DNA of 64,000 nucleotides. Source: Diplonema japonicum (Eukaryota > Protista > Euglenozoa: Diplonemea). A program made the position numbers and the translations under genes. Position 1 is the first letter of the stretch. The number at the start of each line of letters is the position of its first letter. Shown piece after piece: positions 1 to 64,000 of this stretch. The DNA is taken from positions 186,001 to 250,000 of the forward strand of contig OZ025665.1 of the NCBI GenBank assembly GCA_964019335.1, written 5' to 3'. The notes under the pieces were generated by a model, which made no database searches, was not told the origin of the DNA, and saw nothing but the letters and a program-made list of their open reading frames with translations.

Positions 1-3000
1 TCAGAGTGGATGGTATCACTGCATGGCACCCCCACTACCTCCCCTGATTGGGTCTTGACGCCGAGCCGGCCTCGGTGCTTTCCAACAATCTTCCCCGAGA
101 CCTCTTCCTTACCTTCCCCTACTAGCGCTACAACCTCGTCACCTTCATGGAACCTCCTTGCACGGTTTACAGGGTCTTCTTTCTTCTTTTTACAAAACTC
201 TGCAAAATGCCGCACTGGTGTTTCATCCAGTTCGAGGTACGTCTTTTTTTTTTTTTTTTTTTTTTTTTTGTGAAATACCTCCTCCACCACCGGGTCCCTC
301 ACCACCTCCAACAACATGTCAGCGATGTGTCCCATTGCGAACATCAGCTCCAGCTCGCTCGGCGGCGGCTGCAGCGCATCAATGTCGCGCCCTACTTCCA
401 TGCAATCACCTTCTCGATATTGTCCTTCCTCCTTTTAAAAAGAAAAAAAAAGAGGTTCTTTGAATGGGGAAAAAAAAGCAATATGTATATACCAGCTCTT
501 TCAGCCCCTTGTAATTCTTCGGTGGCGCGCCCAACAGGGGATCGATGTGCTGTGATTATGTTCATTTATTTAATTCGAGCCGGTTTTTCAAGGGTAGGAG
601 TGAAAATAAGATTTCACTTTATATCACGCTCAACATTATATTCACTCTCAGTTTATAGGGAAGTAAGGCCCAGTGACATAATGTTACATTATGTCACTCC
701 TGCACGCCAAACTCCCTAGAAACACAGAAAACGATGGGAAAGGCGATGGGGAAGATAGGAAAAAGTGTGCCGACTGCACAGCACCTCGTAGATCAAGGTG
801 ATAGTTCCCAGACGCTCAAGAGGACGTTCAATAGGGCATCAGAGAAGATGATAAAGGAGTACATGAAACAGAGTATGGATACGTCTCAAAGATGCTAGTC
901 AGTCCGCTCAACCCATCCAGCATCAAGATTCTGCAAGTGGGGCCACGCAATCTACTAGCCATGCAACCTCAGGTGGTTCCAGGGGTAGCGATGCGGGATA
1001 AGCCTCGACATCAACATAACCATTAAAGGACGAAGCGCTAGATATCTAGCGATCAAAAAAATTAAGTACCATACACCCTTACCCTTGCACAGAATGACCT
1101 AATTTCGCGTTTTCTTTTCCATCGAAAATCATTTTTGGCCCCTAGATTAACCTCCAAAAACACCCTCGAAACCAGTTTTTGGTAGCACGAAAGCTCAGAT
1201 GAGCAGTACTGATTCAGACGAGTTCGGGAGTGCCCAAGGGACGTTCTCACTGACGATGGGGCCAGTAGTGAGAAGAGTGAAAATACCCTGGGGGAGCGAT
1301 ATTACGCAGGTTAGGCGTAAGAAGTGGCAGGGCACGGGGGGGGGGGGGCAAAAATCACTCCTTTCCCACATGACTGCATCAACGATTCAACAATGATACT
1401 ACAAATATCAGTCAACTTTTTTTCCACCATCCACCACGGTAACCTGTATCATTTCTATGTCTGATTAGGGTTTGGGAAAGAACTTTGAGGAGTGATTGAT
1501 ACTGAACCCCACCAGTTGAGAAATGGGGGTTCCTGCAGGTTGCAGCATTATGCCCAACCTTTCTGCAGTTGCTGCACATATTCTTCCCCTCCCCCTCACT
1601 CCGCTTCCTCTTCGCCGGCCTGCCTATTTGTGACTTTGTCACGATTGGCTGAGGTCACGTTTTCACAGGCAGAAGGGGGGCGGGGGGGTGGAGATGTACA
1701 TCAGACGCCATGCAGAGACCTTGAGGTACTCCGCGACTAGGTCTGACTGATGTGTCTTTTGAAACCTTGCGGGCCACAGCGCAGATGTGGACACAAGGTA
1801 TACCCAAATACTGAAAATGCAAAAAAAATCCAAAATTTCGAAAAACTAAAAATGGGAAGGTTCCTAACAATAGGAAGGCTTCATGGGAGAGTGGAAAAAA
1901 AGTTCTGGGTAACCGTGGATGGTGGAAAAATAGTTATAGGTTACCGTACTTAGTGGGAAAAAGTACCAACATACATGGTTTAGTGGAAATAAGATTAGGT
2001 TACCGTGGACAGTGGAAACCTTATTAAAAAAAACCATTTTGGTGGAAAAAAAGTTATGATTACCGTACTTGGTGGAAAAAAAGTTCCAAGTTACCGTGAA
2101 TAGAAGTAAAAATTCTGCTTACAGTAGTTGGTGGAAAAAAGTTATTTGCAAATTTTAGAGAGAGAAACTAAAAAAGTCGATGGTGACCCTTTTTTCGCCC
2201 AAAAACCCCCGTCCTCTAATGGTTAATGTTAAAACTAACGAGAACTAGTAACTTGAAATAATACAATCTTATTTTTCATTTAATAAATAGTTATTCTTTT
2301 TCTTTTCCACAAACCTGCTGATACACGGCCAGCGTTGGCAGGTACTGCCGTTCCCACAACTCAGGTTCGGAAGTTTTAAAAGCTTCCAGCCCCATGACCC
2401 GTGCCTGCAGCCTGACGTCAATGATGGCCTCGGGTGCGTCGACCCAATGCAGCTCGGGGGCATTCTCGTCCATGTTCTCAGGATCGGCAGCATCGAGGAG
2501 ACGTTCAATAGTCTGCTTCAGCTGTGTGGTTGTCTGATACTTCGGTGGGGGCTGCGTGATGGGCAGCCTGTTACGCTTTCCTTTAAAACCCGACAAAGAG
2601 TTGCTCGTCATCACGGTGGGCCTGCTGGGGGACTGCGTGCTCTGCATGTCGTCTTCTGTAGGTTCCAACGCAAGGGAAGCCTGCTCCTCATGAGCAGCTC
2701 TGTGCTGCATGCGCCGTGCTTGCAAGTCGCTGTTCACGATTTTACACTGCAGGCTTTGCTCGATAATGTGCGACACAGACCCTGTGTAGACCGTCAACTT
2801 GCAGATGGCCAGCCCGTTAGGGGGGATCACTCCTTCCTTTGGCGACACCTCGATAATCTGCTCCCCATGCTGCATGTAGGTGTCCCATGCGAAGGAGAAG
2901 TTATCTGTGTTGTGGGTGCTCCGTAGTATCAGCAGCTGTCTGTGAAGGGAGTGTGCCGATACACGCCCGAAGCTCAACACGTCCTGCGAAAGAACAACAG

Positions 3001-6000
3001 GGAAGGCAGGGATCTTTTCCAGCGTCGGGAACTGGTTGACCTTTGTGAACTCAACCGCTTTCATGGCGTCCATCTCTTCGGAGGTAACCTTCTTAGGATG
3101 GAACCCTTCCCCGATAAACTCCACAGTGCACGCCGCACCGTCTTGCACCATGATCGGCACTGTCATGGAGTACACCTTAGCCTCCAAGGGACGGAAGTAC
3201 CATTGAAGCATCGCTGAGGAGTTCGGAGGGATCTCGCCGTATGAGTTCAGGCATTGGAAGATAGGGAAGTCGTACGCGTTCTGACACATTTGGCTGAACG
3301 GCTCTGCAGACAGCTCGTAGCAGACAGGGACGTGGGAGGTGTTCCGCAGCTCATAGTACTGCATCGGCGGGTTAGCATCCCCTATTGCCACGGGCGCGAA
3401 GCGGTGCGTTGCAAGCAGAATGTCCAAATGGTGCTCCTCTTCCGATAGCGTCGTCCCGAAGAAATTCAAGATGACCCGCTTCCCTTTGGCGATCTTGAGG
3501 AGCACCGGCAGCTTGTGGGTACCCGTCATCTTTCGCTTGTAGCTGAACATCAACGTCACGCTGTTGTGCGGGGCAACAAAGCCCACCTTCGGCTCGACAC
3601 AGAACAGGTTGTTGTCAAGCACCTCTTCCCTCGCAAGGTCTTCATCGGTAGGGACCTCTTCATGGTACCACTTCTCGATCGGGAACTCAGAGTCGTTTGG
3701 GAAGACGAACTGGAACTGCACCGGGATTTCAGAGATATTCTCGAACGTGAGGTACAGTTTTGTAGTAGGGGAGTTGTGCACCGCAGAACCGAACGAAACA
3801 GGAAGGCTCGGGTACGTCCTGCACATCGTGGAGAACTCGAACTGTCTTGTGTCCAAGTCAGTTGCAGTGACATCGCTCTTCAGCACCTCGTTGACCTGGT
3901 CCACAGAGATCTGCTGCCAAAGATGCGATTTGCTGACAGCTGTGCACTTCACATCGGTGATCTCCACAGTAGGGTAGCCCCCGGTCCCTGTGACACAACA
4001 AGTCGGGTACGACGACAGGTCTGCCGGTGGTTCGGTTGCAGGCCCCCATGCCTCCGCTTCCTTGATCGTCTTGCAGTAGATCGTGAAGCTATACTTGCCT
4101 TTCCGCTTTGGAGAGAACGTTAGCTGCACCGTCTTGTGAGCTCTGACAGGAACATACCCCGTGTTTGGTTCAATGCTGATCTCATCCGATGCTATTGGGT
4201 CGTCGCCTGTTAGCTTCCACCCCAAGGTGTACCAGACTTCGGAAGGAGATGAGTTGAATAACGACAGGTCACGTTTCACTGCATCCCCTGCACGTACTGT
4301 CTCAATGGTGACCTCGAGGGGCTCCAAGGTTAGCTCACCCGTCGTCCCCTCTCCGACCATGGTCAGGCTTTGGGTGACTCCAGTGTCATGCTTGTCGTTC
4401 TGCGACATACAAACCACTGGTATTTGCACCACGTATTTTCTGTTTTTGTCTGGCAAGAAGCGCATTTTGATGTTCCGCCGCTCGTTCCCCTTCAGCACCC
4501 CGTCCATCGGTTCGATTTGGAAAACGCTCGCGTGCTTCTTCGGGATCTCCCAATGGAAGGCCACGGGTATCCTGCTTGGGTTCTCGATTGCGTACTGCCG
4601 CACAGTAGCCGACCCAATCAACGTGTTCTTGAAGTAAACGGTGGCGTCATTCCGCAGCACCAAAGAGGGCGTGTACCCTGTGCCGGTCATCGACAACTGC
4701 AGTGACCTGTACTGCGATTCGTCCAACAGGATCTCGCCTTTACAGGTGTACAGGGATGGCTTTTCAGCTCTGAATTTCAAGAGCAGCACCTGTGTCATCC
4801 CGCCACACACCATGCCCTTTTCGGGGAAGACCTCAAAAATCGCCTCCTTTCGAAGCTCGTTCCCTGTCAGCCCCAGCTCGCTTACTGAGTTTTGATGCTG
4901 GAGTGGATACGGCTGGCCTTCTTGCGCGAGTTGTTGCTCTCGAGCCTCGACGTCGGCCTTACATTTTGGTGTGCTGAGCTGCACGGAGAAGGTGAACGGG
5001 GTGTCGCCTTTGTTCGATAGAGCGATCGTTTGGAAGACGGTGTCGGAAGCGTGCACGGGGGGGAACTCAATGGCAGTTTGCGACAATGCAGCCCGCACGG
5101 GGCACAACCGGTCGGTGCCAGACGAACCGCACTGAAGCAGCAGACAGCTTGGCGGGACTACAAGATCGTTGGACACAAGACGGAAACTCCTCATTGTTTT
5201 GAACAACACGTAGCACTCAAGAATAAACTGCTTATTGGAAGGGTGCTCGTGAGAAGGAGGCTTTGCCCTGACTGTGAACGGAGTACCACCAAAAGGAGGG
5301 ATGTCGGCGGATATCGGGTCGACAGTGAACGGCGCATCCTGCGAAACACACCAGAACGCCGTAGCCTTGGACGCGGTGTTGTTCAAGACGGACACTGACC
5401 GCGACTCTCCTGATCGTGTGCGGACGGATCCGAAGTCAAGCTGCGCCTCGTCAAGGCAGAAAGGGACGTCATCTGCATCGGAGGATCGTTTCAAAATATC
5501 CAGGAATGCCGCTTTGTTCGTGAACGCAGGGGGTTCCATGGCAAGGCCCAAGGCTTCTTTTGCCGCGCTGACATCTTCCGATGCATTCAAACCGCTTTTA
5601 TCCTGCATCAAATCCTCAATCTCTTCAGGCGATATCCGCCCGAGACCGACCTTACCCCTGGCCCGCATCTGCTGGACATGTTTGAAGGCGAACTGAGGCG
5701 GGCGTGACTTTTCGGTGAACGCCCCGCCCATTAAGTCGATCCACAAAGGGCTGGCCGAGCCCATTGCAAGGATGTAGACCCTTCGGTAATAGTTTGCGGG
5801 TTCTTCCGGGGCGAAGTAGAGGGTGACGTTCACTGTCTTCTTTCCTCCAATGACGCCCTGCATTGGGGTTGCTCGAAAGGCACCGGACGGCCCGGACTCC
5901 ATCTGCATGAACTGGTAGACACACTCACGCGTCGAAGCGTTAGTGAGCTTGACAACCTTCTCTTTGGGCTTCACATATGTGTCGATGTTGATCTCACCAA

Positions 6001-7066
6001 AGTGTACTTGTTTCGTGGAGACCTGAAGTTCCGGGCCCACACCGATACCCTGTACGGAGATTGTGATGTCTGGTGCGCCGATTACCTTTACAACGTAGTC
6101 GTTGAGGCTGTGTAGGCCGCAGGACAGAGGGCTGTAGGAAACCTTGATGGTTTTTGAAGAGTCCGGTGGGACAATGTCAGATGAAGGATGGAATGCGAAG
6201 GGGTCGACGGTGGTGGTGGTGTTGTCCTTGCGGTGGATCTTGAACGCGGCGGGGACCTGGCTTTGGTTTTTCAACGTTATCTTCCTATCGTCCTTCAAAC
6301 CTACAAACACTTCGCCGAAGTCAACAGGCCCGCCCACCGCACGCACGAAAGGGTATTTCCCAACCCCAGATACTTCAACGATCGACGTTGCATCGTTGCC
6401 CTCCCCGTACCGACACACCACGGCTGCAACAAAAACACTGGCCTGTTCGGGGTGGAATGACATGGTCATGACGGCGGACTGGTCAGGTGCTAGCGATCCA
6501 CGTTCAGGGGTTATTTCAAATGGTAGTGGTCGCCCAGCATGTCCAATAGGAACCTCCCATGTGAAGTTCAAAGGTAACGTTCCGATATTTTTTAAAGGGA
6601 ATTTGAACGGGGTGTTGACCTTCACAGGGCAAAGCCCGAAATCGTGCGACTGTGCATGCGAGATAGCCATGTACGGGACCAAAGCCTCGAACCGTATGTG
6701 AAACGATCCCGTAGAGGTGACAATTTCCAGCGCATCGTGGAACGGGACAAGCTTTGTAGGCCGGAATCGAACCTTTATCTTGCAGTCCATGCCACTGCTC
6801 AGCGTGATGGGCTCCGGGAAGTCGAGGAAGAACGTTGCTTTTTGCTTGGGCAGCCTGTACTCTAAAACCTGTAATTTTGGAAGGCAGTTTGTCAGCCCTA
6901 CCACCACTACATATTCGCCGCCAGGTTTCCACACCTTCCATGTCACCTTGTCAGGGCAATCTACGCCGAAGCGTGTTCTTCTTTCGCTCCGTTCGTATAG
7001 TTTCAAATCATTTTCAGGCAGTGGGCCCGGCGGTTTGGTTAACCTTCGTGTTCCAACTTCTGTCAT
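1..7066 (-). CDS. CFAP65: Cilia- and flagella-associated protein 65 (CFAP65/CCDC108)-like; exons 7066-2315, 431-279, 242-<1 (3' end outside window)
   Basis: 1584-aa first exon of tandem ASH/MSP-type Ig-like domains ('L.N.G..P..F.W', 'F...P..G.V.P'), with the N-terminal 'W.PGGEY...L.N......YRLP...F...FPEPI.LSSGM' typical of CFAP65. The ORF ends just after the donor CAG|GTTTGT. The frame resumes at 431 (EEGQY...DPVVEE) and at 242 (TYLELDETPVRHFAEF...) and stays open to position 1. Confidence 0.85.
243..278 (-). other. 36-nt phase-0 intron, GTATTTCAC(A)26G (CFAP65)
   Basis: GAG|GT...AG|ACG boundaries. Removal deletes an implausible VFHKKKKKKKKK segment. Confidence 0.7.
672..698. repeat. Perfect inverted repeat, 13-bp arms with 1-nt centre
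   Basis: AGTGACATAATGT-T-ACATTATGTCACT read directly from the sequence. Confidence 0.9.
1345..2200 (-). mobile_element. Mutator-like (MULE/MuDR) DNA transposon relic, probably a non-autonomous deletion derivative; boundaries approximate
   Basis: Frameshifted minus-strand fragments FQYLGIPCVHICAV (end of SWIM zinc finger), DLVAEYLKVSAWRLMY and GRPAKRKR...CSNCRKVGHNAATC (basic motif plus CCHC knuckle). This order matches the C-terminus of MULE transposases. Flanked by oppositely oriented ~30-nt repeats. Confidence 0.65.
1891..2145 (+). repeat. Degenerate ~30-nt tandem repeat, about 8-9 copies (GTGGAAAAAAAGTT....GTTACCGT...)
   Basis: GTGG(A/G)AAA recurs at 1891, 1922, 1953, 1983, 2012, 2042, 2072 and 2131. 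One reverse-complement copy lies at ~1412-1445. Confidence 0.85.
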
Positions 7067-8417
7067 GTTACCCCCTCCCCACTCGCACCTCCTTATTATT
7101 ATTTTTTATATTTTTTTTTTTGCAATTCCATGAAAACCCAGAAAAAAAAAGTGAATACGAAAGGGGAGGAGGGGAGGGCAAAAAAAAATTCACCATGATA
7201 GGAACGAAGTGGTTTGCCACGGCCCGCCATAAAAAAAGGCGATGTTTAAGGGCAAATCCCACTCGAGGACCACCCTTAAAAAAAAGATTGTTTTGGTACG
7301 TGGGGGGGGTAAACCTAGAGAAAGTTTATAGCCCGTAAAAAAAACACGTTGCCAACCCCCCCCCCCCCCACCACCACCTTTTTTGTGTCAAAAACTCGTT
7401 CTTGCAGGGGAGGAAAAACAAAGGGGGGGGTTTCTTTCGCTTATGTTTTCCTTGCGTCTGGTTTTTTTCCCCTTCCAAAGCCTGCGGGGGAGAAAAAATA
7501 ACTTTTTCGGGGGGGGGGAGAGAGAGAGAGAGAGATCAGGTAGGTTTAGGTACCTACTGCGGAAAAAAAAAGAAGAATGAATCCAATGATGAGGAGAATT
7601 GTTAGCAAACGATCCCACCAAAGAATGAAGGAGAGAGTAGGGGGGGGGGATAATTTTGGCTCTTCGTGAGAAGTAGATACCTCTCAGATTTGACTCTTCT
7701 TGCAAGGGGAGGAATCTCTTCCTATGCAACCTTGTTTCAGTGTGCCTTCATGCCAAAAAAAAAAAGTAAAATAAAAAAAAAAAAACTCTCGTTTCGCCAA
7801 ACAAATATCATACACATGAGAAAATAAGGGGAGAAACAAAAAGGGGGAGGCGTAGGAGAGGGGTCCTTATAAAGGTGTCCCTCACCCTGTTCTGCAAATA
7901 TACCCTCTTTTGTTTCTGCAACAGTTGAAACCGTGATTCTCTCTTTTTTCTTTTTTTTTTTTTCCCCCTACCTACTTGGCAGGGTCGGTGGCTCGGAGTG
8001 TCCCTCAGAGAGAGGGGAGGGTGAAAAAAACAGGAGGGAAAATAAGATTTCATAGAAAACAAAAAAAAAAAAAAAGGAGCTGGTGCCTACAACAACTTAG
8101 GTCTACACTGGACGTGCAATTCTTTTTTGAAAATAATGATAGGGGGAAGGAGGGGGGTTTTTTTTTAAATGATGCGCTCCTTTTTTTTCTTTCTTTCTTT
8201 TTCCCCTGGAAAAACAAACAAACAACAAACAAACTCAAAGTGCAGGACAAACCCCCCCGGGGGGGGGGGGGGGGGGGGCTAACAAGACAAAAGCTAAAGC
8301 TGAAAGAAAAAACTTGGGGAGGGGGTAGCTACGAACGACAATCTTTTATTCTTTTCATTCCATCTCTCGTACTGTTTGTTTTTCCGTTTTCTTTTTTTTT
8401 TTTTCCCTTCTGTTTTC

Positions 8418-8449
<32 letters not shown>

Positions 8450-9010
8450 ACGTCTGTCGCTTTTGTTTGCTTGTGTCCACTAGCGATATTGTTTCGGCAC
8501 GGGAGGTGTCAACCTCAGAAAAAAAGAAAAGAAATCTGTATAAAATCAAGAAACAACATCAGAGAATAATCTTTGGTACTGACAATATTACCATTGTCAA
8601 TACAAAAAAAAAATCTGATAAAATCTTGTAGAAAATGAAAACCGCAAGCAGCCTTAAAAATAAATAAAATCACTGTTGAAAATAGCTGTTCGTCTTTTTT
8701 CTTTTTTTCTTTTTTTTTTTGAGACTCGTCCCTTCCTCCCACCGGCGACTGTCTTTTCCTTTTTTTTCCCTTTTTTTTTCCCCGTTCTTATAAAAAGAGA
8801 AAGAAAAAAAAAAGGGTAGAACCATACTTTTCTACAGGTTTTGCTTCTGCAGTAGGAATAACTGGAAAAAAAAAAAAAAAAAAAAAAATTGTATCAAGAC
8901 AGTAATTCCACCTGAGCCACCTCTAAGGGAAAGAGGCAGAGGGCAAAATATCTCGGGGTAAGGGGGAATCTCTCTTCTCTCTCTCTCCCTGCCATTCCAT
9001 TCTCTTTTCT

Positions 9011-9046
<36 letters not shown>

Positions 9047-10795
9047 CTTTTCCAACAAGAAGGAAAGAGGCCCGGAGAATGGGGAAATAGGAAGGGGTAT
9101 ACGAACAGGGAGCAGAGAAGACGCGGGGGGGGGAAGGAAAGGCACCCTTAGGAGTCAGCTACTGTGAAAACAGTCGCACGCCACCTCTGCAGGAATAAAA
9201 AGGGGAGGGGGGAGGGGGGAACGGAAAATCTTCGATAAAAGAAACTCAAAAATGTTAGGGTAGGTGGAGACGCGCCTTTCCTGTCCATAATCTTGAAAAA
9301 AAATGAAGGCATGCGGGATATACGAATCACCTTCTTTTTTTTTTCTTTTTTTTTCTTTCTCCGTCCGAACACACTTAAGAAAATAAAAATGTTTTACAAA
9401 CTTTGACACCCCCCCCCGCCACAAAAAATTAAGAGAGAAAAAAACGAAAAATAACAGCGGAAAAGCGAGGAAAGAAAACCGAACAGAAGAATAAAGGAGG
9501 GTAGGGGGGACAAGGTTTGTTTTTTTTTTTTTCTTCTTTTATTTTCTTTTTCTCTCTTTTTTTCTCATTATTCGCAAACCTAACAAAACCTGACTTTCTT
9601 TTTTCAGGGATTGCTTCAGAAAAAAAAGAGGGAGTGAAAAGAGGAGTGAGAAAAAAAAAAAAGAGACATTTAAGGGTACCTGCGGTATGTGGCAGGACGC
9701 CTGGAAAAAAAAAAAAAAAAAAAAACATACATCAACCAACACATGTTTACTTTTTTTTTTCTTCTTTTCTTTTTCTTTTTTTACTTCTCAAGGGAATAGG
9801 ACGTTGTTGTGCCACATCTATGTCCCTTCTTTCTATTGTGCAAAAAAGAAAAAAAATGTTTTCTCTTTTTTATATAATTTCCGCCTTTTTTTTGGGGGGG
9901 GGCGATAACTTTTTCTTTTCCCCCTTCTTGATCTACTGGGCCATCAGTGAGGACTATACAAAAAATATATATACGACAAAGGAGGTCTTGAAGACACCCT
10001 CTCATTCACTACCTGCAAAAATAATTCTTTGACTACATGTCTTTATTTTCTAAAAATAAAAGATGTCTTTGAGGGAACCTGCAGTATGTGACAGGATCGC
10101 CTAACGACAATCAACTCATCTAGTGTTTGATCCCTTCTGCCGTGGTAGTGCCTCTATTCAGCAGCTTGGGCGTGAAACCAACTAGCGAGTTGTTGAGGAT
10201 GCAATGAGTTCGTAACTGTTCCTCTAGGATAGGGTGGGTGACCTTCGGGGATGCGAAGACCGGTCGAGTGGAGTACCCAGTGATGGGGATAAAATATTTG
10301 TAACAAAAAAGAGGGTTATATTCACTGCCCGACACAAAGTTTCTTATCACTTTCGTCAAAGTTGCGCCAGTTTTGTCAGTTTTTTGCAGTGCTATCCCTT
10401 TTCTACTGTTCTTTACTTTAAAACTGGGGAAGAAAAAGAAGAAGCGAAAACTCCCTCTTCTTTGGCAGAACATCCCTTGTTTCTCATCGGAAGGAACTGA
10501 TGAAAATCGAAGATCGTCACCAGAAATAAAAAGAAAATTCCAAAGAAAATATCCGGGGGGGGGGGGGGGGGGGAGAGGAGGAATGGCTTCCTTCTCTCTA
10601 TCTCTCTTCTTTTCTTCCCACAGTTCTAACAACTGTTATGCCGAAAGAAGAAGAAAAAAAAAAAGAAAAGGATAAATTTAGACCCTTAAAAGGTTAAAAT
10701 CTCTTCAAAAAAAAAGGGGGAGGGGGGGGTAAACCCCTCCCCCACACACTTCCACTTTTTTTTATCTTCTGAGAATTTTCTCTTCCCCCTCCCCC
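7067..10795. other. Low-complexity intergenic spacer rich in A, T, G and C homopolymer runs
   Basis: Many runs of 10-30 nt. The ORFs here translate as poly-K/F/G/P artefacts. Confidence 0.85.
10090..10425 (-). pseudogene. Possible decayed tyrosine-recombinase C-terminal fragment (DIRS/TATE/VIPER/Crypton type)
   Basis: Island of normal complexity reading IALQKTDKTG...NPLFCYKYF...PVF...EEQLR...GFTPKLLNRGTTTA, then with small indels GI.LDEL.SLGD. The spacing resembles the YR pattern KTD..G / P...Y / PLF / T.HSLRRG.AT / G.W, but the catalytic H and R are not intact. Confidence 0.35.
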
Positions 10796-12924
10796 CTAAA
10801 TCTTCCACAGTTTAGGAGTGAAACCCACAACGTGGCTGATGGCAGCCGACAGACAAGACAGCACCATGACCCGTGTTATATTGTACAGCAGGGGGTTCAT
10901 CGAAAGACCGGATATCTGTGTTGTTATTCTTTTGCCGTCTGCACCCAATACCTTGTTAGGCCCTTCTAGCTCCTTCAACAGTTTCGCGGCCAGTTCCAAG
11001 ACCTTGTTCGTAAGAGCAAGGCGTTCCTTCTTCTCTTTCACACGAGAGTCAGACCTCCCTGACACAGCCACCATGCGCAAGTGTAGGTTGATCTGTAGGT
11101 GCGGTGGGAAACCTTGAAGACAAATTAGTTCGCATACCTGTTCTGTGAGCAGCAAGCTTGAATTACCGTACTTGTGATTAATGGACGTGCCTGTCATCAT
11201 GTAGTGCAGCTGTGGTGGTGGTGGTGGAGGCAGACACCAAGACATACCAGGTAGTAGCTCAGCACCATCGAGACTAGGAAGATCTGCCCGTGCATCACCT
11301 CGCTGAAGGTGTCGACACGCAAGGCGCCTTTGTTTCTCTTTGCTTCCGTGGCCTCCTGCACCACAAGCATCCCCACCACAGCCACTGTGAACAGGAACGA
11401 CTGGAACGTGAGCGACACAACGCTGTCTGCGGCAATCTCCTGCGGCTCCAACCTGAGCCACGCCCTGCTCCCTCGGAGGGTGAGCCACGCCATCACATTC
11501 TCAACATTCTTCAACCTGAAGTGCGGGAGGTTGTACCGCTGGCTCCTCCGAAGCGACGTCAACGCGGAAAAGAACTTCGCGTAAAGGTACCTCTTGTGGT
11601 ACGTGCGCTCCGCGTGCGTCAAGTGCGTCACCATCTTCCGCACCAAGACGAACACGCTGACAGCAGAAAGCAGCGCCACGAAGGCGGGCACCGCGGACTG
11701 TCGAAGAGGAGCGGCAGACGTCGAAGGGTGAAGGAAGATTGTCGCAAGCACCTGCAGCACCGAGGGCATGGGGTCCGCAAAGGCGATGTCGCAAACACTG
11801 TTTGTCCTGTTGAACCCCGTGAAGGGTGAGAGCTCGGAGATGTCGAGTGTCGTTATTGCTTCTGCACTTTGCAAGACGAACCCAGCAAGCGGGTCGCGCA
11901 TCATGAACACTCGGTGCAGCGTGGGTAACACACTGAACAGAAGGGCCGTCCAGAAGGGGATGTCGATCCACTGGGCGTGCTTCTCTGTGTCGGTGGTGTC
12001 GACCTTGCGCAGGATAGCGTTGCGGACCTGCATAACGGACATCGTGAACTTGTAGGGTTGGTTCTTCTTCCCACCACAGTGTTCGGATAGGAGCACCTCG
12101 GCGGCCGTCTTCCGTATAGTTGTGTCGTCGCCCCACAGCAGCACGTTGATGGTGTCAATCCGTACGGTGTCGCCGCAGTCGGTGCCGCCTAGATCGGAAC
12201 AAACGTCTTTGTCCAGCGAGCCTGTCGACGATGATGCGTGCAGGAAGCTGCTGCTCCGCTGCTCGTCTTGCTCGCTTTCGTTGTTGTCAACATTCACGTC
12301 CTCTTCTGTTTCCGATTCGCTTGATATCGAAGTGTCTACATCTTCGTCTTCTCTCTCTTCCTCCCGCTCCTTAGAAACGCCCATCTTTTGCACTACCGTT
12401 GGGATCCTTCCAAATACTAACCCCATGAGTAACAGCAGCATTGGGGGGAAGTACACCTCCGATGCTGACACATCACCCAGAATCGAACCTTGCTCGCCCT
12501 TCGTGGTGTAGAGATAGCAACATAGTATTTCTAAGAGGTACATTGTTGTGAAAAAGGCCCATTCTGTGGGGGTGATCAGCTTGATCCAGAAGTCGCGGTG
12601 GAAGGGCAGGAAGAGGATTTTTGCAATGTCTTGTCTGACGCCCACCAGTCTTGGCTTCGGCTTGCAGTTTAGGTCAGCCACGGACTTCATGACATCCACG
12701 TCGAGAAATTTCTTGAACATGCTGCCGGCCTCTTTCACCTGAGCGTCTTTCTTAGGTGGACTGAAATACCCTTGTTGCAGCCTTTTATAGTCATAACACG
12801 GCGGCAGACCTATTGAACTCGCCGGTGACAATGGCGGCTCCAAAGGCGTCCCCTCATCGGCTTGGCTCCCCGTTGTCTCTCCATGTCTCTTCACAATTTT
12901 AAACCGTGCTAGGCCAGTGTCCAT
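10796..12924 (-). CDS. PHTF: PHTF (putative homeodomain transcription factor) family membrane protein, ~669 aa; exons 12924-11248, 11209-11138, 11092-10952, 10915-10796
   Basis: AERTYHKRYLYAKFFSALTSLRRSQRYNLPHFRLKNVENV and KYGNSSLLLTEQ|INLHL...LTNKVLELAAKLLKEL...GLSMNPLLYNITRV...GF..KLWKI match PHTF1/2 motifs once three GT-AG introns are removed. Confidence 0.9.
10916..10951 (-). other. 36-nt stop-free in-frame phase-0 intron (PHTF)
   Basis: AAG|GTATTG...ACACAG|ATA. Removal restores the spacing between KLLKEL and GL.MNPL. Confidence 0.8.
11093..11137 (-). other. 45-nt stop-free in-frame phase-0 intron (PHTF)
   Basis: CAG|GTATGC...CTACAG|ATC. Removal restores the conserved LLTEQINL. Confidence 0.85.
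11210..11247 (-). other. 38-nt phase-0 intron (PHTF)
   Basis: CTG|GTATGT...CACCACAG|CTG joins two out-of-frame ORFs. Confidence 0.9.
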
Positions 12925-13360
12925 ATACTATGGGAAGGGTAGACACTGTTGTGTTATGTGTGTATAGATCAAGATGGACGGGGGGGGAGGGGGAAAAAAA
13001 TACAATGAACCCTCTTTTTTTTTCCCCCACTCATTTTTTTGAGGGGGGGTTGTACAACAATATTTAGAGAAAAAAAAAGCAAAAGGAAAGAAAAAAGCAT
13101 GGCAAGATGCTTTGGACGTAGTAAAGAGGGGAAGGGGGGGGGGGGGGGGGGGCTGTATTGTGGAGAAACAAACTGCGGGGGAAAATTGAAGAAAATTAAT
13201 CCACAAGGAATGAAAGGTAAGGCAACAAAAAAAATGGATGATGGGGGGTGAGGGAAAAGATGAAACAGGAAATAGGGTGAATGTCTATAATTTCACAGAA
13301 AAGAAAAAAAAAAACATCTAAAACGTGTGCCAAAAAAAGGGGGGGGATGGGGAAAACCAA

Positions 13361-16300
13361 TTAATTGGCCGTAATTGCTTTGTCAGCCAAAGCCCTTGTC
13401 CGTACCCACCGTCTTTTTCTGCAGACATGCGAGAACTTTTCTTTTCGAGGATGCCAGGTTTTCCCAGTGAATTCAGATGCGTACACCCAACCCTCATGGT
13501 CAGTCTCTCTGCTTTTAAAAACCTTCCATTCGGCCTCCCATACCCACCCTGTAGGGAGGTGGAAGGACTGTTTAGGAGTGGCACGCTGTAGGCCTACGTC
13601 GGCCCATCCAGGAGGGTCCTTTGCTCCAAGGTTGGACGAGGCGAAGGTCTTGACGACGGTCTTCTTCTCGCATTCCCAACATTCTTCAACGACCATCTCG
13701 TGGCTGCTGATGATGGAAGGCATTCCTGTCTGTGGATTCTCGGTGCTGACAAGCCTAACTACACCTGTCAACCTGCCTCCTGCAGAGATCCCTGAACGGA
13801 AGAGGTTGATGCAGAAGGAAGCACGCCCATCCGTCGACAGAAGGACGTCCTTTACAGGCAGAACCCCTGACGCGTAGTAGTCGGACTTCCACCCGTCAGA
13901 TGAATGCGACAACACAGCCGGGCGGCCGTCTCTGGTTGTCTCGTTTCGTACTGAGAACAACAGGTACTGCCGTTCAAGGAACACCCTGCTGTTCGTGTTC
14001 GGCTGGATCTCAGGGAAGCTCGATGTCGTAGGGAGCTTCGTGTTCTCGTCCGCCGCCATTGTTCCTGATCTGTACAACCCTTCTGCGAAGTCTGCATAGA
14101 TGGTTAGATAAGGCTTCGCAAGCCCGCCCTTGCCGCCTAGGTCGTAGTCTTCGTCACGGCTGGCGTCTGTGTTGCTTGACACGATTGACCGCCGCCTCCC
14201 TCCAGCGGACCCCACAGACCCTGTCGAGGACATGATGCTTCCCTTCCGCTTCAAGCCCCCGCCTGCGCTGTCCCCCATTCTCGACGCGCCTCTCAGACGA
14301 GATGTAAACGTCTCTCGCTCCACAGTACGGCACTCAAGCATGCACGACTCCAGCATGAAGCTGACCTTCGGCGGGATCGGACTGGCGAAGGTTTCCAAGT
14401 GAACCAGTTGTGACCCGAAGTCATAGAGCGACGCTACAGCAGGCCGGCCCTGTGCGTGAAAAAAAAATTATATAAAAACGTGTTTTCTTTTTTAGAATTT
14501 TGTTTCCATACATTCGCCACGTTTACCGCTTTGTAAAAGATGTTCTCCAGCTCCATCCCTGGGAGGGACCTGCACAGAACACGCTGCTCTAACCCGTACT
14601 CATGGAACTCTTCGACCAGCTCTAAATCGCCTTCTACGAAGTTCGCAAGAGCCTCGCCTGCATTGACCTCCCTTGACAGTACGTCGGTGCCGATTTCCAA
14701 GCTGCTGAGCCTGTCCCATTTCCTAACGTCCTCAGGGTACCCGTCGTACCCGTAGGCAAGGCTGCCCAATGCGAATATGTGGTGGAACCTCACTGAGATG
14801 TCAACACACGACAGACCCGCTTGCACCCTGCCTAGCAGATCCTTCAGGATATCGTTGCGCACCTAATGGTGTTGGGAGGGAAAGAGAAAGGAATACCTTT
14901 TCGTCGTCTTCCTCTTCGATGGGCGGTACGACCTTGGTGCAGAAGAAGCACAGAGGTGTCTCGTTCACAGAGAAGCTGATGGCAACGGCATCGGTGACGC
15001 CCTTAGTGCCCCCCGGCTTGCCTCTAATGTGCTGCCCTGTCCACGCGTCGGTGTTTGAGATCTTCCTGTGGCTGTTGCTGAGCATGACCAAGGCCACGCC
15101 ACGCTTGCCTTGCTCCCTCTCCGTCGAGATGAGAGGCTTGTACTCATCGCCAAGATAGCGTGTCTGATGTTAGTGGTTTTCTTATTTTATTCTATTTCAT
15201 ACCAACATGTCACACAGCCTAGTCCCACCCTGGTACTCTGCCGGAAGGTCCACGAACCCTACCACGTACAGGTCTACACCTGTCTTGGGAAGCCAGTTAC
15301 CAAAGTCGACCTCTTTTGGCAGCTTCGCGAGCTGCAAGTTGATGCACCCCACCCACAGCCTCAGCTGGTCACATGGAACATTGCTGCACTTTATCTTCGC
15401 AAGACCGGAAAGGTTCTGCTTCCCTCCGACTGTTGTCTTCGCCTGTGTCGAACCCTTGATGTTCACGTTGAAACAATGGGGCCCAGCAATGTCCGGGCAC
15501 AGCGTTGGTGCCCACACCAGCCCGTTCCGAAGCGCCTTGGTGCACTCATAGAACCTCTCACGCGTGATGGAGCTCTCAAAGATAAGCTCGTACTCTTTCT
15601 GTTGCTTGAAGAACTTCATCTTAACCTTCCTCATGTTCATGGTGTCTTTTTCGCACCTGTAGATCTGATTGTATGAGAAGACCGTAGGTTGCTTCCCGTC
15701 TTTCCCGCCAGACTTCGCCGCAAGAAGCGTCTCCTCAGGTGTCTTGCATGGTGCGAGGTTAGTGAAGGTACGGTCAAAGAAGTCGAGCAGCCACACCCTG
15801 TCGCGCTTGGCCACGAGCTTGGTTTCGGTGTTCAGTTTCTGCACGTTGAACAGGGCTTTGAGGTACTCTGGCGACGATAGGCTGTTCATCTCAATGTTGT
15901 GTGCCAAGGGGTTCCTCTCTTCGTCAGCGAAGGACTGAAGAGGAATAACCTCCTCTTCCTCTTCTTCTTCTTCTTCTTCTTCTTCTTCTTCCTCCTCACC
16001 TATCTTCCCTTTCCCCTTAGTTAAGAAGTCCTCTGGGAGCGGCATCACCTCGTTGTCCATTGTGCGGAAGCCCTCAGGTCCCAGCACAGGGTCGTGCTCT
16101 GAGGAGCCTGCGTACAAGAGGTACTCTTGCCCAGGTTCCAACATCGTGACATCGAAGGAACCTTCGCCTTCACGGACCTTCTTGCTTCCCACTTGCGAGA
16201 ATTCAGGTTTCCCCCCCTTCTCAACCCATTCCTGCAGTTCAGCGAATGTCACGTTCTCTGTCCCCTCAGGCACGACACACCACAGCATTGTGCCATTACG

Positions 16301-19300
16301 CGACGCGCAGTACTCCACAGCAGTCGAGTCCTCAGTGGGAGAGACCACCTGTAGCCACCTCAACATGTGGCCTTCCGTCTTGAACGTACTAAGCATGGGC
16401 TCTTCGCCCTTTACAATGGCTGTAACTGTGTAACACGTGTCTGGTTCTAGCCCGCTTGAAGTGATCTCAACTGTCTCTCGCTCATCTGCCTCAACAAGCT
16501 TCCCAAATGCTAGCACAGCGTCTTTGTCTATGACCTTCTGTTCTCCTTCCTTCAGAACGTAGTTTGCACTGCCGCGACGGGAGAAGTTGAATTCAAGAGT
16601 TGCAGCAATAGGAGTGACATCAGAGACAGTCACTGACTCCAAGAGGAGCCCTTCAGGGGTTGTGTGGAAGCGTGTCTGCTCGGATGTTACCCATGGGATG
16701 TCTTCGTCAGCAGGCGCATCAGGTGAGATTGCTGCGATCTGCAGTGTGTAGTCAGTGTCATCAGTAAGGTCATCAAACGTGAAGCCACCATCACCACCGC
16801 GGATCCTGCACTCCTTCACTTCGCCCACCTGCTCGTCCCCGAGCACCACCCTGCACAGTACCACTCCATCTTTCCCATCGGCGGAAGTCACTGTCACCTC
16901 TGCGCTGCGTGTCTTGCTTGACACGTCGACCTTCCCTAGCTGGACCCCAGGTCGCATGGGTGTGGTGAATGCCTTTTGCTGTCGTCCGTCTTCGTCCGGC
17001 ATGCAACGTACTGCACTCGTCACGACGTGCAGCGTGTACTTACTGGCAGGCTGCATCCTCACCGAGTTCGCAGTGAATTCTATCGTCTCTGTACCCTCTA
17101 CATCCATCTCGCCGGAAGCGAGTACCTTTGCTGTGCCAGGCACCAAGCTGGACCCTCTCCTTCTGTGCTGCTCTCTGTGCTTTCCTGGCAACGTCACAAA
17201 CGCCGCAAGGGGCACTTCATCGCTTTCACTTGTCACCGCCCAGTGTAGCTTTCCCTCCCCTTTTACGTTCACCTCCACATCGCAGCTTGTCGCACTCCTG
17301 GGGTCCACACTGATGTCCAGCACCTCAGGTGCGGGCAACTTCACCACCAAAGGAACCTTAACTAGCGTGTTGCTTGGTGAGGTGAACGCTTCAGTTTGCT
17401 CGCCAATGATGTCCGTCATCAAGAAGGCTGTGAACTGCACCCCCGTGCTTGGTGTAGGACACTCAATCTCACAGACAGGGTCCTCGGTGGCCACATCAGT
17501 GCTGATCAACACAGCTTCTCTGAAAGCTTCAGTCGTGATATCCTCAGCATCGCTTTGCACAGCAACGTGGATCTTTCCCTTGTGTGACAAGCGCACTTTG
17601 AGAGTTGCAGAGTCCACCGTGTTGCCACACTGCTCTGCAGACAGGATGGTGGGGGCCGTGTAAAGGGGCACACCCTCGACGGTGGTGACGATGTTAGATG
17701 TGCATTTGCCATCAGCAGTGGCGGGTAGCACGCACAGCTCGTAGCGTGTGCCCGGCTCGAGTCCTTTAGCTACAATGGTTGATGTAGTGCTGTCCTGTAA
17801 CAGCATCCCGCAAGCATCGAAGTCGGTGCTCACAAGCAACTCTTTGGGTGTCACGGGTGTGGAGTGGTCCTTGCACGCACGCACTGCCCAGTGCAGCCTG
17901 CCCAATTGTCCTTTTGTATTCACCTCAGTGGTCAGCCCATGGTTTACTTCTCGCAAATTCATGCTTGCCACGACAGGTGCAGCTGCTAGTGCTTCGAAGT
18001 CCACTCTCAGCCTGTCCCCGTCGCATCCCTCAGTAGCTAGCAGTACGGTGTATCTCTTTCCCTGATTGTTGTGTCGATTGTTTTTGTTTCAGCATACCTC
18101 GTGCAGTCCATCCAGTTTGATACATGTCTGTGGGCCCTGTAGTTCCACAAGATCTCCTTTCATGAGTTCTTCCTTCGTAGGCAGCTGTGTTCAATAGTTA
18201 ACTTTAACAAAGCATACCAGCTCGTCAGAAGGCTTGACGACGTATCGAATGGCGCCACTGGCAGGCCCCTCTGGGGTCACCACTATATCTGCTGAACTTG
18301 TGGTGATATTCGTAGCTTGGGCTGTCCTCAGCTTCCCAAGTTCTTGCGACGTTGTGAAGGCGACAGTCTTAGGGTATACGGTAGGGCTGATGTCGGCCTC
18401 CGTGCTCGCAGGCACATGGTGCAGGACATATGCTGTGTCAGGTGTCAGGTTAGTTGCCTTGAACGTGTTCCTGAAGAGGGTGTCAACAAGCCCTGCGCCC
18501 GAGGCAACGATGTTCTCTGTAGCAACACCTAGTGCTGCTGCCTTAACGTCTTCTGCCTCTAGTTCCAGACCACTAGGAGTCATACACCACAGAAGCCTGC
18601 CCCCCTTCTTGGAGGAAAATCCAAATTCTGCAGTCGTTTGTGCTATGGCAAGAACATCCACTGTGCACGCATCAGGGGTGTCCAGCGTGTGAACCCTATT
18701 CTTTACAACACCTCCCGCCACCCCAGCCACCGAGCACGGCCACGTGTACACATCTAGCTCCATGCCAGACGGCAGCCCAGTCACTACCAGCATCTGGCCC
18801 TCGCCAGGCATGCCGTAGCTGTCCTCGCCGCGTGCCACACAACTGCTTTTCATGTCCAACTCTATCTTGCTGTGGTCCCTGAACTCTGTTTGGAAATCAG
18901 CAGGAACGACCAAATACTTCAGAACGCCTGCTGAGGTCAGCTCATATTCTAGCCTGATCTCTGAAGTACCCACCCTTCCCTTAGCTAGGTTTACGATCTC
19001 CGGTGCAGGCAACAGCGTGGTGAAAGTCTCTACAATCATCGGCTCATCGATGGCGTGGTCCTCTTCTGTCCTTCCGCACAATACCAGTGTGTACTCCGTC
19101 ATACCCGTCAAGCCGTCGATGTGCAGCATCTGTCCTGAACCGGGGACAAGACCTGCGACACCAGTTCTGATGTACCCCTGTGCTGTGGTGGTGCCGTCTG
19201 CTTCTAGCGACGCCACAAGAGAAGCTACGTCTGACTCCACAACACTCTTCACAGCTTGCTTCACACCCCAGAACAGCAAACCCTTCCCGTTCGCTTGGTA

Positions 19301-22300
19301 TGTCATCACCGCACTGTGGTCACACACATCCAGATTAATGTCTTCGATGCTTGGGACTTGTGATATGGGTGCCGTAAAGGGAAGCACACACTGGTGCCCA
19401 GCTGCATGAATCACTTCTGCAGTAGTGCGAACGTCTTTGTGATGTGGCACTAGGTGGAGAATGTGGTCCTCTTCACAAACAAGCATAGAGGCCTCTATTG
19501 TGTACGTGTTAGTGCCTGCAGACGCGTGCAACTCCCCTACTTTCAGTGCCTCACTAGTACCGCCGCACACGACAGTAATGACCTCTGGGTCGCGTGAGGG
19601 AGAAGTTAGATGCACCGGGCGGATGGCCCTCTTGGTGTCCTCGAAAGCAACCAGCAGTGTGTTCTCTGTCTGGTCAGTACCACACACATGACCCACAGTA
19701 CCGTTCAAGGAGTCATCGTCGTGGCCACACACCTGTACCTCTGAGCCCATTGGGAAAGCTTCGACAGGTGTCGGCAGAGCAACCAAGTTCGCAGGCTTCA
19801 AAGCCCTGCTGCCTTCTGCAAACCTGACCATAATGCGGTCCTGGGGTACTTCCTGAGTTGGGAAATCGATCTTTCCGACTTTGCCGTTCAGCACGGCAGA
19901 CCCCATAAGGCCTCTGGCCTCCACGCTGGTTCCGATTGCAAATGCGTAATTGGGGGGCGGCCACTCACATTTACGATTCCTAATTAAGTACTTTACCGTC
20001 ACTTCCTCCTTAGAAGTTATCTCGACGGCAACCGTGGACGCTGTTATAGATTTGATCATGCACTGCACAGACGGCTGCACAGGGCGCAGCATGAAGGGAA
20101 CTTCTCTCGTGTCTACAGGCTTCCCCGTGAGAGTGTCTTCCAGTGTCACATAGGCCAGCATTTGGCCCCCTGCAGATGGGAGACTGTGCACATGAAGTGA
20201 AGAGGGAAGGCCTGGTAGAGTGCGTGATGAAGAAGTGCAAGGCTCGGCAACTCTAGCCATCTCGATTGTCTTTTCTGGTGTCAGTTTCGGAATCGACTTC
20301 ACATTGTGTGCCACAACACAGTGCACGATGCAAGGGACGTCGTCCACTGTGACCTCCACGCGGCACCCCCTGGGCTCTGTCTGGACAGTGCACAGGCTGA
20401 TGCTTGCCTGCAGAGCGCTAGGTATAGCGACATCCTTTACAACACACAGGCCTCCATTCGACAAGTCTTTGCTCTTCGTAGTGTTGACCAATACCACATC
20501 TACGGTGCCCTCCAAGTCTTCTATCGGACCAGAACGAAGCGGACCGGGACCATGCGGCGGTCCCCAACTCCCGCTGAAGATCACAGCCGCATGGCCGTCC
20601 ACGTTGTGTCCAACGATGTCGCCTTGCCCAGCAGCAACAACCGCGTAGTGCACAGCGTGTTCAGGTTCCCATGCCGCGCCCTTTGAAAGTGTTACCTGCA
20701 AAGCAGGTCCGCTACTGCCATAGTCTCTGACCATTTGCACTTTAACAGCGGGGAACGGTAGCAGTGCTTGAACACCAATAACTCTGGAGGTGATCACTTC
20801 CTTGTTTCTCTCCCCCACAGCCACGACGCAGTACCTCTTGCCGTTCCGCAGCGACGGGAGGTGCACATCGTATTTTTCAGTCTTCTCCACGAGGTACACC
20901 TGCTCACGTGGCACGTCAAGGGTCTCGCCGTCAATCGCTACGAGCACGTCGTTGCCCTTGAAGCCCGCCACGACGCCTTCGATGTGCTCGATGTCGTCGT
21001 CGGTGACAAGCACACTGGCACCCTCTCTGATGCCGTGCAGGTCGATGACGCCGCTGAGTACGGCTTCCGACACTCCCAGAGCTACGTCAGAGGGCGTGTA
21101 GCGCTTCGTGTCTGCGTCCTCGTGCAATTCCACAAGCATCCAGGCAACGCTGCCGATTCCAGATGCGTAGACCTCAGCTCTGTCCTTATCCTCGGTCACT
21201 ACTACTGCCACAGCGTTCGGCAGCGTGCCTTGCAACACACGGGACTTCAACGAAGCAGCGCGACTAGTAGCTTCCTGCGACACGGTACGCATCTCCGATT
21301 TCTTGGTCTCTTCCAACACATCGAGGTCCTCTTGCTGTGTCTTGATTGTGGCTTCCAGCACGGCCTGATTCTCGGTCAGTTGCTGCACTTCTCTGTCTTG
21401 CTCCTTGATCTGCTTCTCGAGAGCCTCCTTTTCATTGAGCAGCTCCTCTTGTATGTTCATGAGCTCTTCTTGGTGCTCCTCTGCCTCTTTCACTTTGTTC
21501 TCCATGGTCGCGACGTACTCAGATGCCTCATCGAGTCCCTTTGCAGTCTCCTCTTGGGTGCTTCGTGCAAGGCCCAGCTCTTCTTTGTACTGCTTCACAA
21601 GCTCTTGGGAGTTGCGGAGGTCCTCTTCGAGTTGCTCTTTCTCACCTTCGAGGTCATCTACAATTTTGTTCTGTTCTTCGAAGGCTGCCTTTGAGGCTTG
21701 TAGCTCTTTCACTTGTGTCCCGAGCTCGGTGGCCAGATCTGAGGAGCGTTTCTTGGTAGCTTCCTGAGAAGTTCGTAGCTCAAGCAGCTCCTCTTCAGCA
21801 TGTGCAAGATCAACACTTTTCTCCTTGATCACGTCGTCGTTCTCTTCAATCACCTGTGTGAGGGTAATTGCCTTGTTCTGCAGTTCTTCCGCTTTTTGCT
21901 CAAGTGTTTCGATCTTTCTTGCGTAGGCTACGCTTTCGTCACTCTGCTGAGACTCCAGCAATTCTTTGTTCTCCATCAGCTTGGTTCTCTCTTCTTTCAG
22001 CTTTTGGAGCTCTTCCTGCAAGCGCTGTTCCCTCTCAGCAGTTTCCTCCAACTCCTTTTTATGAATCGCTTTCGCCTCCTCCAGTTGTTTCTCTGCCTCC
22101 GACAGACTTTCACGTGCCTTTGCCAATGAGTCGACCTCTTCCTGCAAAATCTTCTCCCTGGCTGCAGAGTCCTCCAGAGCTTTGTCACGGGATTCCAGCT
22201 CTGCCTTGTGGGCTGCCTTTGATTCTTCAAGCTTCTCCTCTGTTGTAGACAACTCCTTTTTGGCCTTCTCTAGAGTACTGATCTCTTCCTGCAAAAGTTG

Positions 22301-25300
22301 CTCTTTCGTAGAAGCTTCTTCAAGCGTCTGATGTTTATCTTCTAGCAATTCTTTATGAGCTATGTTTGCCTTCTCAAGCTGCTTTTCCGCAGCGACCAAG
22401 TCTTCCTTCGTCTTTTCCAGCAAGCTGACCTCCTCCTCAAGAAGCTTTTCTTTCGCAACAGCCGCTTCCAAAGTCTGGGTCTTGACATCCAACTCTTCCT
22501 TATACTGCGCCGCTGTATCTTCGAGTTGCTTCTCTGCGGTGGACAGTTCCTGTTGGAGCTTCTTGACTTCATCCTCCATGCGCTGCTCCTTCTCATCGGC
22601 GGCCTCCTGCGTACGGGCCCTGGCATCAAGCTCTTCTTTGTGTACCACCTGCGCTTCTGCAAGCTGCTCTTCGAGTCTGGAAATCTCTTCCTTGGTCTTT
22701 GACAGTTCTGTGTCGATTTGCTGCTCACGCTCCTTGACACTGGCTGCCTCGCTCGTTGTGCCTTCCAACTGCTCTTTAAGTTCTTCAAGCATGTTTTTGT
22801 ATTTTTCGAGTTCTTCAGTCGTAGCTGCCAGCTCTTTACTCACGGACTCACTGCGTTCCAAGGCTGCCTTGTGCTCTTCTTCAGTAGCTTCCTTCACTTG
22901 TTTCGTCTCGTTGATTTCGATTTCCAGTTCGCCTGCCTTCTGTGTCACTGCATCCAGTTCTTCCGTCTTAATGCGCAGCTCTTCCACAGCGATAGAATGC
23001 CTCTCCTTCGTGGCCTCTAACTCTTTCTGGCTTTCACTGAGCTCTGTTTCCGTTGTCTTCAACTGCTCCTGCACCTTGTTAGATTCAGACGTCTTCTGCT
23101 GAAGCTCGTCCGACAGCAGCTTCTCTCGTGTCTCAAGCTCCTCGATGGCTTTCTTGCTCTCGGCACATTCTTCCTCCATAGCATTCTGTTTGGAAAGTAC
23201 ATCCTTGGTGTCTGCCTTTGCAACATCGACATCTGATGTCATAGCCTCCAACTCTGCAACCAGCTGTTCTGTGCGCTGTTGAAGCAGTTCGATCTTCTCC
23301 TGTTTTTCGCTGATCTCTTGCTGTAAATCAGCCTGTTCTTTGAGAAGTGCTTCTTCCTTTGCTTTCATATCAACTGTATCGTTATTCTTCTGCAGCAACT
23401 CCTCTGTCAGCCCGTTAGCACGCTCCTCCAGAGCACTGTTTCTGTCCTCCAGCTCCTTCTGCTTAACATTGAGGTCATCTTCACGCTTTTTAGCACTGTC
23501 GGCATCGGCCCTGCTCACCTCCAGGTCCTTGTTCAGTGTCACAGCATCGGACCTGAGGGTCTCGATGGTATCAACTTGTTCAGTGCATGTCTCCTCTAGA
23601 CTCGTTGCCTTCTTTTCCAAAGCTTCATGTTCTTCTCTTGTTTCGCAGAGCTCAGTTGCAGTCTCAGTGACCTTGACCTTCAATTCTACTTCTGCTTGCT
23701 CCAGCTGCTGCTTTGCGGCCTCGAGTTCCGCGAGTTTCTCCTCCAGCATCTTAGCTGTGCTTTGTGCTTGGTCAGTTTCCTCCTTCGCAGTGGTGAGCTC
23801 TACTGTTTTCGTTTCGAGCTCTGTCACAACAAGGCTGCTGTGTTCTTTGGTTGTCTGTACCTCGTCGGTGATATCATCAAATCTTTGCTGAAGCTCGCTG
23901 AGCTCTTTCTCCTTCAGCGAAAGGATTTTCTCGCTCTCAGCTAAGTCATTGTCTCTTGCTTCTAGATCTCTAGCCTGCTCCTCCGCTTTCTGCTTCTGCT
24001 CGGCTGTCACTGCAAGCTCCCTCTCTAGCTCTTCCTTAACAGCCACGTGTTCTTCTTGGGACTTTTTCAACTGTTCTAGAACCGTCTCCAGCTCCGTCTG
24101 CATGGCAGGCAATTTGTCGGCCTTCTCCTTGAGTTCTGCAAGAAGCTCTTTGTTTCCAGTCAGCTCCTTCTCCATGTCTTTGCCAGCCGTCTCCAACTGT
24201 TTCACCTTTTCCTCGAAGGCTTCGCTGTCTTTCTTGGTATTCTCGAACTTTTCCTCGAGGCACTGTTTCTCTGCCTCGATGCCTTCCAAGGTCTGTTTTA
24301 AGTTAGCTTCCTTGTCGCGCAAGAGTTGAAGCTCGTCAGCAAGTGCCTTGTTGGCGTCTTGCTGCTCTTTGAGGTTCTCTTCAAGCGCCTCGGCTGCTTT
24401 CGTCTTCTTCTCAATATTCTCATCCCTGTCCTTGACACGCTGCCTGAGGGCTTCGACAATGGCTGTGTTGTCGCGCTGCATGGACTTGATCTCTTGCTTG
24501 AGGTCCTGGAGCTTCTGGCCTGACACTTCCTCCTTCGAACGTGATTCTTCCAACTCCGCCGTGGTGGCCTCCAGTTCTTCTTTTGTCGCCGTTAGATGTG
24601 ACTGGATGCTGTCCACTGTCTCCCGCACGCCTTTCAGTTTGGCTTCGTAGTCGGCAATAGCGAAAGCGAGGTCCTTGTTCTCGGCAGACTTGCTCACCAC
24701 CTCGTCCCCGAGGCATGCGCGCTCCTGCTCACTTTGGTGGAGCTGCTCCTCGAACTCGGTTTCCCTCAGCGAGAAGTCCTGTTCCATCTGCCTTTTCTCC
24801 TGCTCAAAGGCCGCATTGTTGTCATTGATCAGATGTTGTAGCTCTGCATGTTCTTGCTCCAACGTGGTGATCTTCTTGGACAATTCGTCCTTAACAACAG
24901 CGGCTGTCTCTTGTTCAGCAGCAATCTCTGCTTGTGCTGTCTCAAGGGTTTTAGTGAGCTCTTCGATCTTTACTTCTGAAACCTCCTTCTCTGTAGTCAC
25001 ATCCTGTAGCTTGGTCTTCACATCTTCGAGCTGCTCGAGGCACCGTGTCTCTGACTCACGTACAGTCACTACCTCCTCCTGCAGTGTCTCGACCTGCTTT
25101 TGCTTGATGGTTACAACCTCACGTGGAGACTGCAGTGTCTCATCGCCACCCAGCAGTACAGTCTCTTTTATCTCAGTCACGAGCTGCTCTTTGGCAGCTT
25201 CTACCTCCTTAAGTTGTGTGTCCATCACTTCGATGACTTCTACCTTTTCAGTGTGCTGCTTCTCGAGCTCTGTCATGTTTTCTTCCAGCTTGTGGATAAG

Positions 25301-28300
25301 AGTTACCCTCTCCTCCAACTCTATCTGCACGACTTCCTTATCGTCCCTTGTCGCCTGCAGCTCATCTTTCGTCTCCTTCAGCATCACGTTGACCATGATG
25401 CTGGCCTCTTCTGCTACCTTCAATGGTTCTGCAAGTTCGTCAGCCTCTTCTAATCGAATGCGCATCCTCTCCATCTGTTCATTCCTCTCCACCTCCTCCA
25501 GGCGCTTGGCTTCTACATCCTGCATCTGCTGCGCTTGCAGCTCTTTGAGCTCCCTGATTTCTTCAGCTTGGATTTCCAGCTCGTGTCGCTGCTTTTCGTT
25601 GTCACCCAATAGCGCCACCCTGTCCTCCTCTGAAGTAAGTTTATAGCTTTCAAAGTCTGCATCCAGTTGCTCGCACTTTTGTTTCGTACCCTCGTGCTGT
25701 TCTATGACCTCGCTTAGTTCCTCAGCTTTCTCCCTAAGCTCCGTCTGCACGTCTTCAACACGGACTTGCCACTTGTCTTCCACATCCTGCTGTTCTTTTT
25801 CTTGTTCTCTTTTCGTGCGTAGCAACCATTCAGCATCAGGACACTGCGCTCCAACGTCTTCTTTCACTGGAGTACGTTCACCTGAAACACTTGAGACCAT
25901 GGACTTCACCTGAAGTAGTTCTCTGTGGCTACCGCCATTTTTTGCCATGCTGTCGAGTGTAGTGATGATAGAACTGATCCTGCTCTTTGCGTCGGGCTTC
26001 CTCTCAGCTGCGCCGTAGGCAAGAGACTGGATCATGCGCATATCCTCTGGACTCAACTTGTTCTCAGGATGTGCCACAAGTGTTGTGAGCATTGTTGACA
26101 GATCTTGCATTGCTACCTGTGCAGCGTCCCTCACAGGAAGCCCTGCCGCCTTGGCGGCACTGTCACGCAGAGCACTCAGCTCGTTAGCTTGCACCTTGCG
26201 GCCCCTCTTACACGCATCTAGCACAGACTTCAAACCAGAACTGAGATCGACCAGTGACAGATTAGCACCCTCCGGCACAGCAAGGATACCTTCATGAGCC
26301 CTGGAATGCAGCTCCTGAATTTCTGAGCTGTTGGGGTGGTTCCCACCTGCAGCTCGTGACTCCATACTCCACAAAGCACTCGCTACTAGTCTTGTTTTCC
26401 CCGCGGCGATAGCTGCACCTTCTGATGCTTGGATGGCGGCTGCAATGCCTTTCTCCACCTGTTCTGTCTTGTAGCTATCCTCGATCCCACAAGCCACATC
26501 ACTCAAGTGGTTGCAAACATCTTCCTTCATTACATCATGCACTACGCCACGTGCTGACAGTGCCGCCACCCTGGCTGCTGCGTCCTGCAAATCGTAGATA
26601 TCCTGCTTGTCTAACTTCCCACCCGACTCAAGCAGGTACTGTGTGTCACGGAGCTTTCGCGACAAAGTAACGGCACCCTGCTCTGCTGCAGAGGGTCCCA
26701 TCGCAGCTGTTGCAACAACAGCATCTTCGGGTTTCTGCTGGGTGAAGAGGGATCGCGTGCCCTGTCCAGAAATGCTCTTCTGGATTTCATTAAGCCTTAC
26801 CGAAACCATTCTCGCTGCTACTTCCTCACCACCAGGCTCGCCTGCGAGCTTCCTGAGCTGATTGACTAAAAGATCTGCTTCAAGAGCTGAGATGTGGATA
26901 GGCTTTGTGTCGATCTTGTCAATGATCTCCCGCATCTCGGCAGCAGTTTGCTTGAGCTTTGCTTCGGTGTCCCCCGTCACCACTGCGCTGGCCGCCGCTG
27001 CCGCATCTGCTGCGGCCTTCAATAGTTCGATGCCTTCATCGCGCTTCTCGTCATCCAGCAACTGAACAGCTTCGCTTGCTGCTTTCACGGCACGAGCTGC
27101 CCCAGTCTGTGCCTCAGCGGCACCACGGGCAGCTGCTTCTGCTTTCTTCACGACGACTTCAGCAGTCGAGGGGTCACATGCTGCAGCAGATGTTAATCCA
27201 ACAGAACACTTTCTCAACTCTTCCGAGGCCACTGACCCTGCAGGTAGCGCCTGCGAAGCAGCCAAGGCCTCCTCCGCAAGACAGGTAATGGCTGTGGCCA
27301 CCGGTGCCCTCGGGCTAGAGGGCTCGTCGGTGGTTCCGAGTCGCCCTCTGAGACCCAAGCACGCAGTGCTAATCCTTCGTGACGCTTCAGCTGCAGCTGC
27401 TGGGCCGCAGCCAGCAGACTCTTCTGCATGATCTGCCGCCTTTCTTATCTCTTCCGTGGCTCCCAGTTGGTGCCCTTCGTTTACCAAGTCGATGGCCCTG
27501 TTCAGCCCTGCTACGACACCTGCTAACTTGCTTCGCATGGCAGTGGATGGCGTGGCATCCGCAACCTCTTTGAGTGCAATGGCTGTTCTCGCTGCAATCT
27601 TGTTCAGTTCATCTCCTTTCTCCCCGAGACCAACTCTGCGTGTGAGTTCTACAACCTCGGCTGCCATAACTCTGGCATCTCGCATCGAAGTAACAATAGA
27701 ATTTGCATGCTCACCCGCCTCGTTGATGTTGTTGCGGCGCAGGGCAGCTGCCACTTTGGTCATGCAGTCAGACACCTCGGGGTGGCGTCTGGCCACAGCC
27801 ATGGCCGTGTCGCCAAGTTGCTTTGCGTTAACCTCGGTTGCTGCGGTGCACTGCTCTGCTATCTGCGATGCTGCGTGCTCTGCGGCGCCTGCTCCGTATC
27901 CGGAGGCTTCAAGGGCGTGGTCCTGCAAACGTTGGAGCGCATGTGCTGAGACCTTGTCACCTCTAGCTATCCTATGTTCCAAGGTGCCTAAGTCGGAAAG
28001 CAGCTGTGCAGTCCGTGGTCCTACAGGCAGCCCCCTGGCCGCAGACGTTGCAGCCTCAGAGGACAGGTTGTCAAGCGCATCGATCATCTGCGGTATGGGC
28101 TTCCCGAGTGCGTCAGTGATCCTCACTGCAATGCTGTGCTCGCCCACCTCTCGCAAGCAGGTTGTGATGTCCTTCAGGGCCACCTCTGCTTCGCTGAGCT
28201 CTATTTTGCCGTCGCGAAGCTTGCTAGCAGTATCGGACAACCTGCCTGCGAGGTGCGCCAAGTCGTCTGGCCCGTCCGAGGACTCGTCATCAGAGACGTC

Positions 28301-31300
28301 GACAATGGAGAATCTCTCCATTCTTTTTGTGTGCGCGGCAAGCCCGTCCTCAAGCGTCTGCCGCACGTCCTCAGAAATGTCAGGTTTAGAAAGGATTGTC
28401 TTAACAGCATGCGCCATGTGGTCGAAGTCCGCAGGTCTATTCTCCCTCTCCGTGATGGTGACCTTTTCCATCCCTTCAAGCTCCACACCTTGTTCTTGCA
28501 GCAATTCTACAAGCTTCTCCAATCTCTCTTGTCTTTCTGCAAGGCTCATTTCAGCAGGCTCTTCCATATGCTTCTGGAGCTCTTCCTTCACCGCCAGCGG
28601 TGCGTCACTCTCTACAATCAACTTTGCGGCTGCTTCCTTTGCTGTGCTCAGCTGACTGTCCACAAGAGCAATTGCCAAAGCCTCCCTTGTAGACGATCCG
28701 ATGTTGGTTTCCTGCGTTGCCTCGATGGCATTTGTGAGAAGGACCACCTTCTTGTTTGCTGACTCGAGCATCGTCTGCTGCTCAACAAGAGCTACCTCTA
28801 GCTCTCCCTTCGTTTCCTGCTCCTGCACTGTGTTCTCTTCTTTATGCTGCAATTGCTGCTCGAGGAGGGTGCATGCTTCTTCGAGCTTGATGACCCTTCG
28901 TTGGGCCTCCGCAGCCTCCTGTTCTCTTGTCTCCCGCTCTGCTTGCGATAATGCTTCGAAGCGCTCCACAGCGTCCCTGGCCGCGTACAGTTCCAACTCG
29001 AGCTTCTCACATTTAGCTTCCGACTCGTCTACTAAATTGTGAAGGGCTGTCGCTGTAGACGTGGCCTCCGCCGTCAGTGACTCTGCCTGCGCGATAGCAG
29101 CAGATGTCCCAGTCGAAGTCTCTTCCAGCACAGTGTTCAACTTCTCCTTCAGCTCCTCTGAAGCTGTGGGGTACGCGGCTACAAACTTTATCGCACAGCT
29201 GAGTTCACCACTTCTACCAGACTCTCCGACTAGAATTCCGTGCTGGAGCACCTGCCTTGTAGTTTCATCCAGACTGGGGTCCTGTAAAGCCTCTTTTGCT
29301 ACCATCACTACTTTCTCAGACGCTTGTGCCTCCCATATTGCGCGCTTCACTTCATCTGGTGCATCTTTTGAGCTAGATACGTCTTTAGCTTCGTTGTGCA
29401 CAGTTTCGAGAGATGCTTTGAGAGACTCGTGGTCCTGTTGGAGTATTTGCAGCACGGAAGGAGGCGGATTAGTTGCGAGGGCAGCTTCCAACTCTTGCAA
29501 TACAAGTACGGCAGGGGCATTGTCCGTGAGGGCTAGCACCTCTAACAACTTCTGTCTTGTCTCATCGCTGAGAGTTGGGTCGCGCAGCGCATCAGCCACA
29601 TTGTCTGAGACTTCTTGCACCTTGACGTCAACGACATCCATGGCCTCCTGAAGCCTCGCTTTACTTTGCTCGTCGAGCTCCGGGTGCATCACAACGGTCC
29701 TCACAGTCTCAACAAGGTCGCCAGTCATATTCCCGGGTTTTGCCTTACTGCTGTCGATCTGATCAGCGACACTGACGAGTAGTTCTTTCAAGTCAGGATT
29801 TTCTTTTGCCATGGCACGACACGTCTCGGCGATGCTGAGCAGCTCCTCTTTAGCTTCTTCTTCAGCGTTGTTGTGCGTCACGGTCTTGGCCAGCTTGATC
29901 TTCGTCGAGATCTCCGTCAGCACAGGAATGGGGTCCCTCTTCACGTCCATGTCCTGCGTGATTGTGGTCAACTCTTTTGTGGTGATTTTAACCTTCCCGC
30001 AAGCCATGTTTTCCAATACTTTGGCAGGCCCCTCAAACAGCTCTTTGTCATTAGGAAAGGTCTCGATAAGGGTCTTCGCCACGATTGAGATCTCGCGGAG
30101 CTCTTGCGGTGTCACTTCTTTGCCAGATGCGCGCTTCTCTGTGACTTCTTGTATCTTCACAGAAAGCTCTTCGGCAGCCTGCTTCGCGCCCTTCACGGGG
30201 AGTCCCGCTGCCTTTGCGGAATCATCTTTCATGGATCTTATCTCAGTCACAGTCACTTCCTCTCCACGACTCACCTTGACCGCCAGTTCCGACAGGGCTG
30301 TCCCTATATCCGCAACGTATTCACCAGGTGCTCGGCTTGAGGCAGCTAAGGCTTGTCCGGCAAGTTCCCCAAGCTCATTCGCATTGATGGCTTCCCCTGC
30401 TGCCAAACGGGACTCCATGTGAATCAATGCCTGATTCACGTTGCGCGAACCCTCAGCCGCTGCCGTAGCACCCTCGAACGTCTCACGCGCGTCTTGAAGC
30501 AACTCCTTCATCTTCTCCCTCGACACAATGGTCTGCAGTCCTGTCTCGTTCAGCAAGTCAGCAGCATTGCTGATGAATGGCGTGACCGACTCTGCCGAGT
30601 CCCCGATCACACCTGACTGCGCGGTGAGCTGCAAGGTTGCTGTCATAATCTCTTCAAGTTCCTCCTGGTTGAGTGGCACATTCGTTGTCAGCTTGTTCTC
30701 AAGAACCCGTATCCTACTTGCTAATGCTGCTGCGTGTGCCTCGCTTTCAGACGGTCCTGTGCCAGATACTTGCAACGCGTCAGTCTTTGCTGCTGAGAGG
30801 TGCTCCAACAACACTTCCTTAGCAGAAGGGGTGTCAAGCTCTTTCAGCACCTTGATGAGGTGACCTGTAACGGTCAACGCCACGTCACGTGTGTCATCAA
30901 CAGGTACGCCAGCCACACGCTTCAGTTCCTCCAAAACAGAGGTCACTAATGATGCCGCTTCGACAGGGTCCATATCTTCGGCTGCTAACGACTTCAACTC
31001 AGCGCTGCACGCGTTCAACACCGCAGCGGAGCGCTCTCCACACACACTAGCCCCTACATCTGCAGCGCTTGCTGCCTGACGCAAGGCATCGCTGGGATCA
31101 GCCCCCGTGAACAACTGCCGCAAAGCTGTCTCGGTTAGTGTAGTTGCACGCTTGGCATTTGTTTGCCCTTCACTCCCCCCTCTTGCGGCAGTGCTGGCAC
31201 GTGCTATCCCTGCTGCCCCTATGCCACTGGCGCCATTCCTCAGCATGTGTTCCGCTTCTCGCAGCTCAGAAGCGCATGTACGAAGGCCTTCTGCTGTGGC

Positions 31301-34300
31301 ACTTGCATTGGGCATGACTGCTGCGCACTTGTCCGCCTGTTCGGCTAGTGCCTGTACTAATTGAATGTTCGCACCGTTGCCTGTGCCCGACGTAACTAAT
31401 GTGCGCAGGTCTGAACAGTTCGAAGCTAACTTCCTGCTTGTGTTCACCGAGGCAGTCGACGGGCAGTCAACAGTCCTTTCGAGCTGCTCCGACACTGTTC
31501 GAAGTAACTTGACGTTCACTGGCTCACCTTTGCCAGCAGCAATGCCTGCCTTCTGGAGTGCTTGTGCGTACTCGATAAGCGCATCCTTTAGAGGCTGGTG
31601 CTCTTGTGAAGCGCTTGCATTCTCCAAATTTGCTGCTGCTGTCAAAGCAGCTTCACCGATCTTGTGCCCCTTTTCACCCAGCGCTGCACGGCGTGCCATG
31701 TCTGCCACCTGCGCCGCGATGTACCTGAGTTTCGACAGATCTTCGGCTTTTTTCACAGCAACATCCTTAGCCTTCTCTAACGTGTCCTCCTTTAGAGCAT
31801 CAACACACTCTTTAAAAGTGTCGTGTAATTCAGGGTGCATGCGTGCTAGTGCTTCTGCCTGTGCTGCTAAAAGCGACGCATCTGCTTCGTTGCACAGCTG
31901 CTGCGCAAAGGAACGTAGCACCACTTCAGGAGCGCCGGGACCCAAACTCGCTAAAATGCACGATTTGTCAATAAGTTGCTTCACCTCAGCTTCCACAAGC
32001 CTACCCTCTCTTGCTTTATCTTCAATTTGTGCGAGTTCCGAGAGCAGCGATGCTAACTTGGGCTTTACACCGTCTTCAGAACGCGATGCTAAAAGAGCGC
32101 TAGCAGTTGCCAAAGAAGCAGACGCACCCACCAGGTCACCCCCTTGACACAGCTCGATGGCGTCTTGGATGATCTTTGCTGCCTCGGTGTCGCCGGTTGC
32201 AAGCACGGCTTCATGCGTGCCCACGAGAAGCTCAGGCGATGCACCAAACAGAAGAGATGAAGACAGTTCTTCAACAGAAGCAGCGAGCTTTGCCTTGTTC
32301 TGCGGTGCTTGTTTAGTGACCTGCTCAGTGCTGACTTCCTCCAACATTGCCAACGTCTGCCGCAATGGTGCTGCCTGCTCCGCAGAGATAGTCTTGGACT
32401 GTAACACCTCTTGGATATTGCAGCACATAGCCCCGCCCTTGCCATCTGCAGACCTCACAGCAAGCTCCAACACAGCACGCGCCTCGGGGCTTAACTGTGC
32501 CCCTTGTTCGAGGAGTACCGTCTTCACAGCATTGCTCATCTCGACAGCGCTGAGGGCATCCTGCAGTGTAACCTGCGCGGCAGGCGGGAGGTTTGGATCT
32601 TGTAGTGCTTTCAGAATACCGCCTTTCAGCCCTGTTTGAGAGGCATGCAGCATGCTGAGCTCTTCCAGCTGCTGAGGAGTGAGTAGCTCTTTGGGAATAG
32701 CTTCACAAAGAGCTAAGATTTCTTCAGCAGGCCTACCTTGTTTCACTGCAAGCAGAACTTCCTGCAAAGGGAGTTTCACCGCTGCGGGAGTGAGAGGGTT
32801 CGTGATGGCATCCGTCAACAAATTCAATGGAACTGAGTCATCAAAAGTACCAATCGCTGCCATGAGAGCTGCCCTCGACTCCTGCGACATGTCAGTGTGT
32901 TTCAGTGCTGTCTTTATGGCATTTACCAACGACCTGTCGTCCACAAGCCCGCTGCCTTGTGACATGACATCTTCGCACTGACCAGTCACAGCTTGCAAGG
33001 CACCTCTCAGCTTCGGGTGTTGTTCGGAAAGAATCTTCACGGTGTCTCTCACTTCTTGTAACTTTGTCGCATTGGGTACACGCCCCGCTTCTTTATTCCT
33101 CCGAATGTCGTCCATCTGTCGCGACAAAGCTTCGAGAGCAATAACAGGGTCTCCCGCGTGTGCCACTGTTTCCGCCATTTCAGTTAGTTCATCAGCCGTA
33201 CAGGTGCCTTGCCTCGCGAGCTCGTCCATACGGTTGCTCAGAACTGAGAAACTAGCTTTTGCCTCAGGGTGTCGCACAGCAGCTTCAGCAATGGCGGAGG
33301 CAACAGCATGGAGCTCCTTTGGAGTGACCTCCTCGCCAGCCGCCCTACGTGCCGCAAGGGATTCCAACACCCCGGAGAGCTCCTCAGCTGCTGATTTCGC
33401 GTCCCGAACAGGCAAGCCCGCTGCCTTCGCCGCCTCGTCCCTCAAGCGCCCGATCTCAGCCGCACTTACGGCCTCTCCTCGTGCCGCCCGTGCCGCTGCA
33501 GCGCTCAGGCTCGCCCCGATAGCGGCAAGAGTCGTGCCGCAGTCGCCAGGTGCCTTGCTAGCTGCAGCTAAAGCACGTCCTGCAAGCTCTCCGAGCTCCT
33601 CGGAGTTTGGAGCTTCCCCTGCTGCTGCACGCGACTCAGTTCCCCACAGTGCGTTGGTTATCGCACGAGACCCTGCGGCAGCAGTGGCCGCGCCTTCGCA
33701 TGCTTCTCTTGCCCTTTCAAGGAGGTCTTTTGCCCCCTCTGGGTCGTTGCTGTCTATGTCCTTCAGCATTTTCATCACACCTGACAGCCCCGATCCCACA
33801 AGACCAGGATCATTCGCGAGAGATGCTGCTGCTTCAGCGCATTCCACAAGCTGCTCTTTCTCCGCCTCACTTAGCTCTCCCTTCGCCGCCAGTGCCTCTT
33901 CGAGCATGCGAAGCTTCTCAGCAAGGGCAAGAGTATTTGCTTCTGCAGTGGATGGACCTGCACCTGCCGCACTCTTAGCACCCTGCAACGCTTGATCGAC
34001 TTCCATCGCAAGCATCGTGGAGCTGTGCCCGAGCTTCAACGAATTCATAACGTTCCCTAGACGTTCGATAATGAGGCGCGCAGCTGCTTCGTCGCCACTT
34101 GGGCCACCAAGAAGGTGCCGCAGCTGTTCAGTCAGCGAGGACGCCTCAGCAGCAACCAGAAGACCATCGTTGCTCTTCAAGGTCGTTAGTGCTGCAGAGC
34201 GTGCAATGAGGTCACTCACTTCATGTGCCAGCTCCTGTATTGAAGGGTCGTAGATCTCTTGGGCTGGGAGTAAGATGGCTTGCACTTCACGTAGACTAGT

Positions 34301-37300
34301 CGCGCCTTTCTCCAGATCGCCAGCTGCGAGTTGAGAAGCGGCCACTACCGCAGCCTCGCTAGCTTGTGCAAGAAGACTGCGCTGGTCTGCAGCATTCCTG
34401 AGGTGTGAACCAACCGTAGTCAATGCATCTGAAGCTTCCTGCGTGTTCTTCTGGAGCAACGCCTCTGCAGCAGTTTTTAAGCAGCTTTGGCCGTGCATGA
34501 GGTCACCGTACCCAACTGCATTCTGGCTTATGTTGGTTGCGATCACTTTTAAGTCTTTCGTGAGCAAAGTAACTTGCCTGTTGGCAGATGGCTGGATGAC
34601 GCCTCCTAACCCCACCTGCTCACCGAGACTCTCACTAGCTGCGGCAACGTCTCTCATCGTCTCAACAAGCGATTCAAGACCACATCCACCAGCTTCCTCT
34701 GCTGCTGTAGCACATTGTTTGGCTTCCTTTATTGCAGCGGGTACGTCGCCGCGTCCTGCGAGACCAGCTGCATTCTTTGCGCTGTTAGAGATGTGGTGCA
34801 GTGTCTCAAAAAGCGGCCCCGGTAGGCTGTCGCCAGCGTTCTTTGCGGCGTTCGCCACATTGGCTGCAGACTGTTGCATGTCACCCTGAGATCCCAGGCC
34901 CATTCTCCAAGCCAGTTCCTCGGCACTGCCTGCCATCAGTCTGACCTCCTCTAGAGCACCGACTATCTTCATGGCCTCGCTCTGTGCTTTAGTAGAACAC
35001 GACGCGCCACCCTTGCGTAGTTCAGTAAGAACACGCTCAAACGGCTGCCCCATGCGGGGGAATCTCTTCACGTAGTTTTCAACTTCCTTGATAGCAAGCT
35101 CGGGGGGTTCATTCCCAATGGTGGCAACGAGGTCAAGCGCTGCTTGCTCCGCGACTCCAGCACCCAGCCCCGCTGCAACACAGGCTTCCTGACGCAGTTG
35201 CTTTACTTCATCAGCACTCACAACGTGCCCTTCTGCAAGCCTGCGCTGAAGACCTGCTAAAGAAGTGAGCAACTGGGCGGTTTTATTTCCTACCTTACGC
35301 GCCGCCGCCGCAGATGACCGTGCCACCGCCGTGTCGATCACATCGTTGGCAGCATCAAGGTTGTTGGACACAAGGCTGGAGGCCGCCGCAGCGACTAATG
35401 TTGCAGTGTCAGTAGCTCCGTATGCACGAAGCTGAGATGACAGAGCGGTGAGGTCTGTGTGTGCAGCTTGCATGGCGGCACTATCACCTTGTTCAACCGT
35501 AGCTAGTAGTTCTTTTGCGCGAAGCGCAGCAGCAGCGGCAACAGTAGTCAAGTCATCGCCTTCAGAGCCACGCAGCCCCGACTGAAGCGTGTTTCTGGCT
35601 GCAGTGGGCATCTGCTGATGCATTAAGGCATCTTTGATACAGCAGGTCAGCTCTGCAGCTGTGGAACCGTGTGCGAGTGCTTCTTGAAGCACTTCTTTCA
35701 CGTCCTCAGGGAGCGCCGGATGGCACAGTGCAGAGCGGATAGACTCTACAAGATTCTCCCTTTTCATTGCATCCTGCACAGCATCAGCAACATCACCAGG
35801 CAGGCCCTCCATGGCAACATGATTCGTAACACCCATCAGCTTTGTGTAACTCTCGTCTAGGTCTTGCAAAGCAACAGCGACATCGTGCTTCACGCTGTCG
35901 GGCACTTCGGGATCCTGGAAGATTATATGGGCGTATTCACGCAGCCCAGACGGAGTTCCCTCAACCTTTGCCTGCGGGAAGTGCTTAGCAAGACTACCTT
36001 GTAGCCTTGTAATACTATCGTCTACCTGCTCTACCCCGGCACGTAGGGCACCTTGCGTGCTAGCATTCAGATCGGGGTGCCTCAGGATAGTTTTCACAGT
36101 ACTCACTAAGTCATGCGACACCATTGGCGGTTTCTGCATCTCGAGCTTCTCTGCGAGCGCTACAAGCACGCCACTGATCTCAGGGTGTTGCAGTGCCAGC
36201 AAGCGTGCGTGGCCGGCCAGCTCCGCAAGGCTCTCATCGCTCTCATCCGTCATGTTTTCAACTCTGCGCGATAGTGCTTCCAGCGCTACCACAGGGTTTG
36301 TGACTTCACGCGTCATGTTTGCAATGTTGATGAGTTCTTCGGGTCGGGGCTCGATACCCTGCAGCAGCCTGCTAGCAAGCTCATCAATCTGCTTGCTAGC
36401 AGCAGTCAAGCCCACCCTTGCCTCAGGGTGTCGCACAGCAGCTTCAGCAATGGCGGAGGCAACAGCATGGAGCTCCTTTGGAGTGACCTCCTCGCCAGCC
36501 GCCCTACGTGCCGCAAGGGATTCCAACACCCCGGAGAGCTCCTCAGCTGCTGATTTCGCGTCCCGAACAGGCAAGCCCGCTGCCTTCGCCGCCTCGTCCC
36601 TCAAGCGCCCGATCTCAGCCGCACTTACGGCCTCTCCTCGTGCCGCCCGTGCCGCTGCAGCGCTCAGGCTCGCCCCGATAGCGGCAAGAGTCGTGCCGCA
36701 GTCGCCAGGTGCCTTGCTAGCTGCAGCTAAAGCACGTCCTGCAAGCTCTCCGAGCTCCTCGGAGTTTGGAGCTTCCCCTGCTGCTGCACGCGACTCAGTT
36801 CCCCACAGTGCGTTGGTTATCGCACGAGACCCTGCGGCAGCAGTGGCCGCGCCTTCGCATGCTTCTCTTGCCCTTTCAAGGAGGTCTTTTGCCCCCTCTG
36901 GGTCGTTGCTGTCTATGTCCTTCAGCATTTTCATCACACCTGACAGCCCCGATCCCACAAGACCAGGGTCTCTTGAGAGGGTTTTGGCCATGGCAATACT
37001 TCCCACCAATTGCGTGTTCTCTGCTTCGCTCAAAGTCCCTTTGAGCGCCAGTGCTTCTTCGAGCATGCGAAGCTTCTCAGCAAGGGCAAGAGTATTTGCT
37101 TCTGCAGTGGATGGACCTGCACCTGCAGCGTTCTTTGCACCCTGCAACGCTTGATCAAGTGCCGGAGCCAATGCCGTAGGATCGTCACCTCGCTGCTGAC
37201 ACCGCTTCAGACAGTTCAGTTGCTCTGCGATGATGAGTGCAGCTGCCTCGTCGCTCTTGGGTTCACCAGCCAACCCGCTGAAAGTGTCTACAAGATCAGC

Positions 37301-40300
37301 GGCGGAGGCGGCAAGGTCAGATGTCTGCATGGGGTCTTTAAGAATAGCAGTCCTTAGCGTCTGCAGTGTCTTGATGTTGTCAGAAAGAAAGGGCGCTAAG
37401 TGCTGGCTAGCCATTGGCACATCTGCAAGAGCATTTTCAATCGCCTCCAATGCACCGTTAGCGTCCTTAGAACCTAGCAAGCCAGAAGCTTCCTTCAGAG
37501 AAGCTGCCGCTTTCGAGATGCCCGCTATGCCTTCTGCTGCGTTCCACGCAGAGGCACCCGCCGCGGCAGCATATTTAGCAACGTCTCTTCCCGTCTTGCC
37601 TTGCTGTAGTTCACGGCGAAGATTCTGCAACTCGTTAGTGCTCCTCTTCAAACCTTCTGCAAGAATGCTTTCTGCGGGAGTCATGTCGCCAAGAGACTGT
37701 GCCTCGTCAGCTAACACACTGACCTGGTGCATCAGGGAATTCAAATCGGTCTTCGCAGAGATGGTGATCCGGCCACTTAGCTCAGCACAGGCATCGGACA
37801 GGCTCTTCGTCGCTTCAATAGCTCCTTGGAGACCGCAGCCCGCTGCGTTGCTGACGATGCCGGCCGCTTCCAGCATTTCACGTGTTGCCGCTACCCTGTT
37901 CCCTCTGAGCAGCTGGTCCACACATCTTGCAACTGTAGTCGATGCTGTATCTAACTTCTGCTGCAAGATGTCTGCTTCGCATTTGTCTCGCAGCTCTTGC
38001 ATCAATACCGCCACCTTCCTAGCCGCTGCGACGGACTCTGCAGTTGTCTCACCCATTCCAATCTTTCTAGCCACATGGTGCGCGTCAAGGGACAGAAGCC
38101 GCACGTCTTCTACATTTCCAGCACCACGCTTTGCTTCTAGTGCTGCGCCTGGCATGTCTCCAGAAGCTAGCAATGACACAACCTTCCCAAGCTGTGGTGC
38201 GACCTCCTCGTGCCTCCTTGCTGAGATGGAAGCCTCATCAATCAGGCCGTGTGTGTCGCTGCCGTCGGACTTCACACATCTTGTGGCAATGCGCTCAGCT
38301 GCGATTTCTGAAGGCCCTACGCCCAACCCTGCAAGATGGCTGGCCTCATCGAGCATTGCCTTCAGTTCATCATCAGTAGGTGCGTCACCCTTCTGAAGCC
38401 TGTGCTGCAATACCGCGAAACCTTGCATAAGAGCGCCCAAACGGGGTGCTTTGGATGAGTCCTGCGACGCATTTGCTGCTGAAACAGCTGTTGCTGCTTG
38501 GAGTGCAGCTATGGCACCTGCTTCGTTTCCGGCCAATAACCTGCGGTGTGCTTCCTCAACCATTTCAGCTGTCTGCACTGATCCACCCAGACGGAGGTTT
38601 TGTGCAAACTTTTCGAGCTTCGCAGGAGTAACGCGTTCCCCTTTCTTCATCTGCATAACAATTTCAGCAAGCTGTGCAGCTGCGGCAGCATCAATAGGCT
38701 GGCTTTGGAAAGCGTTGTAGTTCTGTAAAGACTCTGCAAGGAGCTTCTTAACGGCATGGGGCAGCATAGGGTGCCTCTGCGCAGTCCGCACGGTGTCTGC
38801 CAAGTCTTGCCCGTCGGACTCGACTTGACGGAGTTTCAACAGCTTAGCTTCAACTGCAACCATCTCGTCCTCTGGGATCATAGACCGCAGCTCTTCTTTC
38901 AACTTGTCGATCTCGTCCTTCATGTCCTGAGACACGACGGCTTCTACTTGCAAGTTAGTTTGCAGCTCGATAACGCGCTGCTTGAGTTCTTCGTTTTCCT
39001 TCCGAGGAAGGTTCACAGCTAACGCGGCCTCCTTTAACTGCTCTTGCAGCATCGAGATCTCCAACTGTGCCTCCTCAAGCTCCTCTGTCTTTGACTTGTG
39101 CTCGATTGGGCTGGGAACGCCTGCCAGCTGTCTGGCATCCTGCACACACGACGCTAGAAACCCAGTAGGGTTAGGTACGCCATGTGACAGCTGCGTGTGT
39201 AGCCTTTCCGCGATCATGCGGGCGGCACATTGCTCAGCACCAGGTGCTCCTAATTGCATGGCAAGATCCTCGAGCACGGCTGCCACGGGCTGCACGGCGT
39301 CCCGTGCCGTCTGCGCATCGACTATCGTTTCAGGAAGTCCCTTAAGACGCTCTGCAAGTTCAGGCGGTGCAGAAGCTAGAAGGTCATGCAGCAGCGCAAC
39401 ACTGCAAGCAGAATCACCCACGTTGAGGATCTCGATGAGCTCGTTAAGAACCGATACCTGCTTCTCCAGTTCACTATGCTCCTGTATGGCCTTGAGGGCT
39501 GCTTGTCCTGCACGCTTCACAGCGGTCGATGCAGAAGTCTCGTTCCCTTGTTTCAGCTGGGTAGCGGCGTACTGCAACTCCTTCATCGCCCATTTCATGC
39601 CAGACGACAGAACGGAGTCAGGGGTTACAATTTGCCCAACAGCAGTGACCTCAGCAAGTAGTCCATCGACAAGAGGCGCACTAACCTCCGCAGATTCGCA
39701 CACCACAGCTACACGACGTGCAGTCTCGAGGGCTGCAGCAGCACCACAACCGGCTGCCGCCTCCGTTGTTGCAGAAGCACAGTTTGCCACCGAAATGGCT
39801 GCGGCGCGCTCTCCATTTGCAGCAAGATCAATAGCCCGCTGAAGATTTGCTGCAGAAGCAAGAAGGCACTCCTTGACAGGTACAGCCTCTACTCGTTCAG
39901 CAGCACCTTTAACAGCACCGGCTGCTTTTGCAAGTAAGCGCACTGCCTCAGTGCTGCCTTCGCCTTGAGCAAGTCTACGAACAGCCTCGAGAGTCTCCAC
40001 AGCAGCTAATCGCGACTCTTCAAGCCCTGTTGTTGCTCGAGCTACCTCCGCAGAGGCACCAGCAGCAGCGGCCTGCATGCTGGCACCTGCCGTATCGAAT
40101 GACGTCAGCAAGTCAGTCGCCCTACTGAGTGCACCGTTCACCTCGGGGTGTCTGGACCCTACTGCTGCCAGCTCTTTGATGAGCATCTTGCTGTCTGCAC
40201 TTGATGGGTTCTTCTCTGCTACTGACGAGCACCAGTTAACGATTCTGAGTGCAGCGCTTTCAGGGCCACCTGATCCCAGGCACCCCACACGGCATGCTTC

Positions 40301-43300
40301 GTCTCGCAACCCTCGCAATTCGTCTTCAGAAATGTGTTCACCCCGCTCCATTCTCTTGTGTAAATATTGCAAGGAGTTCAGTAACCTTGCCATCGGTTGC
40401 TCATCAGTGCCATGCGTTAGGAGCGCTTGGTTAACAGCTTCGCGCAGCTCAGCTGGTATGTCCTGCCTCCTGAGCATGCCCTTGAGGATCTCAGTGAGTT
40501 GCGCGATGCTCCCACCAGACTTCCCTAGTACAATGGCTGCGTCAAGTGCGTGCAGTTTGTCTTCAGGAAGCCTTACGCATTTCTGCTTTGCATCTTCCAG
40601 CATCTTGATCAACCCTTTGCTTTCAGACAACACTACATCGCGCGGCTTCTTTCCCTTGACCCAGTTGGCCGCTGCTCTCAATGCGCCCTTTAGCTTTGGG
40701 TGCTCCGCTGCAAGTGACTCTGCTCTGTTCACGAGAGCCAGTACCTCGACTTCGTCGTCGCTGCCCACCGTTTCAAGGTTCGCCGACAAAGTTTCCAAAG
40801 CACGGAGGGGGTTCACCACACTCTTAATGTCACACGCAATGGAGTGAAGTGCACCAGGCTGCAGACCGTTCTTCACAGCTTCCGCAAGTTTCCCAGCGCA
40901 TATCTTCAACCCTTCACTCGCCTCAGGGTGTCGCACAGCAGCTTCAGCAATGGCGGAGGCAACAGCATGGAGCTCCTTTGGAGTGACCTCCTCGCCAGCC
41001 GCCCTACGTGCCGCAAGGGATTCCAACACCCCGGAGAGCTCCTCAGCTGCTGATTTCGCGTCCCGAACAGGCAAGCCAGCTGCCTTCGCCGCCTCGTCCC
41101 TCAAGCGCCCGATCTCAGCCGCACTTACGGCCTCTCCTCGTGCCGCCCGTGCCGCTGCAGCGATCAATTCAGTAGCAACAGAACAACCACCCTCGCCAGC
41201 CGCCTGTGCACGCTCTGCAAGTTGCCCAAGCTCATCAGCACCAGGTGCCTCCCTTGCCGCAACGCGAGATTCGATTCCCCATAAAGAGTTTGCAATGGCA
41301 CGCATTCCGGCTGCAGAAGCCGCAGCTGCCTCGCACGACTGTCGTAGATCTGCAATTTGTGCTTTTGGTGAACTAGTTGTCAGGTTGTCAATGCCCTTCT
41401 TGATGCCGATCATTGCTTTTCCCACAAGACCAGGCTGTGTCGCAAGCTGCGACGCTACAACTGCTGCTTGCTGGATGCCAGCAGCAGATGGTGTTTCCTC
41501 AAGAAGCTCCAAATGACGCGCAAGAGCAAGCGCACCACTTTCAGCGCTGGACAGCTTGTTACATTCGTTGAGGAAAGGCAGCTGCTGAGTTGAAAGTAAT
41601 GCCTTCTCGCAAAGTGCTGCCATTTGTTCGGGCTTGATGTTGTTTTGTGCTAGGCCGTTAATGAGGCCTGAGAGCTGGCTGGCAATGACACGTGCTGCCA
41701 TCTCATCTGGGGCCAGCTGCGAACCCGCAAGGTTGATGAGGCTGTCGAGGCATTCAGATACCTCAGGTTCTGTGACGCCACAGAACAAGGCCTTACTTGA
41801 CAAATCATTCAGCTTCTTGGAACAGTCGTTGAGCGCAGTGCCCAGCTCACCAGGGATATCTGTGGTCACCGTCTCTGCTGCTCGGAGCAACAAGGTGGCT
41901 GTCTGCTGTGGGTCGGTTGTCTGAGACAACGCTTCTTTTACAACCTCGGCAGCACGTGAAGCAGCCAGCTGGCCTTCCGCACCGGACCGTGCCGACGCGC
42001 CTGCCCCGCCGAAGATCACAACTGCCTCGCCAGCATCGCCAGCAGCAAGAGCCTCAATTGCGCTCTTGAGCCTTTTAGAACAGTCCAAGAGACCTATCGC
42101 TGTGGCGCTTCCCGAGTGCACCGCGTTCAGTGCTGTTGACTCACTCTCGTGTGCAAGTTTTTCGGCGGCAGATATAAGACTCGCACTTTCCTCACCGCCG
42201 CCAGCCCTGCTGAGCAGTGAAGCACAGGAAGTTGCAATCAGTAGTGCCGTTTCGGCAACTGCCTTGGGCCCACACCCCGATGCTTGCTCAACAGCTTCCG
42301 CAGCATAGTTCGTTTCGTTGGTGCACCCAGCTACGTCATTTTCGTCAACAAGTGAAAGCACTCTGTCCAGCGCCGCTGCCGCTGTGCTCAATAAGTTCCT
42401 CGTACCAGGTGCCTCTGATCGGTTCCTTGCTGCCCTGATAGCTCCCGCGGCTTTCGCCGACTCAGCCATTGTTTCAGGGCTATAGTTTTCCAGTCCAATC
42501 TTCCTTGCCGTTTCGTACGTTTCCAAGGCAGTGATTCGGTTGCTCGCCATGTTTGTGGATATGCACTGAGCCTCGCCGACAGCTGAAAGGACATCTGCGC
42601 TATTCTTCGAGCGTGAGGCTGCTTGCAAGAGCGACGCGACACGTGTCAGGGCAGCTGCCATCTCGGGGTACCGTTTCCCTGCAGCAATTGCATCGTTGGC
42701 CGTGTTCTGTATAGCTGCGGAGTCGGCTCCATCAGCAAGCTTGCGGCACTGCAGAGCCAAGTCTTCAGCCGCGGTTTCAGCAGCACTGGCACCCAGCTTT
42801 CCAATCGTGCATGCCATGTTCCTCAAGCTTTTAACGTCTTCCACAGACACAGTGTCGCCGGCAGCGGCCTGGCGTTGCAGCTTCGATACTGCAGAAACCA
42901 GAGTGGAGTATGTATTCGTAGCCTTTACAACTGGGACGCTAACATCAGGACTGAAAGCGATCTGAGACACTTCCTCTTCGATGCTGCCGTCGAGACCCTC
43001 GCTTAAAAACGCTATGCAGTGGTGGCCGTCATTCATATCCATGCACGTAGGAAGGCTCATTTCTTGCGCAACGCCTTCCTTGACCACCACACTGCCGATA
43101 CCGATCGTGTTGCCCTTAGGGGGGGCCTGCATGATTTCAATCATCTCGCTGGACGTTCGCGGGGCGTGTTCACTGCGTCCCTTCGTGACACAATAATGTA
43201 GTCGTCCGGTGCCCTGGCAGTCAATGGCGACGCGCAGGTCACGGCTTTTAGCGCTTTGAACTTTCATTCGCATATGAGGGGGGTCCCTCTCGGACTCGGG

Positions 43301-45685
43301 TGCCATAGACTTATCGCGAGGGGGCGACATAGACATCGAGAAAAGTGACCTTGGAGGCTCAGTTGCCACCCCTGTCTCAGTGGTGGCATGCTGTTCAGAG
43401 CCCACGCAAGCGTCTTTGGAAGGTGCTCTGGGGATGCTGTGACTTGGGCTTCGGCCCTGGCTCTGCGCTCCTGGAAGGCTGAGATGCCTTGGCATGCTAG
43501 GGCTGTGTGGCTGAGGTGGACGGGGGAGTGAAGACGATGCGTAGACTGTGTCAGGTGATGCTGTAGAGGCAAGGGTCACAGTCTTGAGCGGTGATGGGAT
43601 GTTGGCAGGCGGCGAGGCAGCGCGGTTGGGCACCTGTGTGGGCTCGTCTACGTCGAACTCGTCGGCAACATTAGAATCAGTGTCAAGGTCGTGGGGGAAG
43701 GATGGGATGTGAATGTCGGGTACTTTCTCTTCGAACTGCGCAAACGAGTGGTTGTCCAAATCAGAAAGAAGCTTCGACTGCAGCCCCTTAAGCTCTTGTT
43801 GGTATCTAGAAGCACGTTCCAGATGCTGTCTTGCCTGTTGTTTCTCTTCCTCAACCTTGGCACGATCGGCCCCTCTGTAAGAGCGCGACTCTAGCTCTTG
43901 AAGCTTCTCGAGCATCATCCTTGACGTACGCTGCGCCTCAGCAAGAGCCCTCTCCACACCCTGCTCCTGCTGTTCGGTGTTGTCAATGACGGCGTTGAAC
44001 CTGTTCACCATCCCCTGCTGTACGTTGCGCTTCTCGAACTGCTGGTCCTCTAACTGCTTCATCTTACTTGTCCTCTGCTGGTACGTAGCTAGCTCTTCTA
44101 ACTCGTCGTTCAAAAGTGCCCTTAGCTGGTCTCGCTGCCACTCAGTCAGGGAGGGGTCCTCTAGAGCCCTTCTTAGCACACCCACCCTCTGCTCTACGCT
44201 GGGCTCAGGTGTTGCAAAGGTGATAAGGCTGCACACATCCTTTGCTACTTCCGCGAAGCGAAGTGTATGCTTGGTTTCCTTGAAGCAAGAAACGTGTGGG
44301 CTGACAGTTGCAATGAGCACCGTTTTGCAGTTGCCACCAAGTGAGTTGATGAGGACTTTTGTTAGTGTGGAATCACGGAAAGGGATGGTGAGATCGGAGG
44401 GCTGAGCAAGGCGCTCAAAGACCATCCTGAGAATGGAGAGAGACTTGTTGATCGAGACAGACTCGTCACGCGAGATGCCGTTGGTTCCCTTGCGGAGGTC
44501 CTCGCTGCCTGCGAGGTCTACGAGGGTAAGTGTGGAGCGGGAGAAACGCGTTTCCTCCTGCTGATCTTCGGGTAATAGAGCATGTTCGTGCCGGCCCAGG
44601 GGGAAAGGCGCCTTTCCGAAGACAGTTGTGAGCTGCAACAGGACTATGCAGTGAGACTTGCTAGAGGCATCAACAGAGGGGTCGGTGACGCGAATGGTGC
44701 GGCGTCTGGTGCCCTCGTGGATGGCAGCATGGAAAGCGCTGGTAGTGGTCACTGCACGCCATTGAAGCCCTGCGATGTTGGCTTGCCGCTGCTCACCGAA
44801 AGGCGACTGCATTGTTTGGATGGCGACTTGCATGAGGCGCGGCTCAGAGCCTGGCTTGAGAAGATCGTAAACATCGTTCATGTAGACCTCTAGCATAGCC
44901 ACCTCGAGGAACATCTTGCGGTGCCGATTGCTGGAATTCTGCTGCTCAACCTTTGTGATGAGTGCATCGGCGAGTCTGGGGACGAGCCCGATCTTGCTGT
45001 CATCGAAAGTCTTTTTGCGTTCGGGGCCGAACATGGTGTAGGTCTTCCCACTACGCATCTGCCCGTAGGCGATTGCAGTGTAGTTGTACCCGTCGATGAC
45101 CATGTCGGGGGCGTCAGCGACGCTGTTGTAGATGTCCTGCTGCGAGGCGTACTTGGCACCTGTTCGTGAACGTTCGGACGCACTCCAGAACGATTTATCG
45201 ACGCAGTACGACCGGTAGCTGGAGGCGAGGGAAGAGGCGGACTGAGAGGCGGGGTTGCAAATTGTCACTGCACCATCATTCTCCTCTGAGTACATCTTGA
45301 TCGTGGGGGGCATAGGCGGCTGCCGTGCCTCGTATGGCAGCAACGGTCTAGCCCGCACCCATACCTGCACACCAACCTTGTTCATGTGCATCAATGGTGT
45401 CAGTGCACCCTGCGCTGCCATCATCCCGAACTGAGCCCCAGCTGACCGTGCTTTTTTCTTGCTCTTCGGACTCGGCCACATCATCCCTGACGTCGATTCC
45501 ATACTCTCCAAGTCAAGTCTCTTTACAACTTCTTCCGGTGCTCCTCTTAGCACAGCTGCTCCCTTCACACCCCATCCCGCTCCATCACTGCCTAACTGCC
45601 TCACCTTACCTGCATTCCCTACAGACTTCTGATAAGGCATATCCTCCCCTGGCAGCACTGGGTACCTTCCCTTCCGTGCGGCCAT
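13361..45685 (-). CDS. Giant ~10,706-aa multidomain kinesin; exons 45685-18218, 18184-18098, 18061-15203, 15163-14897, 14862-14512, 14449-13361
   Basis: The 9164-aa ORF ends just after a CTG|GTATGC donor. Five GT-AG introns (33, 36, 39, 34, 62 nt) join it in frame through a 29-aa micro-exon to the 935-, 98-, 142- and 345-aa ORFs. Exon lengths are 9156+29+953+89+117+362 aa. Confidence 0.8.
13390..14120 (-). other. C2-like domain (~13740-14120) and C-terminal DysF/Pex24-type domain (~13390-13700)
   Basis: KPYLTIY...QYLLFSVR...YASGVLPV...GRLTGVVRL, then EECWECEK...WAD...LPTGWVWEAEW...TDHEGWVYASEF...RKRRWVRTR (diagnostic DysF pattern). Confidence 0.8.
14450..14511 (-). other. 62-nt phase-0 intron (giant kinesin)
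   Basis: AAT|GTATGG...GCACAG|GGC. AT-rich, and joins two out-of-frame ORFs. Confidence 0.85.
14863..14896 (-). other. 34-nt phase-0 intron (giant kinesin)
   Basis: AAG|GTATTC...CATTAG|GTG joins two out-of-frame ORFs. Confidence 0.85.
15164..15202 (-). other. 39-nt phase-0 intron (giant kinesin)
   Basis: TTG|GTATGA...CACTAACATCAG|ACA, with a branch-point-like ACTAAC. Confidence 0.85.
15950..15998 (-). repeat. (GAA/GAG)n microsatellite encoding a ~16-residue poly-Glu linker
   Basis: (TTC)n on the + strand, between the FN3 array and the PH domain. Confidence 0.9.
18062..18097 (-). other. 36-nt phase-0 intron (giant kinesin)
   Basis: GAG|GTATGCTGA...AATCAG|GGA. Removal restores the FN3 motif DGLHE|GKRYTV. 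Confidence 0.85.
18185..18217 (-). other. 33-nt phase-0 intron (giant kinesin)
   Basis: CTG|GTATGC...ACACAG|CTG. Contains the TGA that ends the 9164-aa ORF. Confidence 0.8.
21290..25800 (-). other. ~1500-aa Glu/Lys-rich coiled coil, including 49-aa tandem repeats at ~22060-22680
   Basis: Heptad-rich, Pro-poor sequence. The unit AEKQLE.A...HK.EL..K..TLE.A..KE..LQEE...LEK.K..L repeats about 4 times. Confidence 0.85.
25900..42900 (-). repeat. Six diverged copies of a very large Ala/Leu-rich helical repeat in the giant protein
   Basis: The motif L...L..LQ.R...G..V...E...L...A...AGLG.G..E.AA recurs at about 42900, 40380, 38430, 35270, 32050 and 28000. Confidence 0.8.
33261..33808. repeat. ~548-bp intragenic repeat, apparently identical to 36420-36967; its first ~243 bp recur at 40920-41162 with one mismatch seen against 36420-36662
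   Basis: Direct comparison by eye. Offsets are 3159 and 4500 nt, both multiples of 3. Shadow-frame ORF translations are also identical. Confidence 0.9.
44230..45375 (-). other. Kinesin motor domain (kinesin-3-like)
   Basis: VQVWVRARP, DKSFWS...YASQQDIY (kinesin-3-type loop), AYGQMRSGKTYTM, LEVYMNDVYDLL, SSKSH, LVDLAGSE, INKSL, IPFRDSTLT, SLGGNCKT, ET.HTLRFA. Confidence 0.92.
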
Positions 45686-46049
45686 AAGCTCGGTCTTAAT
45701 CTATTTTCCCAGCTTTCGGATTTCCAATAAACTATTTATTCCTTGTCTTTTTTTTTTCCAGTTTTTTTTCTAATACACAGCTTTTATATTCTTGTATAAT
45801 CTAATAATAGTGAAGTTCCTTTTCTTCTTCTTCTTCTTCTTCCTACGATGAAGGGGATGAGAAGGACCGGGGGGTTCTTATCTTCTCAATGGCCCTCCAC
45901 ACCCCTTCCTAACACGCACACCCTCCCTCTCCCCCCTGTGGTGTTTTGTTGGATGAAGCCTTAAAATAAAACGTCAGGAAAAGACAAAAAAAAAACAAAA
46001 AGGAAGCTAGTGAGGATGCAGAAGCCTTTTTTTTCCCCCAATTAAAATG

Positions 46050-47243
46050 TCAAAAAGAACGCTGGCGAGTCTTACTACTGGGGAAATGCGTATAGCAAGC
46101 GGTACGGGTGAGGACACCTCGGATGATGTGGCAGGGTGTGAGGCCGCACGATGTGAGGCTCAAGAAGAGCTTTTCCACGCGTTTTGGGAGGTCGAGATGC
46201 TCGTAGATAGTGAACATGAGGGCCCAGGTGGGCTTGTGTTTAGGGTTGGACTTAAGGGAAAAAGCGAAGACAGACTCTGCAGCTGTGAGGATAGAACCAT
46301 GCGACGCAACATGCTGCCGACGAAACACAGCACGAAGGGCAGCAAGATGTGTGGCTGGAACCCATTTGTAACCCTTTTTCTCCATGACGCTGTGGTAGTC
46401 CTTCATGAAGGCCTCCAGCCCATCATCATCGTTAGCGTGTCCCGCATCACAGACAGTGATGAACGCGTTCCAATGGGTGACCGTGTGGAGACCGTTGTAG
46501 TTTCGAACCGCGTCGCGTGCCGGAGCAAGGTCTTTCCAATTCCTGCAGTGGACAAGATACTCGGTCAGAGTAACAGCATCCCAAGGAATGTTTCGCTCGT
46601 CCATCTCATGCAGGACGGCCTCTGCAGCCTCTCTTCCGAAGGATACCTTCAAACTGGTATTGAAAAAATGCCGTAGATACAGTGTGTCTGGATTCTTCCT
46701 CGCTTCAACGAGTTTTCTGTACTCGGAAAGGACGTGTTCTGCTTCTTGGTGTAGGCCACAGAGCATACATGCTTTGATCATGGACACTAGCAGGCTGTGG
46801 TGGGTGAGCTGTTCTGGGTTCTTTTGTTTGATCTCTGCCCAGATAACCCGAAGTTTTATTGTGTCCTTTTCAAGCCCGGCAACACGTATGAGAACCGAGT
46901 AAACATTCGACGTTAGGTTGTCCTTGTCCAAATACTTCGCGATGAAGTACTCTATCAGCTGCAGTTTTCTGCTCATGCCCAGTATTTTCATCACAACCTC
47001 CTCGCAATCCCTGTCCCGCAGCCCTTTCTTGTACAATTCTTCATACTCCTTCAGAACGGCATAGCCTTCTGTCCCTCCGGCCCACCCGCTGGAAGGCATG
47101 TGTTTCCTTTGTAATTCCTTTGCTATCTTCTTCCCATTAAGTTTCATCGACTCGAATTTTGTGCCTCTATCGTCCACCACGCTCCACCACACAGGAAGCC
47201 GCCGGGTAATAGGGGACCTTGTCATCCACTCGAGCTTCGTCAT
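46050..47243 (-). CDS. Pentatricopeptide-repeat (PPR)-like protein, 397 aa
   Basis: ~35-aa helical motifs VYSVLIRVAG, LLVSMIKACMLCGLHQEAEHVL, EAAEAVLHEMDERNIPWDAVT, HWNAFITVC and RVEKLFLSLTSCGLTP. Confidence 0.7.
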   Translation of the reverse strand: MTKLEWMTRSPITRRLPVWWSVVDDRGTKFESMKLNGKKIAKELQRKHMPSSGWAGGTEGYAVLKEYEELYKKGLRDRDCEEVVMKILGMSRKLQLIEYFIAKYLDKDNLTSNVYSVLIRVAGLEKDTIKLRVIWAEIKQKNPEQLTHHSLLVSMIKACMLCGLHQEAEHVLSEYRKLVEARKNPDTLYLRHFFNTSLKVSFGREAAEAVLHEMDERNIPWDAVTLTEYLVHCRNWKDLAPARDAVRNYNGLHTVTHWNAFITVCDAGHANDDDGLEAFMKDYHSVMEKKGYKWVPATHLAALRAVFRRQHVASHGSILTAAESVFAFSLKSNPKHKPTWALMFTIYEHLDLPKRVEKLFLSLTSCGLTPCHIIRGVLTRTACYTHFPSSKTRQRSF

Positions 47244-47413
47244 TCTTTTTTTTTTTTTTTGTTTGTTTTTTTTTCTTCTCTAGAGGTTTCTTTTTTTTTT
47301 TCCTCAGTAAAAAAAAGGAAGGTGAGGCACTGATGACAAACGGAGGGAACAGGGAAACACTTTTTTTTTTCTAAAAAAAAATTACATTCCCTCCACACAT
47401 ACACCTTTCCCGC

Positions 47414-48474
47414 TCATTTCCCTTCAGGAAACTGTGCACCTCGCTTTCCAAGAAGCAGGTCAGAGACGTATCTAGGAGAATCGAGGCCAGAGGGCGGCTC
47501 GAAGAGGGAAGGGTCTAAGGGATGGTAGAAGTAAAACAGGCCCTGTTTGAACTCGGAGTTTGGGATCTGCAAAAAAAGAAAATTTTTTTTTAAAAAAAAC
47601 CCACCACCATACCCTGTCAAACACTGCTAAGTGCAGCCTGATGTACTGAACCAAGGTGTACCAAGCAAACATCGGGACCTCCTCCCTGTGTTCAAAAGGC
47701 GAGTTGCGGTAAAGAGCGTAGAAGAGAAGGGCATCACGGTACTGGCAATCGGGATGAAAGGCCTCGTCAAGACCACTGAGGTTAGATGAGAATAACTGTA
47801 TGAGGGTTGAGGTTTCTTTCTTCTTTTTTTTTTTTTTTTTTTTTTCTTACCTTTTCTATACGCTGCTGGACAGCAGAGCGCTCCCTGTTCGTGTCGTAGA
47901 TTGTAGCAAGACGCTGCGAGCTGGTATTTGTGTATAGAGAGTGCATTCCTTGCCCGATGGCTGCCGACTCAGGGATCACCCACAATCTTTTTTGGATAAG
48001 CCACATGTGTATTGCCCACAGCCACATCGAGACTTCCAAGTACATCTCCTGGACTCCAAAAAGCACGGCCCAGTCAGGGTTATTTATATGGTTCATTGTA
48101 GTCATCCCCATGCGTGTGCCATAGGTTTTATGTCGGTACTTTGACCCCATCATGTCGATGGCCAGGAATTTTTTTGCGATCCATTCTTTCATTGTTTTGG
48201 GGTTCTGCGGGTGGGTGTAAGGGGGGAAAAGAGGGAGGGGTGTTCATACCTCAATATCGACGTCTTTGAAGTAATCCGGTTTGTTTTCCTTGAAGTACTG
48301 CCGCTGCTCGTTCGCCAGCGCCTGCATCAAATCCCCCCTGTCCACGGTGTCCACCCTCACCTTTCCGAAATCAATCCTGGACACCGACTCCCGCCGCGTT
48401 TCTCCCACCCACCTCTTCCCACCCCTCAGCACCGTCCGCCTCGCAGTACTATTCATAGATTCTCGTAACAGCAT
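47414..48474 (-). CDS. CBP3: Ubiquinol-cytochrome c reductase assembly chaperone CBP3/UQCC1, ~304 aa; exons 48474-48250, 48204-47851, 47795-47613, 47566-47414
   Basis: Arg-rich presequence-like N-terminus. W.IHMWLIQKRL, LSGLDEAF...DALL..ALYRN and LVQYIR.HL..FD match the Cbp3 family. Three GT-AG introns give one continuous frame. Confidence 0.8.
47567..47612 (-). other. 46-nt phase-0 intron (CBP3)
   Basis: AGG|GTATGG...TTGCAG|ATC. Confidence 0.85.
47796..47850 (-). other. 55-nt phase-0 poly-A-rich intron (CBP3)
   Basis: AAG|GTAAGA...ATACAG|TTA. Confidence 0.85.
48205..48249 (-). other. 45-nt phase-0 intron (CBP3)
   Basis: GAG|GTATGA...CCGCAG|AAC. Confidence 0.85.
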
Positions 48475-48729
48475 GTGTTTTTTTTAAAATATTCTTTTCT
48501 TCTTTTTACAAAAATCCTTTTGTTCTACTCTATTTATTTCACGTGCCAAATGAAAAAAAAAGAGAGAGAGAGAAAGGATGCTTTTAAAAAAGGGAACACG
48601 AACTAGACACGTTAAGACACGCTTTCGCGCTCACCAAGTCTTGCGGCTCCTAAAAAAGAAGAAATGAAAATCGATAGAATTCCAGTGGGTGCTCACAAAA
48701 AAATAAGCGGGTGTGTGTAAGTGTTAACA

Positions 48730-51700
48730 TTACTTTTTTTGAAAAGCAAGCCCCTGCGCCGCTTGTGAACTTCGTTTACTCTCAAAAAGGGTTTCCAACA
48801 CGCAAGGATCGCTCACAACCTCCAGAACAGGAGAGGAAAAGGCAGTGAAGAGGAGCTGCACGTGCTGGGCATTGACTTGCTTGATCGTGTCTCGCAACTG
48901 GAAGATGACGACGAGGGGCGACACATAAGGGTCAAGACGCCGCGCCTCAGGCAGAGGTGAAGGGCGGTATTCGCGAAGGCATACCATGTCTGTCTTGGTG
49001 ATGAGCCTATCTGACACGAGCTTGTTTATTGTCATTCTGGAGTGCAATACAGCGATGCCTCGCGCCTTTCTCTGCATGTCATGGTACTGCGATATCTCAA
49101 GCCCCGGTATCGCCTCGCCCTTTCCTTCCTGTAGCAGTCTGTCCCGCATATCCATGTTCAGCACGATCATCCTGTTGCTGACCACGTTCGCCCTCAGCCA
49201 TGCCAAGAACCTCACCACGTTCACCTCGTTTGCTTTGGAGCAGAGCTGAGGGAGGTACTGCCGAACCTCCTTCAGCAACTCGTTTCTCGGGCACTTCGTA
49301 GAACCTTGTGACGTTTCCCGAACAGACTTTACGATTGACTTTTTCAGTGCGACTACTTCTCGTTCCGTGATAGGGTACCTCCTGAGGGTACATGCCGAGG
49401 GGTCCACATCTACGTCACTTATATCATACGAGTCGAGGTTGCAACTCTGCAGTGCCTGCACTCGTCGCTCTATGCATGTCTTGATGATATTATTCGCCAA
49501 TAAGCGGCGCAGCAATTCCACCACAATTGCCTTGGTGTGCTGCCCGTCGATGAACCATTCCCAGAATATGCTGCGGTCCGGCTCAGCATCGCTCTTGGTT
49601 TTGTTCCTCTTGGTTTTGTTCAGCTGTGCGATGTAAGTCTCTGCCGAGTGCAGGGTTAACGCCGTTCGGGTGTTCCGCACGGTTGCCTTGATCGCCTCAA
49701 GCCCGCCCCAGTCGAACTCACATCTCATCATATCCCTCTTCATCCACCACGCCATGAACGCGGCGCGCAGCAGCCTCGTCCTCTCTCCCTTCACCGTAAC
49801 CACGACAAACCTCATGAAGTCTGCGTGTTTCCGCACGGTGTAAGACCACGCCCTGAAGATCTTGTACAGTCTGAAGTGCACAGTACTCATCACTGCATAC
49901 ACCGGGAATAACATCTTGCGTCGGAAGAGCACCGATCGCAAAGTCAGCAGTATCTTCAGCTGGTTTTCCTCGTGCTTGCGCTGCACCCAGTGGCGGAACG
50001 CTCTCTGCATCAGACGCGTGCTGTGCTTGCACTGGACATGCAGCTTCAACGTGTTCATAGTGATTGACCGTTCAAAGCCCTCCGCCCAGCACCGCCATAT
50101 ACTTTTCGTTAGAGTGCTGCGGTACAGCTCCGTTGCCCTCCCGTGGTTCACACGGCGTATCAGCACGTCAAAGCACCACCTCTGCAGCCTATCGTTCTTC
50201 TTCTGCAAGTAGTTGCTGGCTATGTCGTCCAGCTTCCTCTTGAACCTTACTTCCTCCGCATGCTCGGCCAGTGCATACAAGCACACCCTACACCTATGCC
50301 GCATCAGGAACCCCTTCGTACGTGCGGAGAGGCTGCACTCCTTTTGGTACTCGAGGTACCACGCGTCCCACTGCAGCAGCACAGCTTCACCGTAGAACAG
50401 GTCTACGGGCGGTGTCTCGAGGATGCGCTCGACCTTTGTGTACCTCTTCCACACGACAAAAGTCTTCCACTGTGTCACGCGAGTGAGCGCAGTTCCTAAT
50501 CTGATGATGGCAGCGAGCTTCGCGTCGTTGACGGAGGTGAGGTACACCTGCCACGTGTCCCAAGTCTTGCGCATGTAGCGGCGGCGGTTCCAAGGCCGCC
50601 ACAACGACTCAACTCGCCACTGTCTGAACTTCTCCTGCAGCTGTTTGAAGGTCCACTCTTTCTCGCATAACTGAAGTCTGGCTTCCCGTTTCTCTTCGCA
50701 CAACCTTGCACGAATGGCCGTCGACCATCGTCGCACCTTCATGGTGAGGAATATCAGTGTCTCATCAGACAACAACAGCTCGTTCAACATTACCGGGGAG
50801 GGGGCTTTAGGAGGCTTTGGAGTTTCAAGCTGTTCACCGTTCACCTCTACTTTTGCGGGCGGGACTGGCAAAATGAGTGCCTCTGCAGTGTCTTTTCTCT
50901 CCGACCTTATGAGTGGCTTCTTGAGACCTACGCTGGGCCTGACGCTGGTTCTTCTCGCTCGCATTGTGTGCAAAATGTCGAAGAGGTCTTCCCGCAACTG
51001 CTCGTCCAATCGCATGCCGTGCATCGTGATGACTGTCTCCTTCAGAAACCTATCGGGCTCGTCAAACAACGCCATCCCTGGCTTGCTGTACCCTGCGGCG
51101 AGCGGTGAGCAGGGGACATTCTCTGCAGCCTGCTGCTTAATACTTTCTGGCATTATTAGAGGACTAACATGAACCACGTGTTGCTTCGGCTTAGAGATAA
51201 AGGCACTGTGCTCCCAGAAACAACCCTCATGTTTAGGCCGCTCAGGTGGTTTTGGGACTACTCTGGCTAGAGGGGCTACGTTTTCAACAGCACAACGGCG
51301 TTGTCCTCGTTCAGGCGCACGTCTCTCTGTGTGCAGGACGCGACCCTCTCTGCACATGAATTTAAATACACCCCACGAAGCGACACAGCCCGAAATACAC
51401 AGGAGCACTGAAGGGCACAAACGCGATCCAGCGCTGTAGAGGGGCTCGACCCTTCCATACACATGGACAGATACCTCAGATGGGGGTTCGGGAGTTGGCA
51501 CGGATGATGGAGGCGCAGGTACGTGCCCCACGTAACTCGCACCCCACACCTGTGTGCTCTCCTGTCTTTGTGCTGTCCCGACCTTCTTGACCTTTTCTCT
51601 TGCTTTACCCTTCCACGATACCTGTGGCCTGACGCACACATTCTCCAAAGCCACCCTCTGCTCTCTCTCAGTGTACCACCCTTCAAGCCGCGTGGGCAAC

Positions 51701-51762
51701 ATGTACCTATCCATCTCATGAGTACAAGCACCTAATCTTGCCTGTGGTGATAAATGTGTCAA
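48730..51762 (-). CDS. Basic helical protein with Sfi1-like (centrin-binding type) repeats; 5' structure uncertain
   Basis: 1010-codon ORF. Repeats LQEKFRQW, MRKTWDTW, WKTFVVW, LTKSIWRCW, LMQRAFRHW, LYKIFRAW and LLRAAFMAW fit L...F..W. The listed start is TTG, so the real start is probably downstream. Confidence 0.55.
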   Translation of the reverse strand: MTHLSPQARLGACTHEMDRYMLPTRLEGWYTEREQRVALENVCVRPQVSWKGKAREKVKKVGTAQRQESTQVWGASYVGHVPAPPSSVPTPEPPSEVSVHVYGRVEPLYSAGSRLCPSVLLCISGCVASWGVFKFMCREGRVLHTERRAPERGQRRCAVENVAPLARVVPKPPERPKHEGCFWEHSAFISKPKQHVVHVSPLIMPESIKQQAAENVPCSPLAAGYSKPGMALFDEPDRFLKETVITMHGMRLDEQLREDLFDILHTMRARRTSVRPSVGLKKPLIRSERKDTAEALILPVPPAKVEVNGEQLETPKPPKAPSPVMLNELLLSDETLIFLTMKVRRWSTAIRARLCEEKREARLQLCEKEWTFKQLQEKFRQWRVESLWRPWNRRRYMRKTWDTWQVYLTSVNDAKLAAIIRLGTALTRVTQWKTFVVWKRYTKVERILETPPVDLFYGEAVLLQWDAWYLEYQKECSLSARTKGFLMRHRCRVCLYALAEHAEEVRFKRKLDDIASNYLQKKNDRLQRWCFDVLIRRVNHGRATELYRSTLTKSIWRCWAEGFERSITMNTLKLHVQCKHSTRLMQRAFRHWVQRKHEENQLKILLTLRSVLFRRKMLFPVYAVMSTVHFRLYKIFRAWSYTVRKHADFMRFVVVTVKGERTRLLRAAFMAWWMKRDMMRCEFDWGGLEAIKATVRNTRTALTLHSAETYIAQLNKTKRNKTKSDAEPDRSIFWEWFIDGQHTKAIVVELLRRLLANNIIKTCIERRVQALQSCNLDSYDISDVDVDPSACTLRRYPITEREVVALKKSIVKSVRETSQGSTKCPRNELLKEVRQYLPQLCSKANEVNVVRFLAWLRANVVSNRMIVLNMDMRDRLLQEGKGEAIPGLEISQYHDMQRKARGIAVLHSRMTINKLVSDRLITKTDMVCLREYRPSPLPEARRLDPYVSPLVVIFQLRDTIKQVNAQHVQLLFTAFSSPVLEVVSDPCVLETLFESKRSSQAAQGLAFQKK

Positions 51763-51807
51763 GAAAGTGCTTGATGGTATTCACTGTTTGAGGACGGAGG
51801 GGGAAGG

Positions 51808-54800
51808 TCACACTACCGGAAGGCAGATGACGATAAATAGGTAAAAACTGAACAAATGGCAGGCCGCCGAATCGATGGCGACATCCTCGACAAAAAGCAA
51901 AGTAGTGGTGCGGGTGGGAAGGGTGAGGGAGTGCTCATACGGGACAGCATAAGGTGCAGGGGAAGAAGAGAAGGTAAAAGAGGTGAACTGCAACACGGAG
52001 AGTGGGCCTGTGCAGGAGCCTGCAGCACATGACCTAATGTTGCTCTGAATCTTGGACTCAAGAGTCTTGACTAACTCTGCGGACGTGTCAGAAAGGGGTA
52101 CTCCAGGGGTTTTATCCTGCTCGGAAAGCAGCAGGTAAAAATCTATAACCACACCCTGGCTTTCCAAGACGTTGCTTTCACGCTGTCCTGCGACTCCCCC
52201 AATGCACTGCACCCCCTGACTGTTGCAAATAAGATCTATGTACACACTGGCGGGATTCAAGCCCACAACGTTCGCAACCGCATTCTTAAACAGTGCCACA
52301 TCCACCTTGTTGGGTGTATTCCATGTGGCAACACCGACCTGCATCACAGCAGATGCCTCACTACTACTCCCGTTGGCCACTTCGATGCCGACAGAGACTT
52401 CGCGGACACCGTCTGAGAACGTGGCCGTAACCAATCCTGGCACTAAAGGCGTCACCTCGAAGACAGCCACACCGTTAACGGTCTGCTGCCGTGCGCCATT
52501 GGTCCAGTCAAGTGTGTTCCATGCATCTGTGGTACCCGTAATGTAGCTGCTGTTGTCGCCCACCACGACACTCCCCTCAGCCGTCACCACCGACACCTCC
52601 AACATCATCACCCGCCACACAACAGCACTCTTCACACTGACACGTAACCCCGCTATTTCCTCTACTGTCACATCTACGTGCAGCCCTTCAAAAAATGGTG
52701 TTGATAGCACTGTGAGCGCCACACTGCCCTTGGCCGTCGAGGTGGCTTCAAACGACGCAACTGAGCCGATCATTTGCTGACACCCTTCCCTCAGAACGAC
52801 AGCCCCTTCGCTCACCACACACACCAGCGGCCCATACCACTGTGCAGAGCTGTGCTCTCCATGCTCGTTAGCCGCCTGCAGACGAAGGGTGATATCAGCA
52901 CCCACTACATAGTAAAGAGGGATGTATCCGAATGTCAGCTTCTGTGGCACAGCGACTGCCTGTACAAGAACATCCGCATTACCATTCCCCCCCATCACAG
53001 CTGCTCGCAGCGTGTTGTACGTTGCACTGCTTGAGAAGCTCACAATAAAAAAAGCCCTGCCGTCAGCCATGGACGCGCAAATCTCGCTATCATGGAGCGT
53101 TACACCTGATAGACACACAGTGCCCATACCGCTAAGCTGACCGGCGACGTCACGTGCCACCACTGACACGTTGTAGGGCTGCTTACTAAAAACCACGTGC
53201 ACATCCATCGGATAGTGCCACGAGTGTTCACCTGCCGCTCCGTAGCTAGTTTCCGTCGGGAAGTTCTCAAAAGCAAGCGTGACCTCTATGGCACGAATCG
53301 CCCTGGCCTCCGGTATCTTCAGGAGCGTTTCCGATGTGTTGTGAACCGTGATATTCACATCACCTGGTGGCAGTCCGAGATATACAGTCCCGACTCCTGA
53401 TTCAAGCTGCACGGTATAGTTCTTCTCCACGTGCTCCATTTGTGCAAAGACGCTGATCACTAGCTGTGCAGACACCGTTGTATCGGTTTGGTTCTCCGCA
53501 GTGACAGCGGTGAGGGTGTAGAGGTACTGCGTAGTGGCCAACACATCATGTGGTATGAAGCTAGACTGCAGTAGTGTGGCGGTGACCGGCTGCCAGGACA
53601 GCATTATAGACTTGTCACCTACACCATCCATCATCAGTATCGCAGGTATGGTGCATGTGGTGCACTGTTCTGGTATATGGACAACACCCATGCCCAAGGT
53701 CACTTTGATGTGGTAGGCTGAACCTGTCAACTGCACCGTAAGGATGCCTGTGATACCTACGAGTAGTCCTTGATGCTTGATGCTGATGGGAAATATATAG
53801 GGCAGCCTGGTGGGCACGCTGGAAGGGAGTACAAAAGTGAATTCAGGAAGGGAGCCGTTCTGGGGTATCACCTGGGTGCGTGCGACCAGAATGCCTATGA
53901 CAGGACCGCTGGGTGTGTCTACGGTGAGGGTGACTGTGAGCTCAGCTGCGGGTGACAAAAAGGCAAGCGCAACAGACCCTGAGCCCGCACCGATGGTTAA
54001 ATTACTGTGTGTAACCAAAGCAGTGCCATATTCAGGGGAGCTCTTAGTAGTGATGGAATCTGCTGACACGTGTTGGTCTTCGTCGGAAAAGTCACCCCAG
54101 TCATCAGTGACTTGGAAGTGAACAAGCAAGGTACTTTCCACCGTGCGCCACGTAGGCTGTAAAAGGGGTGCTGTAGTGACTATCTTTGAGGGTACTGTGC
54201 GCACCCTTGTAACATGCAGCACACGAGGCATTCCAGATACAGTGATCGCCATCGAGCACCGTTCGCAAGCCCGCATCCACATTAACTTCGCGACGTGCAC
54301 CCCATCCATCCATTTTTGTCCCAAAATCTTTAGAACCCCACCGCACGAACCCCCCACTCCACTCTCTTTCGCTATTGTCACTTTTCTATCGAAAAACCAG
54401 TCGGTATTGTTCACGATATCGGAGGCTGTCAATTTAACGTAAAAGGGCACCCTTGCAGTTACTACCTGCTCTGCTTTAAGCACAAGGTGTGTCGCTCTGG
54501 CTGTGAACGTGAACACTTCGCCGTCTACACCACGCAGGGGCACTCTCACGGGTAACACCTCCCCTTGCCTGGGGATGAATACCATTATCTTACAAGCAAA
54601 GCATGACCTTAAAGCAGTGATTGTGACCTTTCCGTCGGTTTCCATCACTACTGAGATATCCTCGAAGACGGTTGCCGTGGTCATTGTGCCGCTGGACAGC
54701 GGGTGAGCTTCTACATATGCAGTCAACGACTGCAGCGGGTGTGCAAGGATGCTTCCAGGTTGCCCCATTGTGTGAGCAGCATGCAGAGTCACGACATGTG

Positions 54801-57800
54801 GCGCACCGACCACCCACGTCATGTTGAGCACCTCCCAACCACTGAACATGGGGTAACTGGGTGATGCGGGCACCACGTCCCATGACGTATAGATTCGCAC
54901 TCTCTCCGCTAACGAGATGTTTGCAGTGCTCATATAAGAGACAACGAACTGGCATCCAGTGCACTCGCTCTCGTGGACCATGCTCAACACACGTTCGCCA
55001 CCTAAGAGGGGAGTGGTCATGGGGGCTGCCTCACCATCGATGAGCATCGACATGCCACCGCAGCCTACAGTGCTCAACATTCGCACGGCGATCATGTCTG
55101 CATTGGTGCCAATGGCGCCCCTCTCGCTGTCCGTAACGAGAAACCTTAAGGGGTACGGCACACCACGAGCTATTTGCTTGTTAGCAGCCGCGGTGACAGC
55201 GCTGAAGGAGTTAGAAAGAGGGATCGTGGAAACGTGATGTGGGTGCACAATCTGTGGCCACTGGTAAGAAAGATGATCGGTGCGGTGCAAGGGCACATCA
55301 ACACTGAAGTGCCCTACGACTTTCAAAGGCGTCCACGAGATACCACCCTGCCAACTGAGTCCTTGGCTGGTGAGATTAACCAAGAAATTGCCTGAAACAG
55401 AGCTGAACAGCTGGAACGAAGCACTGTAGAGCTGAGGGGACAACCTCTGATCGAGGGTGAGGGGCGCCAAAGAGATGTTAAAAGTAGTCGCGGAGACCTG
55501 CGTGCAGCGTCCTCTGCAAAGGAAAGTATGGGTGGCAGGTGTGCCTCTGAATGTGAGAACCTGGAGAGTAGTGACTAGCGTTGCGTCGAAAGCAAAGGCG
55601 CCAGTCTGGGTGAGGGGGGTCACCGTGATAGGAAGTGACCACGTGGAAACAGACTGAGACAAAGGAAAAGGTGTGAGGGATGTGATATTAGTGGCAGGCG
55701 CAATAGCTGTCACCCAAAAAGAGAGTGTTACGCCATCAGACTCCACAGTGAGGCGGCACTTCACGCAGGAGGACGTCATCGTGAAGTCGAACTGTGTTAC
55801 GCCATTTATCATGTTTCGAGAAGCACCACCGGTGGTAATGTGCAACACCCCCAGTCCATCGATGGTGGAGCTGGGTCCAGCCAGCGTGATTGTCGTATTT
55901 CTTTGATGATTGATCCTGTCACCTAGTACGCCTAGAGCCTCCACAGCAACAAACACGACCCTCCCCGCCTCCATCCGCACCCATCCTTCCTGAATTAAAA
56001 CTAACATGCTTGACATTTCAATGATACGCATGCTGCGTATCACTTGGTAACTATGCACGGTCACTGTCATGTTCGTCTGCAGCACGCGTCCGCCCATGTC
56101 AACGGAGAAGAACACCGCACAACTGTCACAAACAGCAAGAGGTTTGATGCGAAACATCGCTGCAGAATCCCGAAACACGTTCTGCGTTCCTTCCATAGAA
56201 AAAGGGCCTGAAGCAGTGACCCACAACCCCTGCACATGCCGTGTGGGGGTGCCATCCGGTGTACTGAGCCGCACGTCTACCGTAAATGTGTCACCCACAC
56301 CACTATTGGCGTAGGACACATCAGTGGTTAATATCAGTCCGGGCTCGTGTATGGTAATAGGTATCGCAGTACTTTGCGTGCCAGACGGAAGGTGGATGAC
56401 TCTCACAAGGCAGTGTTTGCACGGCAATGTAAAGCGAACTGTCATGTTCGCATACCCGCCAACAAGGGAGGTGTTATGATGCGCCTCATACAGAGCAGTG
56501 CCAAGGGTGTCCGAGGCTGGATACACTGATATCCACAAAGGGCCACTCAGCCAGCGAGCTCTGTCATACTTATCATAGGCTGTCACGGTGAACATTGTAT
56601 CCCCCACAGCCACGGCGTGCCCTGTGGTGACACGGAGATGCAGTCCGCTCAGCGAATGGATGACACCAACAATACATGCCTCTACGTGTCGTGTGGTCAA
56701 GCACACGCTGCACCCATAGCTGCATGTGCCAGACAACATGAGACTCACATTACCATGTCCCCTGTTCAACATGCCACTGCACTCCACACCTACCGTCTCT
56801 GAGTAGCAGCTGATTGGCGTATTCGCTGCTTCACCATATGCGACATCTTGCAAATGCACCGCTACCATGTACACCGTGTCCGCCACTAGGTAGCTGGTTG
56901 TCGTGAGGTTCACGGTCTGCAGTGGCAAATGCTCTTCGTAGCCCCACGTCCTTGCACCGCTTGTTTCAATGGTGCTTATCAGCAGTGGGCTTGACAACTG
57001 GCTCTTCATGCGCAGCCGTAATGTCTTGTTATTTACGTGCAGCTGATAGTCAGCTTGCTTGTCTTCCTCGAAGCGCAATTGCAGTGCAGTGGCGCCCACT
57101 ATCGAAGTGACGATGCACGGGGGAACCTGCATACCCGATGCTGTTTTGCACACTAAGAGCGAGGGAGATGTAATTGTAAATGTTGATTTTGTCAGCACGG
57201 CATCCTTCGCTGCGTCTTGGGAGTAGGCTGTCACAGAAAACCAATCACCGAGGTACATGTCAGCAATGTTGCTGACATGTGTCGCAAGCTCTACAGGACG
57301 GGGGACCAAGGCTGTAGACTGTACTGCATTGCTGTAGATGTCCACAGTCACAACACTGGACACTGCGTGAGACGTGGTTGCGTACAGGTTGCAGGCGCTG
57401 GGACAACGCTGAGTAACTACAACACGAAGCTCCACCACGCCTTGTTGCAGATAGCAGTTCCTTGATAACACCTCAAGTATGCCGCCCACAACAACAACGT
57501 TCACCTCGTCGAAAGCTGACCTTATAACAGTCTCACTAGTGCGCATCACATACTTAACCGTCACGCTGAACACCTCCCCTTGCAAGGCGCGGTCAGTGGA
57601 GCTGCTCACGACCAGTATCTTTTCGCCTTCAGGAACATTGTCCCACGTGTGTCCCAGTGTTTCCCTATTCCCCAACACTATCCAAACACCACCAGGTACC
57701 ATGTTGGTCACTTCTCTCTTGTAGCACACATAGTATTCCTCGGCTGTAACACTCATATTGTATTGAGCCACCACACCTGTTGCAGATACAAAGGAAACAG

Positions 57801-60800
57801 GAACGCCCATGCTACTGCCGCAGAACTGAGCAGATGTTGGCACAAGTCTTAAAGTGTCCGATGCAGCAAGGCTTCCCTGCGGGACGCCGTTTTGTGATGT
57901 GAAGTCATAAAGATGTAGTCCTTTGAACGGGCTGGCCACAAAGGAGAGAGGCGTCTTTTCCATAGAAAAAGAATCAAGAGAGCCTGGGGGAAGTAACCAG
58001 GTACGGAGCGTGCTATGATAGTAACATGTGTGGTACGTTCCCAGTGTGAAAGGCGTCATCATTCTCAGGTATACAGACGTTTCAGATGCATTCACGACGG
58101 CAGCAATCTCGACAGGTGTGGTGGAACAGTCACGGCTGGTGACAAGGACAGCTCTGTCTCTGTCGCTCACATTGGTGCCATGCACACTGACAGCAAGCCC
58201 TGCTGACGTGAGCGCTTCAATACCTGTGAAGACATTTCCGTTGCTTGACAGGTACCTCCCAGAGATAGCTGTCTGCGTTAAGGGTGAGACCTGTACAACT
58301 AATGGCTCGCCAGGGAGGCGAAACAGCACCTCGCTCGCTGCGTCCCACCAACACACCTTCATCCGTTGTCCAACGTTAACATTCAACATCATCACTGTTG
58401 CTACGGCTCTCCTCTGTCCTACCCAGTCGCCGGGCCCAAGGTCAGTGACCTCAAACAGCCGGTTTTTCACGCCTTGTGCGTTGCAAATCTCGGTGTTCGG
58501 TATGAGGTACACTTTGTCACGTCCCGGGTGGGTATCCATCCCTTCCTGCACAAAGACATCAAGCACCAGCATCCCCTTGTACACAACAGGCACTCGAGCA
58601 TGATAGTACGCGTCAAGTGGTTTGACGTAAACAGGCGCACCCACGAGCTGCCAGTTTCCTGTGCCGTACCTGTAGCATACAGAGTAGTGCCGCGTGATAT
58701 TATTCACCGGGAGTTCAAACACGTGGAAGTGCGTTGTCAACTCGTACGAAGACAGCCCTGTGATGGCTGTGTTGGAAATTGCTGTCGTGTGACAAGAGCC
58801 CACGGTGAGCTTGAAGCTGTCCCCGGGTTGCAAGGCGAGGCCGGAGACTGAAATGATACTCATGTTGTGGACGACACCACCTTGCCACAAGGAGGCTTCT
58901 GTGTAGTACGGGGTCGTGGCTGCGTACCGAAGGAGAACTGCAGGAGTGCTTACCGCTGTCCCAAGGTCTATCCAGTTTTTGTTCTCCTGCGCGAAACATA
59001 CGCGCCACCCCCCACTGACCGGCTGCGGGACTGTAAGCGCGGCATACCCCGTAGTAGATAGACTGGTACCGTGCATGTCTGGGTTAACTGCTGATAGCAG
59101 AGAGTAGGCAAAAGCGCGATCGTACGGATCGTGGCAAAGTGACGTGTTAGCAGGGACAAGAAACAGCTTGTCACGACCTTCTTGTGTGTCAAAGATGGCC
59201 TTTGAGGTGCTGACAGTGACCACCGCCCACGTGCCGGCTGTTTTGTCGTCCCACGTCATTTGCATAGCGGGCCTTGGTACAACCATTAGGCGCAACCCGC
59301 CATAACGATCTGCCGCAATATCCCACCCCAAAGGTGTTTCATAACAGACGGTGTACCCCCATTGAGCCACAGGGGGATACTCGAGGTACATCGTGAAGCT
59401 GCTGGTGTTGCCGCTGTCAATAGACCGCAGGTCCACCATGCCCGGGTCCCAGCACCCTAAATCACCCACCACCATCTTTATTCGACCGGTGAAGACCTCG
59501 CTATTGCCTGTTGTGAGGGAGATGGTGAACGGGCCCCAAGTCAAGGTGCGCGTGTCGTGCGTATCAAAGGTGACATTCAATTTGGTGGCATCAGTGACAA
59601 GGACAGTGCCCGCAGCAGACCAGGGCACGGATGGAGCTCCTTGGATGCACACATAGTATTTACCATGTGAAATAGGTACGCGTATTCTAGCTACGGGGTT
59701 GTACACAGTGCTGCTACTGTATGCAGAGTATACCGTGCCTAGGTCCTCTAACTCGTAGGGTGCTCCGAGCGACTGGAAGCAGTCGCCGGACAGGCGAAGT
59801 CGAGATCCACCTTCGCTGAATGGTCTCGTGCTGATTGGGACCAAGCTTTGCACCTCAAAGCTCCTGTAAGCAGCACGGGTGGCCTTTGTGTCTTCCCATA
59901 GGTACTCAGACGCCATTGTCAACAGGCTCTCGGTGTTGCTTGTGAGATTACTCTCGTAAATGAACATCCAACTAGGTACGTGAGTGAAGCCAGTCTTGTC
60001 TCTCCTGGCTGCTAAATCGACACACACACTCCACGACCCCTTTATTGGAGGGAGCATGAGCCACGCATAGGTCGTGTTGCTGTTAGGGTTGATATCCCTT
60101 GCAGGCCGCTCGTTCAGGTCACCGAACACACTCGCCAAGGAGTCCTTCCATGCGAGGTTGTCAAGCACACTTCTTGTGTCTTTTATACCGTCTGTGGCGC
60201 ACAGCTTGCCGTAGGGGACCAGCTTTAGCACGTCACCGAACCATGGAGTGTTGTCCAAGGGGTGTGTGAGAAGAGAATCAGTCGTTACCTTCAGCTTTAT
60301 AAACTCTCCTGCATGTGGGGTTCTCCCTTGCAGCGTGTGCTCCCACCACACCACGTGTCCGGTCGTGTTGTAAACCGTAGTGTTGCTCAGCTCCACCCAT
60401 CCACACATTCCGCAGACCCTTACACACAGTTTGAACTGGAACATCGGTGCCACGAAGGTTGCATATCCCACATCGGCCACCGCATCGCTTCCTATATTGC
60501 TTTCATTGTGATATGCACTCAGGTCCACTACCAGCTGCTGCACACCCGAAACCACCACCACCGCACTCTCGTTACACAAATCACCGCCTCTTGCAAGTTT
60601 CATCCCCGATTCTCCTGACGAAAGGTTCAACAGCATCTGCTCGTATCTTCCCAGTCTGCTTCCTGCTAACCACATCCTCGCCCTGAATTGCGTCCCTGCA
60701 ACGAGCAGATCAGCGCGCTCCATGACCTGACGCTCTATGATCTCTGCACCATACATAACCTCACCCTCTTGGGTGAAGGAAGAAGTGCCTGTCTCTGATA

Positions 60801-61569
60801 CTGAGGCACTGCCAGTCTCCGTCCCCGTTGGAACAGTTGCTGTGTAGCTGCCTGAAAGAGTCGGCATTGTGGCCGAGGCCGTGGCAGTGAGCGACTGAGA
60901 GGGCAGGGTGAGGGTCAGCGTGATAGTAGGCAGTGTTTCGGTGGCTGAAGCAGTTACAGTGCGCACCGTGAGTGTCAGGGTAAAAGTGCTCGTGATAGTG
61001 GGGACTGTGAGGGAGACAGTGGGAAGTGTTTCGGTCCCTGTAGATGTGAGGAGCGTCGCCGAAACGCTAGAAGTGGGTATAGTTTCAGACTGCGAGAACG
61101 ACTCTGAGAATGTAATGGTCTGACTAGGAATACTGAGTGACTGTGTCACGGTGATGCTGCCTGTGCCAGTGGGTGTGATCTCGAAAGTTGTTGTAGCAGT
61201 ATCGGAGCCTGTAAGCGATGCTGTGATGCTAGCTGTGCCACTCCACAGCGTCATGCTAGCTGATCCAGTAGCCGTCTCCGTCAATGTAGAGCTAGACGTC
61301 AAGCTCACAGTCGCAGTTGCAGTTGGCACGCTAAGAGTGAAAGTTGCAGTCTGGCTTGGCAGTGTAGCACTCATACTCCGCGTACTTGAAACACTAATGC
61401 TCTCTGTGCTCGTCATCATCGTGACAGACTGGCTGCCTGTGAGAGACCATGACGCAGTCGGTGTGTCAAGCGTGATACTTGCACTGCTTGTCAACGAGCT
61501 AGACGGGAGAGTCTCAGTGAGTGTCTGTGTCGCAGTACCGAACGCTGCTACCCACACCACCCATTGCAT
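51808..61569 (-). CDS. 3253-aa putative cell-surface glycoprotein with Ser/Thr-rich N-terminus, Cys/Trp repeat domains, Ig-like CxxC repeats and hydrophobic C-terminus
   Basis: Long ORF with a short hydrophobic N-terminus, a ~260-aa S/T tract, repeated D..KLV...C...Y.VCY...W units and terminal HLFSFYLFIVICLPVV (TM or GPI signal). Confidence 0.75.
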   Translation of the reverse strand: MQWVVWVAAFGTATQTLTETLPSSSLTSSASITLDTPTASWSLTGSQSVTMMTSTESISVSSTRSMSATLPSQTATFTLSVPTATATVSLTSSSTLTETATGSASMTLWSGTASITASLTGSDTATTTFEITPTGTGSITVTQSLSIPSQTITFSESFSQSETIPTSSVSATLLTSTGTETLPTVSLTVPTITSTFTLTLTVRTVTASATETLPTITLTLTLPSQSLTATASATMPTLSGSYTATVPTGTETGSASVSETGTSSFTQEGEVMYGAEIIERQVMERADLLVAGTQFRARMWLAGSRLGRYEQMLLNLSSGESGMKLARGGDLCNESAVVVVSGVQQLVVDLSAYHNESNIGSDAVADVGYATFVAPMFQFKLCVRVCGMCGWVELSNTTVYNTTGHVVWWEHTLQGRTPHAGEFIKLKVTTDSLLTHPLDNTPWFGDVLKLVPYGKLCATDGIKDTRSVLDNLAWKDSLASVFGDLNERPARDINPNSNTTYAWLMLPPIKGSWSVCVDLAARRDKTGFTHVPSWMFIYESNLTSNTESLLTMASEYLWEDTKATRAAYRSFEVQSLVPISTRPFSEGGSRLRLSGDCFQSLGAPYELEDLGTVYSAYSSSTVYNPVARIRVPISHGKYYVCIQGAPSVPWSAAGTVLVTDATKLNVTFDTHDTRTLTWGPFTISLTTGNSEVFTGRIKMVVGDLGCWDPGMVDLRSIDSGNTSSFTMYLEYPPVAQWGYTVCYETPLGWDIAADRYGGLRLMVVPRPAMQMTWDDKTAGTWAVVTVSTSKAIFDTQEGRDKLFLVPANTSLCHDPYDRAFAYSLLSAVNPDMHGTSLSTTGYAALTVPQPVSGGWRVCFAQENKNWIDLGTAVSTPAVLLRYAATTPYYTEASLWQGGVVHNMSIISVSGLALQPGDSFKLTVGSCHTTAISNTAITGLSSYELTTHFHVFELPVNNITRHYSVCYRYGTGNWQLVGAPVYVKPLDAYYHARVPVVYKGMLVLDVFVQEGMDTHPGRDKVYLIPNTEICNAQGVKNRLFEVTDLGPGDWVGQRRAVATVMMLNVNVGQRMKVCWWDAASEVLFRLPGEPLVVQVSPLTQTAISGRYLSSNGNVFTGIEALTSAGLAVSVHGTNVSDRDRAVLVTSRDCSTTPVEIAAVVNASETSVYLRMMTPFTLGTYHTCYYHSTLRTWLLPPGSLDSFSMEKTPLSFVASPFKGLHLYDFTSQNGVPQGSLAASDTLRLVPTSAQFCGSSMGVPVSFVSATGVVAQYNMSVTAEEYYVCYKREVTNMVPGGVWIVLGNRETLGHTWDNVPEGEKILVVSSSTDRALQGEVFSVTVKYVMRTSETVIRSAFDEVNVVVVGGILEVLSRNCYLQQGVVELRVVVTQRCPSACNLYATTSHAVSSVVTVDIYSNAVQSTALVPRPVELATHVSNIADMYLGDWFSVTAYSQDAAKDAVLTKSTFTITSPSLLVCKTASGMQVPPCIVTSIVGATALQLRFEEDKQADYQLHVNNKTLRLRMKSQLSSPLLISTIETSGARTWGYEEHLPLQTVNLTTTSYLVADTVYMVAVHLQDVAYGEAANTPISCYSETVGVECSGMLNRGHGNVSLMLSGTCSYGCSVCLTTRHVEACIVGVIHSLSGLHLRVTTGHAVAVGDTMFTVTAYDKYDRARWLSGPLWISVYPASDTLGTALYEAHHNTSLVGGYANMTVRFTLPCKHCLVRVIHLPSGTQSTAIPITIHEPGLILTTDVSYANSGVGDTFTVDVRLSTPDGTPTRHVQGLWVTASGPFSMEGTQNVFRDSAAMFRIKPLAVCDSCAVFFSVDMGGRVLQTNMTVTVHSYQVIRSMRIIEMSSMLVLIQEGWVRMEAGRVVFVAVEALGVLGDRINHQRNTTITLAGPSSTIDGLGVLHITTGGASRNMINGVTQFDFTMTSSCVKCRLTVESDGVTLSFWVTAIAPATNITSLTPFPLSQSVSTWSLPITVTPLTQTGAFAFDATLVTTLQVLTFRGTPATHTFLCRGRCTQVSATTFNISLAPLTLDQRLSPQLYSASFQLFSSVSGNFLVNLTSQGLSWQGGISWTPLKVVGHFSVDVPLHRTDHLSYQWPQIVHPHHVSTIPLSNSFSAVTAAANKQIARGVPYPLRFLVTDSERGAIGTNADMIAVRMLSTVGCGGMSMLIDGEAAPMTTPLLGGERVLSMVHESECTGCQFVVSYMSTANISLAERVRIYTSWDVVPASPSYPMFSGWEVLNMTWVVGAPHVVTLHAAHTMGQPGSILAHPLQSLTAYVEAHPLSSGTMTTATVFEDISVVMETDGKVTITALRSCFACKIMVFIPRQGEVLPVRVPLRGVDGEVFTFTARATHLVLKAEQVVTARVPFYVKLTASDIVNNTDWFFDRKVTIAKESGVGGSCGGVLKILGQKWMDGVHVAKLMWMRACERCSMAITVSGMPRVLHVTRVRTVPSKIVTTAPLLQPTWRTVESTLLVHFQVTDDWGDFSDEDQHVSADSITTKSSPEYGTALVTHSNLTIGAGSGSVALAFLSPAAELTVTLTVDTPSGPVIGILVARTQVIPQNGSLPEFTFVLPSSVPTRLPYIFPISIKHQGLLVGITGILTVQLTGSAYHIKVTLGMGVVHIPEQCTTCTIPAILMMDGVGDKSIMLSWQPVTATLLQSSFIPHDVLATTQYLYTLTAVTAENQTDTTVSAQLVISVFAQMEHVEKNYTVQLESGVGTVYLGLPPGDVNITVHNTSETLLKIPEARAIRAIEVTLAFENFPTETSYGAAGEHSWHYPMDVHVVFSKQPYNVSVVARDVAGQLSGMGTVCLSGVTLHDSEICASMADGRAFFIVSFSSSATYNTLRAAVMGGNGNADVLVQAVAVPQKLTFGYIPLYYVVGADITLRLQAANEHGEHSSAQWYGPLVCVVSEGAVVLREGCQQMIGSVASFEATSTAKGSVALTVLSTPFFEGLHVDVTVEEIAGLRVSVKSAVVWRVMMLEVSVVTAEGSVVVGDNSSYITGTTDAWNTLDWTNGARQQTVNGVAVFEVTPLVPGLVTATFSDGVREVSVGIEVANGSSSEASAVMQVGVATWNTPNKVDVALFKNAVANVVGLNPASVYIDLICNSQGVQCIGGVAGQRESNVLESQGVVIDFYLLLSEQDKTPGVPLSDTSAELVKTLESKIQSNIRSCAAGSCTGPLSVLQFTSFTFSSSPAPYAVPYEHSLTLPTRTTTLLFVEDVAIDSAACHLFSFYLFIVICLPVV

Positions 61570-61671
61570 CGTGCATCATAAATGTGTAACTGTGGTAACA
61601 TCAGCTCAGCTGTCTGCTCTGTTGTGGAATAATAAGCAGCTAAATCTACGTACTGCAACAACACGGAAGTG

Positions 61672-64000
61672 TCATATGACGGCTGCTATTGAAGTTCGTT
61701 TACTGAATACCGAATGCCTATTCTGCACGATCCTAAGATTCAAGGACAGCGCACTCTCAAGCTCGATGATAGCATTCTCTGACACACGAAAATTGTTGGT
61801 GACGTTCACACGACACAGCTTCCTGTTACCTTTCACTGCGTGAACCAGACAGCGCACGCCAGCATCTGTAAAAGAGTTCTTACAAAGGGAGACAGAGGTT
61901 ATGCTGCGATGCGAAACAAGGACATCGGCTAGCTCTTTGACGGCAGTGTCGCCTATGTCATTCTCGTCGAGGTTCACAGTCTTGCACGTGGTGCTAGCAT
62001 TAAAAGCACCTAGCAGTGAGTGCATATGGATATCTGTCAAAGAAGACTTTGAGAGGTCCATGTGTTCCTGTAGTGGTAACGGGCTACGAAGGCATACCGT
62101 GGCAGGGTCGTTGGACAAGACACGGGGAATCACCTCCTGGAGCCTTCCCCGTAAACTCTCTCCAGGTACAATGTAGATTTTCTTCTTGTTACGAAATGAT
62201 GCCGGATGTGTGGTTTTAATCCATTCCTGCGCAAAGGTCTTCACAGACACCACATCTTCAGTCGGCAGAAGCGGTTTGCTTTCAATTGCAGGCAGCATCG
62301 GCTTTGCGGGTGGTACGTGACTGTTGAGCTGTTGCATTGTTGAATTAGCGGAATCTCTGCGTTGTGCCTGCTTCAACCGCCTTGAGATGTAGTTCCCTTG
62401 GAACTCATTGCACCTCTCTTCGGGGGTCAGATCCTTTCTCCGCAGTTTTTCCTTCAGCACCAACTGGTACGCTTCTTTCTTGGTTGCCATGTACCTCTCT
62501 TTCCAGCTGTTCCGCTTTTTTTCGTGTCGAGTCATCAGTGCCTCTCGCTCTTCCAATTCGTGCTGCAGGCGCTTCTGGTGGGCGATCCGCTTTTCCTCCC
62601 ACACTCTTTGTCCCGTTTTGATGTGCATTTCCTTGACGCTTGCGGGGGCTAAAACCACGATTTGTTGTCGGGCGTCCTCTTCCTCTTCTTCGATCTGGAT
62701 GTGTAGTGCGCAATGTCTAATCCAATCCATACCTTTGCTCTCCTTGATAATGCGTCGTTCTCTGCCGTGTTTCGTTCTTGTGCCTGCTTCGAGACGAATG
62801 CTGTGTAAGTTTTCTTCCATTCAGCCTGCAGCTCTAAATCGATTGCGTACATGAGATCGATCTCATGCCGCGCTGTCATGTTGCATTGGTTAAGCCGCTC
62901 CTGTTTGATTCGCATCTTGGCTGCGACCTTTCCCTTTATGGTCTCGTGCTCTGCTACCAACGAAAGCTTCTCTTCTGTCTCCACATCTTCCACATCGCCG
63001 CGGGACACTCCTTCCTCAGTCATGGTGACATGGGACTCTTGGATGAGCATTCTCAGGATCTTGTCCTCCCACGCCTGTTTCTCTTTCCAAATAACTTGCC
63101 TCTGTCGCAACAACGGCCTGACGACAGACCTCGTCACTGCACCAAGCCATACACGCTGCATCAGTTTCAAAGCAATCCTCCTTTGTAGAATGAGGATTCT
63201 TGCCCACTTCCGTGTAAGTCGCCCCCTCCATGCGCTTTGAATCTTTATGGCGTTCTTGATAGGCCCTTCAGATAGCTTCTGTACCTTGCGCCGCCCTTTC
63301 ATCGCTCGCCCTGTTTCCTGTAGCATCGTCACAGCATTGAAGAGCTTGCGAGTGTGGTACTGTTCAGAGACGAGAAGCCGCACAAAGAGCCCTCTGCAGC
63401 ACCTGCGAAGCATGCCCTTCGCGTAGTTTCTCCCATCGATCTTCTTGTGGAACCGTTTCCTTTCCATATGCCCTTTCCAAAACGCGGAGATGGTTGTCAC
63501 GGCTTCTCGCGCACGCACAATGAAGGCAGTGTACCATTTCTGCATCTTGTAGGCGCGCCATCGTGTCTGGATGATGGATGCCATGTGGTTCACATGCTCG
63601 AAAAGCTTTCGCCGTTTCTCGTTTTCCAAGCTCACCCGCGTCAGGTGCCCGCGAACCATCTTTTGGATGTCAGTCGCGCTGTAGTTCTGTTGCTCTAGGG
63701 CGGTTCGCAGTTCTCTTGCCTCGTTCCTTGCGGCATGCAAACGTGCTTGTTCCTTCCGGGAGTACCTACATTTTACGTGTCTTTGTGTAGTTGACACTTT
63801 AGCAACGTAAGTACACCATGTCTGCTTGAAGGCCTTGTGATACGTATGGTATCGAAACATTACTTGGATTGCATGAGCTGCGGACATTTGCCGTTTGACG
63901 CTCTGCCGTGCCTGCCAACCTCTGTACCACCTTTGGAGCATCATGATAGCGGTGTCCTCCATGGCTACGTAGTGCAATGCTAGCTTGCGCTGTAGCATTT
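61672..64000 (-). CDS. IQ-motif, coiled-coil and RNI-type LRR protein (probably 5'-partial); exons >63998-62733, 62694-61672
   Basis: Many IQ motifs (LQRWYRGWQAR, IQKMVRGHLTR, IQTRWRAYKMQ, IQSAWRGRLTR) and LRRs (VNLDENDIGDTAVKELA, VSLCKNSFTDAGV). A 38-nt intron joins the two overlapping ORFs. Confidence 0.8.
62695..62732 (-). other. 38-nt phase-0 intron (IQ-LRR gene)
   Basis: AAG|GTATGG...ATCCAG|ATC explains the apparent ORF overlap. Confidence 0.85.

Follow-up and report, generated by a model that had tools for sequence, protein, structure and literature searches.

A 10,706-residue diplonemid kinesin with a pseudo-5-phosphatase tail, a probable long-range connector between microtubules and membranes

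Introduction

In several described kinesins, an N-terminal motor is combined with a C-terminal lipid-type domain that serves as a cargo or membrane adaptor, as is the case for the kinesin-3 proteins KIF1A/Unc104 (with a PH domain) and KIF16B (with a PX domain). A comparable layout is found in kinetoplastid proteins annotated as "Unc104-like kinesin, putative", such as EKF33674.1 of T. cruzi marinkellei and XP_029240935.1 of T. rangeli, with additional members in Papus and Cryptobia. These proteins have 1,300-1,500 aa and contain an N-terminal motor, followed by a PH_29 domain, a 5-phosphatase homologue with dead motifs, a C2-like domain and a C-terminal DysF/Pex24p domain. The components of such a tail are also known from other systems. 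For instance, the order PH-like domain, 5-phosphatase fold and C2 is shared by the core of SHIP1/SHIP2 and by the euglenozoan PH_29-type 5-phosphatases (e.g., P0025 from Entosiphon), and DysF domains are present in dysferlin, myoferlin and TECPR1. Finally, talin, vinculin, the spectraplakins and titin consist of chains of four-helix bundles or beta sandwiches located between two binding ends.

Diplonemids are very abundant ocean flagellates. The largest gene of D. papillatum, DIPPA_22195, extends over 186 kb with 20 introns and encodes a protein with a kinesin motor (PMC10161547). Here, we describe a gene of Diplonema japonicum, contained in a window of 64,000 nucleotides, that resembles DIPPA_22195 in its giant size and its kinesin motor, a comparison based on these two features, but is far more compact (32 kb and five micro-introns). 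The D. papillatum orthologue of the present gene is P0002, which may be the same gene as DIPPA_22195. The new gene encodes a giant member of a euglenozoan kinesin family that is still uncharacterised and whose tail combines a dead lipid phosphatase with membrane-binding domains.

An earlier note on this DNA knew of no described kinesin with such an architecture. This is only partly correct. We found no paper describing either the giant or the short form of a kinesin with a PH_29/pseudo-phosphatase/C2/DysF tail, and no functional study of the kinetoplastid Unc104-like kinesins. However, these relatives have the same tail order and origin, and the report on DIPPA_22195 further limits the novelty of a giant diplonemid kinesin.

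Gene structure

In the list of open reading frames, the gene appears as a minus-strand ORF of 9,164 codons (45685..18191) that starts with ATG and carries the kinesin motor at its N-terminus. The last eight codons and the stop of this ORF fall inside a 33-nt GT..AG interval, the first of five short GT-AG introns whose removal connects it, with the frame kept, to four further ORFs located downstream (Table 1). The coordinates of exons and introns were taken from the sequence, with the frame and the lack of stops checked, and all tests used either single exons or the natural sequences of orthologues. The kinesin gene of this diplonemid flagellate is real and comprises six exons, which sum to 10,706 residues (~1.149 MDa), in agreement with the single polypeptide of ~10,700 aa that had been proposed.

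Table 1. Features of the giant kinesin gene (positions in the window; aa, residues of the indicated exon)
Feature	Position	Strand	Description
Exon 1	45685..18218	-	9,156 codons; ATG 45685..45683; stop-free translation
Kinesin motor	44234..45244	-	exon 1 aa 148-484; Pfam PF00225
Single FN3-like beta domain before the rod	42950..43276	-	aa ~804-912; own-repeat profile E 4e-4, weak
Ala/Leu-rich all-helical region	25886..42928	-	aa ~920-6600; composition, self-BLAST
Glu/Lys/Leu/Gln-rich heptad coiled coil	21296..25885	-	aa ~6600-8130; composition, periodicity
Beta-rich region with FN3-like domains	18218..21238	-	aa ~8150-9156; last domain cut by the end of exon 1
Intron 1	18217..18185	-	33 nt, GTATGC..CAG; holds the TGA of the ORF at 18193..18191
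Exon 2	18184..18098	-	29 codons
Intron 2	18097..18062	-	36 nt, GTATGC..CAG
Exon 3	18061..15203	-	953 codons
PH_29 PH-like domain	15437..15895	-	exon 3 aa 723-875; PF25404 E 1.9e-24
Inositol 5-phosphatase-like domain	14315..15394	-	end of exon 3 to start of exon 6; limits approximate
Intron 3	15202..15164	-	39 nt, GT..AG; joint 15163/15203 in spliced X1 contig
Exon 4	15163..14897	-	89 codons
Intron 4	14896..14863	-	34 nt, GT..AG; 34-nt skip in spliced X1 contig
Exon 5	14862..14512	-	117 codons
Intron 5	14511..14450	-	62 nt, GTATGG..CAG; joint 14449/14512 in spliced X2 contig
Exon 6	14449..13361	-	362 codons (14449..13364) and stop
C2-type beta sandwich	13742..14152	-	exon 6 aa ~100-236; Foldseek
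DysF domain	13388..13696	-	exon 6 aa ~252-354; phmmer, Foldseek, Pfam

Introns 3, 4 and 5 are exactly spliced out in contigs of runs X1 and X2 (from relatives 95-99% identical) and are retained in the DNA-type runs X3 and X7. An assembly artefact is ruled out by the identical sequence obtained in two DNA-type data sets. Differences from organism A are mostly silent (33 synonymous versus 7 non-synonymous), including all four in exon 4 and 16 of the 18 in exon 6. All five in-frame micro-introns proposed in the earlier note were recovered, but the last one, with the joint 14449/14512 in a spliced contig, has 62 nt instead of the 77 nt that result from a donor at 14526. This correction adds five residues to exon 5, which are present in the D. 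ambulator orthologue.

This orthologue, the ORF P0004 of a D. ambulator Trinity transcript, is 49% identical and matches each of the six exons separately, with the pieces abutting exactly. Exon 1 matches up to residue 452 of P0004, exon 2 matches residues 454-482 (48% identity, exactly between the matches of its neighbours) and exon 3 residues 483-1443, followed by exons 4 (1445-1533, 79% identity), 5 (1534-1650, 73% over all 117 residues) and 6 (1651-2012, 66%). The reality of introns 1 and 2 is supported by this common register and by the order in which an FN3-like profile is rebuilt across them: the last match in exon 1 (aa 9115-9156) covers profile positions 3-38 only, exon 2 covers positions 63-81, and the start of exon 3 completes the domain. 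The FN3 motif predicted across the second junction is restored in the same way.

Two separate genes have also been considered, namely a kinesin-rod gene that terminates with the TGA at 18191 and a separate trans-spliced mRNA for the FN3/PH/phosphatase-like/DysF part. With intron 1 retained, the ORF indeed ends at 18191, Euglenozoa express their genes polycistronically and with trans-splicing (PMC10161547), and the RNA-type runs have no reads across 18217..18062. However, the D. ambulator transcript ORF continues through both junctions, one FN3-like domain is split over exons 1, 2 and 3, the first in-frame ATG beyond intron 2 falls within a domain, and intervals 1 and 2 have the GTATG..AG form of the three confirmed introns. 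On these grounds, we reject the two-gene arrangement, whose probability we consider minimal. Additional in-frame, stop-free micro-introns may be present within exon 1.

Motor domain

The presence of a kinesin motor was confirmed by a PF00225 match of 222.5 bits (cut-off 29.3; E 9.1e-66), which places the protein in the kinesin superfamily. According to a motif alignment, the Walker A pattern is kept, reading GQMRSGKT (consensus GQTxxGKT/S), and the DLAGSE motif of switch II is intact, but switch I contains SSKSH instead of SSRSH (Arg to Lys). The same SSKSH is found in the orthologue from D. papillatum, where the P-loop reads GPMRSGKT. As a consequence of this switch I and of the unusual P-loop, the motility of the protein is uncertain.

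The best relatives of the motor among solved structures are KIF13B, KIF14 and KIF1A (E 7e-40 to ~2e-33), although the ranking has a small margin (KIF13B 7e-40, KIF14 4e-36, kinesin-1 2e-34). No FHA domain was matched by Pfam at E values up to 0.01, and the aligned loop 12 reads LAQPSDLTIPFRDS, without the lysine run of a K-loop. With neither feature and with divergent motor motifs, a place of the protein within kinesin-3 is not supported. It further differs from kinesin-3 in that its PH domain belongs to another family, its size is about six times larger and its tail comprises a whole pseudo-enzyme plus C2 and DysF domains. Two other euglenozoan kinesins considered as the same protein could not be equated with it: the diplonemid putative CENP-E (DIPPA_27648), as CENP-E (kinesin-7) is absent from the best 60 solved matches listed, and T. 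brucei KIN-E (Tb927.5.2410), which is described with importin-alpha-like and calpain-III-like domains.

An N-terminal motor with its best solved relatives in kinesin-3, intact Walker A and switch II motifs and a lipid-type tail are what would be expected of an ordinary vesicle-carrying motor like Unc104/KIF1A, in which the huge middle would be only a stalk or cargo platform, with nothing tethered or measured. By contrast, the replaced switch I arginine and the altered P-loop speak against such a carrier, and other observations, discussed below, bear on it as well.

Middle region

The motor is followed by one FN3-like domain, a chain of four-helix bundles that extends over ~5,700 aa, a heptad coiled coil of ~1,500 aa and an array of FN3-like domains, after which come PH_29, the 5-phosphatase homologue, a SHIP-type C2 and DysF. 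Thus, the "giant rod" of the earlier description does have a long helical part, but most of it is a chain of four-helix bundles, and only the following ~1,500 aa are true coiled coil.

The helical region is composed of diverged super-repeats of ~1,050-1,490 aa, as detected by self-BLAST, and one pair is still 93% identical (aa 2902-3100 and 3955-4153). An AF2 model of aa 2790-3260, built on a five-row alignment, contains only helices of 15-40 aa each (pLDDT 75). When this model was compared using VIA-align, generic four-helix bundles were found at Z 10-11.7, with talin R3 at Z 9.9 and the vinculin tail at Z 8.5, matches that, with Z below ~13, are generic for helical bundles. No significant Foldseek match, Pfam match or usable ESM Atlas relative of the rod was obtained. 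The likeness to talin, vinculin, spectraplakins and titin is one of generic fold, without sequence homology, and none of these proteins has a kinesin motor.

In the coiled coil, a periodicity of 3.5 residues is pronounced, with a spectral power that reaches 46 times the mean, and in sliding windows the power is high from aa ~6950 to 8100. For the beta-rich region, Pfam fn3 gives a whole-protein score of 33.8 bits (cut-off 25), yet no single stretch is above the threshold. With a profile derived from the repeats of the gene itself, about 15 putative FN3-like copies were recognised. In exon 1, these include matches at aa 8776-8896, 8893-9005 and 9002-9118, in addition to the split domain. Exon 3 opens with the end of the latter, which is followed by six FN3-like domains (aa 27-676), a stretch of acidic Glu residues encoded by a TCT repeat at 15954-15991, PH_29 and the first part of the 5-phosphatase homologue.

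Tail

The order PH, 5-phosphatase-like, C2 and DysF, read previously from the letters of the DNA, was borne out. PH_29, the first of these domains, is likewise located ahead of the catalytic domain in true 5-phosphatases, for example in P0025, which matches PF22669 at E 1.4e-51. Neither Pfam on single exons nor a PDB sequence search with exon 3 detected a phosphatase domain. Nevertheless, a profile of 23 true PH_29-type 5-phosphatases, P0025 among them, matches exon 3 aa 689-937 at profile positions 19-259 (E 9e-50), exon 4 at 276-348 (1e-6), exon 5 at 356-437 (3e-9) and the C2 region of exon 6 (aa 111-175; E 1.5e-7), so that exons 3-6 are colinear with it. Additionally, the alignment of P0025 with P0004, the D. 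ambulator orthologue, extends across the catalytic domain (E 6e-37). Introns 3-5 fall inside the 5-phosphatase-like domain, whose end in exon 6 was placed by the AF2 strands at aa 28-44.

Most catalytic motifs of the domain, for which enzymes have GDxNYR, P(A/S)W(C/T)DR(I/V)L and the histidines of HLAA and SDH, have been replaced: GDLNYR by GSLAYG, HLAA by TKVV, DRIL by QRVL and SxH by ANG. Of the catalytic residues, the first Asn alone has been retained, with Asp in place of the Glu. Consequently, the protein is not filed as an enzyme, and its 5-phosphatase homologue would be a pseudo-enzyme at best. For the same reason, the "phosphoinositide-defined membrane" of the earlier proposal would be inferred from the 5-phosphatase ancestry of the tail.

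In an AF2 model of exon 6 (pLDDT 71), the last strands of the phosphatase fold are followed by a disordered Ser/Gly/Arg linker, the C2 and DysF. Foldseek matched the C2 to the Ptase-C2 structures of SHIP2 (5okm, E 4e-5) and SHIP1 (6ibd, E 1.5e-4) and to other C2 domains, and the Pfam C2_SHIP1-2_2nd family reached only E 0.11. A SHIP-like C2 directly after the phosphatase domain is thus predicted by the model. In contrast with SHIP1/2 and the true 5-phosphatases, the giant has mostly replaced catalytic residues, an added DysF, a fused motor and no SH2 domain (none was found by Pfam in any of the six exons). As for DysF, phmmer matched the inner DysF of dysferlin (4cah, E 7e-9) and that of TECPR1 (8p5p, E 1.4e-6), the fold agrees with 8p5p (target TM 0.87, rmsd 1.5 A over 107 columns), and Pfam Pex24p gives E 1.1e-5. 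Its Trp/Arg-rich motif is invariant across the orthologues. Unlike the ferlins, the giant is a motor protein that ends in one DysF, which is not nested, and it lacks C2 arrays and a transmembrane helix.

The replaced catalytic motifs, together with the divergent motor, might suggest a structural scaffold of a microtubule organelle (cytopharynx, pellicle or flagellar pocket), with a tail that binds proteins and a motor that acts as a fixed anchor. Pseudo-enzymes often turn into protein-binding modules, and chains of bundles like those of talin and vinculin, which the rod resembles in generic fold, are protein-binding platforms. However, domains of the PH-like, C2 and DysF types typically bind lipids, sphingomyelin is bound by the DysF of TECPR1 (entry 8p5p), and the tail module has been kept whole and in order from kinetoplastids to diplonemids. 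We therefore regard the scaffold as improbable, clearly more so than the vesicle carrier.

Conservation and family

Diplonemidae and Hemistasiidae share this conserved 1.15-MDa kinesin. In D. papillatum, the model P0002, which comprises motor and rod, is colinear with exon 1 aa 3-5730 at 40% identity, and the transcripts of Lacrimia and Namystynia and one ENA ORF contain the FN3 array and the tail in a single protein. The genome that carries the present gene also has a second giant paralogue (contig C50) and a normal-sized copy with a canonical motor (contig C22; E 7.5e-114). As the genome has this normal-sized copy of its own, the giant is a paralogue, not an orthologue, of the kinetoplastid Unc104-like kinesins.

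In the kinetoplastid kinesins, the order is Kinesin, PH_29 and then Pex24p/DysF, and they share the dead phosphatase and the C-terminal domain with the giant. A tree was computed for the tail module (a quick search with midpoint root and SH-aLRT support only), with orthologues standing in for the giant itself. Its 25 enzyme rows and 30 kinesin-type rows fall on opposite sides of a branch with SH-aLRT 99. By these sequence comparisons, the tail module descends from PH_29-type inositol 5-phosphatases and shares its origin and domain order with the kinetoplastid proteins. Unlike the giant, the latter have canonical motor motifs, and a short coiled coil takes the place of the bundles (~5,700 aa), the coiled coil (1,500 aa) and the ~15 FN3-like domains. 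The diplonemid novelty is the ~8,000 aa inserted between motor and tail.

These comparisons also bear on the vesicle carrier. The short kinetoplastid and C22 relatives resemble normal transport kinesins, as a carrier would. However, ~8,000 extra residues with 40% identity between genera and super-repeats that are still duplicating fit poorly with a passive stalk, and the retention of a normal-sized copy with a canonical motor in the same genome suggests another role for the giant. Taken together, an ordinary carrier seems unlikely to us, while still deserving consideration.

Proposed function

Our preferred reading, to which we assign a probability of about 0.7, is that a single six-exon protein acts as a long-range connector between microtubules and membranes and arose from an older membrane-tailed kinesin by the insertion of ~8,000 residues. 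In this connector, the coiled coil would dimerise the protein and the motor would hold or walk on microtubules. The end formed by PH, pseudo-phosphatase, C2 and DysF would dock, without hydrolysis, on a membrane with acidic lipids, phosphoinositides or sphingolipids, although proteins, not lipids, may be what the pseudo-phosphatase binds. Between both ends, a flexible and possibly extensible link would be formed by the bundles, the coiled coil and the chain of FN3 domains, with a length that could be roughly estimated at a few hundred nanometres.

A more specific proposal, which we put forward as speculative, is that of a dimeric, force-bearing spring on the half-micrometre scale that couples the diplonemid microtubule corset or cytopharynx to a lipid-defined membrane and would be, to our knowledge, the largest kinesin. 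The dead 5-phosphatase would then be a phosphoinositide reader, extensibility would come from unfoldable four-helix bundles and FN3 domains, and the length would be set by the number of super-repeats, which is still changing. If true, this spring might be the basis of the marked changes in cell shape (metaboly) or of the movements that diplonemids make when feeding.

Significance

If the connector is confirmed, it would provide a concrete, taggable candidate for the coupling of diplonemid microtubule systems to membranes. Paradiplonema papillatum is transformable, which makes both termini of the orthologue accessible to tagging. The protein would also be a natural case in which a motor is joined to an extensible chain like those of talin or titin, and one in which an inositol 5-phosphatase was recruited as the pseudo-enzyme tail of a kinesin, a tail module that is also present in trypanosomatid parasites.

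Gene Structure

The minus-strand frame that carries the motor (45685..18191 in the ORF listing of the window) has 9,164 codons and an ATG start, and its TGA (18193..18191) lies within the interval of intron 1. Two short GT..AG intervals, separated by a 29-codon stretch, lead from it to a second long frame, and three further GT..AG intervals are found downstream of the latter (Table). Each of the six resulting exons has a length divisible by three and contains no stop, and their sum, added exon by exon, is 10,706 residues (~1.149 MDa). All searches and folds of the gene were run exon by exon or on orthologues, and exon 1 may itself contain in-frame micro-introns.

Table. Exons and introns of the giant kinesin gene (all on the minus strand), with the exon-wise matches to the D. 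ambulator ORF P0004 and to the enzyme profile
Feature	Window positions	Residues matched to P0004	P0004 positions	Enzyme profile match	Remarks
Exon 1	45685..18218	8709-9155	3-452		
Intron 1	18217..18185				33 nt; GTATGC at 18217, CAG ending at 18185 (sequence)
Exon 2	18184..18098	1-29	454-482		29 codons (sequence)
Intron 2	18097..18062				36 nt; form as in intron 1 (sequence)
Long frame after intron 2	15197..18004				as given in ORF listing
Exon 3	18061..15203		483-1443	residues 689-937 to 19-259, E 9e-50	
Intron 3	15164..15202				skipped by X1 contig
Exon 4	15163..14897	2-89	1445-1533	276-348, E 1e-6	
Intron 4	14863..14896				skipped by X1 contig
Exon 5	14862..14512	117-aa form	1534-1650	356-437, E 3e-9	
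Intron 5	14450..14511				skipped by X2 contig
Exon 6	14449..13364		1651-2012	residues 111-175 to 537-601, E 1.5e-7	

Contigs of four public runs were aligned to window positions 13300..18400. The contigs from organism C (DNA-type runs X3 and X7) show no differences from the window, retain all the intron intervals and behave as DNA of the source organism. The RNA-type contig of X1 (organism A, 95-99% identical) skips introns 3 and 4 exactly as the earlier note had drawn them. Intron 5 had been placed there with a length of 77 nt; the contig of the RNA-type run X2 (organism B) skips 62 nt, with the donor GTATGG at 14511, and exon 5 consequently gains five residues. Additionally, 33 of the 40 listed differences between the window and the organism A contigs are synonymous in the proposed frames, a signature of purifying selection on them. 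The X1 and X2 contigs cover nothing above 16650, and introns 1 and 2 rest on comparative evidence.

This evidence bears on whether the motor frame and the tail frames could instead be two separate genes. An exhaustive HMMER search with exon 3 recovered P0004, a 2,012-aa ORF from a Diplonema ambulator Trinity transcript in EukProt, on which the exons, each aligned singly, have directly adjoining matches, with neither gaps nor overlaps. Single proteins with both the FN3 array and the complete tail are also encoded by transcript ORFs of Lacrimia lanifica (2,625 aa) and of Namystynia karyoxenos (3,558 aa), as well as by an ENA ORF of 1,767 aa. Finally, a 116-position beta-domain profile, made from the repeats of the gene and of its orthologues, matches the C-terminal 38 residues of exon 1 (profile positions 3-38), exon 2 (63-81) and the 29 residues that open exon 3 (83-115), although the profile includes the orthologous split domain and the exon 2 match is thus not fully independent. 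The FN3 motif that had been seen to be rebuilt across the second junction is, therefore, part of one domain split over three exons, and together these observations leave little room for two genes.

The Motor

Residues 148-484 form a kinesin motor domain (E 9e-66), whose best solved relatives are KIF13B, KIF14 and KIF1A, with a small margin over kinesin-1. The Walker A pattern is kept as GQMRSGKT and the DLAGSE of switch II is intact. Switch I is SSKSH, as it is in the D. papillatum orthologue, whose P-loop is altered in a similar way (GPMRSGKT). Pfam finds no FHA domain in the giant kinesin, and in the motif alignment the lysine-rich stretch of loop 12 is absent.

The Middle Region

A weak FN3-like domain, detected with the own-repeat profile, occupies residues ~804-912 and is followed (~920-6600) by a region with ~20% Ala, ~12% Leu and nearly no aromatics, in which self-comparison reveals diverged super-repeats at offsets of 1,050-1,490 residues. 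The other copies are 30-60% identical, and one pair (exon 1 aa 2902-3100 and 3955-4153, window 32747-37318) reaches 93% protein identity. The array has therefore grown recently. The identity of the pair is indicative of recent duplication within the gene, or of gene conversion, and this may be a place where the assembly has collapsed or where length is polymorphic. In an AlphaFold model built on five paralogous rows, residues 2790-3260 consist entirely of helices 15-40 residues long (pLDDT 75). The model had no significant Foldseek matches; VIA-align related it to up-and-down four-helix bundles (Z 10-11.7; talin R3 at Z 9.9), scores within the range that the note of the tool calls unspecific for helical bundles.

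Residues ~6600-8130 form a coiled coil rich in Glu, Lys, Leu and Gln, with a 3.5-residue periodicity whose spectral power rises to as much as 46 times the mean. From residue ~8150 to the end of exon 1, and on through exon 2 and residues 1-676 of exon 3, there is a beta-rich, FN3-like array of ~15 domains, and a Glu run precedes the tail. Short SH3-like inserts (LNGxxGxV....V.f......v...NL), without Pfam identification, occur inside or between FN3-like domains at window 19700-21100 (exon 1 aa ~8200-8680); the N-terminus of the orthologous ORF P0001 has one too, at a different position.

The Tail

Residues 723-875 of exon 3 are a PH_29 domain (E 2e-24). Pfam finds no phosphatase domain in any single exon, and many of the HMMER matches of exon 3 have a true 5-phosphatase domain after PH_29 (for instance, Entosiphon P0025, PF22669, E 1.4e-51). 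An enzyme profile made from 23 such proteins matches exons 3, 4, 5 and 6 separately and in order, and P0004 aligns with P0025 over three quarters of the catalytic domain (E 6e-37). In the alignment, the catalytic motif GDLNYR is GSLAYG in the tail of the giant, the histidine motif HLAA is TKVV, DRIL is QRVL, and ANG, which intron 5 splits, stands at the last histidine motif. Of the catalytic residues, only the first Asn is kept, and the Glu is replaced by Asp.

Exon 6, folded with 12 orthologues (pLDDT 71), matches the DysF domain of TECPR1 (target TM 0.87, rmsd 1.5 A) and also that of dysferlin, which is matched by sequence search as well (E 7e-9). The middle part of the model corresponds to the C2 domain in the phosphatase-C2 crystals of SHIP2 (E 4e-5) and SHIP1 (E 1.5e-4).

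Relatives and Genome Setting

The best relatives are all diplonemids. D. ambulator is the closest (49-79% identity per exon), and the C-terminally incomplete D. papillatum model P0002 (5,825 aa) is colinear with exon 1 residues 3-5730, with 40% identity overall and 74% in the motor. The source of the window is concluded to be a diplonemid distinct from both species. The largest D. papillatum gene, DIPPA_22195, has 186 kb and 20 introns and encodes a kinesin motor domain protein (PMC10161547); it may be the orthologue of the giant.

Every ORF of at least 380 aa in the window is on the minus strand, as expected for a polycistronic unit, the arrangement of euglenozoan genes (PMC10161547). Among them, adjacent ORFs of 3,253 and 1,010 aa (48730-61569), with no Pfam matches, may together form another giant gene, and a 1,591-aa ORF (2291-7066) strongly matches the Ig-like domains of the flagellar protein CFAP65 (E 1e-89). 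At 8001-10000 the GC content falls to 0.37, against ~0.53 elsewhere in the window.

An Old Kinesin Family

The earlier note knew of no described kinesin with this architecture, which is not unique to the giant. According to cluster look-ups, several exon 3 HMMER matches (from T. cruzi marinkellei, T. rangeli, Papus and Cryptobia) are annotated as "Unc104-like kinesin" or KIF13. As in the giant, Pfam finds Kinesin, PH_29 and a C-terminal Pex24p/DysF in these proteins; the enzyme profile adds the dead phosphatase and the C-terminal domain, and their phosphatase motifs are equally lost in the alignment. A quick-search tree of the PH-plus-phosphatase module contains a branch (SH-aLRT 99) that parts 25 enzyme rows from 30 rows, the latter including the orthologues of the giant, further paralogues from diplonemids and the tails of the kinetoplastid kinesins.

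The same genome (62.5 Mb in 132 contigs) holds two related kinesins. The first, of normal size, lies on the minus strand of contig C22 (250453-255486). Its motor is canonical (Pfam E 7.5e-114), and the next ORF, on the same strand and 480 nt further downstream, has PH_29. This kinesin is likely to be the true orthologue of the kinetoplastid protein and to have at least one intron between the two ORFs. The second is another giant, with an open frame of 4,399 aa on the minus strand of contig C50 (484900-497900); its motor shares 38-43% identity with that of the giant described above, and it has the same Ala/Leu helical rod repeats (28-34% identity). The ORF that follows it belongs to a 5'-nucleotidase/EF-hand gene, and the downstream stretch showed no PH tail. 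Thus, the membrane-tailed kinesin is old in Euglenozoa, and in the giant, a paralogue of diplonemids, ~8,000 residues have been added between the motor and the tail.

Proposed Working

Three findings give firm ground to any account of how the protein works: the order of its domains, its lost catalytic residues and its conservation across Hemistasiidae and Diplonemidae. The long heptad segment would dimerise the protein. The motor is predicted to bind microtubules, and its walking is in doubt because switch I is altered; that the protein is a plain transporter with an oversized stalk seems unlikely. The end formed by the PH-like, pseudo-phosphatase, C2 and DysF domains would dock on a membrane, as the PH-like, C2 and DysF classes bind lipids in other proteins; the DysF domain of TECPR1, for instance, binds sphingomyelin. 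A scaffold with a protein-binding tail is a considerably more remote alternative. In the membrane-docking reading, the middle would be a flexible and possibly extensible chain, with an estimated length of a few hundred nanometres from textbook dimensions (~0.15 nm for each coiled-coil residue, ~5 nm for each bundle and ~4 nm for each FN3 domain).

The gene described in the earlier note therefore stands, with one splice site corrected, and its interpretation stands only in part. Our literature search found no work on any giant kinesin, on the Unc104-like kinesins of trypanosomatids or on DysF in a kinesin, and the features described for T. brucei KIN-E and for the putative diplonemid CENP-E differ from those of the giant. 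The giant is an extreme new form of an existing, uncharacterised family of euglenozoan kinesins.
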